DNA of 59,244 nucleotides from Lentisphaerota bacterium. Its GTDB lineage: Bacteria > Verrucomicrobiota > Kiritimatiellia > UBA8416 > JABMPJ01. The position numbers were made by a program, and so were the translations under genes. The stretch's first letter is position 1, and the number at the start of each line of letters is the position of its first letter. The stretch spans positions 1 through 59,244 of the forward strand of contig JABMPJ010000210.1 in the NCBI GenBank assembly GCA_013203785.1. Direction: 5' to 3'. The notes beneath the pieces are model-generated. The model ran no database searches, was not told the origin of the DNA, and was given only the letters and a program-made list of their open reading frames with translations. Positions 1-59,244 of the stretch are shown here, piece by piece.

Positions 1-67
1 ATTGACCTCCGTCGCTTCGGTTACATTTAATGTGGCGCAATTCGGCTCGGAACGCTATAATGCAAAA

Positions 68-1348
68 ATGTTCAGGGCTCTGATTCTTATCGCGGTACTA
101 TGGTTGGTGCAGGTCGCCTGTGCCGGTGAATTCTTTGTGTCGACCAATGGATCTGATGTGGCAACCGGCCTGTCGAGGAGTAATGCGTGGGCGACGATCC
201 AGCATGCGGTTGACAACATTACGACGGGCGATATCGTAACGGTGACGGAGGGTGCATATGCAGGGTTCAGGGCCCATGTGACTGCGACTGCAGACGCTCC
301 CATAATCGTACGCGCGGATGTCGGTGCGAGTGTTGTGCTCAACACTGAAGGGGCGCAAAACGTCCACCACTGCATAGTCGATATCGCCACCAAGACGGGA
401 AGTACAATCGCCTATTGGACTATCGAGGGGTTTGAGGTCGCCAATTCGTCGGTTCATGGCATTGGGATCTACGGCCTTGAGCAGGTTCCAATCCATCACA
501 TCACCGTTCGCAGCAATGTTGTGCACGACTCGGCATATACGGGCATATTCACGGGGTTTACGGACGATCTTCTGATCGAGAACAACCGATGCTATCTGAA
601 CGGCGAGCATGGCATATACTGTAGCAATAGCGGCGATCGACCGGTCGTTCGGGCTAACAGGTGTTCGACAAACACCAGTTCAGGGATCCAATTCAACGGC
701 GACCTGAGCATCGGGGGTGACGGAACTATCTCGGATGTTGTGGTTGATTCGAATGTGCTGTACGGCAACGGAAGCACTGGCGGTGCGGCCATCAACTTGG
801 ACGGTGTTGACGGCGGCGACGTGATCAATAACCTGATCGTCAACCAGCATGCTACCGGGATCGCGCTCTTCCAGGGCAACGGAGCCATCGCGACGCGTAA
901 TGTGCGTGTGATCCATAACACAGTTCTGACGGCTGGCGGTGGCCGTTGGGCCATCGATATCGCAGATGCAAGTGGCGTGAGTAACACGGTGCTAAACAAC
1001 ATTCTCTACACAGATCACACTTGGCGGGGCTCTATTTCTGCGGCTTTCTCGGCGATCCAGGGCCTTGTCTGCGACTACAACATCGTGATGGATAGGTTTT
1101 CAATCGACGGAGGGTCGACGCGGATTACTTTCGACGAGTGGCAGGCCCTGGGATACGATCGCCACTCCTTTATCGCCTCCCCTGTTGGCATCTTTGCGGA
1201 CGCCGGGGCAGACGACTACCATCTCACCGAGTCCTCTCCTGGTGTTGATGACGGTCAAGCCGCCCCTCCCGTATCCGACGATATCGAGAGTACTCCTCGC
1301 GTGTATGGTTGCTCACCTGATATCGGAGCCTACGAATGGATTCCATGA
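68..1348 (+). CDS. Secreted right-handed parallel beta-helix (pectin-lyase-like) protein
   Basis: ATG at 68 gives signal peptide MFRALILIAVLWLVQVACA. Typical N-terminal motif (FVSTNGSD..TG.S...AWATIQHA), many N/G-rich PbH1-type turns, C-terminal PDIGAYE. Confidence 0.8.
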   Translation: MFRALILIAVLWLVQVACAGEFFVSTNGSDVATGLSRSNAWATIQHAVDNITTGDIVTVTEGAYAGFRAHVTATADAPIIVRADVGASVVLNTEGAQNVHHCIVDIATKTGSTIAYWTIEGFEVANSSVHGIGIYGLEQVPIHHITVRSNVVHDSAYTGIFTGFTDDLLIENNRCYLNGEHGIYCSNSGDRPVVRANRCSTNTSSGIQFNGDLSIGGDGTISDVVVDSNVLYGNGSTGGAAINLDGVDGGDVINNLIVNQHATGIALFQGNGAIATRNVRVIHNTVLTAGGGRWAIDIADASGVSNTVLNNILYTDHTWRGSISAAFSAIQGLVCDYNIVMDRFSIDGGSTRITFDEWQALGYDRHSFIASPVGIFADAGADDYHLTESSPGVDDGQAAPPVSDDIESTPRVYGCSPDIGAYEWIP

Positions 1349-2808
1349 CACCCCGTTGCCTACTTCCCGTCCTGTCCGTTTTCTTGGTGCAGGCGGCCGT
1401 GACGCAGGCCGGGCTGGAATATTTTGTTGCCGAAGGCGGGTCGGATGGCGACACCGGCCTTACCCGGTCGAATGGGTGGGCAACTATTCAGCATGCCGTT
1501 GACAACATAACCACGGGCGACACGATCACGGTCTTGGAAGGGACATATGACGGTTTCTGGATCAACTGGTCGGGGGCGTCGAATGCGTATAACACGGTCC
1601 GCGCCGCTCCTGATGCTAATGTCATTGTCAATGGCCTCCCTCCCGTGAGCAGTATTTACCACAAGAACTGCTTCATAGTTCTTGACAACCAATGGCCATG
1701 GCCCGAGCGGCCGGTTGGATACTGGCGGGTCGAAGGGTTCGAAGTGTCGGGGGCTCCCAGTCATGGCATACTGGCTAAAGGCCTTCCATGGCTCTTTCTC
1801 AACGACATTGAAATTAGGAACAATAAGGTGCACGACAACTTCTACGACGGGATTGCTGTGTGGTTCGTCGATAATGCGGTCATCGAGAACAACGCGTGCT
1901 ACACCAATGGATATGGCGCGGGGCGCGGGGAACACGGCATTTACTTTGGGAACAGTGGTGACCGGCCTGTGATTCGAGGCAATCATCTCTACAATAATGG
2001 CGGATCAGGGCTGCATATCAATGCGGACGCGAGTATTGGAGGGGACGGGATCTGCTCCGACGTTGTGATTGAGCGGAACGTCATCCACAACAACGGGCAC
2101 ATTGGCGGCTCAGGGATCAACTTGGATGGTGTGGACGGGGGGCGTGTGGTCAACAACCTCATCTACAATGAACATGCTAGTGGCATCTCCATTTTTCAAG
2201 GCAATGGGGCGGTGCCGAGCCGGAACCTTCTTGTCGCACATAACACCGTCGTTCTGGCCGACAATGGGCGGTGGGTGTTGAATATTCCCAATGCCGGATC
2301 CACCAGCAACCGAATTCATAACAATATTCTGTTCAATCTGCACCCCACTCACGGCTCTATCGTGCTGGGGGATACGAATGTTGCCGGAACCATCAGTGAT
2401 CACAATGTCCTAATGAACGGCTTCTCAACGGATGGAGACTCGACGACCATCGATCTCGATAGCTGGCATGCCCTCGGGTATGATCATCATTCTATTATTG
2501 TCCCTCCTCTGAGCGGATTCAAAGACGCTGCATCGGGCGACTACCGGTTGAACGAAAAAGCGCCGGGTGTCGATGACGGGATCGTGTTGCCGGAGGTGTC
2601 GACGGACATCCTTGGTGCGCCCCGGAGCAGGGGGTGCGGGCCAGATATTGGCTGTTACGAATGGGGGGTGCCGGGTTTGCTGATGATTGTCACGGAGTCG
2701 AAGGCGGAGCCGTTGCGCCCGCTCGGGCTCGCCCGAGGCGTCTCAGATCGAGGGCAAGCGCGGAGCAGCATGCCAGTGTCAGTGCCGTCGGCAGCGGCCG
2801 GAATATGA
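1345..2808 (+). CDS. Secreted parallel beta-helix protein, paralogue of the upstream gene
   Basis: ATGA overlap with upstream stop. Signal peptide. Shares WATIQHAVDNITTGD, GEHGIY..NSGDRPV.R.N and INLDGVDGG with gene 1. Last ~39 codons overlap the convergent gene. Confidence 0.8.
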   Translation: MTPRCLLPVLSVFLVQAAVTQAGLEYFVAEGGSDGDTGLTRSNGWATIQHAVDNITTGDTITVLEGTYDGFWINWSGASNAYNTVRAAPDANVIVNGLPPVSSIYHKNCFIVLDNQWPWPERPVGYWRVEGFEVSGAPSHGILAKGLPWLFLNDIEIRNNKVHDNFYDGIAVWFVDNAVIENNACYTNGYGAGRGEHGIYFGNSGDRPVIRGNHLYNNGGSGLHINADASIGGDGICSDVVIERNVIHNNGHIGGSGINLDGVDGGRVVNNLIYNEHASGISIFQGNGAVPSRNLLVAHNTVVLADNGRWVLNIPNAGSTSNRIHNNILFNLHPTHGSIVLGDTNVAGTISDHNVLMNGFSTDGDSTTIDLDSWHALGYDHHSIIVPPLSGFKDAASGDYRLNEKAPGVDDGIVLPEVSTDILGAPRSRGCGPDIGCYEWGVPGLLMIVTESKAEPLRPLGLARGVSDRGQARSSMPVSVPSAAAGI

Positions 2809-3286
2809 GCCCCACCGGGCCGCAGTAGAGCCAGCTGACTATTTCGCCTCGAATGAGTCGCCGGGCCCGTGGCGTAGCGCTCCAGTTACTGCGCAGTAGG
2901 TCTGGAGATGTCAGCCAATCCATCGAGCAGTTGCGCGGCAGGAGCCCCTCAAGTAGCCATCGGGCGCGTGGGGCGTGATAGTTGGATGTAATAGCAGTGA
3001 CACGTACCGGCTCCCTGAATTGCTGCCGGATTGTGCGGGCGACCTGTACGCAACTGGCCAGCGTCGTCGAGGCATCGTCAGTGATCACGTTGATGTCTGG
3101 TGCTCCGCACTTGAATCTCTCTGTCGGCACCCGACCTGATTCATCCTGGCACAGAAACTCTGCTCCCGTGAGAAATACAATATCCGGTTTCAAGAAAGCG
3201 AGTGCGTTCTCTGCCACCTCAAGCCGGGGTGCCGTATGAGGCCCGCCGGCGAATACCACCAAGACGAGTGTGATGCTCATAATCAT
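2690..3286 (-). CDS. YdcF/ElyC (DUF218) family protein
   Basis: ITSNYHAPRA matches the DUF218 TS.YH..RA motif. Hydrophobic N- and C-terminal segments. Start could be TTG 3319 or ATG 3286. Confidence 0.6.
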   Translation of the reverse strand: MIMSITLVLVVFAGGPHTAPRLEVAENALAFLKPDIVFLTGAEFLCQDESGRVPTERFKCGAPDINVITDDASTTLASCVQVARTIRQQFREPVRVTAITSNYHAPRARWLLEGLLPRNCSMDWLTSPDLLRSNWSATPRARRLIRGEIVSWLYCGPVGLIFRPLPTALTLACCSALALDLRRLGRARAGATAPPSTP

Positions 3287-3395
3287 TGGGGCTTTCGACT
3301 TCAAAAAAAGGGAGTTCAATCTGTAGGAGAATGCTGCTAGTATTTCGAGTCAATGCGGTCCTGTCAAGAGTGGCCGCGCGGAGGAGCTGCAGGCT

Positions 3396-3998
3396 GTGGA
3401 ATTTCTAACGCACACATTTGAGATCGTGGATGTACCTATTGAACGTTTCACGTTTAGGTGCGGTCTCTTGCACAGGCTCGAGGCGGATCTCATGGCGCGG
3501 GCCATCTGGTACAAGGGGGACGATTTCGGATCGGCCCGTCTAAGAGCCATACTTTATGAAGGTGCCCTGTCGACGCTGACGCTCAGGATTGCCGAGGCAC
3601 TCGGCGCTTCTGGCATGATGCGCCCGCTGGGCAAGCTGATGTTCGAGCTGCTTCGGCTGTTCACACACATATCTGTCGGCTGTGGTTCTCGTTTCGGGCC
3701 CGGACTTGTGCTTTTGCACCCGTTCGGTCTGCATATCCACAAAACCGTCAGTGCCAGTAACAACCTTGTGCTGCAGAACAGCATTACCCTCGGCGGCGAG
3801 GACGATCGTGGGCCCCAGATCGGAGACAATGTCTTCATTGGTGTGGGGGCGAGAGTAATTGGTCCGATATCAGTGGGGAATCGCTGTCGTATTGGTGCCA
3901 ACGCCGTCGTCATGACTTCGGTGAGAGAAGATCATGTGGCGGCAGGGAACCCTGCGCGCCAGATCCCGATTCAGCGACCGCAGGGCGATAAGTCGTGA
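3396..3998 (+). CDS. Serine O-acetyltransferase-like hexapeptide-repeat acyltransferase
   Basis: GPGLVLLHPFG, P.IGDNVFIGVGARVIG.I.VG..C.IGANAVV, AGNPAR. True start is probably downstream of 3396. Confidence 0.75.
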   Translation: MEFLTHTFEIVDVPIERFTFRCGLLHRLEADLMARAIWYKGDDFGSARLRAILYEGALSTLTLRIAEALGASGMMRPLGKLMFELLRLFTHISVGCGSRFGPGLVLLHPFGLHIHKTVSASNNLVLQNSITLGGEDDRGPQIGDNVFIGVGARVIGPISVGNRCRIGANAVVMTSVREDHVAAGNPARQIPIQRPQGDKS

Positions 3999-5161
3999 GC
4001 AGGTTCAGTCAGTTTGCCGTCGGTCAGAAGGCCACGCGGAGTGTCGAGATCTCCCCGGAGGCCATTGATCGGTACGCCGATCTGACGGGTGACAAGAACC
4101 CGCTGCACATGGATGCGGAGTTTGCGACTGAGGCCGGGTTCAGGGGGCGCGTGGCGCACGGAATGTACCTGGCTGGTCTTGTATCAAAGGTGATCGGCGA
4201 GGATCTCCCTGGCTATGGCTCTCTATGGTTCTCGCAGCATTTCACGTTTGATGAGCCTGTTTACGTCGGTGATGTGATCAAGATCACCGTGGCCATCGAA
4301 CATGTGAGTACTGGAACGCGCACACTCGGTGTGACGGTCAAAGGGGTGGATCAGAACGGTATCCTGAAGTTCAAAGGCAAGGGGAAGGTATCAATGCCCA
4401 AAATTCAGAAACAAAATGAGGTAGGTGACCGGTTGGCGCTTGTAACGGGCGGCAGTGGAGGGATTGGCTCGGCTATCTGCGAGACACTTGGTGCCTCTGA
4501 TGTCTACGTGCTCGTTGGGTATGCTCACAACATTGATCGTGCCGAAGCCGTTGCGGAGCGTATTCGCAAGAGTGGTGGGAATGCCGATCCTGTGAAGTTG
4601 GACCTCGCCGATGAGCAGGCGATAGCCTCCAGTGCTGAGTTGATCGGGCGGCAATACGGGGCGGTTGACACCGTGGTCTGTGCCGCTATGCAGGAGTGGC
4701 GGCGCAAAGCGTTTGAAGACACCTCCTCGTCTGAATTCGAAGCCGACTTCCAGATTGCGGTGACCGGGCATGCGCAGCTTCTCAAGTTGCTGCTGCCGGG
4801 GATGTGCGAGCGCACCTTCGGTCGCGTGATCGGTATTTCTAGTGCCGTGGTGCATGGCATTCCTCCCGCGCGGCAGGTGTCATACGTTACGGCGAAGTAT
4901 GCCATGGTCGGGATGTTTCGCGCCCTCATGGCCGAGTATACGGGAAAAGGTATCACATTCAACCTGGTGTCACCCTCATTCGTGGATACCCCCCTGACGC
5001 GTGATCTGCCGGAGCGCACCCGCAAGGCCATGATGATTCAGTCGCCCATGCGGCGGCTGTGCACCCCTGCGGACGTGGCTGCTGCGGTCAGCCTTCTGGC
5101 GGCAGCTGAGTCATTCATCAATGGCGCCACGGTTCCTGTTACGGGTGGTTCGGCTCTATGA
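3995..5161 (+). CDS. MaoC-type dehydratase fused to FabG-like SDR reductase
   Basis: N-terminal GDKNPLH...VAHGM (MaoC hot-dog hydratase motif). C-terminal TGGSGGIG and YVTAK (SDR). GTGA overlap with upstream gene. Confidence 0.85.
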   Translation: MSRFSQFAVGQKATRSVEISPEAIDRYADLTGDKNPLHMDAEFATEAGFRGRVAHGMYLAGLVSKVIGEDLPGYGSLWFSQHFTFDEPVYVGDVIKITVAIEHVSTGTRTLGVTVKGVDQNGILKFKGKGKVSMPKIQKQNEVGDRLALVTGGSGGIGSAICETLGASDVYVLVGYAHNIDRAEAVAERIRKSGGNADPVKLDLADEQAIASSAELIGRQYGAVDTVVCAAMQEWRRKAFEDTSSSEFEADFQIAVTGHAQLLKLLLPGMCERTFGRVIGISSAVVHGIPPARQVSYVTAKYAMVGMFRALMAEYTGKGITFNLVSPSFVDTPLTRDLPERTRKAMMIQSPMRRLCTPADVAAAVSLLAAAESFINGATVPVTGGSAL

Positions 5162-7044
5162 TGGGCGAAACAGACCAGATGATTCCGCTGCAGGATGCAG
5201 ACACACCGGATCAGGGCGCCGCTCTGGCGAAGGTGTGGAGCGGCTATGTGGAGGGGCGTCCGATCAAGCTACACGAGCTGCTGGCGACGTTTCCGTATGC
5301 CGGAAAGATCGATCGGGATAGACTCACCGTGAAAGTGGCCGTGGCCGTTGCGCGGACTTGGACCATTGACAACGCCATGCCAGCCATTCTCTTCCTGGGG
5401 GCGGTCCGCGGTCTGGACATAACGCTTGATCTGCGGGACTACGGGGTATTGCACCAGGAGGTACTCGACCCTGGGAGCGGGCTCTATGACTCGCAGTTCG
5501 ACTACCTGGTGCTTCTGTGGCAGCTGAATGATTTCCTCCCCGATATGCACGCGTGTTGGGGGTGGAGCCCGGAGGAACGGGCAGATCGGATTACCACGGC
5601 TGCGCAGTATGCCGCCCTGCTGATGAAGACGGCGGCGGAGCGACACAAGGGCACGGTCATCTGCTTTGATTTCGGGATGGATCCCCATGGTCCCAGTCGT
5701 GGGGTCATTGACTCGCTGGATGCGCATTCGCCGAGTGCCGTGCACCGGTGTTTGAATGAGGCACTGCACGAGGAAGTCATCCGCATGAATGTGGTGGGTG
5801 TGCATATCCTGCGACTCGCCAAACTGCAGTACCGGCTCGGATTTGACCACTGGCCGGATGATCGGCTGCGCCTGACTGCCAGGTGCCCCGTTGGCCTGGC
5901 TGGACAGATTGCTGTGCTTGACGAAGTGGTAAGGCTGATCGCCACGGAGGAGCGGAAACCGCGCAAGGTTTTGCTGCTCGATTGCGACAATACGCTGTGG
6001 GGGGGTGTCGTGGGCGAGGATGGTTGGGACGGCATCCGCCTCGATGCCGACTATCCGGGCAATGCATTCGTCGAGATCCAGAAGCTAATTCTGCAGCTTC
6101 ATCATCAAGGCGTTGTGTTGGGTGTCTGCAGCAAGAACGATGAAGCGGTGGTGAGATCCCTCTTTGAAGAGCATCCCAACATGATTCTCCGCCCGGAGCA
6201 CATCTCCGTCTGGGCCGTGAATTGGGAACCAAAGTCCGAGAACATCAGATCTGTGGTCGACCGTTTGAGTCTGAGCATGGACTCATTTGTGTTCATTGAC
6301 GACTCCTCCGTCGAGCGCGCGGAAATCAGGGCGCGCTGTCCGGACGTATTCGTGCCCGAGGTACCGGAGAATCCTCTGCAGCTCCTGGCCTTCTGGCAGC
6401 GTTTCAATCCTTTCGCGAGGACAAGCCTTTCCGATGAGGATCGATGGCGAGGGCGATCATACCAGCAGGAGGAGAAACGCCAGACGGTCCGAGCCTCCGC
6501 GATGTCCCTGACCGATTTCTATGCCGATCTCCAGATGCGTTGCCGGATGTGGCGCGCCGAGGAGCAGGATGTCCCGCGGATTGTCCAGATGTCTCATCGG
6601 ACCAACCAGTTCAATGCCACGACGATTCGAATGAGCGAAGCAGATGTGGGTCTGTTGCTCGCTGACAGCGCCGTGGACGTATACCTGCTGGAGTTGCTGG
6701 ATCGCTTCGGCGCGAGTGGTGTTATCGGTTGCGCTGTCGTGCGGCGGACGGCCCGTGAAGCCACGGTTGAGCAGTTCATGTTGAGCTGTCGCGTTCTGAA
6801 ACGGACGGTTGAAAATCACTTTGTGGGTCTCATCATGTCTGAAGTCGTAGGGGTGGCCGACAGGCTTACGCTGCGGTACGTTCCCACGAAGAAAAACGGT
6901 CTGATTCGCAGATTTTTTGATCAAATTGTGTCGGGTGAATCGGCGGCGGTCCAGTGCGAGTGGCATATGGATGTCACCAGTGAAAATGCGGACAATCACC
7001 TGCAGCCGTGGATTGCAGTGTATACTGAAGACGAGGAGCAATGA
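5158..7044 (+). CDS. FkbH-like HAD-IIIC phosphatase / glyceryl transferase
   Basis: DCDNTLWGGVVGEDG, SKND, NWEPK, FIDDS..ER, RTNQFN, DRFG..G, LSCRV. Confidence 0.9.
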   Translation: MMGETDQMIPLQDADTPDQGAALAKVWSGYVEGRPIKLHELLATFPYAGKIDRDRLTVKVAVAVARTWTIDNAMPAILFLGAVRGLDITLDLRDYGVLHQEVLDPGSGLYDSQFDYLVLLWQLNDFLPDMHACWGWSPEERADRITTAAQYAALLMKTAAERHKGTVICFDFGMDPHGPSRGVIDSLDAHSPSAVHRCLNEALHEEVIRMNVVGVHILRLAKLQYRLGFDHWPDDRLRLTARCPVGLAGQIAVLDEVVRLIATEERKPRKVLLLDCDNTLWGGVVGEDGWDGIRLDADYPGNAFVEIQKLILQLHHQGVVLGVCSKNDEAVVRSLFEEHPNMILRPEHISVWAVNWEPKSENIRSVVDRLSLSMDSFVFIDDSSVERAEIRARCPDVFVPEVPENPLQLLAFWQRFNPFARTSLSDEDRWRGRSYQQEEKRQTVRASAMSLTDFYADLQMRCRMWRAEEQDVPRIVQMSHRTNQFNATTIRMSEADVGLLLADSAVDVYLLELLDRFGASGVIGCAVVRRTAREATVEQFMLSCRVLKRTVENHFVGLIMSEVVGVADRLTLRYVPTKKNGLIRRFFDQIVSGESAAVQCEWHMDVTSENADNHLQPWIAVYTEDEEQ

Positions 7045-7292
7045 ACAATAGAGAGAAGCTATTCGACGTTTTCAAACAGGTGTTCGGGATTCATGAGGTC
7101 ACGAAGGAGATGACCCAAAACGATATACCGGAATGGAACTCCCTGCAGATGATCAACCTGATCATGGCCTTGGAGGAGGTATTCGAAATTCAGATCATGC
7201 CAGAAGAAGCGGCGGACATGCTCAGCGTGGAGCTGGTTATGGATATCTTGGCCGAGAAGGGCGTCGCATTCAATGCTGAAGGCGCGGTCTAA
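7041..7292 (+). CDS. Acyl carrier protein
   Basis: 83-aa acidic protein; IPEWNSLQMINLIMALEEVF carries the phosphopantetheine Ser (NSL rather than DSL). Follows the FkbH-like gene. Confidence 0.85.
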   Translation: MNNREKLFDVFKQVFGIHEVTKEMTQNDIPEWNSLQMINLIMALEEVFEIQIMPEEAADMLSVELVMDILAEKGVAFNAEGAV

Positions 7293-7315
7293 CGTGGGGG
7301 CTTAGAAGGAGACCT

Positions 7316-8632
7316 GTGTCTGTAGCTTCTGTTATTATTGTAGCCTGCATTGTTGTTCTGGGGTACACATGGATCGGCTATCCGCCGATGCTTGCTCTAT
7401 GTGCACGTCTGTTCGGGCGCAGGTCGCCGACCTCTGACCGCCGACCGTCGACCGCTGATCTCCCACATATTGACGTAATTCTCTCCGCCTACAACGAAGC
7501 GCCGGTTATTCGAGATCGTCTGTCGAACCTGGTGTCACTGGATTATCCCTCCGACCGCCTCGCTATCCACGTAGGTACCGACGGATGCACCGACAATACG
7601 GCCTCAATAGTCCGAGAGTTCAATGCAGGCCCTGTGTCGCTTCATCTGCACGAGTTCCCCGATAACCGCGGAAAACCCGCTGTTCTGAAAGATCTGGTCG
7701 AGGCAGCCACGCAGGCCGGGGCGGGCGGCTTTCCTCCTGCTTCCAATTCCATGGCTCCGGCCTCCTTTTTTGTCTTTACGGACGCCAACACGTACTACGC
7801 CCCCGATGCGCTGCAGCAACTGGTGCAACCTTTCTCTGACCCTGAGGTCGGTGGCGTCTGCGGCCGCGTCATTTTGCATGGACGTAACAGAGCGGCTCAA
7901 TCTGAAGGTGTGGATCCTGCGCCTGAGGCGTCCTATTGGGGTTTTGAGACACGTCTGAAGATGTGGGAGTCCTCGCTTGATTCGTGCCTTGGGGCAAACG
8001 GACCCATCTACGCGATTCGTCCCGAGTGTTTCTGGAAAGACTTACCGGGCAACACGGTTGTGGATGATTTGGTGATCGCCATGAGGGTGCGTGAGCTGGG
8101 CAAACGTGTGCTCTTCGAGCCGAAGGCGGTCTCGACGGAAGAGCTCCCCGAAACAAAGGACGAATGGTGTCGTCGGGTCCGCATAGGTTCCGGAGACTAC
8201 CAGGCTATCAGCTTCTGTCGCCGTAGTCTGCTGCCATCGCAGGGATGGTTTGCCTGGGCCTTCTGGTCGCATAAGGTCTTGCGCTGGTTCACTCCCCACC
8301 TGATGTTTCTTGCAGCAATCTCGGCCGCCATCGGCTCCAGCCTCGCTCTTCTCACCGGTGCTTCAGCGTTCCTCTCTCATCTGGTCTCGGTAGGAACAGT
8401 CGTTGCGCTTCTTCTGTGGGCCATGGCGCGCGCTCTTGTATTCCTCCGACCTCCGCTTGCCCTTCGTAGCCCAGAGGGCGAAGCAGGGACCTCTGACTAC
8501 CGTCTTCCGGCGATCGCAGCCCCGCTTCGCCTCCTCGACCACTTTCTTACGATGCAGCTCGCCCTCTTTTGTGGATTTATCCGCTTCTGTAGTGGAGAGC
8601 TGAAAGGGTCCTGGCGTCGCACGCCACGGTGA
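7316..8632 (+). CDS. GT2 family membrane glycosyltransferase with in-frame repeat insertions
   Basis: SAYNEA, DGCTD, FTDAN, GANGPIYAIR, VDD, RRVRIGSG, SHKVLRW; N- and C-terminal TM segments. Confidence 0.85.
   Translation: MSVASVIIVACIVVLGYTWIGYPPMLALCARLFGRRSPTSDRRPSTADLPHIDVILSAYNEAPVIRDRLSNLVSLDYPSDRLAIHVGTDGCTDNTASIVREFNAGPVSLHLHEFPDNRGKPAVLKDLVEAATQAGAGGFPPASNSMAPASFFVFTDANTYYAPDALQQLVQPFSDPEVGGVCGRVILHGRNRAAQSEGVDPAPEASYWGFETRLKMWESSLDSCLGANGPIYAIRPECFWKDLPGNTVVDDLVIAMRVRELGKRVLFEPKAVSTEELPETKDEWCRRVRIGSGDYQAISFCRRSLLPSQGWFAWAFWSHKVLRWFTPHLMFLAAISAAIGSSLALLTGASAFLSHLVSVGTVVALLLWAMARALVFLRPPLALRSPEGEAGTSDYRLPAIAAPLRLLDHFLTMQLALFCGFIRFCSGELKGSWRRTPR
7427..7461 (+). repeat. Degenerate heptamer array (family C) inside the GT2 CDS
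   Basis: ccgacct ctgaccg ccgaccg tcgaccg ctgatct. Confidence 0.65.
8456..8488 (+). repeat. 33-bp CTTG-capped palindrome (family B) inserted in a heptamer array within the GT2 CDS
   Basis: cttgcccttcgtagcccagagggcgaagcaggg; removing it restores ccgacct-ccg|acct-ctgacta-ccgtctt. Confidence 0.7.
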
Positions 8633-8699
8633 ATTCCCTTGTCGCCGCAGGCTAAAATGGCGATACTTCCCCAAAGAAATCGAAACATGGAGCAGACCA

Positions 8700-9359
8700 A
8701 TGAATCAGGTGCAACCGGCGAAAGTAAAGGGCTATTGGGAGAAAATCGCTGCGGAGTTCGACACGATCTACTCAGGCGAGAAGAGCCCGTTCAAGTGCTG
8801 GCTGGACAAAGTGTTTCGGGCTGACATGTATGAGCGGTATCGGTTAACCGTTGAAGAGTGTGGTGCAGACAGCATTCGATCCGTCCTGGACGTGGGCACG
8901 GGCTCAGGGCGGTTCTGCCTGCCGCTGGCCAAGGGTAAGGAGCGTATTCTGGGTGTTGATTTTTCGCAACCCATGATCGATATCGCTAAGAAGCGCGCCG
9001 AAGAGGCCGGTGTGGCAGAGAAATGTGATTTTCGGGTGGCGGACTTCATGGAGCTCGAGTTGGACGAGGCTTTCGATGCAGTGATTGCCATTGGCGTTTT
9101 CGACTACATCAACAAGCCTGTCCCGTTTCTGAGCAAGATGGCCAAGACGTCTGTCGTCAAGGTCGTGGCGACGTTCCCGATTCTCTGGTCATGGCGTGCG
9201 CCCGTTCGGTGGGTTCGGCTAAATCTGGCCGGCTGTCCTGTCTACTTCTTCACCGAAGCCAAGGTGCGCAAGCTCTGTGCCGAAAGTGGACTGGCCGTAA
9301 AGAGCCTGAAGCGCGTCGGCAAGATACACTTCCTTGTGGCAACGCCCGCCCAGAGATAG
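8700..9359 (+). CDS. Class I SAM-dependent methyltransferase
   Basis: VLDVGTGSGR, GVDFS..M, FDAVIAIGVFDY. Confidence 0.85.
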   Translation: MNQVQPAKVKGYWEKIAAEFDTIYSGEKSPFKCWLDKVFRADMYERYRLTVEECGADSIRSVLDVGTGSGRFCLPLAKGKERILGVDFSQPMIDIAKKRAEEAGVAEKCDFRVADFMELELDEAFDAVIAIGVFDYINKPVPFLSKMAKTSVVKVVATFPILWSWRAPVRWVRLNLAGCPVYFFTEAKVRKLCAESGLAVKSLKRVGKIHFLVATPAQR

Positions 9360-9367
9360 GGATGGAA

Positions 9368-9390
9368 CCGCAGATGGTCGCAGATGGGGG
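9368..9390 (+). repeat. Solo degenerate arm of family A element
   Basis: ccgcagatggtcgcagatggggg in the gap before the deacetylase start. Confidence 0.45.
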
Positions 9391-9398
9391 ATGAGAAG

Positions 9399-10241
9399 AT
9401 GCTCAATGCGCTAACAATTGATCTCGAGGAGTGGTTTTGCGTTAGCAACTTCGAGAAGATTATCCGACGAGAGGACTGGGATTCGCTGGAAAGCCGGATC
9501 GAGATGCAGACTGAGCAGATCCTGGAACTCCTCAATAGGCTTGAAGTCAAAGCCACTTTCTTTATTCTTGGATGGGTTGCCGAGCGGCATCCTACCCTGA
9601 TACGTCGTGTCGCTGAGGCTGGCCACGAGATTGCCTGCCACGGCTACGCGCACCGTCTGATCTACGATATGAGTCCGGATGAATTCAGGGATGACCTCAG
9701 GAGGGGGCTTGACGTCATTGGAGAGACTTCCGGGCAGATCTGTAGGGGGTACCGAGCGACGTCATTTTCTATTCGTCGTGACATGCAGTGGACCTGGGAT
9801 GTTTTGCATGAGAACGGTATAACCTATGATTCCTCTATATTTCCCGTGCTGCATCACCGCTACGGAGAACCGGATGCCCCTCGCGACATCTTTGAGATTG
9901 AAACGGCGACCGGAACGCTTTTGGAGTTGCCCCTTCCAACGATCCGGCTGAAGGGGCGCAATCTACCCGTTGCTGGGGGGGGCTACCTGCGTCTATATCC
10001 ATTGGCACTCACCACATGGGCGATCCGTCGGATCAATCGCGAAGGCATTTCAGCGATCATATACATACACCCTTGGGAGGTGGATCCTGATCAGCCCAAA
10101 CCCGATGTCTCGAAGCTGGTCCTCACACGTCACCGGATCGGGATGGGAACGGTTCTGCGGAAGATGGAGCGGCTGATGAATTCCTTTGAGTTCTCAACGG
10201 TTGCTGAAGTGCTCGATCGAAGGTCCGGGGTTGAAATGTGA
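9399..10241 (+). CDS. XrtA/PEP-CTERM-locus-type polysaccharide deacetylase (CE4, DUF3473-like)
   Basis: MLNALTIDLEEWF, ATFFILGWVAE, HEIACHGYAH, YDSSIFP, GGGYLRLYP, YIHPWEVDP.QP. Confidence 0.85.
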   Translation: MLNALTIDLEEWFCVSNFEKIIRREDWDSLESRIEMQTEQILELLNRLEVKATFFILGWVAERHPTLIRRVAEAGHEIACHGYAHRLIYDMSPDEFRDDLRRGLDVIGETSGQICRGYRATSFSIRRDMQWTWDVLHENGITYDSSIFPVLHHRYGEPDAPRDIFEIETATGTLLELPLPTIRLKGRNLPVAGGGYLRLYPLALTTWAIRRINREGISAIIYIHPWEVDPDQPKPDVSKLVLTRHRIGMGTVLRKMERLMNSFEFSTVAEVLDRRSGVEM

Positions 10242-10295
10242 GAGCTGGGATCGCGTATGGGACAGCTGTGACCTGCGACTATTTTCCTCCAGTTA

Positions 10296-10337
10296 TCGAC
10301 TTTCGACCTCAGGCCGCCGCCCGCCGACCGCCGACCT
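10296..10337 (+). repeat. Intergenic heptamer array (family C)
   Basis: tcgactt tcgacct caggccg ccgcccg ccgaccg ccgacct. Confidence 0.55.
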
Positions 10338-10347
10338 TCGGTACGCT

Positions 10348-11658
10348 ATGACTTTCTTCTTCACATTGGTCTTCATGTTCCTTGTCTACTGGCGTCCGCA
10401 GGACTGGCTGGTGCCTCAGCTCTATGGCGTTCCCATTCTGGATGCCGTAACGTTTATCGCATTGCTCGCACTTCTTCTTGAGATGGGACAGGGGCGTATT
10501 GATTTTCCCAAGCGCATGCCACAGGTGTTCTTGCTGGGTGGGCTCTGGTTTGCGGCGATGTTTTCGCATGTCCCTCACACGTATTTCGCAGGCATAATGG
10601 CGACGTTGCCAGAGGTGTTTAAGATTTGCTTCTTCTCTCTTCTCATGCTCTGCGTTCTTGACCGGCCAGCTCGACTCCGGTCTGTAGCACGTCTGTTGGT
10701 GGCGATGTCCTTATTTATGGCCGTCCATGCCATTTTGCAGGCCGATCGCGGCTACGGATTTGGGCCTGTGAGACCATACTACGTACCTGCGTACGCCGAC
10801 AACCCAGAGCAATACAGGACATTGTTCTATGGGATCTTCGAAGACTCAAATGACATGGCGCAGACCCTGGCAACCAGTATACCTCTATCTTTCGTGGTAT
10901 TGAGACGGGGCAAATGGCTGTCTCTGCTAGTTGGCGGGGTTTGCACGGCGGTGCTTTTCTTAGGCATACAGACCACCTACTCCGACGGCGGAATGATTGC
11001 GCTCTTTGCCGTCGGGGGTGTCATGCTGGTCATGGCTCTGCCTGCGAGATGGGTACCCACTATGTTGACGATTGGCATTCTTGGAGGGCTGGCGTTATGC
11101 CCTTTTTCCGGGGCGATATTGGACGAGTCCGCACACGACCGTGTCGTGTTCTGGGGGTATGCCAATGAGGCATTCAAGCACAACTTGTTTTTCGGTGTTG
11201 GACACGCGATGTTCTGGCAAGTCGCAGATTCGAGAGCTGCACACAATGCTTTTGTTGAGTGCTACACCGAGATCGGTCTGTTTGGGTATTGGTTCTGGTT
11301 TTCTCTGCTGCTCTTATCCATCGCGGGGTGTTGGCGTGTGCGGCGTCTGCTCGCAAAGGATCATAAGGACCCTGAACGCGCATGGCTTTTCAAGTTTTCC
11401 GGTATGGCGCTTGCCGCGATGATCGGTATGAGTGCCTCCTCGTATTTTCTTTCACGAGCATTTCATTTTCCCACGTTTTTTCTGTTCTCGCTCTTGGGAG
11501 CGCTCCCGCGCGTTACGCAGGCGTATCTTCCTGAGGGTGCGGAACCCATAGTTCGATGGGACAGTCGCACTGTCATTCTTCTGACGGTGGGAGCTGTCGG
11601 CAGTGTCGTCTATATTTACATCTCCATCCTGTTGTTAAACCGTGTCTGGGGGGGGTAA
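10348..11658 (+). CDS. O-antigen ligase/Wzy-like polytopic membrane protein
   Basis: Many TM helices; GIFEDSND.A, R...W......K..LFFGVG, AHNAFV..Y.E.GLFG. Start moved to ATG 10348. Confidence 0.75.
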   Translation: MTFFFTLVFMFLVYWRPQDWLVPQLYGVPILDAVTFIALLALLLEMGQGRIDFPKRMPQVFLLGGLWFAAMFSHVPHTYFAGIMATLPEVFKICFFSLLMLCVLDRPARLRSVARLLVAMSLFMAVHAILQADRGYGFGPVRPYYVPAYADNPEQYRTLFYGIFEDSNDMAQTLATSIPLSFVVLRRGKWLSLLVGGVCTAVLFLGIQTTYSDGGMIALFAVGGVMLVMALPARWVPTMLTIGILGGLALCPFSGAILDESAHDRVVFWGYANEAFKHNLFFGVGHAMFWQVADSRAAHNAFVECYTEIGLFGYWFWFSLLLLSIAGCWRVRRLLAKDHKDPERAWLFKFSGMALAAMIGMSASSYFLSRAFHFPTFFLFSLLGALPRVTQAYLPEGAEPIVRWDSRTVILLTVGAVGSVVYIYISILLLNRVWGG

Positions 11659-11789
11659 TCAGGTTCTTTATGAGTGCCGGATGGACCCGCGGCTGTTCGT
11701 ATTGCGAAGATGCTCGTTCTGAGCTAGCTGTTGAGGGGCGAGATAGATCCCTGCTTTTGATCTTGCCCTTTGATTTGAAGTCAAGTATG

Positions 11790-11805
11790 TTCAGTATGTT
11801 TTGAA
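11790..11805. promoter_or_regulatory. Candidate operator/promoter region upstream of the GbsR-like gene
   Basis: TTCAG-N6-TTGAA imperfect palindrome overlapping a possible TTGCCC-N16-TATGTT promoter in an AT-richer gap. Confidence 0.3.
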
Positions 11806-11975
11806 GGAATCACAAAGCAGTGGCGCATAACTTACGGAGACGAAGTCTGTGAGATAGTGGTGGTTAATGCTTGGTTCTGAGAGGTCTAAGCAGTGGAAGA
11901 TGGGCCAATGTCTCCCATGTCTGCGGTTGACTTTTCTCTGTCTGACGTCGCTGCCAGAGTCAGTTTCCTTTCTGT

Positions 11976-12461
11976 ATGACACCTGAAAAAATGCCTTCGA
12001 TAGTCCAGCGTTTCATCGAAGATGCCGGCAATCTGACGACTTCCCTTGGTCTTGGGAGGACGATTGGGCAGATGTTTGCGTTTCTTTACTTCAGTCCGAG
12101 ACCGCAGGCCCTCTCGGATATACAGGCGGCTCTGGGGATTAGCAAGGGCGGTGCCAGCATGACGGTCCGACAGCTTGAACAGTGGGCAGCTGTGCGCAAG
12201 GTGTGGGTCAAGGGTGATCGCAAGGACTACTATGAGGCCAATGAATGGGTTGGTCAGATAGTGCGGAATATTTTGGTGGATACGATTGGAAAACGACTGG
12301 AGCAAGCAAACGGACTCTTGGTGCTGGATGTTGGCGGTGACTCGCCACCAGCAGGTGGCGCGTCGGAATTCATTCGCCAGCGCATATCTAACTTGGCAGG
12401 TTTCCAGAAGAGAGCTCAGAAAGTGTGGTCTAATCCGATTGTTCAGCGTTTGCTTCGGTGA
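11976..12461 (+). CDS. GbsR/MarR family transcriptional regulator
   Basis: FIEDAG.....LGLGRTIGQMFAFLYFS..P..L.DI...LGISKG.AS...RQL..W..V.KV...GDRKDYYEA. Confidence 0.85.
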   Translation: MTPEKMPSIVQRFIEDAGNLTTSLGLGRTIGQMFAFLYFSPRPQALSDIQAALGISKGGASMTVRQLEQWAAVRKVWVKGDRKDYYEANEWVGQIVRNILVDTIGKRLEQANGLLVLDVGGDSPPAGGASEFIRQRISNLAGFQKRAQKVWSNPIVQRLLR

Positions 12462-12544
12462 GTTGAGTCCGAATTGATCCATTTGTCGTGTTCGATTATC
12501 ACTGTTTTCTGTAGAGAGGCTCCAATCGTAGGAGGAAGATCCCA

Positions 12545-14629
12545 ATGCTGCCAGAATCGCCCAAAAGCTTAGCGTGTCCGTCATGCCTGACTCCTCTGGC
12601 TCCATCTGGCGCTGAGTTGGTGTGTTCCCAGTGTTCCGCAGCCTTTCCTCTTGAGAACGGAGTCATCTGTCTCCGGAAGGACGACGAGTACTACTTTGGC
12701 GAACTTCCCCAAGCTCAGATGCGTGAAGTGCTGGGTCGCCTTGACGACGACAACCTGAAGGTGGTTCTGGACCGCTGGAAAGGTGAACATCCGGAGGACA
12801 TTGGGATCGACCTCGCAGACTACGCCCTTGATCCACGCCGTGCATCCTGGAAATTCTTCACTGCGCTGCCGGAGGAGGGCGGTGCGGCGATAGATATTGG
12901 TTGTGGCTGGGGGGTGCTCGCGTTGAGCTTGGCGGAGAACTTTCAGGAAGTCGTTGCGATGGACTTGACTTTGGAGCGAGCCCAGATGGTTCAGAAGCGT
13001 GCCGAGCAGGAGGGCAAGAAGAACGTCATTGCGGTGCAGGGAGGGAACTCAGAGCAATTGCCCTTCCTTGATAATTCGTTCGATCTGGTTGTCCTAAACG
13101 GTGTGCTTGAATGGGTGCCCTGTAATCATGCGGGGAACCCTCGGAAGATACAACTCCAGTTTCTTGGAGAGGTGAGACGGATACTGAAGCCAGAAGGGCA
13201 GCTCTACTTGGCCATTGAAAACAGATATTTCTATGGCTATCTCCGGGGCGCAATAGATCATCATTCAGGCCTGAGGTATGCCCCGTTCCTTCCTCGTTGG
13301 CTGGCCCATGTCTGGTCGTTTGCTCAGCAGAAACGATCCTATCGGAACTACCTCTATGGCTATTATGGCTACAAGCGGTTGCTTTCCCAAGCAGGCTTCT
13401 GTGATAGCCAGATTTTCGTTCCATGGACCCACTACGCAAGTTTCAGCTCTTTCTGGACCGCAACACCGACATCTTGCGTCAGAAGTGCGGTGTCGCCCAG
13501 ATCGATGCGGAAGAGGATTGCCCTCAGCACCCTCTCTCGCCTCCGTGCCTTCAAATATTTTCCGTCAAGCTTCAGCATCGTCGCGGCAAAGGCGGTTTGC
13601 ACGCCGAGTTTTGCTGAGCGGCTGGCGAAATCTGTTGCCAGCAAGGTGTTTCCTGATGGGTGCGGCATGAGCATCGGGCACATGAGCATCTGCGCGGGTA
13701 GTGACAAAGCGGTGATCTATCTGCAACGTGATGACAAGATCGTTCCCGGATATGTTGCAATTATGGGATTGAATGGCGCGGAGTCAAAGCGCGTACGAGA
13801 GGGCTATGATCAGCTGAATCAACTCTGGGCGCAGCCCTATCTGTCTTCGGCGGTCAAAGCGTTGATACCTCAACCTGTCTGTTCTGGAGAGTTGGGCGGA
13901 CAGTACTACGCAGTACAGTCGCGCATAGCTGGAGTTCAGGCCCACAGATTTACTCGCAATCGCGAGCTCACGCATCGGGCATTGCGCGAGGGTGAAAGAT
14001 TTCTTTCGGATCTTCACGGGTCATCGACCGCAACGCTACAGGTTGCATCGGCACGGCAAGTGGAGCGATTTACGAGCTACCTGGATCGCCTCAAATCCAG
14101 AGAGCGCGCTTCGATTTCGGATGAGGCCTGTGCGCAAGCCAAGGAGTTCATTCGCAAGAAGCTGCAGAATGCGGTCATACCGATTGTGTTTGGGCATGGA
14201 GACTGTGGACTTTACCAGTTCCTCATGGACGAGAGGACTACCCAGTTATCAGGCGTCATAGATTGGGAGTTCGGGGCACCAGATGACTGGCCCCTCCATG
14301 ATTGGCTGGTATTGAACGTCTCGTATAGGGAGCTGTGGTCTGATGTCTTGGTCACAGATGGCTTTCTTGGTTTGCTCGAGCACCTGTCAGAGCCAGGTGC
14401 TGATCGGGATGCCTTTCTTGGTTACGTGTCCCAGCTCAACCTGAGCGCCCCAGCGGTCTCTGGGCTGTGTGTCGCCAGTTTTTTCAGGCTAGTATCAATC
14501 AATGCTTTTTTGGCTGACATGTACTATCCCCGGCGGCAATACAGGATGGAAGAAGTAATCGCTTCTGTTGATCAGCTCCTGGATCAACTGCTCTCGTCAG
14601 CGGAGGCTGTAGCTCGTGGGATCAACTGA
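12545..14629 (+). CDS. Fusion: Trm112-like Zn ribbon, class I methyltransferase and APH-like phosphotransferase
   Basis: CPSC..CSQC; DIGCGWG, FDLVVLNGVLEW, RILKPEG; C-terminal HGDCGLYQ and GVIDWE. Confidence 0.75.
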   Translation: MLPESPKSLACPSCLTPLAPSGAELVCSQCSAAFPLENGVICLRKDDEYYFGELPQAQMREVLGRLDDDNLKVVLDRWKGEHPEDIGIDLADYALDPRRASWKFFTALPEEGGAAIDIGCGWGVLALSLAENFQEVVAMDLTLERAQMVQKRAEQEGKKNVIAVQGGNSEQLPFLDNSFDLVVLNGVLEWVPCNHAGNPRKIQLQFLGEVRRILKPEGQLYLAIENRYFYGYLRGAIDHHSGLRYAPFLPRWLAHVWSFAQQKRSYRNYLYGYYGYKRLLSQAGFCDSQIFVPWTHYASFSSFWTATPTSCVRSAVSPRSMRKRIALSTLSRLRAFKYFPSSFSIVAAKAVCTPSFAERLAKSVASKVFPDGCGMSIGHMSICAGSDKAVIYLQRDDKIVPGYVAIMGLNGAESKRVREGYDQLNQLWAQPYLSSAVKALIPQPVCSGELGGQYYAVQSRIAGVQAHRFTRNRELTHRALREGERFLSDLHGSSTATLQVASARQVERFTSYLDRLKSRERASISDEACAQAKEFIRKKLQNAVIPIVFGHGDCGLYQFLMDERTTQLSGVIDWEFGAPDDWPLHDWLVLNVSYRELWSDVLVTDGFLGLLEHLSEPGADRDAFLGYVSQLNLSAPAVSGLCVASFFRLVSINAFLADMYYPRRQYRMEEVIASVDQLLDQLLSSAEAVARGIN

Positions 14630-16139
14630 CGGTTCAAGAGTCCTCGTAGACTCCGCTGACCTCTCTGGGAATCTCCGCTCTCGGACCATCTCAGGGGGAG
14701 GATGGAGTGTGCTGTTCAGGGCCAGTGAGGAGATCTTCGGCTTTGCGGCGGGCATAGCTTTTGCTCGGTTGCTCGCACCATCTGACTTTGGAATGGTCGC
14801 CATGGTGTCGTTACTCATGGGATTTGCACATCTGCTTCGCGAGTTTGGGCTCAGGACCTCACTCGTGCAGAGGGCAAAAGTCCTCGAGGCAGACCTGTCG
14901 ACCATATTCTGGTATTGGCTGTTTGCTGGCACATTGCTCATGATCCTGTTCATGTTGGCGTCGGGCCTGATCGCTGATCTGTTTCATCAAGCGAGGTTGG
15001 CTCCACTGGCTATCGTGATGTCAGTTGGTTTTATCGTTTCCGTTCCGCTGGCAACCTATCAAACCATTCTCACGCTTGAGATGAGGTTTCTGAAGCTGGG
15101 CTCTCTCCAGCTCGCCGCGCGGGTCGTGGGCACGACCGTGGGTCTGGCTATGGCTGTGAATCATGGAGGAGTGTGGGCTCTCGTCGTGGCCGCGATGTGT
15201 ACGGAACTCGCAAACCTAGCCTTTCTTGCCTTGTCTACGAGATGGCCTGTCGGCAAGGGTTTCTCGTTCGGTCGTCTCCGATCGCTCATGTGGTTTGGCG
15301 GTCACTACACGCTGACCCATGTCTTGACATACGTGAGCCAGAGCGGAGACAAGTTCCTTATCGGAAGAATGTTGGGCGAAACGCCGTTGGGATTATATCG
15401 ACGTGCATGGATGATGATGACGATGCCATGGCAGAGTCTGACGCTGTCGCTGTGGTCAGCGCTGTATCGAGCTCTTTCTGTCATGAAGGACGAGGAGGGT
15501 CGTTCGCAATTGGCATATCTTCGGATCTGCCGATGGGTCCAGTTCGTGACTCTACCTCTTACACTGGGAATGGGTGCCGTTGCGGAGCCTTTCACGATCG
15601 GGCTTTACGGCGAGCAGTGGGCGGGTATGGTTCCTGTTCTGCGCTACCTCTGTGTTGTCGGTGCCATACGTTGTCCGATTTCTCTTGCCCAATTGCTTTA
15701 CACTTCACAGGGTAGACCAGATCTGGGGCTGCGCATGTCTGTCATCGATGGCGCAATGACCTTGGTGTTAAGCTATCTAGGGCTTCGACTAGGGGGGGTG
15801 ATGGGATTGGTGTACGCGAACGTAGCCTGGAACTGTATATGGCTTGTTCCGGCTCTAGGCGTTCCCTTGAGTTTGATTGGGCTTCGATTCATGCATCAGC
15901 TCCGCGATTCTGCCGGCATTCTCGCTGCTGCTGTGTTGATGGTTCTGGTGGTGCTTCTTGTTTCAGAGAGCACTCTAATCTCGAACAGGCACTGTCTCTC
16001 TCAGTTGTTCATGCTGTCGGCGCTCGGCGGGGTCGCGTATCTCATGTTTGCAGCTTGTCTTCGGCTGAGTGTGTTGCAGGAGTTGCGCGCGGAGCTGTCT
16101 GTGAGGGGTTGGAAGATATTTAACCGCATATTCAGATGA
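14616..16139 (+). CDS. wzx: Polysaccharide flippase (WzxC-like, PST family)
   Basis: ARLLAPSDFGMVAM, GVWALV, DKFLIGRMLG...LGLY; many TM segments. Confidence 0.85.
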   Translation: MGSTDGSRVLVDSADLSGNLRSRTISGGGWSVLFRASEEIFGFAAGIAFARLLAPSDFGMVAMVSLLMGFAHLLREFGLRTSLVQRAKVLEADLSTIFWYWLFAGTLLMILFMLASGLIADLFHQARLAPLAIVMSVGFIVSVPLATYQTILTLEMRFLKLGSLQLAARVVGTTVGLAMAVNHGGVWALVVAAMCTELANLAFLALSTRWPVGKGFSFGRLRSLMWFGGHYTLTHVLTYVSQSGDKFLIGRMLGETPLGLYRRAWMMMTMPWQSLTLSLWSALYRALSVMKDEEGRSQLAYLRICRWVQFVTLPLTLGMGAVAEPFTIGLYGEQWAGMVPVLRYLCVVGAIRCPISLAQLLYTSQGRPDLGLRMSVIDGAMTLVLSYLGLRLGGVMGLVYANVAWNCIWLVPALGVPLSLIGLRFMHQLRDSAGILAAAVLMVLVVLLVSESTLISNRHCLSQLFMLSALGGVAYLMFAACLRLSVLQELRAELSVRGWKIFNRIFR

Positions 16140-16177
16140 ACCATTGGCTGATCTGTGTCGACCACAATGAATAGGAC

Positions 16178-17041
16178 GTGTATACGGTCGTGAGTGAATC
16201 ACCTGTCATAAAGCTCACGCGCAAATGGTGGCCGCCTGCACCGGATCGAGAGGAGTGGTCTGCCAAGCTGCGCCGATTCTATGACGAGAACTCTGCGTAC
16301 CACGCGATGACGGCTGAGGCTCGCAATCCCGAGAACCCCCAAGTCAAGCTTCTCCTGTGTCTTCTGGACGCAGGGAAGTCATATGTGGAGGTCGGCTGTG
16401 GCAGCGGCGAGATCTGTGGTTACGTCTCAGGCGTCGCCAGAACCAGGGGGTTTGACATCTCGCCCATCGCCATTGAGAACGCACAGCGTTGCTACGGAGG
16501 TCCCACGGCAAGATTTGAGGTGGCCTCGGCTGAGTCTTTGCCTGTGCCGGATTCATCAGTTGATGGGGTTTATTCATTCGAGGTGCTTGAGCATCTCTGG
16601 AATCCCTGTGCGGCGCTTTGTGAGATGGCCCGAATCGTGAAGCCAGGCGGATATATTCTTGTGTCAACGCCCAACTACCTCTCTCTTGATCTTCACCTTA
16701 GGAAGCACGCGGCAGTTCGTTTTGTGGAGGGAATATGCGCTGGCGCGAGGTATATTCATGATATGCTTACAGGTCGAAGCTACGTGACTCTGGTTCCCGA
16801 CATTGAGGGGGCCGATGTCTATTCCGACTGTGACATGGTCTCATCTCTCGTGCCCTGCAATATGCCACGAACTATACGTGAGATGGGCTGTGAGCTGGTC
16901 TTTGTTGATACATTCTACATGGGGGCTCATGACCCGAGCCACGACACGGACTTGGCATTTCAGCGAAATGCGGGCCGACCCGTGGTCAAGTGGTTTGGTG
17001 ACCACATTCTTCTCTTGGCTGTCAAGGAACGGCAAGCCTGA
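16178..17041 (+). CDS. Class I SAM-dependent methyltransferase
   Basis: EVGCGSG, GFDIS, EVLEHL, RIVKPGG.ILVSTPN. Confidence 0.85.
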   Translation: MYTVVSESPVIKLTRKWWPPAPDREEWSAKLRRFYDENSAYHAMTAEARNPENPQVKLLLCLLDAGKSYVEVGCGSGEICGYVSGVARTRGFDISPIAIENAQRCYGGPTARFEVASAESLPVPDSSVDGVYSFEVLEHLWNPCAALCEMARIVKPGGYILVSTPNYLSLDLHLRKHAAVRFVEGICAGARYIHDMLTGRSYVTLVPDIEGADVYSDCDMVSSLVPCNMPRTIREMGCELVFVDTFYMGAHDPSHDTDLAFQRNAGRPVVKWFGDHILLLAVKERQA

Positions 17042-17157
17042 GAATCGTCATATTGGCTGCGGTCACTTCCATGGATGGGTCTCTCAGCGTGGCGCCTAGC
17101 GGCCAACTCTGATTCAGTCTTGTGCCCGGGAAATAGAAAACCAGAAGGAGGAATCCA

Positions 17158-17895
17158 ATGAATTTGGACAACGCGAAAAGAATATGCGCCCGCTTGTCGT
17201 CCGAAGCCCGTGTTATTGATATTGGTGGTGGCGCTTCGCCGTTCGCACGGGCAGACTGCGTCATTGATGCCGTGGCCTATGATGATCGCAGTCTCCTCGA
17301 TGGAGGACACCCCAAAGAGGGGGAGCGGTTTTGCCGGGAGTCGTGGGTAGAGTTGGATCTGTGTGACAGGACGCCTTGGCCTTTCCTTGATAATTCCTTT
17401 GATTTCGCCACATGCTCCCATCTGCTTGAAGACGTGCGAGACCCTGTCTGGGTATGCTCCGAAATTAACCGAATTGCCAAGGCCGGATATATTGAAGTAC
17501 CGTCACGAATTCTTGAGCAGTCTCTGGGTGTCGAGCATCCTCGTTATGCAGGGTTCTACCACCACCGGTGGTTGATCACTCGAGAGGGCAAAACACTCTG
17601 TTTTCGCCTTAAACCACACTCTATTCACTCCCTGCGGCCAGCCATCGTGGCAAGAGTCACGCCCTGGCAGATGATAAATCCGGACCATGCATTTCCAGCG
17701 TTCGAGTGGGACGGCTCCTTTGACTACGAAGAGATTCTAGAGTTTGACGAGGACAGAGTGACAGCTGAGTTGGTCGCATTTGCCGAGCAGTGTCGGAGTG
17801 TTTCCTCTTTAGTCGTGTCGGGTGGTGCTCCCCCGGGTGAAGTTGTGAAGAAGGCTCTATATGCAATTAGACTGTGGCTGGGGCACGGGGCTTGA
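17158..17895 (+). CDS. Methyltransferase type 11-like protein
   Basis: RBS AGGAGG; VIDIGGG, PWPFLDNSFDFATCSHLLED, KAGYIEVPS. Confidence 0.75.
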   Translation: MNLDNAKRICARLSSEARVIDIGGGASPFARADCVIDAVAYDDRSLLDGGHPKEGERFCRESWVELDLCDRTPWPFLDNSFDFATCSHLLEDVRDPVWVCSEINRIAKAGYIEVPSRILEQSLGVEHPRYAGFYHHRWLITREGKTLCFRLKPHSIHSLRPAIVARVTPWQMINPDHAFPAFEWDGSFDYEEILEFDEDRVTAELVAFAEQCRSVSSLVVSGGAPPGEVVKKALYAIRLWLGHGA

Positions 17896-17968
17896 AGCAG
17901 TTAGCCTTAAGCGCACTAAGGGAAGTTGTTCCGAGTGCCACGGAGCTTACGTACGAAGGGCTCATACG

Positions 17969-19105
17969 ATGAAGACAGCAGTTGTCAGCACGGGTCTACA
18001 GCACGTAGCGCGCGGTGTTGAGGCATGGGCCCGTATGTTGGCCTCCGAGTTAAGGAATCAAAATATTGACGTCACGTTGTTCATGGGATCTGGTGGGTGC
18101 TGTTGCTCCGCTGAAACGGTGATTTGGTGTCTGCCACGAGGAACAGCCGCGAATCGATTGCTTTCTATTGCTGGAGCCCGCTGTGGGGGGTGGCGCTACG
18201 GGTTCGGTAGTCCATATCAAATCGAGCAGACCACATTCTCTGTGGGATTGATTCGGGAGTTACGGCGTGGGTGCTATGATGTGGTCCATCTACAGGACTC
18301 ATGGCTGGCCTGGCTTCTGGAGTGTGCTCGGAGGCGGGGTATGCACTCTGCGAAGGTGATTGTGGTCAATGGCACAGAGGATCCCGTGGAGTTTCTCAGG
18401 CGTTTCGACCACGTCCAGGAGCTGTCGCCAACCTACTACGAACGCCATGGGTCCGACGTCGGCGCAGGAAAGTGGTTCTGTGTCCCGAACTTTGTCGACA
18501 CTTCGCTGTTTGTTCCGGTTGAGCAGGGCGAGGGCATGAGAGAGGCCCTTGGCCTGATGCCGGGTGACCGTGTCGTCCTTTCTGTAGGGGCTCTCAATAG
18601 GCGCAAAAGAGTGGATTGGTTGATTGAGGAGTGTGCGCGAATTGATGATCCCTTCCTCCGTCTTGTCTTGTGTGGTGCGGTTTCATGTGAGGATGGTAGT
18701 GACCTTTTGGCCGCTAAGGCTCGCGCGATACTCGGTGGTCGTGTTCTAATTCTGAGTGATCTCGACCTTCGGCGGATGCCAGAGGTCTATGCCTGCGCTG
18801 ATGTTTTCGTGCTCTGTTCACTTCAGGAGATCTTTGGTATTGTCTTTCTTGAGGCGATGGCATGTGGCGTGCCATGCATAGGCCACACCTATCCAACTAC
18901 TGAATGGGTTATTGGTGGCGGTGGCGTCACTGTCGATATGCAGAAGCAGGGGGCGCTTGCTCGGGTCATCGGCGAGATGCTGGCGAACCCATGCAGAAGT
19001 GTGGAGCTTGGTCGACAGGGCCGCAAGCGTGCCGTTGATGTATTCAGTCAAGAAGCTGTAACGAAGCAAGTGATTGCCATGTACGAGGTCGTACTGGGGA
19101 AATGA
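17969..19105 (+). CDS. GT4 family glycosyltransferase
   Basis: GVE, PNFVDT..F.P, VGAL..RK, ADVFVLCS..EIFGIVFLEAMACG. Confidence 0.85.
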   Translation: MKTAVVSTGLQHVARGVEAWARMLASELRNQNIDVTLFMGSGGCCCSAETVIWCLPRGTAANRLLSIAGARCGGWRYGFGSPYQIEQTTFSVGLIRELRRGCYDVVHLQDSWLAWLLECARRRGMHSAKVIVVNGTEDPVEFLRRFDHVQELSPTYYERHGSDVGAGKWFCVPNFVDTSLFVPVEQGEGMREALGLMPGDRVVLSVGALNRRKRVDWLIEECARIDDPFLRLVLCGAVSCEDGSDLLAAKARAILGGRVLILSDLDLRRMPEVYACADVFVLCSLQEIFGIVFLEAMACGVPCIGHTYPTTEWVIGGGGVTVDMQKQGALARVIGEMLANPCRSVELGRQGRKRAVDVFSQEAVTKQVIAMYEVVLGK

Positions 19106-20184
19106 CGAAACCACAGATGCGCTATGTCGATGAGCCCCTGCGAACGTCGAGGGGCTTGCGTGTGGATGGCGCAGATCGACATGGGCCGGGTGCGGATATC
19201 AGCGTCATTATTCCTGCCTACAACTCAGCGATGACGCTTGAGGCTGCTCTTGATTCAGTTGCGGCACAAAGCATCATCCAGGAGATTGATGGCGGAGCAT
19301 TGAATACTGTGGTCGAGGTTATCGTGGTGGATGATTGTTCTTCGGACGATACGCTTGGTGCGGCCCAACAATGGCTAAATCGCATCTCTCCCCCACCGTT
19401 CAGCTTCAGATTGTCGCGTCTTCCATCCAACGGTGGGCCTGCCGCCGCACGGAACGACGGCATCTCGAAGGCCTGTGGCAAGTGGGTGGCGTTTCTTGAT
19501 TCCGATGATGCTTGGTTGCCGCATCGATTGGCTGCGCAGATTACGCTTGCTGAGAAGTACCCTAGTGTTGCGATGTGGTGCGGGGAAACGATAGGGATGG
19601 AGATCGAAAGGGGTGAAAAAAGGGCTAAGGGAGGACAGCGGAAAACTGAAATGGCGGGGCGCGAGAACCTTCCGTCCTGTGAGGAGATTACACTCGAGAA
19701 TTTGGCCGTAGAGAATCCCGTCGCCACGTCAACTGTTCTTGTGAAGAAGTCCGTCCTTGATAAGGTGGGTGGGTTTGATGAGCAGTTTCGCGGGCCTGAG
19801 GACTACGATTTGTGGCTGCGTGTGGCTGCAATGGGGAGAGTCGTGAAGATGGTACAGCCCCTCTCACGGTATCGTTATGTGCAGGGGAGTCTGAGCCTGG
19901 ATGAGCGGCGTTTCATGCCTGAGGTGTTGCGGGTCTTGGACAAGGCTTTTGGGAGTGGTGGGGTTCTTGAGGGTCGGAAGGCGCTGAAGCGTGCGGCCCG
20001 GTCGACTCAGTTCTGGAGTGCATCGTGGATGGCATTCTGTCGTGGAGACCGCTGGCGTGCGGTTGAGTTGTGGGTAGCTGCGTATTGGCTTAACCTTTGG
20101 ACGGCGGCCAGGAAGAAGCGCAAATGGTGGCCGCTGCTGCTACGATACATGATGGGAAGGGTTAAAGAGAAGGCTGAGAGCTGA
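19102..20184 (+). CDS. GT2 family glycosyltransferase
   Basis: ISVIIPAYN, VVDDCSSD, GPAAARN.G, AFLDSDD.W, EDYDLWLR. Confidence 0.88.
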   Translation: MTKPQMRYVDEPLRTSRGLRVDGADRHGPGADISVIIPAYNSAMTLEAALDSVAAQSIIQEIDGGALNTVVEVIVVDDCSSDDTLGAAQQWLNRISPPPFSFRLSRLPSNGGPAAARNDGISKACGKWVAFLDSDDAWLPHRLAAQITLAEKYPSVAMWCGETIGMEIERGEKRAKGGQRKTEMAGRENLPSCEEITLENLAVENPVATSTVLVKKSVLDKVGGFDEQFRGPEDYDLWLRVAAMGRVVKMVQPLSRYRYVQGSLSLDERRFMPEVLRVLDKAFGSGGVLEGRKALKRAARSTQFWSASWMAFCRGDRWRAVELWVAAYWLNLWTAARKKRKWWPLLLRYMMGRVKEKAES

Positions 20185-20215
20185 AGCCGTGCCGATGGCG
20201 CGGCAAGTCTGGGAG
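20173..20215 (+). repeat. 43-bp direct repeat, copy 1, containing a small hairpin
   Basis: gctgagagctgaagccgtgccgatggcgcggcaagtctgggag; 34/43 identical to 20990-21032 by manual alignment. Confidence 0.5.
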
Positions 20216-20237
20216 TCGAAGGGAGGAAGGAAACGGC

Positions 20238-20912
20238 GTGATCTTGCCGGTTGATGCGATGAATGCAAAAACTTTGCTCAAGAGGCTGCTTCACTCTGGG
20301 TTGCCTGTGCCGACAGTGATTCAATCGGTGATCCGGTCGTGCTACCGTCTGGGCGTGACGGTGACGGAGTTCTTTCGCTGGCTGTATGGCTTTGTGATTG
20401 TGGCACCGGTGTTACGCTCAATTGCAAAGGTGGGTGAACAGTTACGGATCGAACGGATCCCCTATATCCGCGGCCCGGGTCGCGTCGTGATAGGTGACCG
20501 GGTCTATCTCTCAGGGAAGATCAATATTGGTTTTTCATCGAAAGATGCTGAGGTGCCAGAGTTGCAGATCGGGAACGATACCTTCATTGGACATGGCTGT
20601 TGTTTCAACGTGACCAGGAGGGTCTCGATTGGCTCGCAGGTGCTGCTGGCCGGGGGAGTGCGGATTCAGGACAGTGACGGGCACCCACTGGATGCCGAAA
20701 AGCGGCATGTCGGGTGCCCGGTTGCTCCTCAGGATGTGGCGTCTGTGAACATCGAAGACGGGGCCTGGATTGGACAGCAGTGCATAATCCTGAAGGGCGT
20801 CACGATCGGCCGTAATTCGGTGGTTGGTGCGGGATCTGTTGTGACCAAGGACATCCCGCCTGACACCTTGGTGGCTGGTGTTCCGGCGCGGGTGATTCGT
20901 GGGCTTGGATAG
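20238..20912 (+). CDS. Hexapeptide-repeat (maltose-O-acetyltransferase-like) acyltransferase
   Basis: LQIGNDTFIG, DSDGHP, IEDGAWIG..CIILKGVTIGRNSVVGAGSVVTKDIP...VAGVPARVIR. Confidence 0.88.
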   Translation: MILPVDAMNAKTLLKRLLHSGLPVPTVIQSVIRSCYRLGVTVTEFFRWLYGFVIVAPVLRSIAKVGEQLRIERIPYIRGPGRVVIGDRVYLSGKINIGFSSKDAEVPELQIGNDTFIGHGCCFNVTRRVSIGSQVLLAGGVRIQDSDGHPLDAEKRHVGCPVAPQDVASVNIEDGAWIGQQCIILKGVTIGRNSVVGAGSVVTKDIPPDTLVAGVPARVIRGLG

Positions 20913-20989
20913 GGAGAGAGTGGGGCCGCAGACTTGTCCCGCCCATGGCGGGACGGACGTAGGTAAGAGCCGATTGGTATAAGGACAGA

Positions 20990-21032
20990 GCTGCGAGCGG
21001 AAACCGCGTCGATGGCGCGGCAGGCCCGGAAG
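20990..21032 (+). repeat. 43-bp direct repeat, copy 2
   Basis: gctgcgagcggaaaccgcgtcgatggcgcggcaggcccggaag. Confidence 0.5.
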
Positions 21033-21054
21033 CTGAGAGAGAGAAGAGACCAAC

Positions 21055-22392
21055 GTGCCGTGTGCAACCAGATACATCAGTGACCTTGTCGGTGATCTTA
21101 AAGGATATCGTCGAGGGGCTATTCGGCGTGAGGTCGTTGCCAATATGTCACGGTCGAGCGAGCAGTTGACGGCCGTTGCGGAGCGTTTGCTGCAAGATCG
21201 AATCAGGGCCGCTTTGCGTGACTGCCCCCTCTACAGGGAGAAGGTGGATGCACATTGCGGTATGTTGCCTGATGCTGGATCCGTTCCCCTTGTCGAGCTG
21301 CCCGTGTGGACGAAGGCGGATCTACGGGCATTGTGGGAACAGGTGCATAACACCCCAGCTCCCGGAGGAATTCCTCACTCCACCGGGGGATCAACGGGTT
21401 CACCATCAAAGTTTTTTATTACACGTGAGAGCTATGAATGGCGCATGGCAGTGTCGGATCGTGGGTATGGCTGGGCGGGCGCGGACGAGGGAGCGCCATC
21501 CTACTATGTCTGGGGCGTATCGATTGCCCTGCCAAGTCTGCTACAGCGAGTGAAAGGCGATCTACAGCATAGGCTACAGCACAGGAAGTACTTCGACAGT
21601 TTTGATTTCGCCGACCATCGTAAGCAGGTGTGCTGTAGACAGATCGAGGCGTTTCGGCCGAAGGCGATCGTGGGGTACGCCGGAAACCTGGTGGATTTGG
21701 CAATGTTCGTGCGACGCAATCCAGATGCGCTGACTTGGCGTTCGGAAAGTGTGGTCACTGCGGCAGATGGATTGCGGCAGGGACAGCGTGAGTTGCTTGA
21801 GGAGACCCTTGGGAAAAGAGTGTTTCTGACCTATGGTAGCCGCGAGTTCATGTTGATCGGAGCCGAGTGTTCTGAGCACAAGGGATACCACTTGTCCGTC
21901 GACAACCTGTGGGTCGAGATCGTTGACGACCAGGGGTTGCCCGTTCCGGCTGGTGAGAGTGGCCGTATTCTAATCACTGACCTGCATAACACGGCAACGC
22001 CCTTTATTCGCTATGAGATTGCGGATGTGGGCGCGATGTCTTCCGAGCCGTGTTCTTGCGGTCTGCCATTTCCGCTGCTGGAACGTGTCGATGGCCGGAT
22101 GCAGGAGCGGATTGAACTACCGAGCGGAGAATCTTTGACGGCGCTGTTCATTCCTCACTTGATGAAGGAATTTGAATGGGTGCGAGCCTATCAAGTGCGG
22201 CAGTTGTCTGGCTCAGAGCTCTGCATGGACCTCATCACAGATGAACCGCTACAGGATGAGAAGACGAGCCTCATTGTCCGCTATCTGCAGCCGAGAGTGG
22301 GCGAGACTATGCGAGTAATCTGTAGGCGTGTCGATTCCCTGCAGAAGTCATCTTCGGGTAAGACCCCCATTGTGATTCGCGAGAAGGAGTAG
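21055..22392 (+). CDS. Phenylacetate-CoA ligase family (CapK-like) adenylate-forming enzyme
   Basis: STGGSTGSP, YGSRE, ITDLHN...PFIRYEIAD, CSCG, SSGK. Start uncertain. Confidence 0.82.
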   Translation: MPCATRYISDLVGDLKGYRRGAIRREVVANMSRSSEQLTAVAERLLQDRIRAALRDCPLYREKVDAHCGMLPDAGSVPLVELPVWTKADLRALWEQVHNTPAPGGIPHSTGGSTGSPSKFFITRESYEWRMAVSDRGYGWAGADEGAPSYYVWGVSIALPSLLQRVKGDLQHRLQHRKYFDSFDFADHRKQVCCRQIEAFRPKAIVGYAGNLVDLAMFVRRNPDALTWRSESVVTAADGLRQGQRELLEETLGKRVFLTYGSREFMLIGAECSEHKGYHLSVDNLWVEIVDDQGLPVPAGESGRILITDLHNTATPFIRYEIADVGAMSSEPCSCGLPFPLLERVDGRMQERIELPSGESLTALFIPHLMKEFEWVRAYQVRQLSGSELCMDLITDEPLQDEKTSLIVRYLQPRVGETMRVICRRVDSLQKSSSGKTPIVIREKE

Positions 22393-22398
22393 ACGGTC

Positions 22399-24285
22399 AT
22401 GTGTGGTATCTGCGGTGTTATTGCGACTTCGGGAATGGAGCTGGAGTCTGTTGTCAGGAGCATGAGTGCTTCCCTCGAGCACCGTGGTCCCGATGCTGCG
22501 GGATTTGCAGCAGGCAGGGGATGGGCGTTAGGGCACCAGAGGCTCAGTATCGTTGATCTCTCCGAAAAAGCCAGGCAGCCCATGGAGAACGAGGATGGGA
22601 GCTGTGCCCTGGTCTGTAACGGAGAGATATACAACCATTTGGATATTAGAGGACAGTTGCTCGCCGATGGTCACATATTCAAGAGTAACTCGGACTCCGA
22701 GGCCATTCTACATCTGTTGGAGGACGGCTCCGCAGGCGTGGCCCGCCTCAATGGCATGTTTGCATTTGCCTTCCTCGATAAGCGATCCCGAAAGCTCATC
22801 CTGTGCCGTGACCGTTTGGGGATCAAGCCGCTTTACTACTATCGGTGGCCCGGCGGGTTTGCATTCGCCTCCGAGAGCAAGGCTTTTGCCTCGCTGCCGA
22901 ATTGGCGCGCCAGCCTGAAGAGGGAGGTGCTGGGCGAATACTTTCGCTATCGTTTCATTGCGGGTGAGGAAACGCTGCTGGATGGCGTGACCTTGCTTCC
23001 TCCCGCAAGTCTTCTATTCCTGGATCTGGATTCCCTGAACGTTGACATCCGTTCGTATTGGGATGTGTCCAGAATCCGCGAAGCTCCCCTGGAAAATGAG
23101 GACGAGCAGCTCTTGGAGCTGCTTAGACAGAGCGTTCGGGACCGCCTTATGAGCGATGTTCCCTTGGGGGCACAGCTTAGCGGCGGGTTGGATTCGAGCC
23201 TCATAGCGGCACTGGCGGTAGAAGCCGGTCACCGCAATTTCCACACTTTCTCGGTCTGTTTTGATGAGGGGGACAGCGAGGAGAAGCAGGCCTTGCAGGT
23301 CGCGGAAGTCCTAGGGACAAAGCACCACCCTATCCGATATTCGGAGGCCGACTTCACAAGAGATCTCGTGGCGGGAACCCGCTTCAATGATGATCCCCTC
23401 AATCATGCAAACAGCCTGCCAATGATGAAGTTGTGCAGAGAGGCAAAGAAGGATGTTACTGTGTTGCTTACCGGAGAAGGAGCCGACGAGCTGTTTGCCG
23501 GATACTCCTGGCACCGACGGATGGCCAGGTTTGAGAGGCTATGGCCGCTGGCGGGCATGATGCCGTTGAGAGGTGTTGAGAGACTGGTGGCCATGCGGTC
23601 AAAGGCCGCGCGGGTTCTCGCGTTCGCAGGTCTCTCCCGGGAGCTCGCAGCCATTCGCGCATCGGAATGGGTTTCTGGCCGTGCACTGAAGGCTGTTGGC
23701 ATTGCTGATTCATGGCGCGAGGAAACGAGAAAAGCCCGTCTTGGCAATATCGATGCGTTCGACCTGCTCTTCGCGGCGCTCGATGTCGATAGACGGGCGT
23801 ACCTCACCAATGTGCTTCATCGCCAGGATCGCATGAGCATGGCGTGCGCCATAGAGTCGCGTGTCCCGTTCTTGGATCATCGCGTGGTGGAGTTCTCTAT
23901 GCAGCTGGGACGAGATGCGCTCATGGGCGGAATCCAGGGGAAGCAGATCTTGCGCCGCGTTGCCCGTAATTTCTTGCCCGCCGCGATAACGTTCCAGCCC
24001 AAGATAGGCTTCCGTGTTCCGCTTTCGCTGTGGTTTCAGCGAGAGCGCGGACTGGGCGGGCTGTTGCACTGGTTGCATGATGAGCGAGCTGCGATGCGGG
24101 GTATCTGGGATCCGGAGAAGGCGAGGACCGTGATCGCAGAGCATCAAACAGGAACGGCTGACTGGTCTGATCTGTTATGGGTGTTGTTGACATTCGAGGT
24201 CTGGGCTCGACTGCGCCTCGATGGGGAGTCGCAGGAGGCCTTGTGTGATCAAGTGTATCGCATGACTGAACTGAGGGATACTTGA
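22399..24285 (+). CDS. asnB: Asparagine synthase (glutamine-hydrolysing) family amidotransferase
   Basis: MCGICG, HRGPD, NGEIYN, RDRLGIKPLYY, LSGGLDSS, GEGADELFAGY, DRMSMA..IESRVPFLD. Confidence 0.92.
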   Translation: MCGICGVIATSGMELESVVRSMSASLEHRGPDAAGFAAGRGWALGHQRLSIVDLSEKARQPMENEDGSCALVCNGEIYNHLDIRGQLLADGHIFKSNSDSEAILHLLEDGSAGVARLNGMFAFAFLDKRSRKLILCRDRLGIKPLYYYRWPGGFAFASESKAFASLPNWRASLKREVLGEYFRYRFIAGEETLLDGVTLLPPASLLFLDLDSLNVDIRSYWDVSRIREAPLENEDEQLLELLRQSVRDRLMSDVPLGAQLSGGLDSSLIAALAVEAGHRNFHTFSVCFDEGDSEEKQALQVAEVLGTKHHPIRYSEADFTRDLVAGTRFNDDPLNHANSLPMMKLCREAKKDVTVLLTGEGADELFAGYSWHRRMARFERLWPLAGMMPLRGVERLVAMRSKAARVLAFAGLSRELAAIRASEWVSGRALKAVGIADSWREETRKARLGNIDAFDLLFAALDVDRRAYLTNVLHRQDRMSMACAIESRVPFLDHRVVEFSMQLGRDALMGGIQGKQILRRVARNFLPAAITFQPKIGFRVPLSLWFQRERGLGGLLHWLHDERAAMRGIWDPEKARTVIAEHQTGTADWSDLLWVLLTFEVWARLRLDGESQEALCDQVYRMTELRDT

Positions 24286-24289
24286 ACTC

Positions 24290-25441
24290 ATGAGACCATC
24301 TCCAGTTGTTGCCCAAGTCGTGCCCTCTTTGGCTCTCGGAGGAATGGAGCGCATGGTGGGTGATATGCTCAGGGAGGCAGACCGACGAGGGGACCCCGCC
24401 ATGCTGTTCTGCACCGACAGCGCGGGTTTCCTGTACGATAGCATGCCGGCGATCACGAAGGCGGTTGGGCATCGGCATCCGTCGTTGGCAGGCTTCGACC
24501 CCGGATTGCTTTACCGTATGGTCTCTTGCTTTCGTAAAGCGTCTGTCGATATCCTGCACGCACACAACCTTGTCGCTCAACTCTATGCAGCCTTGGCGGC
24601 CAAGGTGCTCAGGATCCCATGCGTAGCGACAGTGCACGGCCAAGGCGTGACCTATGGACGTCGCGGCAACCGGCTCAAGCGAGTTCTCGGGCGATTGACG
24701 GACACCACAGTTGCTGTCTCAAACGATGCTGCGGGTGTACTCCTAGCTCAGCACGCCGTCAACAGAAGCCGATTGTCGGTGATCGCAAACGGAGTATCTC
24801 CGACCGTAGCCTCCGCCCTTTTGGACATCAGCGCCGGAGGGCGGTCTGCAGCCCGTTGCCGCCTCGGGGTCCGTGGTGATGCGATTGTGATCGGCAGTGT
24901 AGGCCGTTTCTCAGTGGAGAAGAACTACCCCATGCTGGTAGAGGCTGTTGCGGAGCTCTGTGTCGGATTGGAGGGCGGAGATACAACACGTCCTCTGCAA
25001 TTGGTCTTGATTGGCGAAGGGCCAGATGAATACCGCATTCGCGAATCGATTAGCGCGGCGGGGTTTGAAGACGGTGTCCTTCTGCCCGGGCGGTCGGATG
25101 AAGTGTCGGAATGGTTGAAGGCTATGGACATATTCTGTCTCTCTTCTGACACTGAGGGAATGTCACTGTCGTTACTGGAGGCTTGCTGGGCAGGGCTCCC
25201 CGCTGTGGTTACTGATGTGGGGGGGAACGCCGAGGTCGTTGTGCCAGGTCAGACTGGTACGGTCATCGGGGCGAGAGACCGGGCAGCCATGGTGGATGCG
25301 CTTCGGCCGCTTGTTCTTGACGAGGTCCTTCGCAAAGCGATGGGTATGCGCGCACGCCAGAACGCAAAGGAACGGTTCAGTTTTGAGCGAACATATAACG
25401 AGTATGTGAAGCTCTACCAAGCTCTCTGTGGGGCGCAATGA
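24290..25441 (+). CDS. GT4 family glycosyltransferase
   Basis: GGMER, VIANGV, VGRFSVEK, FCLSS.TEGM...LLEA..AGLP.V.TDVGG. Confidence 0.88.
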   Translation: MRPSPVVAQVVPSLALGGMERMVGDMLREADRRGDPAMLFCTDSAGFLYDSMPAITKAVGHRHPSLAGFDPGLLYRMVSCFRKASVDILHAHNLVAQLYAALAAKVLRIPCVATVHGQGVTYGRRGNRLKRVLGRLTDTTVAVSNDAAGVLLAQHAVNRSRLSVIANGVSPTVASALLDISAGGRSAARCRLGVRGDAIVIGSVGRFSVEKNYPMLVEAVAELCVGLEGGDTTRPLQLVLIGEGPDEYRIRESISAAGFEDGVLLPGRSDEVSEWLKAMDIFCLSSDTEGMSLSLLEACWAGLPAVVTDVGGNAEVVVPGQTGTVIGARDRAAMVDALRPLVLDEVLRKAMGMRARQNAKERFSFERTYNEYVKLYQALCGAQ

Positions 25442-26850
25442 AACTCCTTGCGGTAACCAATCTCTATCCTCTCCCATGCGAGCCGCGTCGAGGGATGTTC
25501 AATGCGCAGCTCTTCGCCGCGCTGGTTGGGCAGGGCGTTGAACTGTCGACTATTGTCCTCGTGCCCGAGTGGCGAATGTGGCGGTGGTCGACAATCCGGC
25601 GCTGGGACGCGCCGTATCGGAGGGCTGGGGGCGGATCCGCCTGCGCTAACCGGCTTCGCCAAGGCTTCGCAAGTCAAGAGGCTACGGAGGAGAAGACGCT
25701 GGACGTTGGAGTGGGGGATGGAAGGCTACCCGCAGTCAGATACGTTCCGGTCTTTCATCTTCCGGTAGTGGGCCGCAACATGGCGTCGCGGTTTCATGTG
25801 TGGGCGTTGCGGAGACATCGTGCCTTATATGAGGCATGTGATGCTGTTCTGGCCACATGGCTGTATCCTGACGCGGTAGCGGCGGGGGTTGTCGCCGGCG
25901 AATGCGGGAAGCCGTTTTGGGTCAAAGTGCATGGGACGGACCGTTTTCATATGGAGCATCCGGGAAGGAGGGCGACAATCCAAGACGTCGCGAAGGACGC
26001 TGCAGGCTTCTTGCCTAACGCACAGTTCCTTGCTGAATACCTGGTGGAACACGGCATACCTGAGCAGAAAGTGCATGTCGTGCGGCACGGTGTTGATCGT
26101 GACCGGTTTCATTTCAGACCGCGCGAAGAGGCGGCTGCGGTGCTTCAGAAGGTGGAAACGCAGATCCTCCTGAGCCCTGCGGGCTATAGTGGACAAGTGA
26201 ACGCGGATGAATGCGGATGTGAGATGAGGAAGACGATTCTGTATGTGGGCAATCTGGAGCACATTAAAGGGCCCGATAGACTGCTTCATGCGTGTGCGCA
26301 CATGATACGGAGAGATGAAAGCGGACCGCCTTCCTCCAACTCGTTTCGCCAAGGCTTTGCAGGTCAAGAGGCTCCGATGGACAGGGATCTAAAAACTGAA
26401 GGGCACTACGATCTGGACGTGGTGTTCGTTGGGAATGGCTCCATGCGGGGGCGGCTTGAGGCGCGGGCCAGGGATCTTGGTGTTGCCGGTCGCATCCATT
26501 TCCTTGGCAGTCGACCACACGAAGAGGTAGCGCTGTGGATGAGCGTGGCAGATTGTCTTTGTCTGCCGAGTCGGTCGGAGGGCATGCCCAATGTTGTAAT
26601 GGAGGCGCTGGCGAGTGGTTGTCCTGTGGCGGCAACGGATGTTGGTGACGTGAAGTGGTTGTTGAAGGATGGTGTGAACGGCTATGTTGTTGGCAACAGC
26701 GAATCGGAAGTGGTGACTGATCTGTCTCGCGCCATTGGCAGCGTGCTGAGTGAGAGATGGGATCGAGGTGCCATTGCCGCGTCAATGAAGGGCCAGACGT
26801 GGGAGCAAGCGGCCAAGGCTATCGTTCAGCGTCTGAAGGGGGCTGGTTGA
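25438..26850 (+). CDS. GT4 glycosyltransferase (TuaC-like) with three in-frame repeat insertions
   Basis: TNLYP...P.RG.F, WLYPDAVA, VHGTD, VGNL...KG, LPSRSEGMPNV.MEALASG. Confidence 0.85.
   Translation: MKLLAVTNLYPLPCEPRRGMFNAQLFAALVGQGVELSTIVLVPEWRMWRWSTIRRWDAPYRRAGGGSACANRLRQGFASQEATEEKTLDVGVGDGRLPAVRYVPVFHLPVVGRNMASRFHVWALRRHRALYEACDAVLATWLYPDAVAAGVVAGECGKPFWVKVHGTDRFHMEHPGRRATIQDVAKDAAGFLPNAQFLAEYLVEHGIPEQKVHVVRHGVDRDRFHFRPREEAAAVLQKVETQILLSPAGYSGQVNADECGCEMRKTILYVGNLEHIKGPDRLLHACAHMIRRDESGPPSSNSFRQGFAGQEAPMDRDLKTEGHYDLDVVFVGNGSMRGRLEARARDLGVAGRIHFLGSRPHEEVALWMSVADCLCLPSRSEGMPNVVMEALASGCPVAATDVGDVKWLLKDGVNGYVVGNSESEVVTDLSRAIGSVLSERWDRGAIAASMKGQTWEQAAKAIVQRLKGAG
25636..25695 (-). repeat. 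Nested family B composite (60 bp), in frame
   Basis: + strand tccgcctgcgcta[accggcttcgccaaggcttcgcaagtcaag]aggctacggaggagaag. Confidence 0.6.
26165..26197 (-). repeat. 33-bp family B element inserted into an A-like arm array, in frame
   Basis: + strand aaacgcaga[tcctcctgagccctgcgggctatagtggacaag]tgaacgcggatgaatgcggatg. Confidence 0.6.
26326..26385 (-). repeat. Second nested family B composite, direct repeat of 25636-25695
   Basis: ccgccttcctccaactcgtttcgccaaggctttgcaggtcaagaggctccgatggacagg; peptide FRQGFAGQEA versus LRQGFASQEA. Confidence 0.6.
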
Positions 26851-28154
26851 TGGATTTCGTGATTGTGGCAAACGCATGGGGTGCGGGGATGGATAATCCC
26901 ACCAGTAAGCACCAGATCGCCTTGGAACTGGCCCGACAGGACCATCGTGTTCTGTGGGTCGAAGGGGCGGGCATGCGCAGTCCGAGCTTGGGCTCGGGTT
27001 CGGATCGAGGCCGTATCCTTCGCAAGATTATGAAATCACTGCGGCCAGCCACACGTGTCCCCTGCGAGGGGCTCTCTATCTGGGTGTTGGCCCCGCTCCT
27101 GATCCCTATTCCTTCCAATGTGACGATACGCCTACTCAACTCCTGGATCTACTTCTTGACAGCTCGATTGTGGTGCATTCTGCTTCGCTTCAGGAGCCCT
27201 GTCCTGATCAACTACGTGCCCGTCCTCGCCGAAGTGGAACGACTTTGGGGGGGCCGCCGTCGCCCCTCGGGCTTTGGAGGGCAAGCGGAGGTCCAAGATC
27301 AGAAGTCGGATGGCGCGACTGTCGTCTATCATTGTGTTGATCGCTGGGACTCATTTGGTACCTATGATACTGAGATGATGCGCAAGGTCGATGAGGACTG
27401 CTGCCGGTATGCGGATGTGGTAATCGCTTCAGCGAGTGACCTCTTCGAACGGTGCAAGACCTACAACGCGAACACATACCTTGTACGGCACGGTGTGAAC
27501 TACGAGCATTTTGCGGGTGCGCTCGGACTGCGGCATGAACGCCCGAACGACTTGCCCGGAGGGCCGACCGTGGGGTTCTTTGGGTTGCTTTCAGAATGGG
27601 TGGATCAGGATCTGCTCATTACCTTGGCCCGCACACTGCGAGGAGCAGGCGAAGGGGTGCCACAGAGCGAGGCCTCTCCGATTTCCGACCTCCGATCTTC
27701 GACCTCCAGACGCGCCAGCGTCGTCCTGATCGGCAGGGCCGATGTGGATATCTCCCGTTTGGAGGCCGAAGCGAACATCCATATTCTTGGCCCCAAGCCG
27801 TTTGCTGACCTCCCTGCCTACGCGGCGTGGTTTGATGTCGGGGTCATCCCGTTCGTCGTGAACGAGCTAACAAGTGCTGTCAATCCTATCAAGCTTAGAG
27901 AGATGATTGCTGCGGGATGTCCAGTTGTCTCGACGCCCATGCGCGAGGTCGAGGTCTGTGTGCAGCAGCTCGATGAGGGTGCGACCGTCTCTCTTTCTCC
28001 CGCCGAAATCGGTCACAGTCATGAAGAGTTTATTACAGCGGTGACCACGATTCTTTCGAATCCTATCGATGCGGCCGACCGTCGCCGAATCAGTCTTACG
28101 GTTGCGGCTGAAACATGGTCCACCAAGGTTGGCGAGATCCTGCGCCTGCTCTAG
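26850..28154 (+). CDS. GT4-type glycosyltransferase (TuaH-like) with in-frame repeat insertions
   Basis: TGATG coupling; TSKHQIA, VYHCVD, HGVNYEHF, GFFGLLSEWVD, NPIKLREM.A.G.PVVST. Confidence 0.85.
   Translation: MDFVIVANAWGAGMDNPTSKHQIALELARQDHRVLWVEGAGMRSPSLGSGSDRGRILRKIMKSLRPATRVPCEGLSIWVLAPLLIPIPSNVTIRLLNSWIYFLTARLWCILLRFRSPVLINYVPVLAEVERLWGGRRRPSGFGGQAEVQDQKSDGATVVYHCVDRWDSFGTYDTEMMRKVDEDCCRYADVVIASASDLFERCKTYNANTYLVRHGVNYEHFAGALGLRHERPNDLPGGPTVGFFGLLSEWVDQDLLITLARTLRGAGEGVPQSEASPISDLRSSTSRRASVVLIGRADVDISRLEAEANIHILGPKPFADLPAYAAWFDVGVIPFVVNELTSAVNPIKLREMIAAGCPVVSTPMREVEVCVQQLDEGATVSLSPAEIGHSHEEFITAVTTILSNPIDAADRRRISLTVAAETWSTKVGEILRLL
27253..27309 (-). repeat. Family B element plus heptamer array, in frame
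   Basis: Minus strand ccgactt ctgatct tggacct ccg|cttgccctccaaagcccgaggggcgacggcggc; same gacctccgcttgccc junction as 8448-8462. Confidence 0.65.
27678..27705 (+). repeat. Heptamer array (family C) inside the CDS
   Basis: ccgattt ccgacct ccgatct tcgacct. Confidence 0.65.
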
Positions 28155-28281
28155 CTGGCTTTCGCATCTGTTGCCCCATCCGCGGGCAGCTGATCCTCTG
28201 CGCCTCTCTCTTTCCCCCAGCAAAGCTCTGCCCGGGTAACCTCTGCTTCGACCTATGGCTTGAGGTGAGCGTAGGTGTCTT

Positions 28282-28310
28282 TTGACAGAATCTTTACAAC
28301 TCAATGACAT
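28282..28310 (+). promoter_or_regulatory. Possible sigma70 promoter for the giant gene
   Basis: Perfect TTGACA at 28282, but only a weak -10 (TGACAT) at 17 bp spacing. Confidence 0.25.
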
Positions 28311-28363
28311 GCATCAATGGGTGGCCGGTTATGATTGAAGTAGATGAAAAAGGGGGTTTCCTC

Positions 28364-31300
28364 ATGAGCAGTGTGTGTTGTGTCTGTAGATCGTTCTTTC
28401 TTGGTGCTCTTCTGGGTTTCGTGCTTGCGCCTGCTGCGCTGGGCGTAGAGCCAAGAAGCTGGCCTCTTACGACTCCGGCTCAGTATTCCGTATCAGACTC
28501 CAACGATATCCAGGTGGCTGGCGGTGTGGCTAGGCTACAATTCAGTGATCTTTCGTTTTCTCATGGTGAGCTTGATCAATACTCCGCTGGCAGTACTGCT
28601 GGGGCGGCATTGTACTATGGTGCTGACACCAGTCTTGGGCTGCGAAAGGACGTTGGCCTTTACGCAGCTGGTTCCCAGTTCACTTCTCGAGTGATCGCGT
28701 CGCCACCTGGAAACCTCTGGAAGGCCATACGGATTGCCACGTCCAGCGACACAGTGGCGAACAATAACGAGATAGAGACCCGGGCTGATCTCGATGGTTT
28801 AGCCGCCCTATATCATTTCAATGATGACGGCGTCTACGATTCGGTTACGGGTAGCAATGGTGTGATGAAGAGTGGCGCTGGCTACGATACCGATGCAGTG
28901 TTTGGCTCCCACGCTTTCGCTGGCTACCTAGGCAATGGCGTCGCTGAATTGGCTGGCACGGGAATTCTGCATCTTGCGGAGGGTGCCACCATTGCCTGCT
29001 GGGTTAAAGTTCGAGAAGAATTTACGAGGATTGGGACTCCCGAATTCATGACGCCCTTTCTCATGAACGGTGCGACGAAGCAGCTAACGTTTCGGTTGAA
29101 GTCGATGTATCACCCGTTTCTCTTCACGTCATGTACAACGGAATTTCCTATTGAGGTGGGGAAGTGGTATTTCCTAGCCGGAACCTATGACCGTGCTGAT
29201 GGGTATGTGCGCCTATATATCGACGGACATCTACAGGCGTCAGGGACAAGAAATCAGCCCGGATGGCTTGTTCGGGATGACGCAGGCCCATGGACCGTTG
29301 GATACAATCACCCCTATATCGACTTCAAGGCCAATGTAGATGAGGTGATGCTCTTTCGTCGCGCCTTCTCCGCCCTAGAGATTGAGGCGCTTTACCGTCA
29401 GGGCTTGGGTGTAAAGGTGCAAGTGCGCTCCGGGGCGAGCACCAATCTTGTTTCAGCCTTCGTGGGGCCTGATGGTACGAATTCCACTTATGTCACCGGC
29501 GGGCATGCTCTGAATTTTGGCTATGGGTTTGACCCTTCGGCTCCGTATCTTCAATACCGCGCGTATATAGCCAATGCTGTTGAGCGAACCTCAACCCCGC
29601 TATTGGATTCGGTTGTATTCCTGGGAACAGGCACAGACCTCTTTGACGATACATTGGGTGATTTCACGAGGGGGGCCTATGGTGCAGACGTGGTGACCTA
29701 TCCGGCCGAGAAAACAGGATCCTTTTTAGGGCTCTCGAAGTTGGCCAGCGGGGGCTACCGCACGGAGGGAGCATTTATCTCGCAGCCCTTGGATGCGGGC
29801 GGCATCGTTACCTGGACGAAGCTGTCATGGGTACAGGGCAATCGAGCCCTTGCCAATGATATCGTGGGTCTGCTTGGTTTATGGCCAATGGATGGGAGTT
29901 GGTCGGACATTTCTGGGAACAACCGATCAGGAACGGAGACGCCATCGGTTGTCTATACTCCCTATGCCAAGGTGGGCACGAAATCGACACTGTTCAACGG
30001 GGAGGACGCATCGGTTAGTATTGGCGGCGTCGGATCTGTAAAGACCTTGGAGTTCTGGATTGACTATGATGATCCGAACGGAGGGTTGTTCGAACTGGTC
30101 GGCGAAGCCACCGGGCCCTCTGCGACAGTGATCCTCACGAATGGGTGGCTGCAGGTCAATAACTGGGCGGGGTCTGTCGATGTCTATGTGAATGGCTATA
30201 ACGGTGCAGCCGTTCTGGAAAGCGGGTGGAATCATGTTGCGTTGGTGGTGGATGCAGCGCAATCGGTGTCGAATATGGTAGTGGGCCAGATTCAAGGTGA
30301 CTACTTCCACGGCAAACTGGACGACTTGGCCGCATTTGATCGCCCGCTGGCCGCTGGCGAGATTGCGATGCATTATCAGGATGGGCTGCGTGAGAGCGCT
30401 GGACAGGTTGTCTTTCAGGTTCGCTCAGGTGATACGACTGAGGAGCTTGAAGGAAGTGCATTCACCGGCACTTATACTGGTGGTGCTGGCTCAGATCTAT
30501 TCGGGCAGAGCGGTAGGTACCTCCAGTACAAGATCAATATGAGCGGAGATGGCAATGGCACCCCCAGCGTACAGTCGGTACGAGTCAACTACAACGTCAT
30601 CTTCGACGTATCGGAAACTCGCGCGGAGGATTTTTCGGCTGGTACGTTCGTTGATGAAGAAACCCGCTGGTACGGGAACGAGATTGCGAAGGAGAATCTA
30701 GGATCGATAGGGCCCTTTAATGCTCGTCCGACCGGGGACACGAGCTGGAAGGGTTTGTGGCACATGGACGAAGAGGTGTGGGCGGCGGGCCTTACGGTCA
30801 AGGATTCATCGGGGAACTCACGTGATGGCTCTCCTCAGGGCGATGCTAGAACTGAAGAGAAGGGGCGCGTCGGGACGCGTTGCGGTCTCTTTGACGGTGC
30901 AGAGGACTATGTTAGTCTTCAGGCGATACCGACCATACTGGACAAGGATTTTACATTGGGGCTCTGGTTCAAGACCTCATCTACCAACCGTGCGGGTCTG
31001 ATTTCCAACTTCGATGGTGTCCGCTACTGGTCGCTGGAGATAAATGGCGACGGTAGCGGGGCCGAGGTGCAGGGGGCCGCATCCTTTATCATAGATGATA
31101 CGACCGTTGAGAAGAGCGCCGCCGCAGTGGGGATGAGCCTGAATGATGGATATTGGCACCACATCGCGGGAGTGCGGCGTAGTCCTTACATCCACTTATA
31201 CATTGATGGAGCTCGCGTGGCCAGCACGTGGATTGGCGATGCCTATTCGTTTTTGGGTATCGGCGCACCATTGGTGGCAAAGTACGGAACGAGCGAGATC

Positions 31301-34300
31301 TATTACGCAGGCTACATCGACGAGGTCGCGGTTCTGGAACGGGCGATGTCAGATGCCGAAGTGGGGGCGCTAGCGGGTGTCGGACGCGGACTGGGCTCGG
31401 GGGCGGAGTTCATTGGCACGCCTATCGATGCTGGCCGTGTATCGATCTGGCGGCAGATTTCGTGGGGTGCGGATGGGCCGCATGGGACGCCTCTTCAAGC
31501 AGGCGATACCACACTGACAGGACTCTGGCATCTGGATGAGGTGAGCGGGGCAGCCATGGATTCAAGTGGTGCCGGAAACGACGGCTCCGTGAATGGGGCT
31601 GGATATGGCGGTGGCGGAGTTTTCAGCAACAGTTTTGAATTTTCAGGCGGTGCCACAATTTCGGTAGTGGGTAGTCTAGGCTTGGTAACCAGTGTGACGG
31701 CCGAGGCTTGGATTAATACGCACGATCCGAGGGGTGCGGTTGTCTTTGACCGCACGGACGGGGTAAGCGGGTTCATGATTGGGCTTGACGGTGAGGGTCG
31801 GCCCTACTTCAAGATGGGTGCCGTCGAAGCCCGTTCGGATCTTCCCCTGCAGGTTGACCGCTGGTCTCATCTGGCCGGTACGTACGATGGCAGCATGGCT
31901 CGATTGTATATGGATGGCGTGTTGCGCGCGGCTCAGAAAGTCATCGGTGTGTCGGCCGATTCGGGTACGTCGTTCGTAATCGGTGATGAACGGGGCGGAG
32001 GCTCTCGATTTATCGGGCAGATTGATGAAGCAGCGGTCCATAACCGGACACTTGTTGATGAAGAGATCCGTGACCATTATCGCTCCGGGACAGGCGATAT
32101 CCGGTTCCAGGTGCGTGGTGGTGACACGCTGCCCCTGTCGGGTGATTTCATTGGGCCGGACGGAACGGCGAACAGCTACTTCAGGGAATTCTGGGGCTCG
32201 CAGACCGCAGCCGTGCTTCCTGTCCAGAAGTATCTACAATACCGTGCGGTAATGGACAATGACAATCACCGCATGCCCGCTGTTCTGCGCGGGGTGCAGG
32301 CGGACGTCACCAGCTACTCGACTGTGAACCCATGGGTCGAACCAGCGGATGGATTCGGGTACGACTTTGTGGGACGACTGACGTCCTTCGGCCATGCTCT
32401 CGGCGTTGCCGGTCCCAATACCGAGGTGCGCTACCAGCTTTCTGGCGATAATGGTGTGAATTGGTTCTACTGGAATGATACGGCCCTCCAGTGGGATGCG
32501 CCGGCAGGCTTCGGCTATCCGTTAGACATGTCTGACGAACCGACGGTTGCGGCTAATATCGGGTCGTTCTTTGATCAGCTCTACCCCACGAATGGCGGCA
32601 TACTCAAGTTCCGCGCATTCCTTCACTCCGAGGGAGACTACCAGATTGAGTTAGATGAAGTTAACCTGCAGGCATCTACGGGACGACTGCTGGTCACACA
32701 ACCCAACGGATTGGAGGTCGGTCAGGATGCATGGGTGATTGGTACCACGAACATCATAAGTTGGGCCAACGGTGGGTCGGTAGGCGGATCTCTGAAGATC
32801 CAGTTCTCGGATGATGGTGGGCAGACGTGGAAATTGGTCAATGCAGCGGTGCCGAATTCGGGCCCGACGGGGGCCTATGCGTGGGTGACGCCGGGGACGG
32901 AGTTGGCTAGCGAGCGGAACCAGTGCCGGATTAGGATCAGCGATAATGGGGATGCGACGATTTGGGATACGTCGGATGCTAACTTCGCGCTGGTTTATCG
33001 CTATAGGTTGACGGCACCGAACGGGGGAGAGGTGTGGTATACGGGCGAACCCAACGTGATCCGGTGGCAGTCGCCTCCGGGGTTGGGCGACCAGGCGGAT
33101 CTCTACTACAATCTGAACGGGTTCAATCAACTGAACGGTGCCGGCTGGCGGAAGTTCGCGACGGTGCCGAACAATAATCTGGGCAGCGCGGATAATATGT
33201 ACACATGGGTGACGCCGAAGGATGATCCAGATCTCATCTCATCGTTGGCGCGCGTCAGGATAACGATCCAGGGCGCAGTGAGCTTCAGCGATATGTCGGA
33301 TGCTTCGTACACGATGGCGGGTATTCGGATTACGGATCCGAGCTCGTCAACGGCGTGGAAACGCGGGTCGACCCAGACGGTGAAATGGAAGGCGGCGGGA
33401 AGCATTACGAACGGGGTGACGCTTGAGTACTCCGGCGACAGTGGTGCGTCGTGGACCAATGTCCAGGCGGTGGTGCCCTGCGTGGTGGGCAGCAATACGT
33501 ATGCGTGGACGATTGCGGCGGATAACCCGACGCCAAACGCTCGCCTCCGAATGGTGTCGCGTACGGAGCCGCGGATCTTTGCGGAGTCGGATATTTTCAC
33601 GGTGGCGGATATTGACATCAAGGCACCAGTGGCCGCGCAAGAATGGCAGACACTACAGACGAACGATATCGTATGGACCGCCGGCGGCGCGGGCGACAAG
33701 GTCAATCTCTATTATTCGATCGATAATGCGGCGAGCTGGGTTGGGATCGACCTGGATGTCGATAACGTGGACTTCCCTGCGACGAACCGGTATGCGTGGG
33801 TGGTGCCGGATCTTCCCGGCGATTCGCTGATCAGGATCCAGTCGACGCTGAGTGCCCAGCTATTTGCGGATTCGCCTCTGTTTAAGATTGCGGGTATCCG
33901 GGTGACGCAGCCGAACGGCGGCGCGCGCTGGGAGCTGGCCCAGGAGAGCCAGTTGAACTGGGTGGAAGCAGCGTCGGGCGGTGGCTGTCTGGTGCAGTTC
34001 TCCTACGACGGCGGGAACAGCTATGTGAACTTGGCCGGACCGGGCTTCCCGCTGCTGGCGCGGAGTTATGCCTATACGCCGATTACGCCGACGGTGCGGG
34101 CGCTGGTGAAGGTGTCGGCGACGGATGCGGCTTATGCTCTGCTGGGCGTGAAGGGGCAGTCGGACGGCGATTTCACGGTGGCGGGTGTCAAGGTGACCTC
34201 CCCGCTACAGGACCATGTCATCAAGATGGGGGTGGAGACGGTCGAGGCGATGCGGTGGCTGTCGGCGGGGTTGCTGGATGACAGTGTGGACGTGATCTAT

Positions 34301-37300
34301 AGTGACGGAACGACGGAGACGACGCTCTTCGCGGGAACGTTCAACAACGAGAGCTTCAATGACGCAACCCATATCTCCGGTTTGAATGTGCGTGACTGGA
34401 TTCCTGCGGCATCGTTGAATCCGTCTGGGAATGCACGGCTCAAGGTGATGGGCGGAGTGCCAGAAACGACGGGAGAATACACAGGAATCTCGCCCCGCTT
34501 CACGCTACAGGGGGTGCGGATAACGCAGCCGACCACGGGCAGTACGTTTGACATCAACTCGACCCGCGAGATCCGCTGGCTGAACGCGGGCTTCGAGGCG
34601 GCGGCCAAGGCTCGGATGTTCCTCTCCACGGATGGAGGGGCTACATTCAGTCCGACCCAACTGTTCACGCCCGATACAGCCCTGAACCTGCAGATCAAGA
34701 GCTGGACGGTGGCGCTGGGGACGGCCCCGACGACGAATGCGGTGCTCAAGCTAACGGTGACGGATAGTGCGACGGCGTTCAACGCCTATTCACTGCCATT
34801 TACGCTCAAGGGTTTGAAAGTGAATCTTCCGACGTTTGGTACGAGCTGGGACCTGGGTGCCACACAGAATATCCAGGTGCAGGCGGCGGGTGCGGGTAAT
34901 TCGGTGAAGATGTACTACTCGCCCCATGGCGTGACCTTCGATACGGCCAACCCGATCGGGGAGGGTGTGCCGATTGTGGATGGAATCAACAATCTGCCAT
35001 GGCCGATCGAGACGTTCCGGGAACCGTCAACGAATGCGCGTATCCGGGTGGATTCGGTGCTGACGGATGCGACGATTGTCTCCGATCCGTTCACGGTGGC
35101 GGGTATTCTGGTGACGGATCCATCGAGCGTGAATATCTGGGCGGCCACGGAGACCAATCACATTGAGTGGATCGCCGTCGGTACGGCCGAAAACGTGACG
35201 ATTGAGCTCCTGGATTCGAGTTACTCGGTCGTGGCGATGATCGCCACGGCCTTAACGGGAGCGTCGTCCTATGACTGGCCGACGCCGCTGTCGGCGGTGG
35301 GAACCGATCTGCGGATCCGCGTGACGGATACGAGTGGCTATGTAGGAATCTCAAATCCGTTCAAAATTGTGGCGGACCCGACCCTGGAGGTCTTGCAACC
35401 GGTAGATGGCGCGTTCTTGAAGAACGGGAATACCTACCAGGTCGTGTGGACAAAGGCGGGCGGTATGCCGCTGACGTTTGAGGCGAGCTATTCGTTCGAT
35501 AACTTTGCCACGACGAACGTCATCAGTGGGGTGCCCGTCTTCTCGAACAACCAGTATTTCCTGAGCTGGACCCTGAGCGATCCAGCAGCGTTGGGGCTGG
35601 CCAAGATCCGGGTGGTTAATACGACGATAACGTCGATCCAGGATACGACGGCGAATGTTGACTTGGTGGGCAACTTCCGTGTGGGACCGCCCAACGGCGG
35701 CGAGCGGTACTTCGCCCTGAAGCCGACGGTGGTGACCTGGTTCACGCTGGGCGACGTCTTCAACGTGGATCTCTACTACTCGGTCGATCCGCTGCGCGCG
35801 CCGGGGAGCTGGATCAAGATCAACCAGGGCGGACCGGTTGTGGGTCGCGGGCACAACAACTCGAGTCAGTATTTCTGGTCGGTGGCTGATCATCGCAGCA
35901 GTACGGTCTGGCTGCGGGTCCAGGATGCGAATTACACGCAGATGTTTGCCGCTAACCAGGAAGGGCCGTTCGACGACTGCAATGGGACCTTCAGCATCGT
36001 CTACTATCAGATCCAGTGGCATGTGTATGATAACGATACAGGTCTTGACCTTGACCGGGCCAGCGTAGGAGACAGTTCGGGCTGGTCGGAATCTGGACTA
36101 CAGTCCCCGATCATACACGCCTACCCCTACGGTAACTTCGATTCGGTCTGGTCGCGCGAGCTCTTTTCCGACAAGGTGGTGTTTGACTGGCTGTCGGAAC
36201 CCGAACGCGTGATCGATGTGCCGATGGTGAAATCGGACCAAGCGGCCGTATTTAACGTCAGGGCGAATTTCGCATATGATTCGGCCAACCGCTCATTCGC
36301 AATTCAGTCTTGGCTGGAGCGCGGCGGACAGATCTTGGCGACGGCGGCGGCTTCCGTCATCAAGATCTACGATTCGGCAGGCGTTCTAATTAAGACCATC
36401 CCCAACAGCGCACCCCTGAATGGCGTGTTCTGGGACACATGGGATGTGGGTGCCACAGAGATCGCACTGGGACGGACGTTCAATGCCAGCGAGGTCTTCT
36501 TCGCTAAGGTTGTGATCAACTTCTCCGGGGTGGAGTACTCGTCCGGTCTGACCTTCCAGCTCAGGCAGCCCGCCGATGACAGCATCCTCCAGGTCATCGA
36601 CGTCATAGAGGCCGCGACCTCCAATATTCTGGACGAGGTCTCGGGCATAGGCACCATGATCGGCGGCGTGAGCAACCAGGTCTCGGGGGTCAGCAACCAG
36701 GTCACGGCGCTCTCAGGCCAGTTGGGTCAGGGGGTTGCTGATATTTTGGGTGCGGTGGGAACTAACCGGGTGCTGCTGACGGATCAGGTCATTCCGGGAA
36801 TCACGGATATCAGTAACAACTTGGTGAATGTCTATGGTCCGACGATAACGAGCACGTGGGACGTGGTCCAGCTGATCAGCGGTGCGGTTGGCGGGGCCAG
36901 CATTCTGACTCGTCCGCTCGCGCTTGTGCGCGACAGCACCAATACCTTCCTCTATCGCACGGCCAATTTTGACCCCAGTGTGGTTGAGCTGGATGTGTAC
37001 GATTCAACAGGCGGCCTTCTGGCGCACTACAACATGCAGCGCTACGGAGCGGTAACGGGTGTCTATTACGCCAACGTGGTGGCTGCCTATGCCGTGGATA
37101 GCTGCGTGATCGCCTGTTCAGATCCGAATGCTTCGGACCGTATTGTGGTCGATATTGTCGACGCGACCTCCGGGGATCTTCCGAACCTGATGGCGGACGT
37201 GCTCGCCAGCGTGACCCGGATGGAGAATTCGATCACAAATCTGTCGTCGCTGAGCGGTGACATGACCGTCCTGGTGGGCGTGCTGAATGGGATGACGAAT

Positions 37301-38482
37301 GAGCTACAGGCTCTGACTCTGGCGGTTCAGAATCTGCCGGACCTGGGCGTCCTGACGAATCAGCTCGACTCTCTTGAAGCGGCGGTGTTGGCGATCCCGG
37401 ATATGAGTTTCCTGACCAACTCGATCAATGCTCTGGCGACGGCGGTTCAGAACCTACCGGATCTGGGTGTGCTAACCAACCAGCTGGATAACCTGGAAGC
37501 TGCGGTGCTGGCGATTCCGGACTTTGGCAGTATGTCCAATCAATTGGCTACGCTCGAGGCTGCGGTGCTGGCGATTCCAGACTTTGGCAGTATGTCCAAT
37601 CAGCTGGCAGGTATCAGCCTGGCGGTGGGTGGCCTGACGAACTTGGATGTCACCGCAATCGATACTAAGCTGACCGATTTGCGGACCGATCTGGATACGC
37701 TGATTGGCTTCGATCTGGCGGGCATGCAGACCTCCATCGACAACATCCTGGCCGCGCTGAATGTGGTTGAAGGGACGGATGTGACAGGCATTGAGAGCAA
37801 GCTCTCGGCGTTGCAGTCGGCCATACAGGGGCTCGAGGGGGCCGACCTGACGGGCGTGGATGCGAAGCTGAATACGCTACAGAGCACGGTGGCTGGCTTG
37901 GGGAGTGTCGATATTGCGGCGGTTGACCGGATTGAATCCAGGCTGGGTGCGGCAACGGATGGCAGTGGTGCGGACACCTTCTTCGGGAAGCTGAGGGCGA
38001 TCGAAGGATCGGTGGACTCGGTTGGCGTATCGGCTGAGGGGGCCAAGAAGAATGCCTCCAGTGCGAAGACGCAGGCGACCGATGCGGCGTCGGGGATCTC
38101 GGCGCTGAAGCGGGCGCTGGCGGCTGGGGATTCGGAGGAGGCCTCGCGGCAGTTGGTGGCGATACGGCAGGCGTTGATGTCGGCCAAGGCGGAGATTGAG
38201 AGGATACCGGACGGCGTGAGCCTGGCGCAACTGCAGGGCGAGCTGGGCGGCACCCGTAAGATTCTCGATGAGCTGGCCGCGAGCAGGGGCTTCACCTGGC
38301 TGACCGGAATGGAAGAAGAGGATCTGGTGGGTAAGGGCGAAGGCGAAGGTGAAGCTAATCTGAATGATCTGGGCACCAGCGTCGAGGCCATGCAGGGCAA
38401 TATGGAGTTCCTGCTTAAGCTGCTCGATGAGAAGGCCTACAAAGTGGAGGTCCACGAGCAGTGGCTTGGGGTGAAGGAGTAG
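28364..38482 (+). CDS. Giant secreted protein: 4 LamG-like domains, ~11 PNGGE-type Ig-like repeats, C-terminal coiled coil
   Basis: RBS-like AAGGGGG and signal peptide ending AALG. LamG motifs (W.HLAGTYDG...RLY.DG, F.G.IDE). Repeats I.VT.PNGGE....I.W. Confidence 0.85.
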   Translation: MSSVCCVCRSFFLGALLGFVLAPAALGVEPRSWPLTTPAQYSVSDSNDIQVAGGVARLQFSDLSFSHGELDQYSAGSTAGAALYYGADTSLGLRKDVGLYAAGSQFTSRVIASPPGNLWKAIRIATSSDTVANNNEIETRADLDGLAALYHFNDDGVYDSVTGSNGVMKSGAGYDTDAVFGSHAFAGYLGNGVAELAGTGILHLAEGATIACWVKVREEFTRIGTPEFMTPFLMNGATKQLTFRLKSMYHPFLFTSCTTEFPIEVGKWYFLAGTYDRADGYVRLYIDGHLQASGTRNQPGWLVRDDAGPWTVGYNHPYIDFKANVDEVMLFRRAFSALEIEALYRQGLGVKVQVRSGASTNLVSAFVGPDGTNSTYVTGGHALNFGYGFDPSAPYLQYRAYIANAVERTSTPLLDSVVFLGTGTDLFDDTLGDFTRGAYGADVVTYPAEKTGSFLGLSKLASGGYRTEGAFISQPLDAGGIVTWTKLSWVQGNRALANDIVGLLGLWPMDGSWSDISGNNRSGTETPSVVYTPYAKVGTKSTLFNGEDASVSIGGVGSVKTLEFWIDYDDPNGGLFELVGEATGPSATVILTNGWLQVNNWAGSVDVYVNGYNGAAVLESGWNHVALVVDAAQSVSNMVVGQIQGDYFHGKLDDLAAFDRPLAAGEIAMHYQDGLRESAGQVVFQVRSGDTTEELEGSAFTGTYTGGAGSDLFGQSGRYLQYKINMSGDGNGTPSVQSVRVNYNVIFDVSETRAEDFSAGTFVDEETRWYGNEIAKENLGSIGPFNARPTGDTSWKGLWHMDEEVWAAGLTVKDSSGNSRDGSPQGDARTEEKGRVGTRCGLFDGAEDYVSLQAIPTILDKDFTLGLWFKTSSTNRAGLISNFDGVRYWSLEINGDGSGAEVQGAASFIIDDTTVEKSAAAVGMSLNDGYWHHIAGVRRSPYIHLYIDGARVASTWIGDAYSFLGIGAPLVAKYGTSEIYYAGYIDEVAVLERAMSDAEVGALAGVGRGLGSGAEFIGTPIDAGRVSIWRQISWGADGPHGTPLQAGDTTLTGLWHLDEVSGAAMDSSGAGNDGSVNGAGYGGGGVFSNSFEFSGGATISVVGSLGLVTSVTAEAWINTHDPRGAVVFDRTDGVSGFMIGLDGEGRPYFKMGAVEARSDLPLQVDRWSHLAGTYDGSMARLYMDGVLRAAQKVIGVSADSGTSFVIGDERGGGSRFIGQIDEAAVHNRTLVDEEIRDHYRSGTGDIRFQVRGGDTLPLSGDFIGPDGTANSYFREFWGSQTAAVLPVQKYLQYRAVMDNDNHRMPAVLRGVQADVTSYSTVNPWVEPADGFGYDFVGRLTSFGHALGVAGPNTEVRYQLSGDNGVNWFYWNDTALQWDAPAGFGYPLDMSDEPTVAANIGSFFDQLYPTNGGILKFRAFLHSEGDYQIELDEVNLQASTGRLLVTQPNGLEVGQDAWVIGTTNIISWANGGSVGGSLKIQFSDDGGQTWKLVNAAVPNSGPTGAYAWVTPGTELASERNQCRIRISDNGDATIWDTSDANFALVYRYRLTAPNGGEVWYTGEPNVIRWQSPPGLGDQADLYYNLNGFNQLNGAGWRKFATVPNNNLGSADNMYTWVTPKDDPDLISSLARVRITIQGAVSFSDMSDASYTMAGIRITDPSSSTAWKRGSTQTVKWKAAGSITNGVTLEYSGDSGASWTNVQAVVPCVVGSNTYAWTIAADNPTPNARLRMVSRTEPRIFAESDIFTVADIDIKAPVAAQEWQTLQTNDIVWTAGGAGDKVNLYYSIDNAASWVGIDLDVDNVDFPATNRYAWVVPDLPGDSLIRIQSTLSAQLFADSPLFKIAGIRVTQPNGGARWELAQESQLNWVEAASGGGCLVQFSYDGGNSYVNLAGPGFPLLARSYAYTPITPTVRALVKVSATDAAYALLGVKGQSDGDFTVAGVKVTSPLQDHVIKMGVETVEAMRWLSAGLLDDSVDVIYSDGTTETTLFAGTFNNESFNDATHISGLNVRDWIPAASLNPSGNARLKVMGGVPETTGEYTGISPRFTLQGVRITQPTTGSTFDINSTREIRWLNAGFEAAAKARMFLSTDGGATFSPTQLFTPDTALNLQIKSWTVALGTAPTTNAVLKLTVTDSATAFNAYSLPFTLKGLKVNLPTFGTSWDLGATQNIQVQAAGAGNSVKMYYSPHGVTFDTANPIGEGVPIVDGINNLPWPIETFREPSTNARIRVDSVLTDATIVSDPFTVAGILVTDPSSVNIWAATETNHIEWIAVGTAENVTIELLDSSYSVVAMIATALTGASSYDWPTPLSAVGTDLRIRVTDTSGYVGISNPFKIVADPTLEVLQPVDGAFLKNGNTYQVVWTKAGGMPLTFEASYSFDNFATTNVISGVPVFSNNQYFLSWTLSDPAALGLAKIRVVNTTITSIQDTTANVDLVGNFRVGPPNGGERYFALKPTVVTWFTLGDVFNVDLYYSVDPLRAPGSWIKINQGGPVVGRGHNNSSQYFWSVADHRSSTVWLRVQDANYTQMFAANQEGPFDDCNGTFSIVYYQIQWHVYDNDTGLDLDRASVGDSSGWSESGLQSPIIHAYPYGNFDSVWSRELFSDKVVFDWLSEPERVIDVPMVKSDQAAVFNVRANFAYDSANRSFAIQSWLERGGQILATAAASVIKIYDSAGVLIKTIPNSAPLNGVFWDTWDVGATEIALGRTFNASEVFFAKVVINFSGVEYSSGLTFQLRQPADDSILQVIDVIEAATSNILDEVSGIGTMIGGVSNQVSGVSNQVTALSGQLGQGVADILGAVGTNRVLLTDQVIPGITDISNNLVNVYGPTITSTWDVVQLISGAVGGASILTRPLALVRDSTNTFLYRTANFDPSVVELDVYDSTGGLLAHYNMQRYGAVTGVYYANVVAAYAVDSCVIACSDPNASDRIVVDIVDATSGDLPNLMADVLASVTRMENSITNLSSLSGDMTVLVGVLNGMTNELQALTLAVQNLPDLGVLTNQLDSLEAAVLAIPDMSFLTNSINALATAVQNLPDLGVLTNQLDNLEAAVLAIPDFGSMSNQLATLEAAVLAIPDFGSMSNQLAGISLAVGGLTNLDVTAIDTKLTDLRTDLDTLIGFDLAGMQTSIDNILAALNVVEGTDVTGIESKLSALQSAIQGLEGADLTGVDAKLNTLQSTVAGLGSVDIAAVDRIESRLGAATDGSGADTFFGKLRAIEGSVDSVGVSAEGAKKNASSAKTQATDAASGISALKRALAAGDSEEASRQLVAIRQALMSAKAEIERIPDGVSLAQLQGELGGTRKILDELAASRGFTWLTGMEEEDLVGKGEGEGEANLNDLGTSVEAMQGNMEFLLKLLDEKAYKVEVHEQWLGVKE
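37322..37621 (+). repeat. 5 x 60-bp (20-aa) intragenic tandem repeat
   Basis: AVQNLPDLGVLTNQLDSLEA / AVLAIPDMSFLTNSINALAT / AVQNLPDLGVLTNQLDNLEA / AVLAIPDFGSMSNQLATLEA / AVLAIPDFGSMSNQLAGISL. Confidence 0.85.
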
Positions 38483-38505
38483 GGTTCGTGGCTGGGGTGG
38501 GGGAG

Positions 38506-38647
38506 AGACTGCCCGCAGATGACGTAGATGGACGCAGATGGGATCGGGATCGGGAACGGGATGAGGGGAATGTGTCCGGGCGCTTCGATGTCGACTCTTC
38601 CTTCTCCGACCCCATCTGCGCTGATCTGCGTCATCTGCGGGCAGTCT
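38506..38647. repeat. Family A palindromic element, copy 1
   Basis: agactgcccgcagatgacgtagatggacgcagatggg ... cccatctgcgctgatctgcgtcatctgcgggcagtct (~37-bp inverted arms). Confidence 0.9.
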
Positions 38648-38672
38648 TTTCCAGAAGTTGAGGAGTGTGGTT

Positions 38673-39146
38673 GTGGCTGACTATCCTTTGTCTGACGAGA
38701 CCTATCGGATTATTGGGGCCTGCTTCGAGGTCTACAATGAGAAGGGGTGCGGTTTCCTGGAGCCTATCTACCAGGAATGTCTCGAAATGGAGTTCGGTCT
38801 ACAGGGCATCCCGTTCAATGCACAGGTGGAGCTGATCTTGGACTATAAGGGGCGCAGGCTGCAGAAGAAGTATGTCCCGGACTTCATCTGTTTTGGCGGA
38901 GTCATTGTCGAGATAAAGGCCTGTAAGGAGATTGTGGCTGAGCATAGGGCACAGTTGATTAATTATCTCCATGCGACTGAGATGAAGGTGGGGATGCTGG
39001 TCAACTTTGGGCACTATCCCGGCTTGCAGTTTGAGCGCTTTGTGAATGAGGGCAAGGAACGGACTGCAGGCCGCGCGATGGTACGGGAGATTCCTTTGGT
39101 GTGGGGGCAGGGGAGTCTGCCCGCAGATGACACAGATGTACGCTGA
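38673..39146 (+). CDS. GxxExxY protein (PD-(D/E)xK nuclease fold)
   Basis: GAGGAG RBS 7 nt before GTG 38673; IIGACFEV...GCGFLEPIYQECL, PDF....VIVEIK, AQLINYL, G.LVNFG. Confidence 0.92.
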   Translation: MADYPLSDETYRIIGACFEVYNEKGCGFLEPIYQECLEMEFGLQGIPFNAQVELILDYKGRRLQKKYVPDFICFGGVIVEIKACKEIVAEHRAQLINYLHATEMKVGMLVNFGHYPGLQFERFVNEGKERTAGRAMVREIPLVWGQGSLPADDTDVR

Positions 39147-39261
39147 TGGGATCGGGATCGGGATGTGGAACGGGATGAGGGGAATGTGTCCGGGCGCTTC
39201 GATGTCGACTCTTCCTCCTCCGACCCCATCTGCGCTGATCTGCGTCATCTGCGGGCAGTCT
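39117..39261. repeat. Family A element, copy 2 (direct repeat of copy 1)
   Basis: Differs from copy 1 by 5 substitutions and one 6-bp indel; contains the GxxExxY stop codon. Confidence 0.9.
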
Positions 39262-39314
39262 CTTCCTGAGACTTCGGAGTTTACACGCTGGGGCACGCAG
39301 GGTAGGGTCTCGGC

Positions 39315-41345
39315 ATGGTTCGTTGCTCGCGGTTCGTACCCTATATTCCCCTGTTGATTGTGCTGGGGGGCGTGTTGAGTTATCTCAACACATTCGGAAA
39401 CCCCTTTATCTTTGACGACCTGCCTGCCATCGTGGGCAATCGCAATATCGGGCAGCTCTGGCCTGTCATTCCAGGGGCCCGGTGGATCGTTAATCTCTCC
39501 TTCCGCCTAAATTATGCGCTCGCCGGGTTCAGTGTGGCTGAGTATCACGCGGTCAACCTGCTGATCCACATCTGGGCAGCGCTGCTTCTCTTCGGTATTG
39601 TGCGTCGCACCCTCGCCCTGCCAGGGCTGCGCACGCTGTGGGGTGATGCCGCGCCATGTCTCGCCGGGGTGAGCGCGCTGCTGTTCGTGGTGCATCCCCT
39701 CCAAACCGGTAGCGTGAGCTATCTCTGTCAGCGTTATGAATCCATGATGGGTCTCTTCTTCCTGGGGACGCTCTATGCCTTCATCCGTGCTGTGACAGCT
39801 GGCTCTACGCGTAGCCAATGGGGATGGGCGACGGGGACGATTGCACTCTGTCTGCTGGGTATGGGCACCAAGGAAGTCATGCTGACGGCTCCTTTCGTGC
39901 TTCTGCTGTATGATTGGATCTTCCTGGGGAAGGGGGCCGTCCCAACCCCCTCCCCACACAGGCCCTCGCTCTTGAGGTGGTTCATTCATGTGGGCTGTTT
40001 CGCCAGTCTGCTCGTTCTGCTTGTCTTTGAGCTGCAGATGGTACGTGAGCTGTCGGCAGGTGGTCACGACATGGTGAGCGTGGTGTCGCCCTGGCTCTAT
40101 CTGGCGACGCAGACGGAGGTCATTCTGCACTATCTACGGTTGGCCGTGTGGCCGACGGGTCAATGTCTGGACTATGCGTGGCCGATCGTGGCGGGGTGGG
40201 GCGAGATATGGCCGGCCGCACTGGCGGTGATCGGCTTGGGCTTGCTGACGCTATGGGGCACGTGGAAACGGATGCCCTGGGCATTTCTGGGCGGCTGGTT
40301 CTTTCTGATTCTAGCACCCTCCTCCAGTCTGCTTCCCGCACCCGATGCGGCGTTCGAACACCGTATGTACCTGCCATTGGCAGCGGTGTTGGTGGGGTAC
40401 GTGATCGGAGCCTACCGGCTTCTGAGATCACATGTCATGCGCTCGCCACGTATGGGGGCAATTCTGGTAGTGGCCGCGATGGGTCTGGCGGTGGTTCTGG
40501 GATGGGGCACACATCTGCGCAATCGCTGCTATGCCACGAGTGAGGCGATGTGGCGTGATGTCATGGCCAAGCAGCCGGGGAACTACCGTCAGCGACTGGC
40601 GCTCTTCCATGCCCTCTTCAATCGGGGGGACGATGCGGAGGCGGAGCAGGTGATCCGATCGCTGATGGCGGATACAGTGGATGGGTTTAACCGGGGGGAG
40701 AGCTCGGTGGTAGCGGCACGGGATCCCTTCTGGCACTACGCCGTGGCACGCGGACAATGGGGGCGGCTGCTGCTGCGCCGCGGCGATGCGGCCGCTGCGG
40801 TGACGGAGATCGCGTCGGCGATTCGGGCGCTACCGGGACATTCGGTGCTGCACCACAATATGGCGCGGGCCCTCTCGGCGTTGGGGCGCTATGATGAGGC
40901 GCTGCTGGCTTCACAGGAATCGCTGCGGCTGGATCCGAGCTATGCACGCGGGCACGGGATGATGGGGTTCCTGCTCGTTCAGCGGGGCGATTATGGCGGC
41001 GGCGCGGCGGCGTACCGTGAGGCGTTGAGACTGAGTCCACCACCGCACCATGCACTCAGCCTGGAGTATGCCTGGCTGCTGGCAACGGCGCCGGACGCAG
41101 CGGTGCGGCTGGGCACCGAGGCTGAGCGGATCGCGGCGGAGGTGAGCCGGGCGCTGGAGGGCCGCAGTGCGCGAGCCCTTGATGTGTTGGCGGCGGCTCA
41201 GGCGGAGCAGGGGCGATTTGATGAGGCGATTGAGACGGTGAAGCTGGCGCTGGCGTTGGCGGGGGAAGAGGAGCGGGAGGGGCTGCGGGAGAGGCTGGAG
41301 TGTTATGGCCGTGGTGAGGCGGCCGGCGGATGGCCGCGGATGTGA
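39315..41345 (+). CDS. TMTC-like (GT-C) membrane protein with C-terminal TPRs, putative protein O-mannosyltransferase
   Basis: FIFDD in the first loop, YH.VNLLIH, HPLQT.SV.Y..QR.E, KE, YLRL..WP..QCLDY, EHRMYLP, followed by TPR helices. Confidence 0.78.
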   Translation: MVRCSRFVPYIPLLIVLGGVLSYLNTFGNPFIFDDLPAIVGNRNIGQLWPVIPGARWIVNLSFRLNYALAGFSVAEYHAVNLLIHIWAALLLFGIVRRTLALPGLRTLWGDAAPCLAGVSALLFVVHPLQTGSVSYLCQRYESMMGLFFLGTLYAFIRAVTAGSTRSQWGWATGTIALCLLGMGTKEVMLTAPFVLLLYDWIFLGKGAVPTPSPHRPSLLRWFIHVGCFASLLVLLVFELQMVRELSAGGHDMVSVVSPWLYLATQTEVILHYLRLAVWPTGQCLDYAWPIVAGWGEIWPAALAVIGLGLLTLWGTWKRMPWAFLGGWFFLILAPSSSLLPAPDAAFEHRMYLPLAAVLVGYVIGAYRLLRSHVMRSPRMGAILVVAAMGLAVVLGWGTHLRNRCYATSEAMWRDVMAKQPGNYRQRLALFHALFNRGDDAEAEQVIRSLMADTVDGFNRGESSVVAARDPFWHYAVARGQWGRLLLRRGDAAAAVTEIASAIRALPGHSVLHHNMARALSALGRYDEALLASQESLRLDPSYARGHGMMGFLLVQRGDYGGGAAAYREALRLSPPPHHALSLEYAWLLATAPDAAVRLGTEAERIAAEVSRALEGRSARALDVLAAAQAEQGRFDEAIETVKLALALAGEEEREGLRERLECYGRGEAAGGWPRM

Positions 41346-41357
41346 TGTGAGGTGTTT

Positions 41358-41715
41358 GGGCTGCTGACGTAGTGGGGGAGTTTGCCCGCAGATGGCCGCA
41401 GATGTTCGCAGATGGGATGTGGGTGGTGTACTGGTGTGTGGATGAGGGATGTGGCGGGAATCGCCCAGATCGGAATACCGATCTGAACGATTCCCGCCAC
41501 GTTTCACCTGGCTGCTGATCGCAGCCGAAGGGGCGCTTGGGCTGTCGGAGTGCATCGCAGGAAAGTTGGGCTTTCGGTTGGATTCTGTTCCCATGAGTGT
41601 AGCCAGGGGTTTTGCCGGGCGCGATTGGCGCCGACGGATTCGCACAACAGTTCCCGTTCCCATCTGCGCAGATCTGCGGCCATCTGCGGGCAACTCCCCA
41701 CTGCGTCAGCAGCCC
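41358..41715. repeat. Family A element, copy 3, MITE/REPIN-like with ~58-bp terminal inverted repeats
   Basis: gggctgctgacgtagtgggggagtttgcccgcagatggccgcagat ... atctgcggccatctgcgggcaactccccactgcgtcagcagccc; fills the gap between two convergent stops. Confidence 0.88.
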
Positions 41716-43203
41716 TCACCGTGCGGCGCGAATGAGCCGCGGTAGGATCATGGGTGCGATGAGCGTGAGGTAGAGCAGAATGGCGCTGATGGCCATGCCC
41801 GCAGAACGTGACACGAGCCGCTCAACCGGCCCCGCCCAGAGGGAGAGAGAGAGCAGGCCCACGCCGCAACCTGAGATGTAGAGGGCGCGGGAGGGCGCGA
41901 GTCCAAATGAGGGCATCTTCACTTTCAAAAGCACAAAGCCAGCTATTCCCATCACGGCATGCGTACAGCACACCGCAATGGCCGCGCCACGAAGTCCGTA
42001 TTTGGGAATCAGCCATAAGCAGAGTCCGACGTTGATCAGCGGTCCGAACAGCATGATGAGTGATGTTGTGTGGTTGCGTTGCTTGGCATTCCAGGCGTTG
42101 AAGCAGAAATAGCCGGAGATATAGAGGATCATGCCAGCCGCAAGGTATGGAAGGAGGGCGCCCGCAGCGACGAATTGTTCTGAAAAGAGCAGGGCAATGA
42201 TCCGATTTCCGAAGGGCACCGTCACCAGCAAGGCAAGCCAGAGCAACGCCAGCATGGCGTTGACAAAATCGGAACAGAGCTTGGCAATGGCCGGTTCCGA
42301 ATCGCCTTCTCCCCACATGGCCGCGATCACCGGTATGCTGACCGTGGGTAGGATGATCAATAGGGCGTAAAGGATCATCACAATCGGCACGGCCACACTA
42401 TAGACCGCCATGGCGGTTGCCCCGAGCAACATCGTTGCCACAAGCTGGTCCACGTAGAGCACGGTCTGGGCACTGATGTTAAAAATCGCCAACCAGAGTC
42501 CTCTGATCAAATATCTACCGACCCCCTGCAGTGAGAAATAGCGAAGGTGCATATCTACACGCCCGGACCCCACGATGTAGGACATGGCCAACAAGCAGAA
42601 GAGGCCGCTGCCGCCTATAAAGAGGAGCGGTGGCACGCGGATCGATGGCCCGCAGCGCAAGGCAACCATCAGCATCAGCATAAACTTTAGGAGCAGCATC
42701 CCGTAGCCAACGACAAACGCCCTAAATGAACAGAGCACAGCAAAGAGATGCCCCTCCAAACAGAATAGGGGGAAGAAGAATGCCATCAGGCGAATAGCAT
42801 CCACGGCTTCCTCTTGGTGAAAGAAGTGCGTAGCCAGCCAAGGGGCCAGGATCCAAAAGCCGATAGTGCCCATCACCCCGGAGAGCACCTTGTAGAGGGC
42901 CGTGGAGAAAAAAATGTGACTGACCGCCTCTGTGTCGCCGGCCGCGTGCTCTTTCGATATGGCTATTGTGGAGTAATTGGCCCCGCCCAGATCGATCAGT
43001 ATGGCGGTGAAGAATAGGACGGTATAGTTGATGTAGAACCAGCCAAAATCGGCCGGCGCTAGCGTTAGGGCCCAGTGGCGGCGCAGGACAAGATTGACGA
43101 GCCCCATCCCCACGGTACTCACCAGTCCGATTAGTGTGCCTTGGGCAAGGTGTTTATGGTGCGACGTCTGTATTGGTGTTTGCGCCATATGTGGGGGGAG
43201 CAT
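41716..43203 (-). CDS. wzx: Oligosaccharide flippase (Wzx/MATE-like)
   Basis: LAPADFG, D.G, VDQLV...LLG...AVYSVA, NVGL...LIPKYGLRGAAIA; many TM segments. Confidence 0.78.
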   Translation of the reverse strand: MLPPHMAQTPIQTSHHKHLAQGTLIGLVSTVGMGLVNLVLRRHWALTLAPADFGWFYINYTVLFFTAILIDLGGANYSTIAISKEHAAGDTEAVSHIFFSTALYKVLSGVMGTIGFWILAPWLATHFFHQEEAVDAIRLMAFFFPLFCLEGHLFAVLCSFRAFVVGYGMLLLKFMLMLMVALRCGPSIRVPPLLFIGGSGLFCLLAMSYIVGSGRVDMHLRYFSLQGVGRYLIRGLWLAIFNISAQTVLYVDQLVATMLLGATAMAVYSVAVPIVMILYALLIILPTVSIPVIAAMWGEGDSEPAIAKLCSDFVNAMLALLWLALLVTVPFGNRIIALLFSEQFVAAGALLPYLAAGMILYISGYFCFNAWNAKQRNHTTSLIMLFGPLINVGLCLWLIPKYGLRGAAIAVCCTHAVMGIAGFVLLKVKMPSFGLAPSRALYISGCGVGLLSLSLWAGPVERLVSRSAGMAISAILLYLTLIAPMILPRLIRAAR

Positions 43204-43294
43204 AGCATAGCGTCGCCGATTGGCTAACTAGATCTAGAAGGAAGAGTTAAGTCAGAAATGATGAACGCTTCCCTGAATGATTCATGAACTATTA

Positions 43295-43680
43295 GGAGAG
43301 GCTGCCCGCAGATCACGCAGATCGGCGCAGATGGGAGGGCTGAGGGGGGGGGTGAGAAATGTTGCGAGAATAGTGCAGCGGGGAATACCCCTCTGAACGA
43401 TTCTCGCAACGTGGCTCCCCGGTGGCTGATCGCCGCCAGTAGGGATGGGAAAACAGCAAGCAGCCATGGAGGTGAGATGGAAGGGGTTATGAGTCTGGAT
43501 ACGGGTCTTTCCGGCTGCGATCAGCAGCTGGCGGATAAGGTTGAGCGAATCCTATGGCGGAGGCTTGTCCTACGAAGCTTCAGCGAAGTAGGATATTCCT
43601 CTGCCGACGGATTCGCTCAACATTTCTTCTTTCCCATATCCCATCTGCGCGAATCTGCGTCATCTGCGGGCAGTCCCTCT
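43295..43680. repeat. Family A element, copy 4 (two inverted arm+H-hairpin halves, nested family B)
   Basis: Arms at 43302 and 43673; H hairpins at 43359-43412 (+) and 43538-43623 (-); family B at 43564-43593. Confidence 0.85.
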
Positions 43681-43769
43681 CCCCCTCTTCACGAGATCAA
43701 GAATTTGATGGATGGATCAGGCCAAATGGTGCGCCCGAATCGCTATGCAACGACCCTGGGGGGTTTTTA

Positions 43770-44657
43770 ATGATCTGGATTACTGGTGCCAATGGAATGC
43801 TGGGTAGCGATTTGGTGCCGCTATTGCGCGACGGGGGATGGGATGTGCTGGCGACCGATGCCGAGGTTGATGTCCGCGATAGTGAAGCGCTACGGGTGGC
43901 CGTGGCGAGCAAACCAATCGATTGGGTGATTAACTGTTGTGCTTATACGGCCGTTGACGCCGCCGAGGCCAACGAGGCGGCCGCCATGGCAATCAATGTC
44001 GACGGGGCCGCGCATGTGGCGGAGGTGGCCACGTCGCTCCAGGCCCGCATGATCCATATCTCGACGGACTACGTCTTTGACGGGCAAGCCACGCATCCCC
44101 GAACGGAGGATGAGCCGCGCTCCCCGATCGGAGTATATGCCCGCTCTAAGGCTGAAAGTGAAAAGCGCGTTGCGGCCGCCGCACCTGATTCCACGATTCT
44201 TCGGACCGCCTGGTTGTATGGGCACCATGGCGGCAATTTTGTGCATACGATGCTGCGTCTTATGGAAGAACGGGAGCAGATCTCCGTCGTGAACGACCAG
44301 TTCGGCTCTCCAACGCAGACGGTCACGCTCTGTCGCGTCATCCGCCAGATAATCCGTCGGGACGTCCACGCCGACGGCATCTACCATGTCACGAGCCGTG
44401 GTGAAACCTCGTGGTATGGGTTCGCGCTAGCCATTCGCGATCTGGCCCTTGAGCGCGGATTGCTCTCGCACCCGTGTGAAGTGAAGCCGATAGCCACGGT
44501 AGACTATCCCACCCCGGCACGTCGCCCACCCTACTCCGTGCTCTCATGTGCCAAGATTGAGGGCCTTCTTGATATTGAGCTGCCTTCGTGGCAGTCCAGC
44601 CTGGCCACTTTCCTCACAGAGGCGGCCGAGCTGCCGAAGCACACAGCCGTCGTATAG
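43770..44657 (+). CDS. rfbD: dTDP-4-dehydrorhamnose reductase
   Basis: MIWITGANGMLG, NCCAYTAVD.AE, HISTDYVFDG, YARSK, VVNDQFGSPT, YPTPARRP.YSVL. Confidence 0.93.
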   Translation: MIWITGANGMLGSDLVPLLRDGGWDVLATDAEVDVRDSEALRVAVASKPIDWVINCCAYTAVDAAEANEAAAMAINVDGAAHVAEVATSLQARMIHISTDYVFDGQATHPRTEDEPRSPIGVYARSKAESEKRVAAAAPDSTILRTAWLYGHHGGNFVHTMLRLMEEREQISVVNDQFGSPTQTVTLCRVIRQIIRRDVHADGIYHVTSRGETSWYGFALAIRDLALERGLLSHPCEVKPIATVDYPTPARRPPYSVLSCAKIEGLLDIELPSWQSSLATFLTEAAELPKHTAVV

Positions 44658-44667
44658 GGAGCCGCGA

Positions 44668-44937
44668 GGAGAGGCTGCCCGCAGATCACGCAGATCGACG
44701 CAGATGAGAGGGATGATGGGGGGGCCGTGAGTCAGCGATACTTGTCGATGAGTCTGGATACGGGTCTTTCCGGCTGCGATCAGCAGCTGGCGGATAACGT
44801 TGAGCGAATCCTATGGCTGAGGCTTGTCCTACGAAGCTTCAGCGAAGTAGGATATTCCTCCGCCGACGGATTCACTCAACATTTCTTCTTTCCCATATTC
44901 CATCTGCGTCGATCTGCGTGATCTGCGGGCAGTCTCT
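44668..44937. repeat. Family A element, copy 5
   Basis: 44748-44934 matches 43489-43675 with ~9 mismatches in 187 bp; family B at 44823-44852. Confidence 0.88.
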
Positions 44938-44997
44938 GTCTCTCTCGTCACACGATCTCTAAACGAACTCCCTCGCTATTCTTGCATGACTCCCTGA

Positions 44998-45735
44998 CTA
45001 ATCCTTGATGCACTTGAGATAGCCGTTTGGCGCGCAGGTGATCAGCAGCTTGCTGTCGATATCCTTGTCCACGACAAAGCGGTCGTTTTTCTCCAGAAAC
45101 GCCCATACCGCTGTCTTGGGGTTGTTGCCCTTGCCCCAGGGGCGCTCAGAGAAGAGCGCGTCATCCGCATCCTCGATGCCGGTATCTAGTACGATGAGAT
45201 AGCTGCCCTTCTTAACCAGCGAGGCATAGAGATCAAGTTCCCGCATCACATGGTCATGGGTGTGATTGGAGTCTAGAACCACCATCACGCGCGGCTTTCC
45301 CTCAGCAAACTGGTGTACCTGCCGCGCAATCTCCTCGTCGATGGATGATCCCTCGATCATGTGAATGCGCTTCACCATGGGGTGGGCCTCGATAGCCGCG
45401 CGGTTGTGCTCCCGGATGTCGATGTCGACGCCAAGCACCTCGCCGTGGCCGAGTAGCTCCAGCATGGAGGCATGAAAAATGATGGAGCCGCCATGGGCAA
45501 TGCCGGTCTCAATAATCAGATCGGGCTTTACCTCCCAAATCAACTCCTGCATCGCCATGATGTCCTGAGGAAACTGGATGATCGGTCGGCCCATCCACTT
45601 GAAGAAATAGCTATACTTGTGGGGTGCGGAGTCCTCCATGAAGCAACGGGCGGTCGCACGAAGGCTCTCGTTCTTTCCTGCAGCCTCAATATCGGCGCGT
45701 TTCTCCTCTTCAAACTGTCGGACTGCATCATTCAT
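44998..45735 (-). CDS. CmcI (cephalosporin hydroxylase) family, probable sugar O-methyltransferase
   Basis: WMGRPIIQFPQD, KPDLIIETGIAHGGS, LDSNHTHDHV, WGKGNNPKTAV. Confidence 0.9.
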   Translation of the reverse strand: MNDAVRQFEEEKRADIEAAGKNESLRATARCFMEDSAPHKYSYFFKWMGRPIIQFPQDIMAMQELIWEVKPDLIIETGIAHGGSIIFHASMLELLGHGEVLGVDIDIREHNRAAIEAHPMVKRIHMIEGSSIDEEIARQVHQFAEGKPRVMVVLDSNHTHDHVMRELDLYASLVKKGSYLIVLDTGIEDADDALFSERPWGKGNNPKTAVWAFLEKNDRFVVDKDIDSKLLITCAPNGYLKCIKD

Positions 45736-46753
45736 TTTCTGGGTTCTCCTTTAGTCGTGCCATTTCCGCGGCAACCCGAAGAATCAACTCCTCGCTTGGA
45801 TCAACACGGTCAATTTTGCTTACTTCGATAATGAGTTTGCGGGGATTTACGGTGTAGGCCTCAGCGGCCACGTAGATCCGCGGGAGATAGCTGGAGTGGA
45901 ACTGCGCCATCCCGATCACGGCTTGCAGACTACTGATCCCACTGCTTTCTGCTTGGCGGGACCGAATGATCCTTTCGCCGGACTCCAAGGCTCGCATGGG
46001 ATTCACACCCGTGTGGTAGCCTCGCTTCTCGCAGAGAATGGCCATAATCTCGCTCTGCGCGTTGCCGGCGCCCCGTCCCAAGCCCTGCAACGTACAGTCC
46101 GTCATCGCCGCGCCGGCCTCAAAAGCGACAAGGCTATTGGCGACGGCCAGCATGAGGTTGTTGTGACCATGAAAACCGATATCAACGCTCAGCTCGGTGC
46201 TCAACATGCCGACATACCGCTGGACGTCATTCGGCATCATGCCCCCCGCCGAATCGACGACATTGATGGTGTCTACCCCGGCATCCACAATCGGATGCAT
46301 ACGCTGGACCAGCTCGACCGGTGAGACCGCGTAGGATTTCATCGCATTGTACGACACATGTAGCCCAAGCCGCTTTGCGTACACCACGAAATCAACCGCC
46401 TCGTCTGATTGCGTCACGTTCGTACCGATGCGCACAAAATCCATTCCGCAAGCGGAGGCACGATCCAGATCCTCCTTGCGCCCGATGCCGGGAATGAAGA
46501 AGGCCCCGAACCGTGCCTCGGTCAGCACACTCGCGGCGGCGTTCAGATATTCCTCATCGGTCGCGGCCGCAAACCCGTACTTGGCACCAGACGCGTTAAG
46601 CCCCACCCCGTGCCCGACTTCGATCCAACGGAATCCTGCCGCCTCCAACGCCCGACAGATCACGCGTGTGTCCTGAATCGTAAACCCGAAGTTGACGGCG
46701 TAGCTTCCGTCTCGAAGCGTACAATCCAAAAGGTCTTTGCTTGGTTCAGTCAT
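45728..46753 (-). CDS. 4-hydroxy-2-oxovalerate aldolase-like DRE-TIM metallolyase
   Basis: LDCTLRDGSY, EVGHGVGL, VDSAG, GFHGHNNL, GLGRGAGN. Confidence 0.82.
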   Translation of the reverse strand: MTEPSKDLLDCTLRDGSYAVNFGFTIQDTRVICRALEAAGFRWIEVGHGVGLNASGAKYGFAAATDEEYLNAAASVLTEARFGAFFIPGIGRKEDLDRASACGMDFVRIGTNVTQSDEAVDFVVYAKRLGLHVSYNAMKSYAVSPVELVQRMHPIVDAGVDTINVVDSAGGMMPNDVQRYVGMLSTELSVDIGFHGHNNLMLAVANSLVAFEAGAAMTDCTLQGLGRGAGNAQSEIMAILCEKRGYHTGVNPMRALESGERIIRSRQAESSGISSLQAVIGMAQFHSSYLPRIYVAAEAYTVNPRKLIIEVSKIDRVDPSEELILRVAAEMARLKENPENE

Positions 46754-46756
46754 GGC

Positions 46757-47893
46757 TCAGCTCGAAAGGCTTCCTTCGTCACCGGGAGTTTCTAAACAGT
46801 CGCGAATGATGCGACAACAACGCTCAATGTAGGGCTTATCGGCCACACGGTCGACCCACAGGTTCAGAATGCGAGGGCAAAGGTACTGCGTGTCCGGCAA
46901 CGCTTTCTCGCCGCACATCAGATCGGCAACCGACCAGTAGTGGTTGGACGCATGGATACCATTGCGTCGCAAACGCTCTGTGACGAGCAGGAGTTTCTCC
47001 GAATCGTGAATGATGAGAGCATAGCGCCATACCACACGACTGCTTCGCCAAGCCGAACACAACGTCAACCCTTGGCACCCCTCCAACTGCGCGTGGTACT
47101 GCTCCGCGCGCTGAACGCGCTCGCCATTCTCGGCATCCAGATTCTGGAAGCCAGAGGCCACCTTGGCCATGATGGTGGGATCCTCCGGGAACGCATGCAG
47201 GTAAAGATCTCTATACAGGGGGAGGGCCTCACTGAATATCTGGTGCACATCTAGAGAGGGGTCCGTACGCAGCAAATCCACGCACGCATGATAGAGGTTG
47301 CGGTGACTCAGTGCGCGCAACGCAAGGGGCGTGGATCGCGCAAAGGGAGGCAGGCAGGCCATTTCCTTTTCTATGATGGGCAGCCACTCGTCACGCTGAG
47401 TGAGCAACGCGCCCCCGGCCCCGGCCTGGACTATCTTTGTGCCGCCGAAACTCAAAATCCCAAAATCCCCCCATCCCCCCATGGGTCGGCCTTCGTAGGA
47501 GCCGCCGAGCGACTGCGCGGCGTCTTCAATGACGAAGATGCCCCGTTCGCGAGCCACCTCCAGAAGGGGGCGCATCGGCACCGCATTCCCAAACAAGTGA
47601 ACCGGCATGATCGCCCGCGTCTGCGGTGAAATTCGCGCGCTGAACGTGGTCTCGTCGAGCACGAAATCGTCCCGCCTCACATCTGCAAAGACGGGCTTGA
47701 ATCCGGCGTAGATGGCGACTTGCGCAAGGGACGGACAGCAGAGGGTTGGAATGATCACCTCACCGCTTCCCGCGACCGACTCAATGGCTTTTAGTGCCAA
47801 GTATATGGCGGTCGAACCGTGACCGGTCAGGAAAGCGCGCCGACAGCCACATTGCTGGTTTATCACCTCTTCTATGCTCCGGAGTGTCTGCAC
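46757..47893 (-). CDS. DegT/DnrJ/EryC1/StrS family aminotransferase
   Basis: VIIPTLCC, PVHLFG, IEDAAQSLG, SFGGTK..AGAGG. Confidence 0.82.
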   Translation of the reverse strand: MQTLRSIEEVINQQCGCRRAFLTGHGSTAIYLALKAIESVAGSGEVIIPTLCCPSLAQVAIYAGFKPVFADVRRDDFVLDETTFSARISPQTRAIMPVHLFGNAVPMRPLLEVARERGIFVIEDAAQSLGGSYEGRPMGGWGDFGILSFGGTKIVQAGAGGALLTQRDEWLPIIEKEMACLPPFARSTPLALRALSHRNLYHACVDLLRTDPSLDVHQIFSEALPLYRDLYLHAFPEDPTIMAKVASGFQNLDAENGERVQRAEQYHAQLEGCQGLTLCSAWRSSRVVWRYALIIHDSEKLLLVTERLRRNGIHASNHYWSVADLMCGEKALPDTQYLCPRILNLWVDRVADKPYIERCCRIIRDCLETPGDEGSLSS

Positions 47894-47905
47894 GAAAGCC
47901 TCCTG

Positions 47906-48838
47906 TTACCGACATGCAAGATTCAGATCCGCAATGTCCTTCATCCGCAGACTTTGATGGTCAGCGCCCACGGCTTCGATCGCCCGCACCAGATACGCAG
48001 CGTTGCGTTCTGTCTCCGACAGCGAGAACGCGTAAAGCGCGTGCGCCGCTGAACGCTCTATGACTTCGTCCGGGTGAAGGATCAACACCAGAACAGCCTC
48101 CTGCATGCCGCCCTGCAGCATGCTATTCAAATGGTGCTCGACCGCATCTCTAAATACATCGTGATGATAGGCCAAGTTGACGTACCGCAGCAATGGCGTA
48201 CATTCACTCCGCGACTGCACGGGAATCGTCGTCATCGGCACCTCAAGAATGGCATGGTGCGACAATGCCGACACGCGGTAGTCGGACCGGGCCGGGTGAT
48301 ATGGCGTGTTGGTGGTGGACTCCCAATCAAAACGCCGGGCGCCATCATCGCGTCGGCGGCCCGGAATGGCGGTGGAATCGATGTGCAATCCCAGGTGCGT
48401 CAGGGCGGCCATCGTGGTGTTGCTCCCAAACGCTTCGCCAAGCCGTACCGAGTGGAATTCGTGGCCGGCCTGACCGAGCTCGGCATGCGTTTCCTCTATT
48501 TGCTGCGCACAGGCCGCTTCATCATGTTCCTGCACGTATTGCCCCTGTTCTGCGCTCCAGCAATACAAATGCGGGTGCCACGCAATCTCATCGCCCGCCG
48601 CACCCAACTGCGACCAGAGCGCTTGGTGCTGATTCAGCAAATATGACGACCCACCGTACAGATCCCTCAACTGCCGGTCCGCGCGCACAAACCAGGTGCA
48701 ACGCAGTGCGTAGCGCGCGAAGATGTTCGCGAGTGAAGGGATCTGCTCGACTCCCCGCCAGCACAGGACCGTTCGTTCATTATCTGTGGCCGTGCCATCG
48801 CTGTCGACATCCACCGTGATAGACAAAGAGACTCTCAC
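47906..48838 (-). CDS. CE4/NodB-like polysaccharide deacetylase-fold protein
   Basis: ITVDVDSD, TWFV, EIAWHPH, IDST..P, ILEVP.T, ILHPDE. Confidence 0.6.
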   Translation of the reverse strand: MRVSLSITVDVDSDGTATDNERTVLCWRGVEQIPSLANIFARYALRCTWFVRADRQLRDLYGGSSYLLNQHQALWSQLGAAGDEIAWHPHLYCWSAEQGQYVQEHDEAACAQQIEETHAELGQAGHEFHSVRLGEAFGSNTTMAALTHLGLHIDSTAIPGRRRDDGARRFDWESTTNTPYHPARSDYRVSALSHHAILEVPMTTIPVQSRSECTPLLRYVNLAYHHDVFRDAVEHHLNSMLQGGMQEAVLVLILHPDEVIERSAAHALYAFSLSETERNAAYLVRAIEAVGADHQSLRMKDIADLNLACR

Positions 48839-49473
48839 ACCAACGTTGCCTCCTTATAGAGAAACAGCGTGAAGTCGAACGGGAGATAGTCATGCCGAAG
48901 CGACACAAAAGGCGTGAGCGACTTCGCGTAGGAAAACATGCGCTCCGGCGAGAAATAGAAGAGATGGTCTTCATGGTAGTTTACGTAGTCGCCAAGCATG
49001 TCGATGGAGACACCCCGGCGTGCGGCCTTGAACGCTGCCTCCAGCGCGCTGCGAACCACGCTGTCGTTGTCCACATCCTCATAGCGGTTGTTGAAGACTT
49101 GGCACATGCAAACATAGTCAGCTTCATGCGCAATGCCGTCCTGTGAAATATCGCGGACTTCGAACTCTGCTTCCGGAAATTGCTGCCGATTGGCTTCGAT
49201 GAACGAAGGGACGATATCATAGCCAATGTAACGGATAGGGATGCTCTGATCGCGCAGGAACTTGTAATAGTACCCCAGACCGCACCCTATATCGAGCAGC
49301 GTCGTGTTCTCCAGGTCGCCGATGGAGGCGTGCGCGGTGTGCTGTATCCTCAACTTGTCACCCTTGCCCGTGTTCAGCGTGCGCAGATCATCGCCGTATT
49401 GGCGAAAACGCTCTTCATACCGACCCACAATTCGCGCCCGGTCTTCTTCCGACAATCTATCCGGTGTGCTCAA
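48835..49473 (-). CDS. Class I SAM-dependent methyltransferase
   Basis: LLDIGCGLG, YIGYDI, LRHDYLPFDFT. Confidence 0.82.
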   Translation of the reverse strand: MSTPDRLSEEDRARIVGRYEERFRQYGDDLRTLNTGKGDKLRIQHTAHASIGDLENTTLLDIGCGLGYYYKFLRDQSIPIRYIGYDIVPSFIEANRQQFPEAEFEVRDISQDGIAHEADYVCMCQVFNNRYEDVDNDSVVRSALEAAFKAARRGVSIDMLGDYVNYHEDHLFYFSPERMFSYAKSLTPFVSLRHDYLPFDFTLFLYKEATLV

Positions 49474-50717
49474 GCTACCTCCCTTTCTCCGGCAGACGGT
49501 GGCACTTCTTCGGCTTCAATCTCCACGTCGAGAGCCTCTTCCGCCGCTTGCGCTTTGGCCATCACGTCGGCACGGCTCTCGCCCACCGCCATAATCTGAC
49601 CACAGCGTTTGCCCCCCTCATCGATCACGCCAATCCTGTCGCCGGGGCGCAGGCCGATTCCCACCTGGATGACGCCGTCGATGGCTTGCGCATCTGTCAC
49701 GCCATCCACCCTCATCACACGCCCTGGAGAGAACGTCAAAAATGTGAGGATACCATCCTTTCGACGGGGAGGAGACCCCAGCGATACGCGTTCGCCCAGG
49801 GCCTGCCGAATCCGTGCTTCGAGCAGGTCCAACCCCGTCATGGCAGGGAGCAGTTCTGTCGCCACACGTGCGCCGCAGCCGCGGGCTGCGACCTCAATCA
49901 GCCGCACACCATTCTCCGTTACCATGTACTCCCCGTGGGTGAACCCCATGCGAATCCCCACGGCACGTACCACGGCTTCATGCGTGCGCTGCAAGGCGTG
50001 CATGGTCTGCTCGTCAAAGGCGGCGGGGTAGATGAGCTGGAGATCGAAACTGTATGGCGGCGCGCACTTCACCTTGTCGCAGATGCCAAGCGTCTGCACC
50101 CCTTCCGCATCGATGAACGCCTCGACGGAAGATTCTGTGCCCACCATCATGTCCTCCACCAGGACTGTACCCGAACGACTGGCCGCCTGGGCCAGAGGAA
50201 ACCGGGCCGCCACGTCATCGAGGGTCCAGACCTTTGCCACGCCACGGCTGGCCTGGCTGTCGCTGGGTTTCAGCACAACCGGCAGACCTATTTCCTCCGC
50301 GGCGCGGACCGCCTCTGAAACACTCATGGCCTTCCGGTACATCGGCTGTTCAATGCCCGCGCGTCGGCAACACTCCCGCATGAGCCACTTATCCGTGGCC
50401 TGTTGCGCAACCTGGGAGCCGATCCCCGGCAAGCCCATCTGCTCAGCCACGTAGGCCGCCGTAAGTACGGCCGCGTCGGTCTGTTCTGTGATAACGGCCT
50501 CAACACGATGTTGACGCGCCACCGCTAACATGCGCTTGCAGTCAAACACACTAACCGTCTCAGCCACATTCGCACAGCGAAGCCCCATGGCGTTCGGATC
50601 TCGATCCGCAGCCACCACCTTCAGTCCCATGGCCTGCGCCTTCAGAATCAGCGGCACCACGGCATCACTGGCGGGCAGTATCAAGATATTACGATCCGTC
50701 ATCGGCGGTTCACTCAC
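49470..50717 (-). CDS. ATP-grasp domain ligase
   Basis: TDKWLMR, PVVLKPSDSQASRGV, GTESSVE, HGEY, LIEVAARGCG. Confidence 0.85.
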   Translation of the reverse strand: MSEPPMTDRNILILPASDAVVPLILKAQAMGLKVVAADRDPNAMGLRCANVAETVSVFDCKRMLAVARQHRVEAVITEQTDAAVLTAAYVAEQMGLPGIGSQVAQQATDKWLMRECCRRAGIEQPMYRKAMSVSEAVRAAEEIGLPVVLKPSDSQASRGVAKVWTLDDVAARFPLAQAASRSGTVLVEDMMVGTESSVEAFIDAEGVQTLGICDKVKCAPPYSFDLQLIYPAAFDEQTMHALQRTHEAVVRAVGIRMGFTHGEYMVTENGVRLIEVAARGCGARVATELLPAMTGLDLLEARIRQALGERVSLGSPPRRKDGILTFLTFSPGRVMRVDGVTDAQAIDGVIQVGIGLRPGDRIGVIDEGGKRCGQIMAVGESRADVMAKAQAAEEALDVEIEAEEVPPSAGEREVA

Positions 50718-51244
50718 TTCCCAGCGTCGAGAAAGCCCTTGTCGCGCTGTGACAGAATGACGTCATCCAGCGGCCACGTTATCCCCACCAGCGGGTCATT
50801 GTAGCGGATGCCGCGTTGAGCCGAAGGGGCATAGGGCTGCGACATCTGGAAGAACACCTCGGTCTTGTCCTCGAGGGTCTGAAACCCGTCCGCGACGCCC
50901 TTGGGTATGTAGAGCAGATTCTGGTTGGCTGCCGATAACTCGAAGGCTTCCCACGTCCGCCATGTTGGCTCGCTCTCCCGCACGTCTACCACCACGACAT
51001 ACGCAGATCCTCGCGTACAACGGACCAACATCTCTTCCTCATGCGGCGCACACTGGTAGTGCAGACCTCGCACTGTCCCCTTCCGTGTATTAAAGACGGT
51101 GTTGCATTGCGCAAAGGTCATGTTGATCCCATGCTTCGCGAATTCCCTGGCACAGAAGGTGCGCGCAAAAACGCCCCGATCGTCCTCAATGCGTTCGGGC
51201 TCAATCAGCACGACGCCATTCAGTTTTGTCCGTTGAAATAGCAT
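50714..51244 (-). CDS. rfbC: NDP-4-keto-6-deoxyhexose 3,5-epimerase family (RmlC cupin), copy 1
   Basis: DDRGVFARTFC, GTVRGLHYQ, LYIPKGVADGFQTL. The usual EAKLV and AHG are altered to EEMLV and ADG. Confidence 0.8.
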   Translation of the reverse strand: MLFQRTKLNGVVLIEPERIEDDRGVFARTFCAREFAKHGINMTFAQCNTVFNTRKGTVRGLHYQCAPHEEEMLVRCTRGSAYVVVVDVRESEPTWRTWEAFELSAANQNLLYIPKGVADGFQTLEDKTEVFFQMSQPYAPSAQRGIRYNDPLVGITWPLDDVILSQRDKGFLDAGK

Positions 51245-51296
51245 TTACAGTCCTCCCTCTTTGTGTGGTACCACTCCAAAAGCTGCGACAGTGTCA

Positions 51297-52070
51297 TCAT
51301 GGCCACATTTTCCATGGTGCGGTCCCGCCTTCCCACATGTTCTCCAGCAGGATCTTGTCGCGCATGTGGTCCATGCATTGCCAGAACCCCTTATGGCGGA
51401 AGGCCTGCAACTGGCCTTCGCGGGCGAGGGTCATCAAGGGGTATCCTTCAAAACTTGTTGGATCGCCCTCAATCAAATCCAGAACCTGCGGATCGAGCAC
51501 GAAGAATCCACCATTGATCCAACCGCCCTCACCTACCGGTTTTTCATCAAAACCTGTCACGACCGTATCCGACCCTATGACCAGTGACCCGTAACGTGCT
51601 GGCGTGCGGACTGCCGTCACGGTCGCCATTTTGCCATGCTGCTGATGAAACTGCAGGAGACGGGTGATATCCACATTCGCAACGCCATCCCCATAGGTCA
51701 TGCAGAATGCCTCGTCCTTCACAAAGTTGGTCACCCGTTTGAGCCGCCCCCCCGTCATAGTCTCCAGCCCCGTGTCCACTACAGTAACACGCCAAGGCTC
51801 AGCTTTCTGGTGATGGACTTCTATTGAATTTGTGGCCATATCAAACGTCACATCGGCCATATGGAGGAAGTAGTTGGCGAAATACTCCTTGATGATGTAG
51901 CCTTTGTAGCCGCAACAGATCACAAAGTCATTGATTCCGTGAGTCGAATATATCTTCATGACGTGCCACAGAATGGGCTGCGGACCGATCTCTATCATCG
52001 GCTTCGGGCGGAAGATCGATTCTTCCGTTATGCGAGTGCCTTTACCGCCTGCAAGAATCACGGCTTTCAT
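51297..52070 (-). CDS. rfbF: Glucose-1-phosphate cytidylyltransferase
   Basis: MKAVILAGGKGTRITEE...PKPMIEIG, GYKGY.IKEYF.NY, TMTGGRLKR, TYGDG, GFWQCMD. Confidence 0.95.
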   Translation of the reverse strand: MKAVILAGGKGTRITEESIFRPKPMIEIGPQPILWHVMKIYSTHGINDFVICCGYKGYIIKEYFANYFLHMADVTFDMATNSIEVHHQKAEPWRVTVVDTGLETMTGGRLKRVTNFVKDEAFCMTYGDGVANVDITRLLQFHQQHGKMATVTAVRTPARYGSLVIGSDTVVTGFDEKPVGEGGWINGGFFVLDPQVLDLIEGDPTSFEGYPLMTLAREGQLQAFRHKGFWQCMDHMRDKILLENMWEGGTAPWKMWP

Positions 52071-52192
52071 AACACGCTCCCTCCCTGTGAAGTTAATGCC
52101 CCCGAATCATACAGTGGACGCGTAGCGACGCTGGCCTCTGTGATGAATGACTATGTTCGATAAAGCGCACGATGTCAGTGATTTTGTGCCCA

Positions 52193-53101
52193 CTAACGGC
52201 AGCGGACCTTGTTGCGGATCAGAGCCATCAATGGGGGGCAAAACACTTCCGTGATCAGTCCTGCATACAGTCGCAGCGACTTGACCAACAGGATGGGCGT
52301 GATCACGAGCGATACGCCGACGGCCTGCAGCCACGGCAGCTCCATAAAGGCCAATCGCACATGATTACGCTGATAGGTCCATATCTGCCGAAACACCTCG
52401 CGGCGGGTGAACGGAATATCCAGGTTGGCGAAGTACCGTGCCGCACTGCCATAGTCAACACCCCGGCGCATGTAGAAGAGCTCCTCGTCCAAACCCGCGA
52501 TCTTGCCCCTGACCGCCAAGTGGTTGACCTGCATCAGATCGGGACCTATGCAATGTTTCCAGGAAGGCATCCGCCGCAGCGCTTCCAGTCGGAAGATACC
52601 GTACAACATGTAGAGAGAGCGACATGTCACCATACGTATATAGCGCACGGCAGCCGATTTGTTCAGAAATGACTGCGTCTGACCCATCCGCTCGGCCGGG
52701 GTACCGTCCTGCTCCAGGAATCGCCCCGCCGGGTAGGCTGACAGAAGGCTCGGATCGCGCTCCAGGATCGCGATCAGTGACGATGCGAAACGCGGAGCCC
52801 AGAGGTCATGGGCACCCGCCCAGAAGAAGTACTCAGAATCGGCCTCGCGGAGCAGATAGTTGAAGTTCCCTGCCGCGCCGAGATTTTTGGGCTGTCGGAC
52901 GTAGGTCAGATTCGCATGTTGCTCCGCGTAGGCGCGGCCGATCTGTTCGGTCCCGTCGGTCGAGGCGTTGTCGGCGACGATGATCTCAAGGTTGGGGTAG
53001 TCCTGCGCCAGGAGTGAGTCCAGCGTCTGGGCGAGCTGCTCCGCGCCATTGTAGACCGGGACACCGGCGATGACTCTCGGGTTTCCAGCGTCTGCCATCA
53101 T
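52193..53101 (-). CDS. GT2 family glycosyltransferase
   Basis: GVPVYNG, DNASTDGT, NLGAAGNFN, YFFWAGAHD.W. Confidence 0.85.
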   Translation of the reverse strand: MMADAGNPRVIAGVPVYNGAEQLAQTLDSLLAQDYPNLEIIVADNASTDGTEQIGRAYAEQHANLTYVRQPKNLGAAGNFNYLLREADSEYFFWAGAHDLWAPRFASSLIAILERDPSLLSAYPAGRFLEQDGTPAERMGQTQSFLNKSAAVRYIRMVTCRSLYMLYGIFRLEALRRMPSWKHCIGPDLMQVNHLAVRGKIAGLDEELFYMRRGVDYGSAARYFANLDIPFTRREVFRQIWTYQRNHVRLAFMELPWLQAVGVSLVITPILLVKSLRLYAGLITEVFCPPLMALIRNKVRCR

Positions 53102-53108
53102 AGCTTCT

Positions 53109-54230
53109 TCATTCGGTTGGCCCGAGTCTCTCGCGCACGGTCGCCAGCACGTAGGCGACATCGTCCTGCGTCATATCGAAGTAGTTGGGCAGGTTGATGC
53201 CGCGGCCATGCAGCGCATAGGTGACATGATTCTGCGGAGCAGGCTCATACATCGGCAACTTGCTGACGGGGTAGAAGAGAGGGCGAATACCGACTCCCAC
53301 GGAAGTCACGGCCGTCACGAGTGCGTTGCGTCGCACTTCGGTCATGCCCCAGCTCTCGCCAAACATAATGGTCGGTTGCCAGTAGCTGTTGAGACATCCC
53401 TCGGGCTGAGGATTAAGCGCAATGTCATCCCAATCAGCCAAGAGGGTTTGGTACCAATCGAAGATCTTCCGCTTCGCCCCCACCAGCTCCCCGGCCCGTT
53501 CGAACTGTCCTAACCCGAGGGCGGCCTGGATATTGGAGAGTTTGTATTTGAGGCCGATCTCGTCGACCCAGAAGATGATGTGTTTCCCGGGCTTGCGGCC
53601 CTGGTTCTCGATCGTTGCAATCGACTCAACGAGATCGTCCCGATTGCAGAGCAGTGCACCGCCCTCGCCGGATGTCAGCGTCTTGGTGCCGTGCATTGAG
53701 AAGACGCCCATGTCTCCGATCGAACCGGCCTTGCGCCCGTGATACTCCGATCCCACCGCCTCGGCGGCGTCCTCAATCACGGGAATCCCGTGCGCCCGGC
53801 CGATCTCCATGATGGCATCCATATCGCAGAGGTTGCCGTAGAGATGGACGATGACGATGGCCCGGGTTCGTGGCGTTATCGCGGCGATGATGGATGCAGG
53901 ACTGATGCACCAGCTCGACTCCAGCGCGTCGACGAATACCGGTGTGGCACCCAACCAGCTGATCGGGAATACGCTGCCGGTCCAGGTCAGGTCTGGGACA
54001 ATCACCTCGTCCCCCGGCCCGACACCCAGCGCCTTGAGGCCGATGTGCAGAGCTCCGTGGCAACTTGAGGTCGGCCAGACATGCGGGACGTCGAAGTACT
54101 CGCGCAGGCACTCGGAGAACCGGTTGAGATAGTCATAGCACTGCGCGCCCCAGCCGGTCGTCACCGCATCGGTGACATAGTCGATCTCCCGCTGTGTAAT
54201 GGAGGGCTTGGCCGCTAATATCGTTCGCAT
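53109..54230 (-). CDS. DegT family (perosamine synthetase-like) aminotransferase
   Basis: GDEVIVP, VHLYGN, IEDAAEA.GS, FSMHGTKTLTSGEGG, GLKYKLSNIQAALG. Confidence 0.88.
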   Translation of the reverse strand: MRTILAAKPSITQREIDYVTDAVTTGWGAQCYDYLNRFSECLREYFDVPHVWPTSSCHGALHIGLKALGVGPGDEVIVPDLTWTGSVFPISWLGATPVFVDALESSWCISPASIIAAITPRTRAIVIVHLYGNLCDMDAIMEIGRAHGIPVIEDAAEAVGSEYHGRKAGSIGDMGVFSMHGTKTLTSGEGGALLCNRDDLVESIATIENQGRKPGKHIIFWVDEIGLKYKLSNIQAALGLGQFERAGELVGAKRKIFDWYQTLLADWDDIALNPQPEGCLNSYWQPTIMFGESWGMTEVRRNALVTAVTSVGVGIRPLFYPVSKLPMYEPAPQNHVTYALHGRGINLPNYFDMTQDDVAYVLATVRERLGPTE

Positions 54231-54232
54231 AT

Positions 54233-54787
54233 CTATTCCTGACAACCGGACGCCCCTGTCCTCCCCAACAACGGCAATCCCGCATCCCGCTCGGACAGCA
54301 CCGTCGGTGTGAGCGGCCAGGCAATGTCGACCGCCACGTCGTCAAAGCGGAAGCCGCGTGCCAGCTCGGGCTGGTAGGGAGCGCTGATATAGTAGAGTAA
54401 CTCGCTCTCGGCCTCAAGCGTCACGAAGCCGTGCGCAAAACCGCGCGGAATGTAGAGCGCCACCCCGTGCGCTGCTGACAGCTCCTCGCCGACCCACTGC
54501 CCATAGGTGGCCGACTCCGCTCGCACATCCACGGCTACATCAAAGACGCGTCCGCGTGTACATCGTACGATCTTTGTCTCTCCCCCCGGCGCTGCTTGCC
54601 AGTGCATCCCGCGCAGCGTCCCGGCGGCACGATTAAAGGAGATACTGTGCTCGGGAAAGGATGTCTCCAGCCCCGCCTCCGCCAGCTGCCGCCCGCAGAA
54701 GGTCCGGGCAAAATAGCCCCGCTCATCCGCCTGTGGTTCGAGACAAAATTTGAAGACACCGGGTAGCGTTGTGGGTTCAATCTTCAT
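54233..54787 (-). CDS. rfbC: NDP-4-keto-6-deoxyhexose 3,5-epimerase family, copy 2
   Basis: DERGYFARTFC, GTLRGMHWQ, ETKIVRC.RG..FDVAVD.R, YIPRGFAHGF.TL. Confidence 0.88.
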   Translation of the reverse strand: MKIEPTTLPGVFKFCLEPQADERGYFARTFCGRQLAEAGLETSFPEHSISFNRAAGTLRGMHWQAAPGGETKIVRCTRGRVFDVAVDVRAESATYGQWVGEELSAAHGVALYIPRGFAHGFVTLEAESELLYYISAPYQPELARGFRFDDVAVDIAWPLTPTVLSERDAGLPLLGRTGASGCQE

Positions 54788-54815
54788 GCTCTATCTCTGT
54801 CCTTACTGCCCGGTA

Positions 54816-55021
54816 GGGCTGCTGACGCAATGGGGATACTGCCCGCAGATCACGCTGATGGACGCAGATGGGAACGCGAAGGTCCCCGCCCATACTCGCA
54901 GAAATCGCATGCATCCCAGATTCCAGCTCTCTTTCGAAGCGTTCCAACATCCCTTTCCATGTCGTCAAAGTACCCATATCACATCTCATTTCTATCTGCG
55001 CAGATCTGCGTGATCTGCGGG
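54816..55021. repeat. Family A element, copy 6
   Basis: gggctgctgacgcaatggggatactgcccgcagatcacgctgatggacgcagatggga ... atctgcgcagatctgcgtgatctgcggg. Confidence 0.85.
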
Positions 55022-55040
55022 AAAACGCTCCCTTCCCCGC

Positions 55041-56282
55041 TCAAAACACCTCCACCCGCGGGATTGGCACCACAAACTCGCCGCCCCATTCCCGTATCCC
55101 GGCCATCTGCTCACTGATCTCGTCGCGCAGATTCCACGGTAGAATCAAGAGGTACTCCGGCTTGGTCTGCCATACCTGCTCGGGGGCCAGAATCGGGATA
55201 TGGCTGCCCGGCAGGTAGCGCCCCTGCTTGTGGGGATTTCGGTCAACAGCGAAGGCAATGGCGTCGCTCGACACATCGCAGTAGTTTAACAGCGTGTTAC
55301 CCTTGGCGGCGGCGCCATAGGCGGCCACCTGCTTGCCGGCCGCCGCAGCATCCGCCAGAAACGCCTTCAGCTCGCGGCCGACGGTCTGGACCTTCTGGCT
55401 GAAGTTGCGGTAGATATCGCGGTCAAGGAGTCCAAAGGAGCACTCCTTGGCTTGCATGGCTGCCACACTGTCGCCGACGGTGAACGGGCCGTCTGCGTGG
55501 CACGCGTAGATACGAATCGACCCGCCGTGGGTCGGTAGCTCATCCACATCAAACAGTGTGAGACCATGCGCCTTGAAGATTCGCTCCACGGTTGAGAAGG
55601 AGAGGTAGGAGAAATGCTCGTGATATATTGTATCGAACTGATTGCCGTCGATCAGCTGAAGCAGATGCGGGAACTCCATCGTGATCACGCCCGACGGTTT
55701 CAGTAGCCGTTTGAGACCGGCCACAAAATCGTTAATGTCGGGTACATGTGCGAGCACATTGTTGCCCAGCAGTAGATCGGCCTGCCGGCCCGCCTTCGCC
55801 AGTCCGCCTGCTAGTGTCTCTCCGAAGAACTCCTCAAGCGTCTCGACGCCTTTTCCCCTCGCCGCCTTGGCTGTGCTGGCGGTCGGTTCGATTCCCAGGA
55901 CATTGAAGCCGCGGCCATGAAAGTATTGCAGTAGGTAACCGTCGTTGCTGGCCACTTCCACGATTTGACTTTGCTCCGGTGTCAGGCTGAACCGGTCGAT
56001 CATCTGTGCTACGTAACGCTGCGCGTGCTCGAGGAAGCTGGTCGAGTAGCTGGAGAAGTAGGCGTAGTTGGCGTCAAAAATCGTATCCCTGGTCTCAACC
56101 GCCTCGATCTGCATCAGAAAGCAGGCCGTACAGAGATAGACGCAGAGCGGATAGCGCGACTCATGCTCCCCGAGCTGCTCTGCCGTCAGATACCCGTTCG
56201 AGAGAGGATGCATGCCGAGATCAACCACTTGTTCCGTTAGCAGGGCGTGGCAGAATCGGCAGTGTGGGGTTGCGTCAGTCAT
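55041..56282 (-). CDS. NDP-hexose C-methyltransferase (Zn-binding, NovU/TylCIII-like)
   Basis: CRFC, DLGMHPLSN, CTAC, YAYFSS, EVASNDGYLL, FDTIYHEHFSY, YGAAAKGNTLLNY, PWN. Confidence 0.9.
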   Translation of the reverse strand: MTDATPHCRFCHALLTEQVVDLGMHPLSNGYLTAEQLGEHESRYPLCVYLCTACFLMQIEAVETRDTIFDANYAYFSSYSTSFLEHAQRYVAQMIDRFSLTPEQSQIVEVASNDGYLLQYFHGRGFNVLGIEPTASTAKAARGKGVETLEEFFGETLAGGLAKAGRQADLLLGNNVLAHVPDINDFVAGLKRLLKPSGVITMEFPHLLQLIDGNQFDTIYHEHFSYLSFSTVERIFKAHGLTLFDVDELPTHGGSIRIYACHADGPFTVGDSVAAMQAKECSFGLLDRDIYRNFSQKVQTVGRELKAFLADAAAAGKQVAAYGAAAKGNTLLNYCDVSSDAIAFAVDRNPHKQGRYLPGSHIPILAPEQVWQTKPEYLLILPWNLRDEISEQMAGIREWGGEFVVPIPRVEVF

Positions 56283-56320
56283 ATATTCATTCCTTTGATC
56301 CGAGATTCCTATTCACATCC

Positions 56321-56490
56321 CTGCTAACGCACTGGAGAGACTGCCCGCAGATCACGCAGATGGACGCAGATGGGATCGGGAACAAGAATGAAACTGTTGT
56401 ACGAATCCGTCGGGCGCTGATTCCTCCACATCCCTTACCCATATCCTCTCTCATCTGCGAAGATCTGCGGCCATCTGCGGGCAAACTCCC
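56321..56490. repeat. Family A element, copy 7, overlapping the rfbG 3' end
   Basis: ctgctaacgcactggagagactgcccgcagatcacgcagatggacgcagatggga ... catctgcgaagatctgcggccatctgcgggcaaactcccc. Confidence 0.88.
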
Positions 56491-57557
56491 CGCCCCAGGT
56501 ATCTCTCTACCTGCTCTAGGCAGAGCTCCCGCGCTGACGCGCCCCGCTCAAAGTCACGATACCATGCAATGGTCCATTCGACGGCCTCTTCTGCGGTCAG
56601 TTGTGTTTTCCATCCCAGCCGTTCACGCGCTGCGGTCGAATCCAGTTGCAGCCAGGCGGCTTCATGCGGGTGCTCCTCATGGTCGGTCACCCAGGCGGCT
56701 CCATCGCCCCAGATGCGGCAGGCCGCCGTGGCGACATCGCCCACCGTCAGGGCATCGGCGGTCGATGGACCAAAGTTCCATCCCGTCGCCAGTTCATTCT
56801 GCCCTTCCAGCAGGGCGCGGCCCAACTGCAGATAGCCGGTCAGTGGCTCCAGGACATGCTGCCAGGGCCGTATCGCCTTGGGATAGCGAATGGTGAGGGG
56901 CTCACCGCGAGAGAAGGCGCGATAGCCGTCGGGCAGCAAGCGATCCGCGGCCCAGTCGCCGCCACCGATCACATTGCCCGCGCGTGCCGATGCCAGTAGC
57001 GCCGCGCCCTCGGGCTGCATGAACGAGCGGCGATAGCAGTCCGTCAGTAGTTCGCTGCAGCCTTTCGAGTTGCTGTAGGGGTCGGATCCGCCCATCGGAT
57101 CCGTCTCAACAAACGGCACGGTCAATTCCCGTTGCGCATAGCACTTGTCGGTCGTGACATTGATGACGGCCCGCAGGGATGGGCAGCTACGAGCAGCCTC
57201 CAACACTGTCAGTGTACCCATGACGTTGGTTCGATAGGTCTCCAGCGGATCGCGATAGCTTTCACGCACCAGCGACTGCGCGGCCAAGTGCAGCACGAGC
57301 TCCGGCGCAAAGCGGTTCATGGCCGCCTTCACACCCGCCAGATCCGCGATATCCGCCCTGCTATCGCTCTCCAGCAGTTCGTCCAGCGACGCGCAATCAT
57401 AGAGGCTCGGCGTCGTAGGCGGATCCAGCGCCACGCCGCCAACCACGGCCCCCATGCGCGACAGCAGCAGGGTCAGCCACGCGCCCTTAAACCCGGTGTG
57501 GCCGGTTACGAGGACTCGCTTGTTTTTCCAGAAGTTAGAATCGTCCATGATCATCAC
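56451..57557 (-). CDS. rfbG: CDP-glucose 4,6-dehydratase
   Basis: FWKNKRVLVTGHTGFKGAWL, HLAAQSLVR.SY, TTDKCY, DPYSNSK, RAGNVIGGGDW, RPWQHVLEPL.GY. Confidence 0.95.
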   Translation of the reverse strand: MMIMDDSNFWKNKRVLVTGHTGFKGAWLTLLLSRMGAVVGGVALDPPTTPSLYDCASLDELLESDSRADIADLAGVKAAMNRFAPELVLHLAAQSLVRESYRDPLETYRTNVMGTLTVLEAARSCPSLRAVINVTTDKCYAQRELTVPFVETDPMGGSDPYSNSKGCSELLTDCYRRSFMQPEGAALLASARAGNVIGGGDWAADRLLPDGYRAFSRGEPLTIRYPKAIRPWQHVLEPLTGYLQLGRALLEGQNELATGWNFGPSTADALTVGDVATAACRIWGDGAAWVTDHEEHPHEAAWLQLDSTAARERLGWKTQLTAEEAVEWTIAWYRDFERGASARELCLEQVERYLGRGVCPQMAADLRR

Positions 57558-57590
57558 TCGCCTTCTGAAGAAGTATCCTTAATTTCCCCT

Positions 57591-57620
57591 CCATCAACCA
57601 ACAACTATTAACCATTAACC
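57591..57620. repeat. Heptamer array (CCATTAA-like)
   Basis: ccatcaa ccaacaa ctattaa ccattaa cc; a second array ccatcta ctattga ccaataa ccattaa cc lies at 57859-57888. Confidence 0.6.
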
Positions 57621-57882
57621 GCTCGCGAAGCGAGCTCTCCCCGATAAACCAGTAACCATCGTGGGCGGTTGATTTCCTCAAGTAGCCCCGGCTTCTCCGA
57701 AGCCTAGGGCCGTGCAAGGTGTGTGCCCGTACAGTGCATTTACAGCCCTCGGCCTTTTCATCCGCGACCTGTTTGCTTTCCTTGCGCGGCGCTGGGGCTG
57801 GGACAGCCCCGCGCTACTTAAAGCCGTAGCATACCCACAACGCTTGAGCAAATCAGCCCCATCTACTATTGACCAATAACCA

Positions 57883-58980
57883 TTAACCGCGGCGGCAGGC
57901 AGCTGCCACCACTTGCAGAGTCTTTTTAGCACACGCCTCCCAGGTGATCGGCTCTATTAAAAGCACCGTCGGGGTCAAGCGCTCCATGATTCCTTCCAGG
58001 GCGCGCTCCTCACTGAAATCAATTTGGTTCTGCCGGGGCACTCCGAGCTCGTCGAAGATGGGCAAGTTCGAGCAGAAGATCGGTTTGCCATAGCGGACGG
58101 CTTCGAGCACCGGCATGCCAAACCCCTCGAAGCGGGTCGGAAAGAGAACGGCCTCGGCCCCCCGGTAGAGCGCGATCACTTCGCTGTACGAGACAAACCC
58201 CATGTGGTACACCTCGCCCTCCAGACCCAGGTGCCGAATCTGCCGGGCGAGCCGCTTCCATAGCGGGGTCTGCATACCAGAAAATACCAACTTTACAGCA
58301 CTGCCACTCGACGCTTTAAGATGAGCGAAACAGCGCAGCAAATCCGCATGCCCCTTGTGGGGGAAGGTTGCTGCCGGGTAGTAGAAGTAGGGGGCATCCA
58401 CCAGCCGTTGCCCCGTCGTGCTTGGCGGTTCAGTGCCATGCCCGTCAAATCCCATATGAACCACATCAATCTTGTCGGGTGCCACCCCACAGGTCTCAAC
58501 CAGATCAGTCTTCGTGACGTCCGATATGGCGATGATCTTGGTGCTACGCCGGAGGCTGGGAGGGTAGATTGCCCGCCGAAAGCAGCGGTCAAACAGCGCA
58601 TAGTGCTCGGGATGATGCCGATGTTGCAGATCCACCACGGTCAGCACGGCGGGTGTTTTGATCTCAAGGGGAAATATGGACTGCTGAGGAAAGAAGACCA
58701 CATCATAGCCCGCTGTATCAATCTCCTTTGCGATACGTCGTGCCCGCCATGGCGTGAAAGCCTCCAGACAGCGAGCGGCGATCGCGCCGCGGGACGACAG
58801 CGCCATAGTCTGTCGCCCGGCATCTTCGGGCAGTAGCGCTGCCACCTCCGGCCCCGCAATGAAAGAGAGCTCGTGTCCCCACTGCGCTCCCGCGAAGTGC
58901 TCGACCAGCTTCTCAATATAGGTCTCAATTCCCCCGACGCTGCCGGGACGATAATTGAGGAGTGAGATGCCGATCTTCAT
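57883..58980 (-). CDS. GT4 family glycosyltransferase (MtfB/WbdA-like)
   Basis: GGIETY, TVVDLQH...P, YYPAATFPHKGH, FPTRFEGFGMPVLEA; start ATG 58980. Confidence 0.88.
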   Translation of the reverse strand: MKIGISLLNYRPGSVGGIETYIEKLVEHFAGAQWGHELSFIAGPEVAALLPEDAGRQTMALSSRGAIAARCLEAFTPWRARRIAKEIDTAGYDVVFFPQQSIFPLEIKTPAVLTVVDLQHRHHPEHYALFDRCFRRAIYPPSLRRSTKIIAISDVTKTDLVETCGVAPDKIDVVHMGFDGHGTEPPSTTGQRLVDAPYFYYPAATFPHKGHADLLRCFAHLKASSGSAVKLVFSGMQTPLWKRLARQIRHLGLEGEVYHMGFVSYSEVIALYRGAEAVLFPTRFEGFGMPVLEAVRYGKPIFCSNLPIFDELGVPRQNQIDFSEERALEGIMERLTPTVLLIEPITWEACAKKTLQVVAAACRRG

Positions 58981-59244
58981 ATCAGGTCCGCCGTGGCGGA
59001 TGAAGAGAGCGTGACCGCCCGGCAACGGGCGGCCGGCAGCGTCATCAGCAGAGGTGTATAGGGCACAAATCGCGACCAATGAAGCATGCGAGGACCCTAA
59101 CCTGCGTGCCGTGGAGTGTAAACTCCGAAGTCTAAGGGCGGAGGACGGTGCCACGGGTGTGCGTTGTTTCTAAATGACGCAAGCATAGGTGATTAGACAA
59201 TATCCGAGGTCTCAAGACATGCCGAACGTGGTGTAGCGTTGGCC

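What the first reader, a model, noticed from the sequence alone, without database searches (positions are those of the whole stretch)
38506..56490. Candidate mobile/repeat system: a GxxExxY nuclease-fold gene cassette plus a dispersed palindromic element family
Seen: seven elements (38506, 39117, 41358, 43295, 44668, 54816, 56321) share inverted arms ctgcc(CGCAGAT-N2-3)x3-GGG around variable 70-300 bp interiors. All sit at gene junctions. Copies 1 and 2 are near-identical direct repeats that tightly bracket the GxxExxY gene. Established: GxxExxY proteins have a PD-(D/E)xK fold with, to my knowledge, no assigned function; RAYT transposases are flanked by the REPs they spread. Inference: this is a REP/RAYT-like arrangement with a non-HUH enzyme, in which GxxExxY recognises the CGCAGAT arrays or hairpins and spreads the elements or remodels glycan loci. 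No transposase or integrase gene is in the window.
Basis: partly seen in the sequence, partly recalled or inferred. Interest (0 to 1): 0.85.

Follow-up and report, generated by a model that had tools for sequence, protein, structure and literature searches.

The report
Nuclease gene with matching palindromic repeats
The seven palindromic repeats are real and look like gene-less copies of a widespread, apparently undescribed small mobile element whose only gene is the GxxExxY nuclease, which gives this large protein family of unknown function a testable role.

Summary
Seven palindromic "doublets" with arms CTGCC(CGCAGAT-N2-3)x3 lie at 38501-56491, all at gene junctions. Two 92%-identical copies bracket the GxxExxY gene.

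The main result goes beyond the window. GxxExxY (PF13366) genes in general are bounded by inverted arrays of three about 7-bp units at an 8-10 bp period.
- A strict automated test is passed by 39 of 56 loci in the own genome and 30 relatives, and by 59 of 80 loci from many phyla.
- Only 1 of 1500 random genome positions passes, and that one is itself a GxxExxY gene.
- The unit sequence differs between paralogs in one genome (five types here) and follows the protein tree: 35 changes against 67±2 in shuffles.
- Gene-less doublets with the same arms are scattered, from 0 to 51 exact arrays per related genome, and cluster near the cognate gene.
- Orthologous junctions in congeners lack three of the window's elements.
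- In Sphingomonas, a 437-bp arm-gene-arm unit sits between fabD and fabG, and is absent in a sister species.
- No transposase with these ends was found.

I read this as a REPIN/RAYT-like or MITE-like system driven by a PD-(D/E)XK nuclease. Recognition and cleavage are inferred, not shown. Several relatives carry the doublets without a detectable cognate gene. A role specific to glycan loci is not supported.

The parts
38501..38652 (.). Doublet E1. Arm(+) is at 38509-38541 and arm(-) at 38612-38644, with 58 nt between the extended inverted arms. It lies directly after the stop of the 3392-aa ORF and about 20 nt before the GxxExxY start.
   Evidence: (I6: 47 nt, 85% complementary)
38673..39146 (+). 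GxxExxY gene, a PD-(D/E)XK nuclease fold of 157 aa. The domain spans 38694-39038. The last about 12 codons run into the left arm of E2. The start is taken as GTG 38673, which matches the 157-aa database form P0001.
   Evidence: (E30, D70, K82 invariant; E80 nearly invariant)
39109..39266 (.). Doublet E2. Arm(+) is at 39117-39149 and arm(-) at 39226-39258. It is a direct repeat of E1, 92% identical over 127 nt.
   Evidence: (D4, I12)
41374..41698 (.). Doublet E3, between the convergent TPR gene and flippase gene. Arms are at 41382-41415 and 41660-41693. It carries the H1 hairpin module at 41449-41502. It is absent at the same junction in congener G004.
   Evidence: (I18)
43294..43680 (.). Doublet E4, between the divergent flippase and RmlD genes. 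Arms are at 43302-43334 and 43641-43673. It carries H1 at 43359-43412 and a second long hairpin at about 43538-43625. It is absent at the same junction in congener G001.
   Evidence: (I13, D2, D6)
44667..44937 (.). Doublet E5, after the RmlD stop. Arms are at 44675-44707 and 44900-44932 and are 97% complementary. Its interior is 92% identical to that of E4 over 210 nt. Nothing corresponding lies downstream of RmlD in G001.
   Evidence: (I15, D2)
54831..55033 (.). Doublet E6, between the dTDP-sugar epimerase gene and the C-methyltransferase gene. Arms are at 54839-54871 and 54992-55024.
56333..56491 (.). Doublet E7, between the C-methyltransferase gene and the epimerase/dehydratase gene. Arms are at 56341-56373 and 56451-56484.
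   Evidence: (I5, I8, I9)
9369..9388 (+). Arm remnant of two CGCAGAT units, in the 24-nt spacer between a methyltransferase gene and a polysaccharide deacetylase gene.
   Evidence: (E 0.018)

Best explanation
The seven elements are gene-less members (doublets) of a family of small mobile DNA elements. The gene-bearing members carry a single gene, the GxxExxY PD-(D/E)XK nuclease.

Each element end is an arm of three about 7-bp direct repeats spaced 8-10 bp apart. The two arms are inverted. Many copies also carry a conserved hairpin module (H1) just inside the arm. In the clade of the window's protein, the gene sits between two short doublets, so each end of the unit is itself a palindrome.

Proposed mechanism, inferred and not shown: several copies of the nuclease bind the repeated units of the arms, each nuclease clade reading its own unit. 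They pair the ends and cut at or near them. The cut unit, with or without the gene, is then inserted or copied into intergenic spacers with help from host repair or replication, preferentially close to the donor.

Shown here: the anatomy, the link between gene and arms, the match between arm type and protein clade, gene-less copies, patchy copy numbers, local clustering, empty sites, and an intact catalytic motif.

Not shown: binding, cleavage, the insertion chemistry and any target duplication.
For: 1. Own genome. The 4 other GxxExxY genes, one of them split across two contig ends, are each flanked by inverted 3x arrays of their own unit: ACAGGAT, CGCAGAG, CACGGAT and CACGGAA. The full-length paralogs are only 27-36% identical to the window's protein.

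2. Strict automated test for paired inverted 3x arrays. It is passed by 39 of 56 loci from the own genome and 30 relatives and by 59 of 80 loci from many phyla. Most failures still show degenerate or two-unit arrays. Of 1500 random positions in the own genome, 1 passes, and that one is the C111 GxxExxY gene.

3. Arm type follows the protein tree. There are 35 state changes on a tree of 92 proteins, against 67.0±2.0 in 500 label shuffles (minimum 59). Clades in the IQ-TREE of 54 proteins cut across genomes. The closest homologs from other phyla (56-71% identity) carry the same CGCAGAT unit, most with the same GCCCGCAGAT terminus.

4. Conservation sits in the units. Between the two arms of one element, unit positions are 94% identical (1685/1785) and spacer positions 63% (236/375), over 85 elements.

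5. Gene-less doublets exist for several arm types in the own genome. Exact CGCAGAT arrays number 0-51 per genome in 31 related genomes, and the reversed-pattern control gives 0 everywhere.

6. Cross test. Five genomes with a CGCAGAT-type gene hold 12, 1, 12, 0 and 6 CGCAGAT arrays against 2, 0, 0, 0 and 0 CGCGAAT arrays. Five genomes with a CGCGAAT-type gene hold 2, 4, 9, 8 and 4 CGCGAAT arrays against 0, 0, 2, 0 and 0 CGCAGAT arrays.

7. Arrays cluster around the gene in the window (7 of about 14 within 18 kb, P 7e-13), in G031 (9 of its 12 within 10.5 kb) and in G035.

8. Empty sites. E3, E4 and E5 are missing at orthologous junctions of congeners. In Sphingomonas parapaucimobilis the fabD-fabG spacer is 464 nt and holds a 437-bp arm-gene-arm unit. 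In S. paeninsulae the spacer is 32 nt.

9. Finished replicons of other phyla show the arrays: Bacteroides and Bernardetia (CACAGAG), Gemmatirosa (a CGCGGAT doublet) and Sphingomonas (CGCGAAG).

10. E30, D70 and K82 are invariant and E80 is nearly invariant in 33 sequences. The model (pLDDT 85) matches PD-(D/E)XK nucleases: Cas4, lambda exonuclease and Hjc.

11. No transposase lies next to any arm in the own genome.

12. G009 holds 48 PF13366 matches, most of them fragments, as expected of a family that multiplies and decays.
Against: 1. No binding, cleavage or transposition was observed. Everything rests on comparison.

2. G001 (24), G004 (5), G005 (3), G021 (51) and G029 (17) hold exact CGCAGAT arrays, but their best homolog of the window's protein is at most 55% identical and carries other arms. 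G018 (1) and G028 (3) were checked only by the arm labels. So doublets persist, and perhaps multiply, without a detected cognate gene. These are incomplete metagenome assemblies (71-95% complete). A 0.5-kb gene between repeats tends to fall on a tiny contig, as it does in run X1 (579-nt record), so absence is weak evidence, but it stands.

3. No target-site duplication could be defined, because the genomes compared are too divergent.

4. A PD-(D/E)XK nuclease hydrolyses DNA and has no known strand-transfer activity, from established knowledge of the superfamily. The 'paste' step is therefore unexplained.

5. The match of arms to the protein tree could reflect plain co-inheritance of one unit, not recognition. 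It shows few independent switches. The best residue-base link, N22 with T at unit position 7 (57 of 58, against 0 of 19 with A), rests on only 2 independent contrasts.

6. Contigs of four public runs showed no form lacking an element.
Confidence: 0.6

Rival explanations
1. This is a homing-type selfish gene. GxxExxY is a sequence-specific endonuclease that cuts gene-less doublets, which serve as its landing pads, and is copied into them by repair from a gene-bearing copy. The doublets themselves spread or persist by some other process, such as host recombination, replication slippage or another enzyme.
For: Gene-bearing units in several clades look like a doublet with the gene in the centre: arm-H1-gene-H1-arm in L014 and L051. 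Doublets exist without a cognate gene in five relatives. A small PD-(D/E)XK homing endonuclease is known, I-Ssp6803I (recalled, not checked here).
Against: In the window's clade the gene lies between two complete doublets, not inside one. The Sphingomonas insertion is an arm-gene-arm unit in a spacer that holds no doublet in the sister species. So the whole unit, arms included, arrives together. The spread of the doublets remains unexplained.
Confidence: 0.15
2. The arms and hairpins are regulatory or RNA-processing sites, and the DNA is not moved by this protein. GxxExxY binds its arrays or hairpins as DNA operators or as stem-loops in transcripts. It controls itself and neighbouring genes. 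The units spread only by ordinary horizontal transfer and recombination.
For: All copies lie at gene junctions. The arms and H1 can form long stem-loops, and 15 of 20 H1 pairs show compensatory changes. A palindrome reads the same in transcripts of either strand. Three units on one face of the helix resemble operator arrays (inference).
Against: Copy number varies from 0 to 51 between related genomes. Copies in different species are more alike (75-98%) than the coding DNA around them (64-72%). Empty orthologous junctions keep the same gene order. The inserted Sphingomonas unit ends at the arms. These are marks of mobile DNA. No Rfam family matches.
Confidence: 0.13
3. These are ordinary MITEs of an unrecognised insertion sequence. 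A conventional transposase elsewhere recognises the ends, and GxxExxY is a passenger.
For: Some related assemblies have arms at contig ends (G021), where a multi-copy IS could be hidden. Doublets occur without the cognate GxxExxY gene.
Against: No arm pair in the own genome encloses a transposase. The flanking genes are UvrB, NIF3, SHMT, PurE/PurD, FabF and the like. The sole ORF between arms is GxxExxY in dozens of loci from many phyla, with arm types that follow that protein. A passenger would not co-vary with the ends.
Confidence: 0.05
4. The doublets are recombination sites kept by the host to shuffle glycan-gene cassettes. They would work like attC sites of integrons.
For: In the window, and in G035, single genes are separated by doublets like cassettes. 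The window is one large polysaccharide locus.
Against: The flippase-RmlD and TPR-flippase neighbourhoods are the same in congeners without doublets. The other 38 kb of the glycan locus has none. Elsewhere the doublets lie between housekeeping genes, in a type I restriction-modification operon and in a toxin-antitoxin/IS66 island. No integrase was found in the window ORFs scanned.
Confidence: 0.04

Closest known systems
REPIN-RAYT systems (REP doublets and REP-associated tyrosine transposases)
   Same: A single small enzyme gene is flanked by its own short palindromic repeats. The gene-less mobile-looking unit is a doublet of two inverted repeats that can fold into a hairpin. Different repeat types pair with different enzyme lineages, and copies are intergenic. 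Basis: search listing and abstract starts of PMC5581495, PMC8049555, PMC8266576 and PMC3686654, plus my own knowledge.
   Different: The enzyme here is a PD-(D/E)XK nuclease (PF13366), not an HUH/Y1 transposase. Each arm is an array of three about 7-bp direct repeats, not one 20-40 nt palindrome with a GTAG or CGTC tag. There are several enzyme-arm pairs per genome, and copy numbers are low (0 to about 50).
IS elements with their MITEs
   Same: Terminal inverted repeats, gene-bearing and gene-less forms with the same ends, patchy distribution and empty sites.
   Different: There is no DDE, serine, tyrosine or HUH transposase. The only gene is a 125-160 aa nuclease. No target duplication was seen. 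The ends are built of triple short repeats, often followed by a conserved hairpin.
IS200/IS605 family
   Same: Very small elements, hairpin-forming sequences at both ends, and a small single-domain enzyme.
   Different: Those use an HUH Y1 enzyme with a covalent intermediate, asymmetric ends and no inverted repeats (established knowledge). Here the ends are inverted and the enzyme class differs.
PD-(D/E)XK homing endonuclease I-Ssp6803I, and TnsA of Tn7
   Same: They show that a small PD-(D/E)XK protein can be a sequence-specific selfish nuclease (I-Ssp6803I) or can cut transposon ends (TnsA). Tn7 and Mu ends also carry several repeated binding sites.
   Different: I-Ssp6803I lives in a group I intron and its site is the uninterrupted target. 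TnsA works only together with the DDE protein TnsB. Neither context is present here.
23S rRNA intervening sequences with their small ORF
   Same: A small conserved ORF of unknown function is bounded by inverted repeats and inserted into otherwise conserved DNA.
   Different: A different protein family (a four-helix bundle), a different target (rRNA helices), and no triple-unit arms known to me.

Membership tests
PD-(D/E)XK nuclease superfamily, PDDEXK_3 / GxxExxY (PF13366, TIGR04256) | Significant match to the family profiles | tested here: met
   PF13366 E 1.7e-40, 138.5 bits against a cut-off of 22. TIGR04256 E 5.9e-40, 136.3 bits against a cut-off of 35.
PD-(D/E)XK nuclease superfamily, PDDEXK_3 / GxxExxY (PF13366, TIGR04256) | Catalytic motif: E in helix 1, then D, then (D/E)xK | tested here: met
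   E30, D70 and K82 are invariant and E80 is nearly invariant in 33 sequences. D70 and K82 are also invariant among four paralogs of the own genome.
PD-(D/E)XK nuclease superfamily, PDDEXK_3 / GxxExxY (PF13366, TIGR04256) | Restriction-endonuclease-like fold | tested here: met
   The AlphaFold2 model has pLDDT 85.2. Best Foldseek matches are Cas4 SSO0001 (E 5.7e-4, TM 0.43-0.52), lambda exonuclease and Hjc. There is no sequence match in the PDB.
REPIN-RAYT | Enzyme is an HUH/Y1 (IS200-like) transposase | tested here: not met
   The only family matched is PF13366.
REPIN-RAYT | Enzyme gene flanked by its own repeats, with gene-less inverted doublets dispersed in the genome | tested here: met
REPIN-RAYT | REP is a single 20-40 nt imperfect palindrome with a conserved GTAG or CGTC head | tested here: not met
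   The arms are arrays of three units, with the terminus CTGCC-CGCAGAT. The feature itself is taken from the abstract start of PMC3733652.
IS/MITE | Terminal inverted repeats | tested here: met
IS/MITE | Parent element with a transposase of a known class and the same ends | tested here: not met
   No arm pair in the own genome (93.7% complete) encloses a transposase.
IS/MITE | Target-site duplication | tested here: inconclusive
   The occupied and empty sites compared are too divergent to place the junction to the base.
Integron cassette array (attC) | Integron integrase and attC core sites | tested here: not met
   No integrase domain was found in 43 window ORFs. The arm sequence is unrelated to the attC cores as I recall them.
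Known RNA families (Rfam 15) | Match at the gathering threshold | tested here: not met
   0 matches in the whole window.

The most novel reading that the evidence does not exclude
GxxExxY elements are a new class of prokaryotic transposable element, found in many bacterial phyla. Their only protein is a stand-alone PD-(D/E)XK nuclease of about 125 aa. It reads triple short-repeat ends with a clade-specific, perhaps simple, residue-to-base code, for example residue 22 N or K with T or A at unit position 7. It moves both itself and gene-less hairpin doublets, preferentially to nearby intergenic spacers.
Probability: 0.4. Interest if true: 0.9.

Novelty: new variant of a known kind. Interest (0 to 1): 0.82.

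Why it matters
GxxExxY/PDDEXK_3 is a very large family with no assigned function. The search listed 5947 homologs at E<=1e-10 among length-matched candidates. The only functional entry I found in print is 'Unknown' in the PD-(D/E)XK survey PMC3424549 (one table row read).

Tying these genes to cognate repeat arrays and gene-less doublets does three things.
- It gives the family a concrete, testable substrate.
- It explains a class of intergenic palindromes in Verrucomicrobiota, Planctomycetota, Bacteroidota and other phyla, which break metagenome assemblies.
- It would, if the nuclease drives the movement, add an enzyme class to the known transposition chemistries.

The many natural protein-unit pairs also offer material for studying how a minimal nuclease reads DNA.

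Tried and rejected
- The search for related loci with an alignment of four paralogs failed because no stretch was conserved enough. I used the genome search with the Pfam family and later the single protein.
- A first de novo array scan timed out and was rewritten with numpy.
- The control that pairs upstream and downstream flanks of different loci is uninformative, because many loci share a unit (137 of 300 pass). It was replaced by random genome positions.
- Sequencing runs: four DNA runs of one study hold the stretch, and no RNA holder is listed. All are kept as contigs that break at nearly every arm. No joint skips an element, so they say nothing on presence/absence polymorphism.
- The homodimer prediction gave no verdict.
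- The PDB sequence search found 0 matches.
- PADLOC and PHROGs gave only weak matches to Cas4 and an endonuclease (E about 1e-3). I do not file this as a defence gene.
- Rfam gave nothing.
- Megablast of the Prevotella and Bacteroides loci against plasmid records found no empty site.
- The scan for specificity residues produced one striking column (residue 22), but with only 2 independent contrasts. It is kept as a lead only.
One call was rejected for a malformed word, and the retry was answered 'closed'.
- Literature searches: 'GxxExxY' gave 3 papers, 2 listed. 'PDDEXK_3'/'PF13366' gave 2 papers. REPIN/RAYT/nuclease/non-HUH gave 11 papers. PDDEXK or restriction-endonuclease-like fold with MITE or terminal inverted repeats gave 405 papers, of which 15 listed titles were read. 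None describes repeats around GxxExxY genes. Passages were read only in PMC3424549 and PMC8934634. For the others I saw only the listing and the start of the abstract. Supplements were not consulted.


Full report
**The observation**

The window is contig C200 of a 3.996-Mb draft genome with 229 contigs, GC 59.5% and completeness 93.7%. Seven elements lie at 38501-38652, 39109-39266, 41374-41698, 43294-43680, 44667-44937, 54831-55033 and 56333-56491. Each has two inverted arms of the form CTGCCCGCAGAT-N2-3-CGCAGAT-N3-CGCAGATGG.

The heptamer occurs 59 times in the window against 13 expected, and none of 100 shuffles reached that count. E1 and E2 are 92% identical direct repeats. They bracket a 157-aa ORF that matches PF13366 and TIGR04256 'GxxExxY'. 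Rfam has no match.

The whole window is a polysaccharide locus holding glycosyltransferases, methyltransferases, two flippases, Wzy and dTDP-sugar enzymes. No transposase or integrase domain appeared in the 43 ORFs scanned.

**Genome-wide count**

An arm profile finds about 14 elements in the genome. Seven are in the window. The others are on C4, C12, C93, C100 and C147, with single arms on C196 and C223. Seven within 18 kb of a 4-Mb genome has a Poisson probability of 7e-13.

Outside the window they lie between housekeeping genes: UvrB|NIF3, UDPGP|FGE-sulfatase, Nth|cysteine synthase, SHMT|methylase, PurE|PurD and CsgG|FabF. No arm pair encloses a transposase.

**The key finding**

The genome has four more GxxExxY genes, one of them split over two contig ends. 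Each is directly flanked by inverted arrays of three units, but the unit differs: ACAGGAT, CGCAGAG, CACGGAT or CACGGAA. The full-length paralogs are only 27-36% identical to the window's protein. Gene-less doublets of the CACGGAA and CACGGAT types also exist.

I then fetched 52 full-length GxxExxY loci from 30 related genomes and 80 loci of close homologs from many phyla.

- A strict automated test requires three units with at most 1-2 mismatches at 8-11 bp spacing on both sides, in inverted orientation. It is passed by 39 of 56 loci and by 59 of 80 loci.
- Most of the rest show degenerate or two-unit arrays.
- Of 1500 random positions in the own genome, one passes, and that one is the C111 GxxExxY gene.
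- Finished replicons show the same: Bacteroides finegoldii and Bernardetia (CACAGAG), Gemmatirosa (a CGCGGAT doublet) and Sphingomonas (CGCGAAG). The Treponema, Fusobacteria, Prevotella and Persicobacter loci are less regular.
- Longer forms of the protein (265-286 aa) carry arrays of other units.

**Co-variation**

On an IQ-TREE of 54 proteins, the clades correspond to unit types and even to spacing. They cut across genomes and families.

On a FastTree of 92 proteins with confident labels, the unit type changes 35 times, against 67.0±2.0 in 500 shuffles (minimum 59). Of the 8 proteins with CGCAGAT arms, 7 fall in one clade of 12; they come from Verrucomicrobiota, Pontiella, Planctomycetales, Desulfobacterales and a MAG labelled Gammaproteobacteria. 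The Victivallales protein L152 falls outside that clade.

Between the two arms of one element, unit positions are 94% identical and spacer positions 63%. Conservation therefore sits in the repeated units, not in overall hairpin complementarity.

One protein column tracks unit position 7. At residue 22 of the window's protein, N goes with T in 57 of 58 elements, and with A in 0 of 19, of which 16 have K. This rests on only 2 independent contrasts.

**Layout**

In the clade of the window's protein the gene lies between two short doublets: arm(+) arm(-) gene arm(+) arm(-). This holds in the window and in L080, L084, L090 and L180, and with variations in L078 and L081.

In other clades a single arm lies on each side, often with a hairpin module (H1) between arm and gene. 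H1 (ATGTTGCGRGAAT ... GGAATACC ... ATTCYCGCAACGT) has 20 predicted pairs in 30 copies, and 15 of them show compensatory changes.

The larger doublets of congener G001 contain two H1 modules and a further small hairpin.

**Signs of mobility**

- Exact CGCAGAT arrays number 16, 24, 5, 3, 51, 17, 3 and 1 in 8 of 31 related genomes, and 0 in the other 23. The reversed-pattern control is 0 throughout.
- Element pieces match between congeners at 75-98%, while the surrounding coding DNA matches at 64-72%.
- G001 has the flippase|RmlD junction without E4 (about 95 nt against 570 nt) and nothing corresponding to E5. G004 has the TPR|flippase junction without E3.
- In Sphingomonas parapaucimobilis the fabD-fabG spacer is 464 nt and contains a 437-bp arm-gene-arm unit. 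In S. paeninsulae the spacer is 32 nt. The inserted DNA therefore ends at the arms.
- G009 has 48 PF13366 matches, mostly fragments.
- Arrays match the gene type in a 5x5 genome cross test: 31 against 2, and 27 against 2.
- Arrays cluster around the gene in G031 and G035 as they do in the window.

**The protein**

E30, D70 and K82 are invariant and E80 is nearly invariant. The model (pLDDT 85) is a minimal PD-(D/E)XK fold nearest to Cas4, lambda exonuclease and Hjc, with TM-scores of only 0.4-0.5. There is no PDB sequence match. Defence and phage libraries give only weak matches.

**Results against my reading**

- G001, G004, G005, G021 and G029 have CGCAGAT arrays but no close homolog of the window's protein; the best is 55% identical, with other arms. 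G018 and G028 were judged only.
- These are incomplete assemblies, and the gene tends to fall on a sub-kilobase contig. The negative result stands nevertheless.
- No target duplication, no excised form and no polymorphic allele were seen.
- A hydrolytic nuclease does not explain insertion.
- Co-variation may reflect co-inheritance.
- The glycan-remodelling idea is not supported. Gene order is kept in congeners that lack the elements. The first 38 kb of the locus has no doublet. In other genomes the context is restriction-modification, toxin-antitoxin/IS66 or small accessory genes.

**Comparison with known systems and verdict**

It works most like REPIN-RAYT and IS-MITE pairs, but it fails the defining enzyme feature of both (see the membership table).

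In the searched library I found nothing in print on repeats around GxxExxY genes.

My reading is a new variant of the 'small selfish enzyme plus cognate palindromic repeats' kind. It has a PD-(D/E)XK nuclease and triple-unit ends, and it is widespread across bacterial phyla. Confidence that gene and arms form one mobile unit with cognate recognition is about 0.6. The chemistry is unknown.

Noticed in passing
own genome: C211:1-160 and C10:1-130 (loci L010, L011); C111:9250-9850 (L008): A second repeat with ends GGCTCTTCGCTACTTTG..TGGGTA interrupts the CACGGAA-type GxxExxY gene. Both halves end at contig ends inside this repeat. An inverted pair of the same sequence lies just outside the arms of the C111 element. 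It is probably another multi-copy mobile element that breaks the assembly.
   Followed up: no
window 41449-41502, 43359-43412; L158-L177; L014, L026, L032, L051, L058: A conserved roughly 54-nt hairpin module (H1) lies just inside many arms. Its base and its loop (GGAATACC) are conserved, and its inner stem is hypervariable but always paired. Of 20 pairs, 15 show compensatory changes. It occurs with several different arm types.
   Followed up: partly
L065 (G029:C179) and L067 (G021:C59): Longer GxxExxY proteins (265-286 aa, with an extra C-terminal domain) are flanked by long inverted arrays of another unit (GACAGAAT or GGCAGAAT) at an 11-12 bp period.
   Followed up: partly
G009, many contigs: One related genome has 48 PF13366 matches. 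Most are N-terminal (about residues 1-59) or C-terminal (about 67-116) halves, some with stop codons. This looks like a burst followed by decay or internal deletion.
   Followed up: no
L180 (G040:C2:250500-261000): A doublet-GxxExxY-doublet unit of the CGCGAAT type sits between two hsdM genes of a type I restriction-modification operon. A further doublet lies inside the frame called for hsdR.
   Followed up: no
own genome C100:439-1030 (L005): A truncated arm and a full arm bracket 535 nt that encode only the C-terminal half of a Mem_trans (AEC-type) transporter. A nucleotidyltransferase gene (Polbeta family) follows.
   Followed up: no
G029:C83:13410-13522, C58, C144, C214: In one relative the CGCAGAT arrays occur as same-strand tandem copies about 40-44 nt apart, not as inverted doublets.
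   Followed up: no
window 28304-38482: A 3392-aa ORF with three Laminin_G_3 (concanavalin-like lectin) stretches ends 19 nt before E1. It is probably a giant surface protein.
   Followed up: no
G021, e.g. C50:11983-12046: A related 8.1-Mb genome holds 51 exact CGCAGAT arrays. Many are minimal doublets whose arms are only about 10 nt apart, and several lie at contig ends.
   Followed up: no

Follow-up and report, generated by a model that had tools for sequence, protein, structure and literature searches.

Short palindromes and inverted repeats scattered between bacterial genes belong to several described systems. The REP and REPIN sequences are multi-copy intergenic palindromes, often arranged as inverted doublets, in which pairing is kept and whose probable mode of recognition is by an enzyme of nuclease type, dedicated to them, that acts on the folded single strand. 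Bacterial MITEs, such as Correia of Neisseria and Chunjie of Geobacter, are small and non-coding, possess terminal inverted repeats, lie between operon genes, are present or absent in relatives, and are related to a longer gene-carrying element that shares their ends. Integron attC sites, located between genes, are imperfect palindromes more conserved in structure, down to certain fixed unpaired bases, than in sequence, and they function in the form of folded single-stranded DNA. The IS200/IS605 elements carry imperfect subterminal hairpins recognised as single-stranded DNA, have unlike ends without terminal inverted repeats, and encode a Y1 transposase. The ORF-bearing intervening sequences of 23S rRNA (S23p) contain a small ORF or nothing between long pairing inverted repeats and are patchily distributed. 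Finally, Drosophila Foldback elements have long inverted arms of short tandem units, and most of their copies are gene-less.

The window analysed here, a 59,244-nucleotide stretch of Lentisphaerota bacterium DNA, contains a hairpin, designated H, which shares with REP/REPIN the features of a short intergenic multi-copy palindrome with pairing kept and inverted doublets. However, REP/REPIN palindromes measure 20-40 nt and begin with a conserved head, GTAG or CGTC, according to PMC3733652, while the consensus of 30 H copies is a 54-nt hairpin with the flanks ATGT at the 5' and ACGT at the 3' side and with no such head. Moreover, H lies inside 36-nt heptamer-array arms, and the accompanying gene encodes a PD-(D/E)XK protein of the GxxExxY type and not the RAYT Y1 (HUH) transposase. 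A RAYT link was rejected, since the 14 PF01797 matches of the host genome fall on 12 contigs and none on the contigs with H copies (C4, C12, C93, C104, and C200), within the limits set by a draft assembly.

The likeness to MITEs is as follows: the window elements are small and non-coding, have the same ends as a gene-carrying element, and are present or absent between relatives; the partner gene, however, is no recognised transposase, the ends are three phased heptamers, and there are two covarying internal hairpins. As in attC, an imperfect intergenic palindrome is conserved in structure, but the lower stem and loop of H are conserved also in sequence and the stem ends do not fit the usual attC core sites; an integron cassette array was rejected, as judged by gene orientation, because the genes between the elements lie on both strands. 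The imperfect hairpin just inside the element ends recalls IS200/IS605, whose unlike ends and Y1 transposase contrast with the terminal inverted repeats found here. A small ORF or none between inverted repeats and a patchy distribution are common to the 23S rRNA intervening sequences, from which the present elements differ in lying outside rRNA, in another gene family, in the phased-heptamer arms, and in the extra covarying hairpins. The likeness to Foldback is architectural only, these being eukaryotic elements with much longer arms.

Architecture of the elements and folding of H

A complete element consists of an arm, a purine-rich linker, H, a core, an inverted H, a pyrimidine-rich linker, and an inverted arm (Table 1). 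The arms are 36 nt long and are composed of three heptamers (e.g., CGCAGAT or CACGGAG) spaced 10 bp. The core is either the gene of a GxxExxY (PDDEXK_3) PD-(D/E)XK nuclease or a few tens of bases, and internal deletion is the best explanation for the latter. Arms, linker, H, and the box that follows it are in register in 7 elements of the window and on 3 further contigs, and the arms of the window inverted repeats I2, I4, and I5 (36-41 nt) are 88-97% complementary with no ORF inside. The H-bearing elements E1-E3 (270-385 bp) combine terminal inverted repeats, small size, and absence of an ORF, and are best explained as gene-less, MITE-like derivatives inserted into the spacers of a polysaccharide cluster. 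The H copies at the two element ends are inverted along with the arms, which counts toward a role at the DNA level.

Table 1. Positions of the inverted-repeat elements, hairpins, and nuclease gene within the window
Feature	Coordinates	Strand	Details
Short arm element	38503-38647		left arm 38503-38543, right arm 38611-38647; inverted CGCAGAT-type triple heptamers; heavily truncated inner unit, no intact H; just upstream of GxxExxY gene
GxxExxY / PDDEXK_3 small nuclease gene	38658-39146	+	domain 38694-39038; Pfam PF13366, E 1.7e-40; NCBIfam TIGR04256, E 5.9e-40; between two near-identical arm elements
Second short arm element	39113-39263		near copy of 38503-38647; left arm overlaps 3' end of nuclease ORF
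Outer inverted repeat around E1	41358-41377 / 41696-41715		from inverted-repeat search
Element E1	41380-41695		left arm 41382-41417 followed by purine linker, H1, and box hairpin; second unit inverted and degenerate, with half-H at 41627-41655; right arm 41658-41693
H1 hairpin	41449-41502	+	loop AATA on + strand; CC/AA internal loop; -41.9 kcal/mol, z -9.5; CM R1 81.9 bits
Box hairpin, unit 1	41508-41528	+	8-bp stem, loop TGATC
Element E2	43296-43680		two full head-to-head units; left arm 43303-43336, right arm 43639-43672; divergent spacer, Wzx-like flippase / rmlD
H2 hairpin	43359-43412	+	-31.6 kcal/mol, z -7.2; CM 74.7 bits
Box hairpin, left unit of E2	43419-43439	+	stem includes a C/A mismatch and a T·G pair
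Box hairpin, right unit of E2	43511-43531	-	from inverted-repeat search
H3 hairpin	43538-43623	-	~30-nt "B" hairpin insert 43564-43593 in loop; -45.3 kcal/mol, z -8.5; CM 37.5 bits
Element E3	44669-44938		left arm 44676-44709, degenerate left unit, box hairpin, H4, right arm 44900-44937; between stop codons of rmlD and convergent methyltransferase gene
Box hairpin, E3	44770-44790	-	part of element E3
H4 hairpin	44797-44882	-	B insert 44823-44852; -44.9 kcal/mol, z -7.1; CM 42.9 bits
Related CGCAGAT-arm element without H	54835-55021		from arm scan
Related CGCAGAT-arm element	56335-56486		H 5' half only (about 56390-56420)

A preliminary description of this sequence had placed four H hairpins in the window, and folding agrees with it: each of H1-H4 forms a single long hairpin, with energies far below those of dinucleotide shuffles, none of which folded as well as the native sequence (0/200 for each of the 6 strands folded). 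The equal length of H1 and H2 (54 nt) with paired differences, which affect the upper stem and two pairs of the lower stem, was likewise found, with one C/T mismatch retained in the H2 stem. The proposal that H3 and H4 give the same fold on the minus strand once an insert of about 30 nt is removed also holds, since a covariance model (CM) trained on insert-free copies aligns both of them end to end and puts the insertion in the loop. In the consensus alignment the lower stem and the loop-closing bases are near-invariant in sequence. The box gctgatcgc(a/c)gcc was indeed present behind each H, at a distance of ~6-12 nt, and is itself a small hairpin with an 8-bp stem and the loop TGATC, in which 2 of the 8 pairs covary among 16 variants. 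Repeat and arm analysis of the window recovered the suggested unit of arm, purine linker, H, and box, as well as the arrangement of E2 as two such units head to head; E1, contrary to the earlier account, is composed of two head-to-head units too, the right-hand H being cut down to its 5' half.

The polarity of H follows the nearest arm, a further point for the DNA level: among 61 copies an arm was found upstream only in 31 cases and downstream only in 1, where a strict detector, which misses most CACGGAG-type arms, returned none for 26 of the 61 although many are visible by eye. Between the left and right arms of one element the heptamers are 96% and their spacers 62% (176/284) identical, a comparison given little weight because pair selection inflates the heptamer value. 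The absence of a T-tract at H counts toward the DNA level. An intrinsic terminator was rejected, since none of the 3 terminator-like sites in 38300-45200 (4.2 expected) is H.

Compensatory change in the H stem

The preliminary description had held that selection acts on a folded RNA or single-stranded DNA and had called for covariation to be examined in a larger alignment. In a collection of 67 distinct copies from 13 genomes, the 57 stem variants were joined by a minimum-spanning tree, on which 115 two-sided changes were counted versus 27.8±4.2 expected from column-specific rates, that is, about 4 times the expectation and beyond the maximum of 43 in 2000 permutations and all shifted-partner controls. 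Of these changes 91 were paired in both states. Stem pairing was present in 91.7% of cells, compared with 30-45% when the partner was slid, in an alignment (A2) whose fitting to the structure of the model favours pairing. Two-sided changes affect 13 of the 23 stem pairs, the covariation score was reached by 0/500 shuffles, the covarying positions extend over ~23 bp of each arm, and all four Watson-Crick pairs occur at the three positions that adjoin the loop-closing G-C pairs. These data support base pairing of the H stem as the conserved property. Thus the structural part of the earlier claim stands, while its extension to an independent structured-RNA locus does not, since H is a fixed-polarity module beside arms.

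On the same tree 61 one-sided pair-breaking differences were found. Where a single side of the stem departs from Watson-Crick pairing, the changes show strand symmetry (27 G·T, 28 A·C, and 28 other), which counts toward the DNA level, and in the outer stem 13 G·U stand against 18 A·C. The outward-reading strand folds better in 45/67 copies, by 2.9 kcal/mol on average. A constraint on one strand is hinted at, although the copies are related and most of the effect is due to a small number of internal-loop types that they have inherited. By eye and uncounted, an asymmetric internal loop occupies one stem position in nearly all aligned copies, several of its sequence versions being common to different species, and a few perfect palindromes run through that position, e.g., L018:313-374, L036, and L054.

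Distribution, insertion sites, and the GxxExxY nuclease cassettes

According to the CM matches, H is patchy and multi-copy: it was found at 8 sites in the host genome, in 19/64 genomes of the order with at most 57 strand-matches per genome, and outside the order in 5 genomes from other orders of the class, while 6/121 genomes of the class sample were positive at E≤1e-6. Exact-pattern matches outside the taxon (7/28 loci) were dismissed as chance, none of the 7 reaching E<0.001 with the CM (best 14.9 bits). An Rfam comparison, which the earlier account had advised, gave no family match for H, with only two sub-threshold matches to miRNA models (22.8 and 20.1 bits; gathering scores 83 and 100) over both strands of 41000-45400, and no paper that matches the H hairpin was found in the literature.

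The elements start 0-35 nt past stop codons, between convergent or tandem genes, and three orthologous sites are empty in the sister species G001. In G001 the site that the C93 copy occupies is an empty spacer of 24 nt, while it is filled by H elements in G003 and G004, by an arm-only palindrome in G005, and by a GxxExxY cassette in G002; the spacer orthologous to that of E2 (~95 nt) has no element, and the genes flanking E3 abut in G001 with 0 nt between them. Insertion polymorphism was seen between species only, and because the flanks of empty and filled sites have diverged by ~30%, the element boundaries and any target-site duplication are unreadable. Contigs from four DNA metagenome runs, all belonging to one study, break at the arms and show repeat-induced joints there, giving no usable polymorphism within a population; the elements therefore matter for assembly.

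The GxxExxY partner protein is a PD-(D/E)XK domain of 115-130 aa in which the D, E/D, and K residues are intact, the D...E-x-K residues being conserved in the product of the window gene (alignment A3). Foldseek with an AF2 model (pLDDT 94.3) returned generic PD-(D/E)XK neighbours only, all weak (E>=1e-3), namely, Cas4 SSO0001, lambda exonuclease, and Hjc, and the profile found no relative among the sequences of solved structures (best E 0.49). This very large family is without a known function, and the one survey naming it (PMC3424549) lists it as "Unknown". No paper linking GxxExxY to inverted repeats was found in the literature.

Triple-heptamer inverted arms bracket 6/6 PF13366 genes of the host genome (two of them at contig ends with one side visible) and 11/11 complete PF13366 genes in four relatives, and in a phylum-wide sample inverted repeats flank 16/29 PF13366 loci at E≤1e-4 and read as short-unit arrays in 14 of the 16. 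Inverted short-unit arrays thus surround either the PF13366 / TIGR04256 gene or a gene-less core. The CM placed H between arm and gene in 4/11 cassettes of the relatives, on both sides in L089, which makes H an accessory module. In L093 and L097 it lies between the arm and a Shine-Dalgarno-like purine run of the nuclease gene, after which an inverted H and a pyrimidine-rich run follow; this placement suits an RNA role too. Both ends of the GxxExxY cassette G004:C45 are built from the same arms, linkers, and H, and the gene-less double unit G004:C13 matches each of these ends with 78% identity over 141-154 nt per half, so that a longer gene-carrying element with the same ends exists. By co-occurrence, H belongs to an inverted-repeat insertion family tied to GxxExxY cassettes, and from the matching ends the gene-less H elements appear to be copies of the nuclease-gene cassette lacking the gene. 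Genomes contain 1-4 nuclease genes versus many different H stems in one genome. Since G033 (87% complete) has 39 strand-matches and no PF13366 match, and G004 has 54 with one gene, it is not obvious that the nuclease is required in cis or by every genome.

Possible roles of the hairpin

The reading favoured here, with a probability of roughly 45%, takes H to be a stem-loop module under structural constraint that lies directly inside the ends of a family of small inverted-repeat insertions and serves the element as a DNA-level hairpin. The heptamer arrays, because of their 10-bp phasing, are putative duplex-DNA binding sites for an element or host protein, while H and the box hairpin would form at either end of the element when its DNA is single-stranded or cruciform. 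Copying, cutting, or maintenance of the element may depend on this folding, and descendants would then come only from copies whose hairpin is intact. Among proteins, the GxxExxY nuclease is the most likely candidate for the partner.

A possible but doubtful alternative is that H and the box act in transcripts through the element, where as hairpins they could serve in processing, stability, or insulation, both for the nuclease mRNA and for flanking host genes. The arms, paired with each other, would make a long duplex suited to cleavage of the RNase III type, much as in the ORF-bearing intervening sequences of 23S rRNA. The location shortly after stop codons in convergent or tandem spacers, the order of arm, H, purine-rich run, and ATG in L093 and L097 with its inverted counterpart after the gene, and the better fold of the outward-reading strand are in line with it, and transcripts from either side meet the identical module order because the element is symmetric. 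Yet G·U is in no excess over A·C either among the one-sided changes or in the outer stem, so that H is unlike typical functional RNAs; H has no T-tract, and its polarity tracks the arm and not the direction of the neighbouring gene, the cases in G000 being mixed. Besides, spacers that diverge while heptamers are kept fit protein sites better than an RNA duplex, and 10-bp phasing is a feature of duplex DNA. That H is an independent small RNA gene or a cis-regulatory RNA of the polysaccharide cluster is hardly to be expected: 4 of the 8 genome copies do lie in one such cluster, but the remaining ones are in unrelated contexts and always beside arms, copies are present or absent between species while gene order is fixed, Rfam has no match, and no promoter-like site was found in 38300-45200.

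The symmetry of H might also arise with no selection on structure, if template switching or repair in an extruded hairpin copied the change of one arm into the other, as the preliminary description had itself considered. Such copying would equally raise two-sided changes far above independent hits, and the few perfect palindromes agree with it; nevertheless it is improbable, since the asymmetric internal loop is fixed in nearly all aligned copies (by eye), the covarying pairs lie on both sides of it, and the loop and internal loop, which set the strand choice of the model, keep one polarity to the arm (31 versus 1) whereas template switching inverts loops. The one-sided pair-breaking differences moreover indicate that arm-to-arm correction is slow at best. 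PD-(D/E)XK nucleases often act as dimers on symmetric sites, and together with the near-invariant lower stem and loop-closing bases, which suit sequence-specific recognition, this would allow H to be a duplex-DNA operator whose two inverted half-sites reflect a dimeric protein and not a hairpin. This is very unlikely, as the uncontacted middle of an operator needs no self-complementarity while H covaries along each arm up to the pairs near the loop, and as the many different stems per genome contrast with the few nuclease genes.

A speculative and rather unlikely extension is that the elements represent an undescribed kind of bacterial mobile element, in which the small PD-(D/E)XK (GxxExxY) nuclease replaces a transposase as the driver and the arms, H, and box are its cis sites. 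On single-stranded DNA the arms would pair, the two unlike H would fold locally, and the branched junction would be cut by the nuclease, the element moving or homing via a folded single-strand intermediate. In that case, selection among element copies for transposability would have left its trace in the compensatory changes of H.

The cassettes of this lineage thus contribute to a family without assigned function two extra modules whose stems were kept paired through many independent changes, that is, a concrete cis-element. The pairing of H and box indicates that a folded strand matters to the element, and the variants provide natural compensatory mutants for nuclease binding and cleavage assays. 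In the polysaccharide cluster nearly every spacer is broken by structured insertions of 150-385 bp, which are now accounted for and bear on how operon structure is read in these genomes.

The hairpin H and its unit

The conserved hairpin of the window, designated H, was rightly described in the preliminary description as a hairpin, and it is real and significantly covarying. All four copies in the window form a single long hairpin, with z-scores between -7.1 and -9.5 against shuffles, and for each of the six strands folded none of 200 shuffled sequences folded as well as the real H. H1 and H2 are of equal length (54 nt) and their differences are paired changes, as had been noticed, and H3 and H4 represent the same hairpin plus a loop insertion of about 30 nt (the B insert); the latter two were aligned end to end by a covariance model built of insert-free H copies only. 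Every H is followed by the box gctgatcgc(a/c)gcc, which is itself a small hairpin with an 8-bp stem and the loop TGATC or TAATC. The proposed unit order of arm, purine linker, H, and box proved correct, and so did the reading of element E2 as two head-to-head units; a double unit is also formed by element E1, where the right-hand H is reduced to one half. The unit starts with a 36-nt arm in which three heptamers recur every 10 bp; both arms of one element are in inverted orientation.

The preliminary description relied on compensatory changes between few copies, and covariation beyond shuffles and permutations was found in larger collections of genomic copies. In 30 copies 91.7% of the cells were paired versus 30–45% when the partner was slid by 1–3 columns, changes on both sides were seen at 13 of 23 pairs, and the observed covariation score was reached by 0 of 500 shuffles. 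The larger set comprised 67 distinct H copies from 79 sites in 13 genomes, with several pairs represented by three or four Watson-Crick types and very few mismatches. Because of the kinship of the copies, changes were also counted on a minimum-spanning tree built from 57 stem variants free of gaps, which approximates descent only and rests on an alignment fitted to the structure of the model: 115 two-sided changes were obtained, 91 of them paired in both states, against 27.8±4.2 expected from column-specific rates (maximum 43 in 2000 permutations) and 25–41 with the partner shifted by 1–2 pairs. The box hairpin, in 16 variants, covaried at two of its eight pairs. Structural constraint on the H stem is thereby shown.

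The B insert is a separate 30-nt short hairpin repeat, composed of a 6-bp variable stem round a TTCGCC...GGCTAC core and then C-AAGC; its outer (basal) stem varies in sequence among copies with complementarity kept. It also occurs outside H, in one case directly 3' of an apparent tRNA 3' end. Since its reverse strand carries GTAG, the repeat may be a REP-like partner of the Y1 transposase-like genes of this genome (G000), where Y1_Tnp (PF01797) gave 14 matches with open frames of 207–369 aa. This IS200/RAYT-like paralogous set is unusually large, and none of its members lies near an H copy. Outside the arms some elements possess a further inverted module, GGGCTGCTGACGCAGTGGGG-like, which at E1 extends to the flippase gene's stop codon.

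Nuclease cassettes and insertion sites

In the GxxExxY proteins the PD-(D/E)XK motif retains its D, E/D, and K residues, and the AF2 model of one of them is confident (pLDDT 94.3), the nearest solved folds in structure comparison being generic (Cas4, lambda exonuclease, and Hjc, E>=1e-3). All six PF13366 genes of this genome lie between inverted heptamer arrays (for two, which stand at contig ends, only one side can be seen), as do 11 of 11 complete genes in four relatives (G001, G003, G004, and G015), while in a phylum-wide sample a flanking inverted repeat (E<=1e-4) was found at 16 of 29 PF13366 loci, with short-unit arrays at 14 of these 16. A census of triple-heptamer arrays in this genome gave 94 loci versus 11 in a locally shuffled control, and the same layout is built in relatives of other heptamers (CACGGAG, CACGGAA, CACGGAT, ACAGGAT, and CACGAAT). 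Of the 11 cassettes of the four relatives, 4 have an H between the arm and the gene according to the model, and the cassette G004:C45 (L089) has it on both sides.

The comparison that appears decisive for linking H elements to GxxExxY cassettes is that of one orthologous spacer between two convergent genes. In G001 it is empty (24 nt). In this genome it is occupied by an H element whose arms are of the CGCAGAT type, in G003 and G004 by H elements of the CACGGAG type, and in G005 by a palindrome of arms only, and in G002 the arms surround a small ORF that is GxxExxY-like by eye from its translation. G001 also lacks elements at the E2 and E3 sites, where its spacers measure about 95 nt and 0 nt, respectively. 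Furthermore, G004:C13, a double unit that carries no gene, matches the cassette G004:C45 at either end, with 78% over 141–154 nt per half, and from this match the elements of the window would be best read as internal-deletion, MITE-like derivatives of nuclease cassettes. In one relative (G033, 87% complete) many H copies were found and no PF13366 match, so H elements can be retained in a genome where no nuclease gene is detected.

In three species of the genus, genes read as mnmE and mnmG are separated by a GxxExxY cassette with CACGGAA arms, inside which the G000 assembly is broken. Retention of at least this cassette at one locus across the three species means that some copies are old, and that this one was vertically inherited. 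At L091 (G001:C56) and L100 (G015:C180) arm heptamers (CATGAAG, CACGAAT) with an in-frame ATG immediately precede the GxxExxY domain, and the N-terminus of some of these proteins may thus be encoded by the arm.

Arm-only heptamer palindromes were observed in spacers of two further polysaccharide-type gene groups (GT2 glycosyltransferase with NAD-epimerase, and a UDP-GlcNAc 2-epimerase-like gene, from translations by eye), and heptamer-arm elements seem to gather in such clusters. A 3392-aa open reading frame of the window stops 20 nt short of the first arm element. Public-run contigs with DNA of window positions 38400–45100 all end at heptamer arms, and thus the order of gene blocks between the elements rests on the scaffolding of the original assembler. 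The search of public runs for this interval returned no RNA data.

Coordinates of hairpins, elements, repeats, and genes (G000, genome of the window; C, contig)
Feature	Location	Remark
H1; H2	window 41449-41502; 43359-43412	plus strand
H3; H4	window 43538-43623; 44797-44882	minus strand
E1; E2; E3	window 41380-41695; 43296-43680; 44669-44938	H-bearing elements
B insert	window 43564-43593; 44823-44852	in H3; in H4
B repeat outside H	window ~8488; G000 C25:327, C89:2785, C134:309, C177:61506, C183:32640	
Outer module	window 41358-41377 / 41696-41715, 54815-54835; G000 C196:4455-4475, C93:9110-9130	
PF01797 genes	G000 C179, C126, C172, C135, C91, C222, C82, C167, C114, C19, C59, C6	contigs
GxxExxY gene	window 38658-39146	between two near-identical arm elements
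mnmE/mnmG cassette	G000:C10:1-200 + C211:1-220; G001:C24 (L096); G003:C8 (L092)	
Arm-only palindromes	G000:C111:4291-4400, 6263-6368; C217:4440-4520, 5760-5800	
3392-aa reading frame	window 28304-38482	

Folded DNA, RNA, or mechanical upkeep

Both the folding molecule and the protein that would read H are inferred. H may act at the DNA level, in favor of which the H copies at two ends of an element are inverted along with the arms, the polarity of H follows the nearest arm (31 upstream-only versus one downstream-only, n=61, with three copies having both and 26 undetected), there is no T-tract 3' of H, and the 10-bp phasing of the heptamers would suggest that proteins bind them as duplex DNA. 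Symmetry is also seen in the one-sided departures from pairing (27 G·T, 28 A·C, and 28 other), while in functional RNAs G·U pairs usually far outnumber A·C pairs. Action as RNA may be considered as well, because the element starts right behind stop codons, two cassettes carry H between arm and the purine-rich stretch ahead of the start codon, and the outward-reading strand gives the better fold in 45 of 67 copies versus 14; however, this folding effect comes mainly from a few inherited internal-loop types. Of the earlier proposal of selection on a folded RNA or ssDNA structure, the structural constraint is upheld; H is not a stand-alone RNA.

That the palindrome is kept up in a purely mechanical way is unlikely. 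Against this, nearly every aligned copy has an asymmetric internal loop at the same place in the stem (by eye, uncounted); this loop has several sequence versions common to different species and is flanked on both sides by covarying pairs. The asymmetric features of H also hold one polarity relative to the arm, and the same tree contains 61 one-sided, pair-breaking differences.

Distribution and relation to known systems

The covariance model indicated eight H sites in the 4.0-Mb draft genome (59.5% G+C), four of them in the window and the others on C4, C12, C93, and C104. H is present in all five other species of the genus, in 19 of 64 genomes of the order (up to 57 and 54 strand-matches, where one site may count on both strands), and in 6 of 121 genomes of an even class sample at E<=1e-6, five of these outside the order. 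A search with the exact degenerate pattern, in which each prokaryotic species was represented by one genome, retrieved 28 loci, 21 of them from MAGs whose titles read Kiritimatiellia, Verrucomicrobia, Lentisphaerae, or Victivallales; the other seven, from unrelated taxa, were rejected as true H, none fitting the model at E<0.001. The Rfam search of the H region gave no match.

Among described systems the H elements come nearest to REPIN/RAYT systems, bacterial MITEs, attC sites, ORF-bearing 23S rRNA intervening sequences, and IS200/IS605 end hairpins. All of these have part of their logic in common with H elements but differ in the defining features. The literature search on GxxExxY, PDDEXK_3, PF13366, or TIGR04256 with inverted repeats, MITEs, or Kiritimatiellae gave nothing relevant; the function of PF13366 is listed as unknown in the passage of one survey naming it (PMC3424549), and a passage of another paper does no more than mention a GxxExxY domain adjoining a reverse transcriptase (PMC8934634). 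H is a module of mini-elements that probably derive from nuclease cassettes, and what is new is the presence of two covarying hairpin modules within the Kiritimatiellia lineage of these elements.
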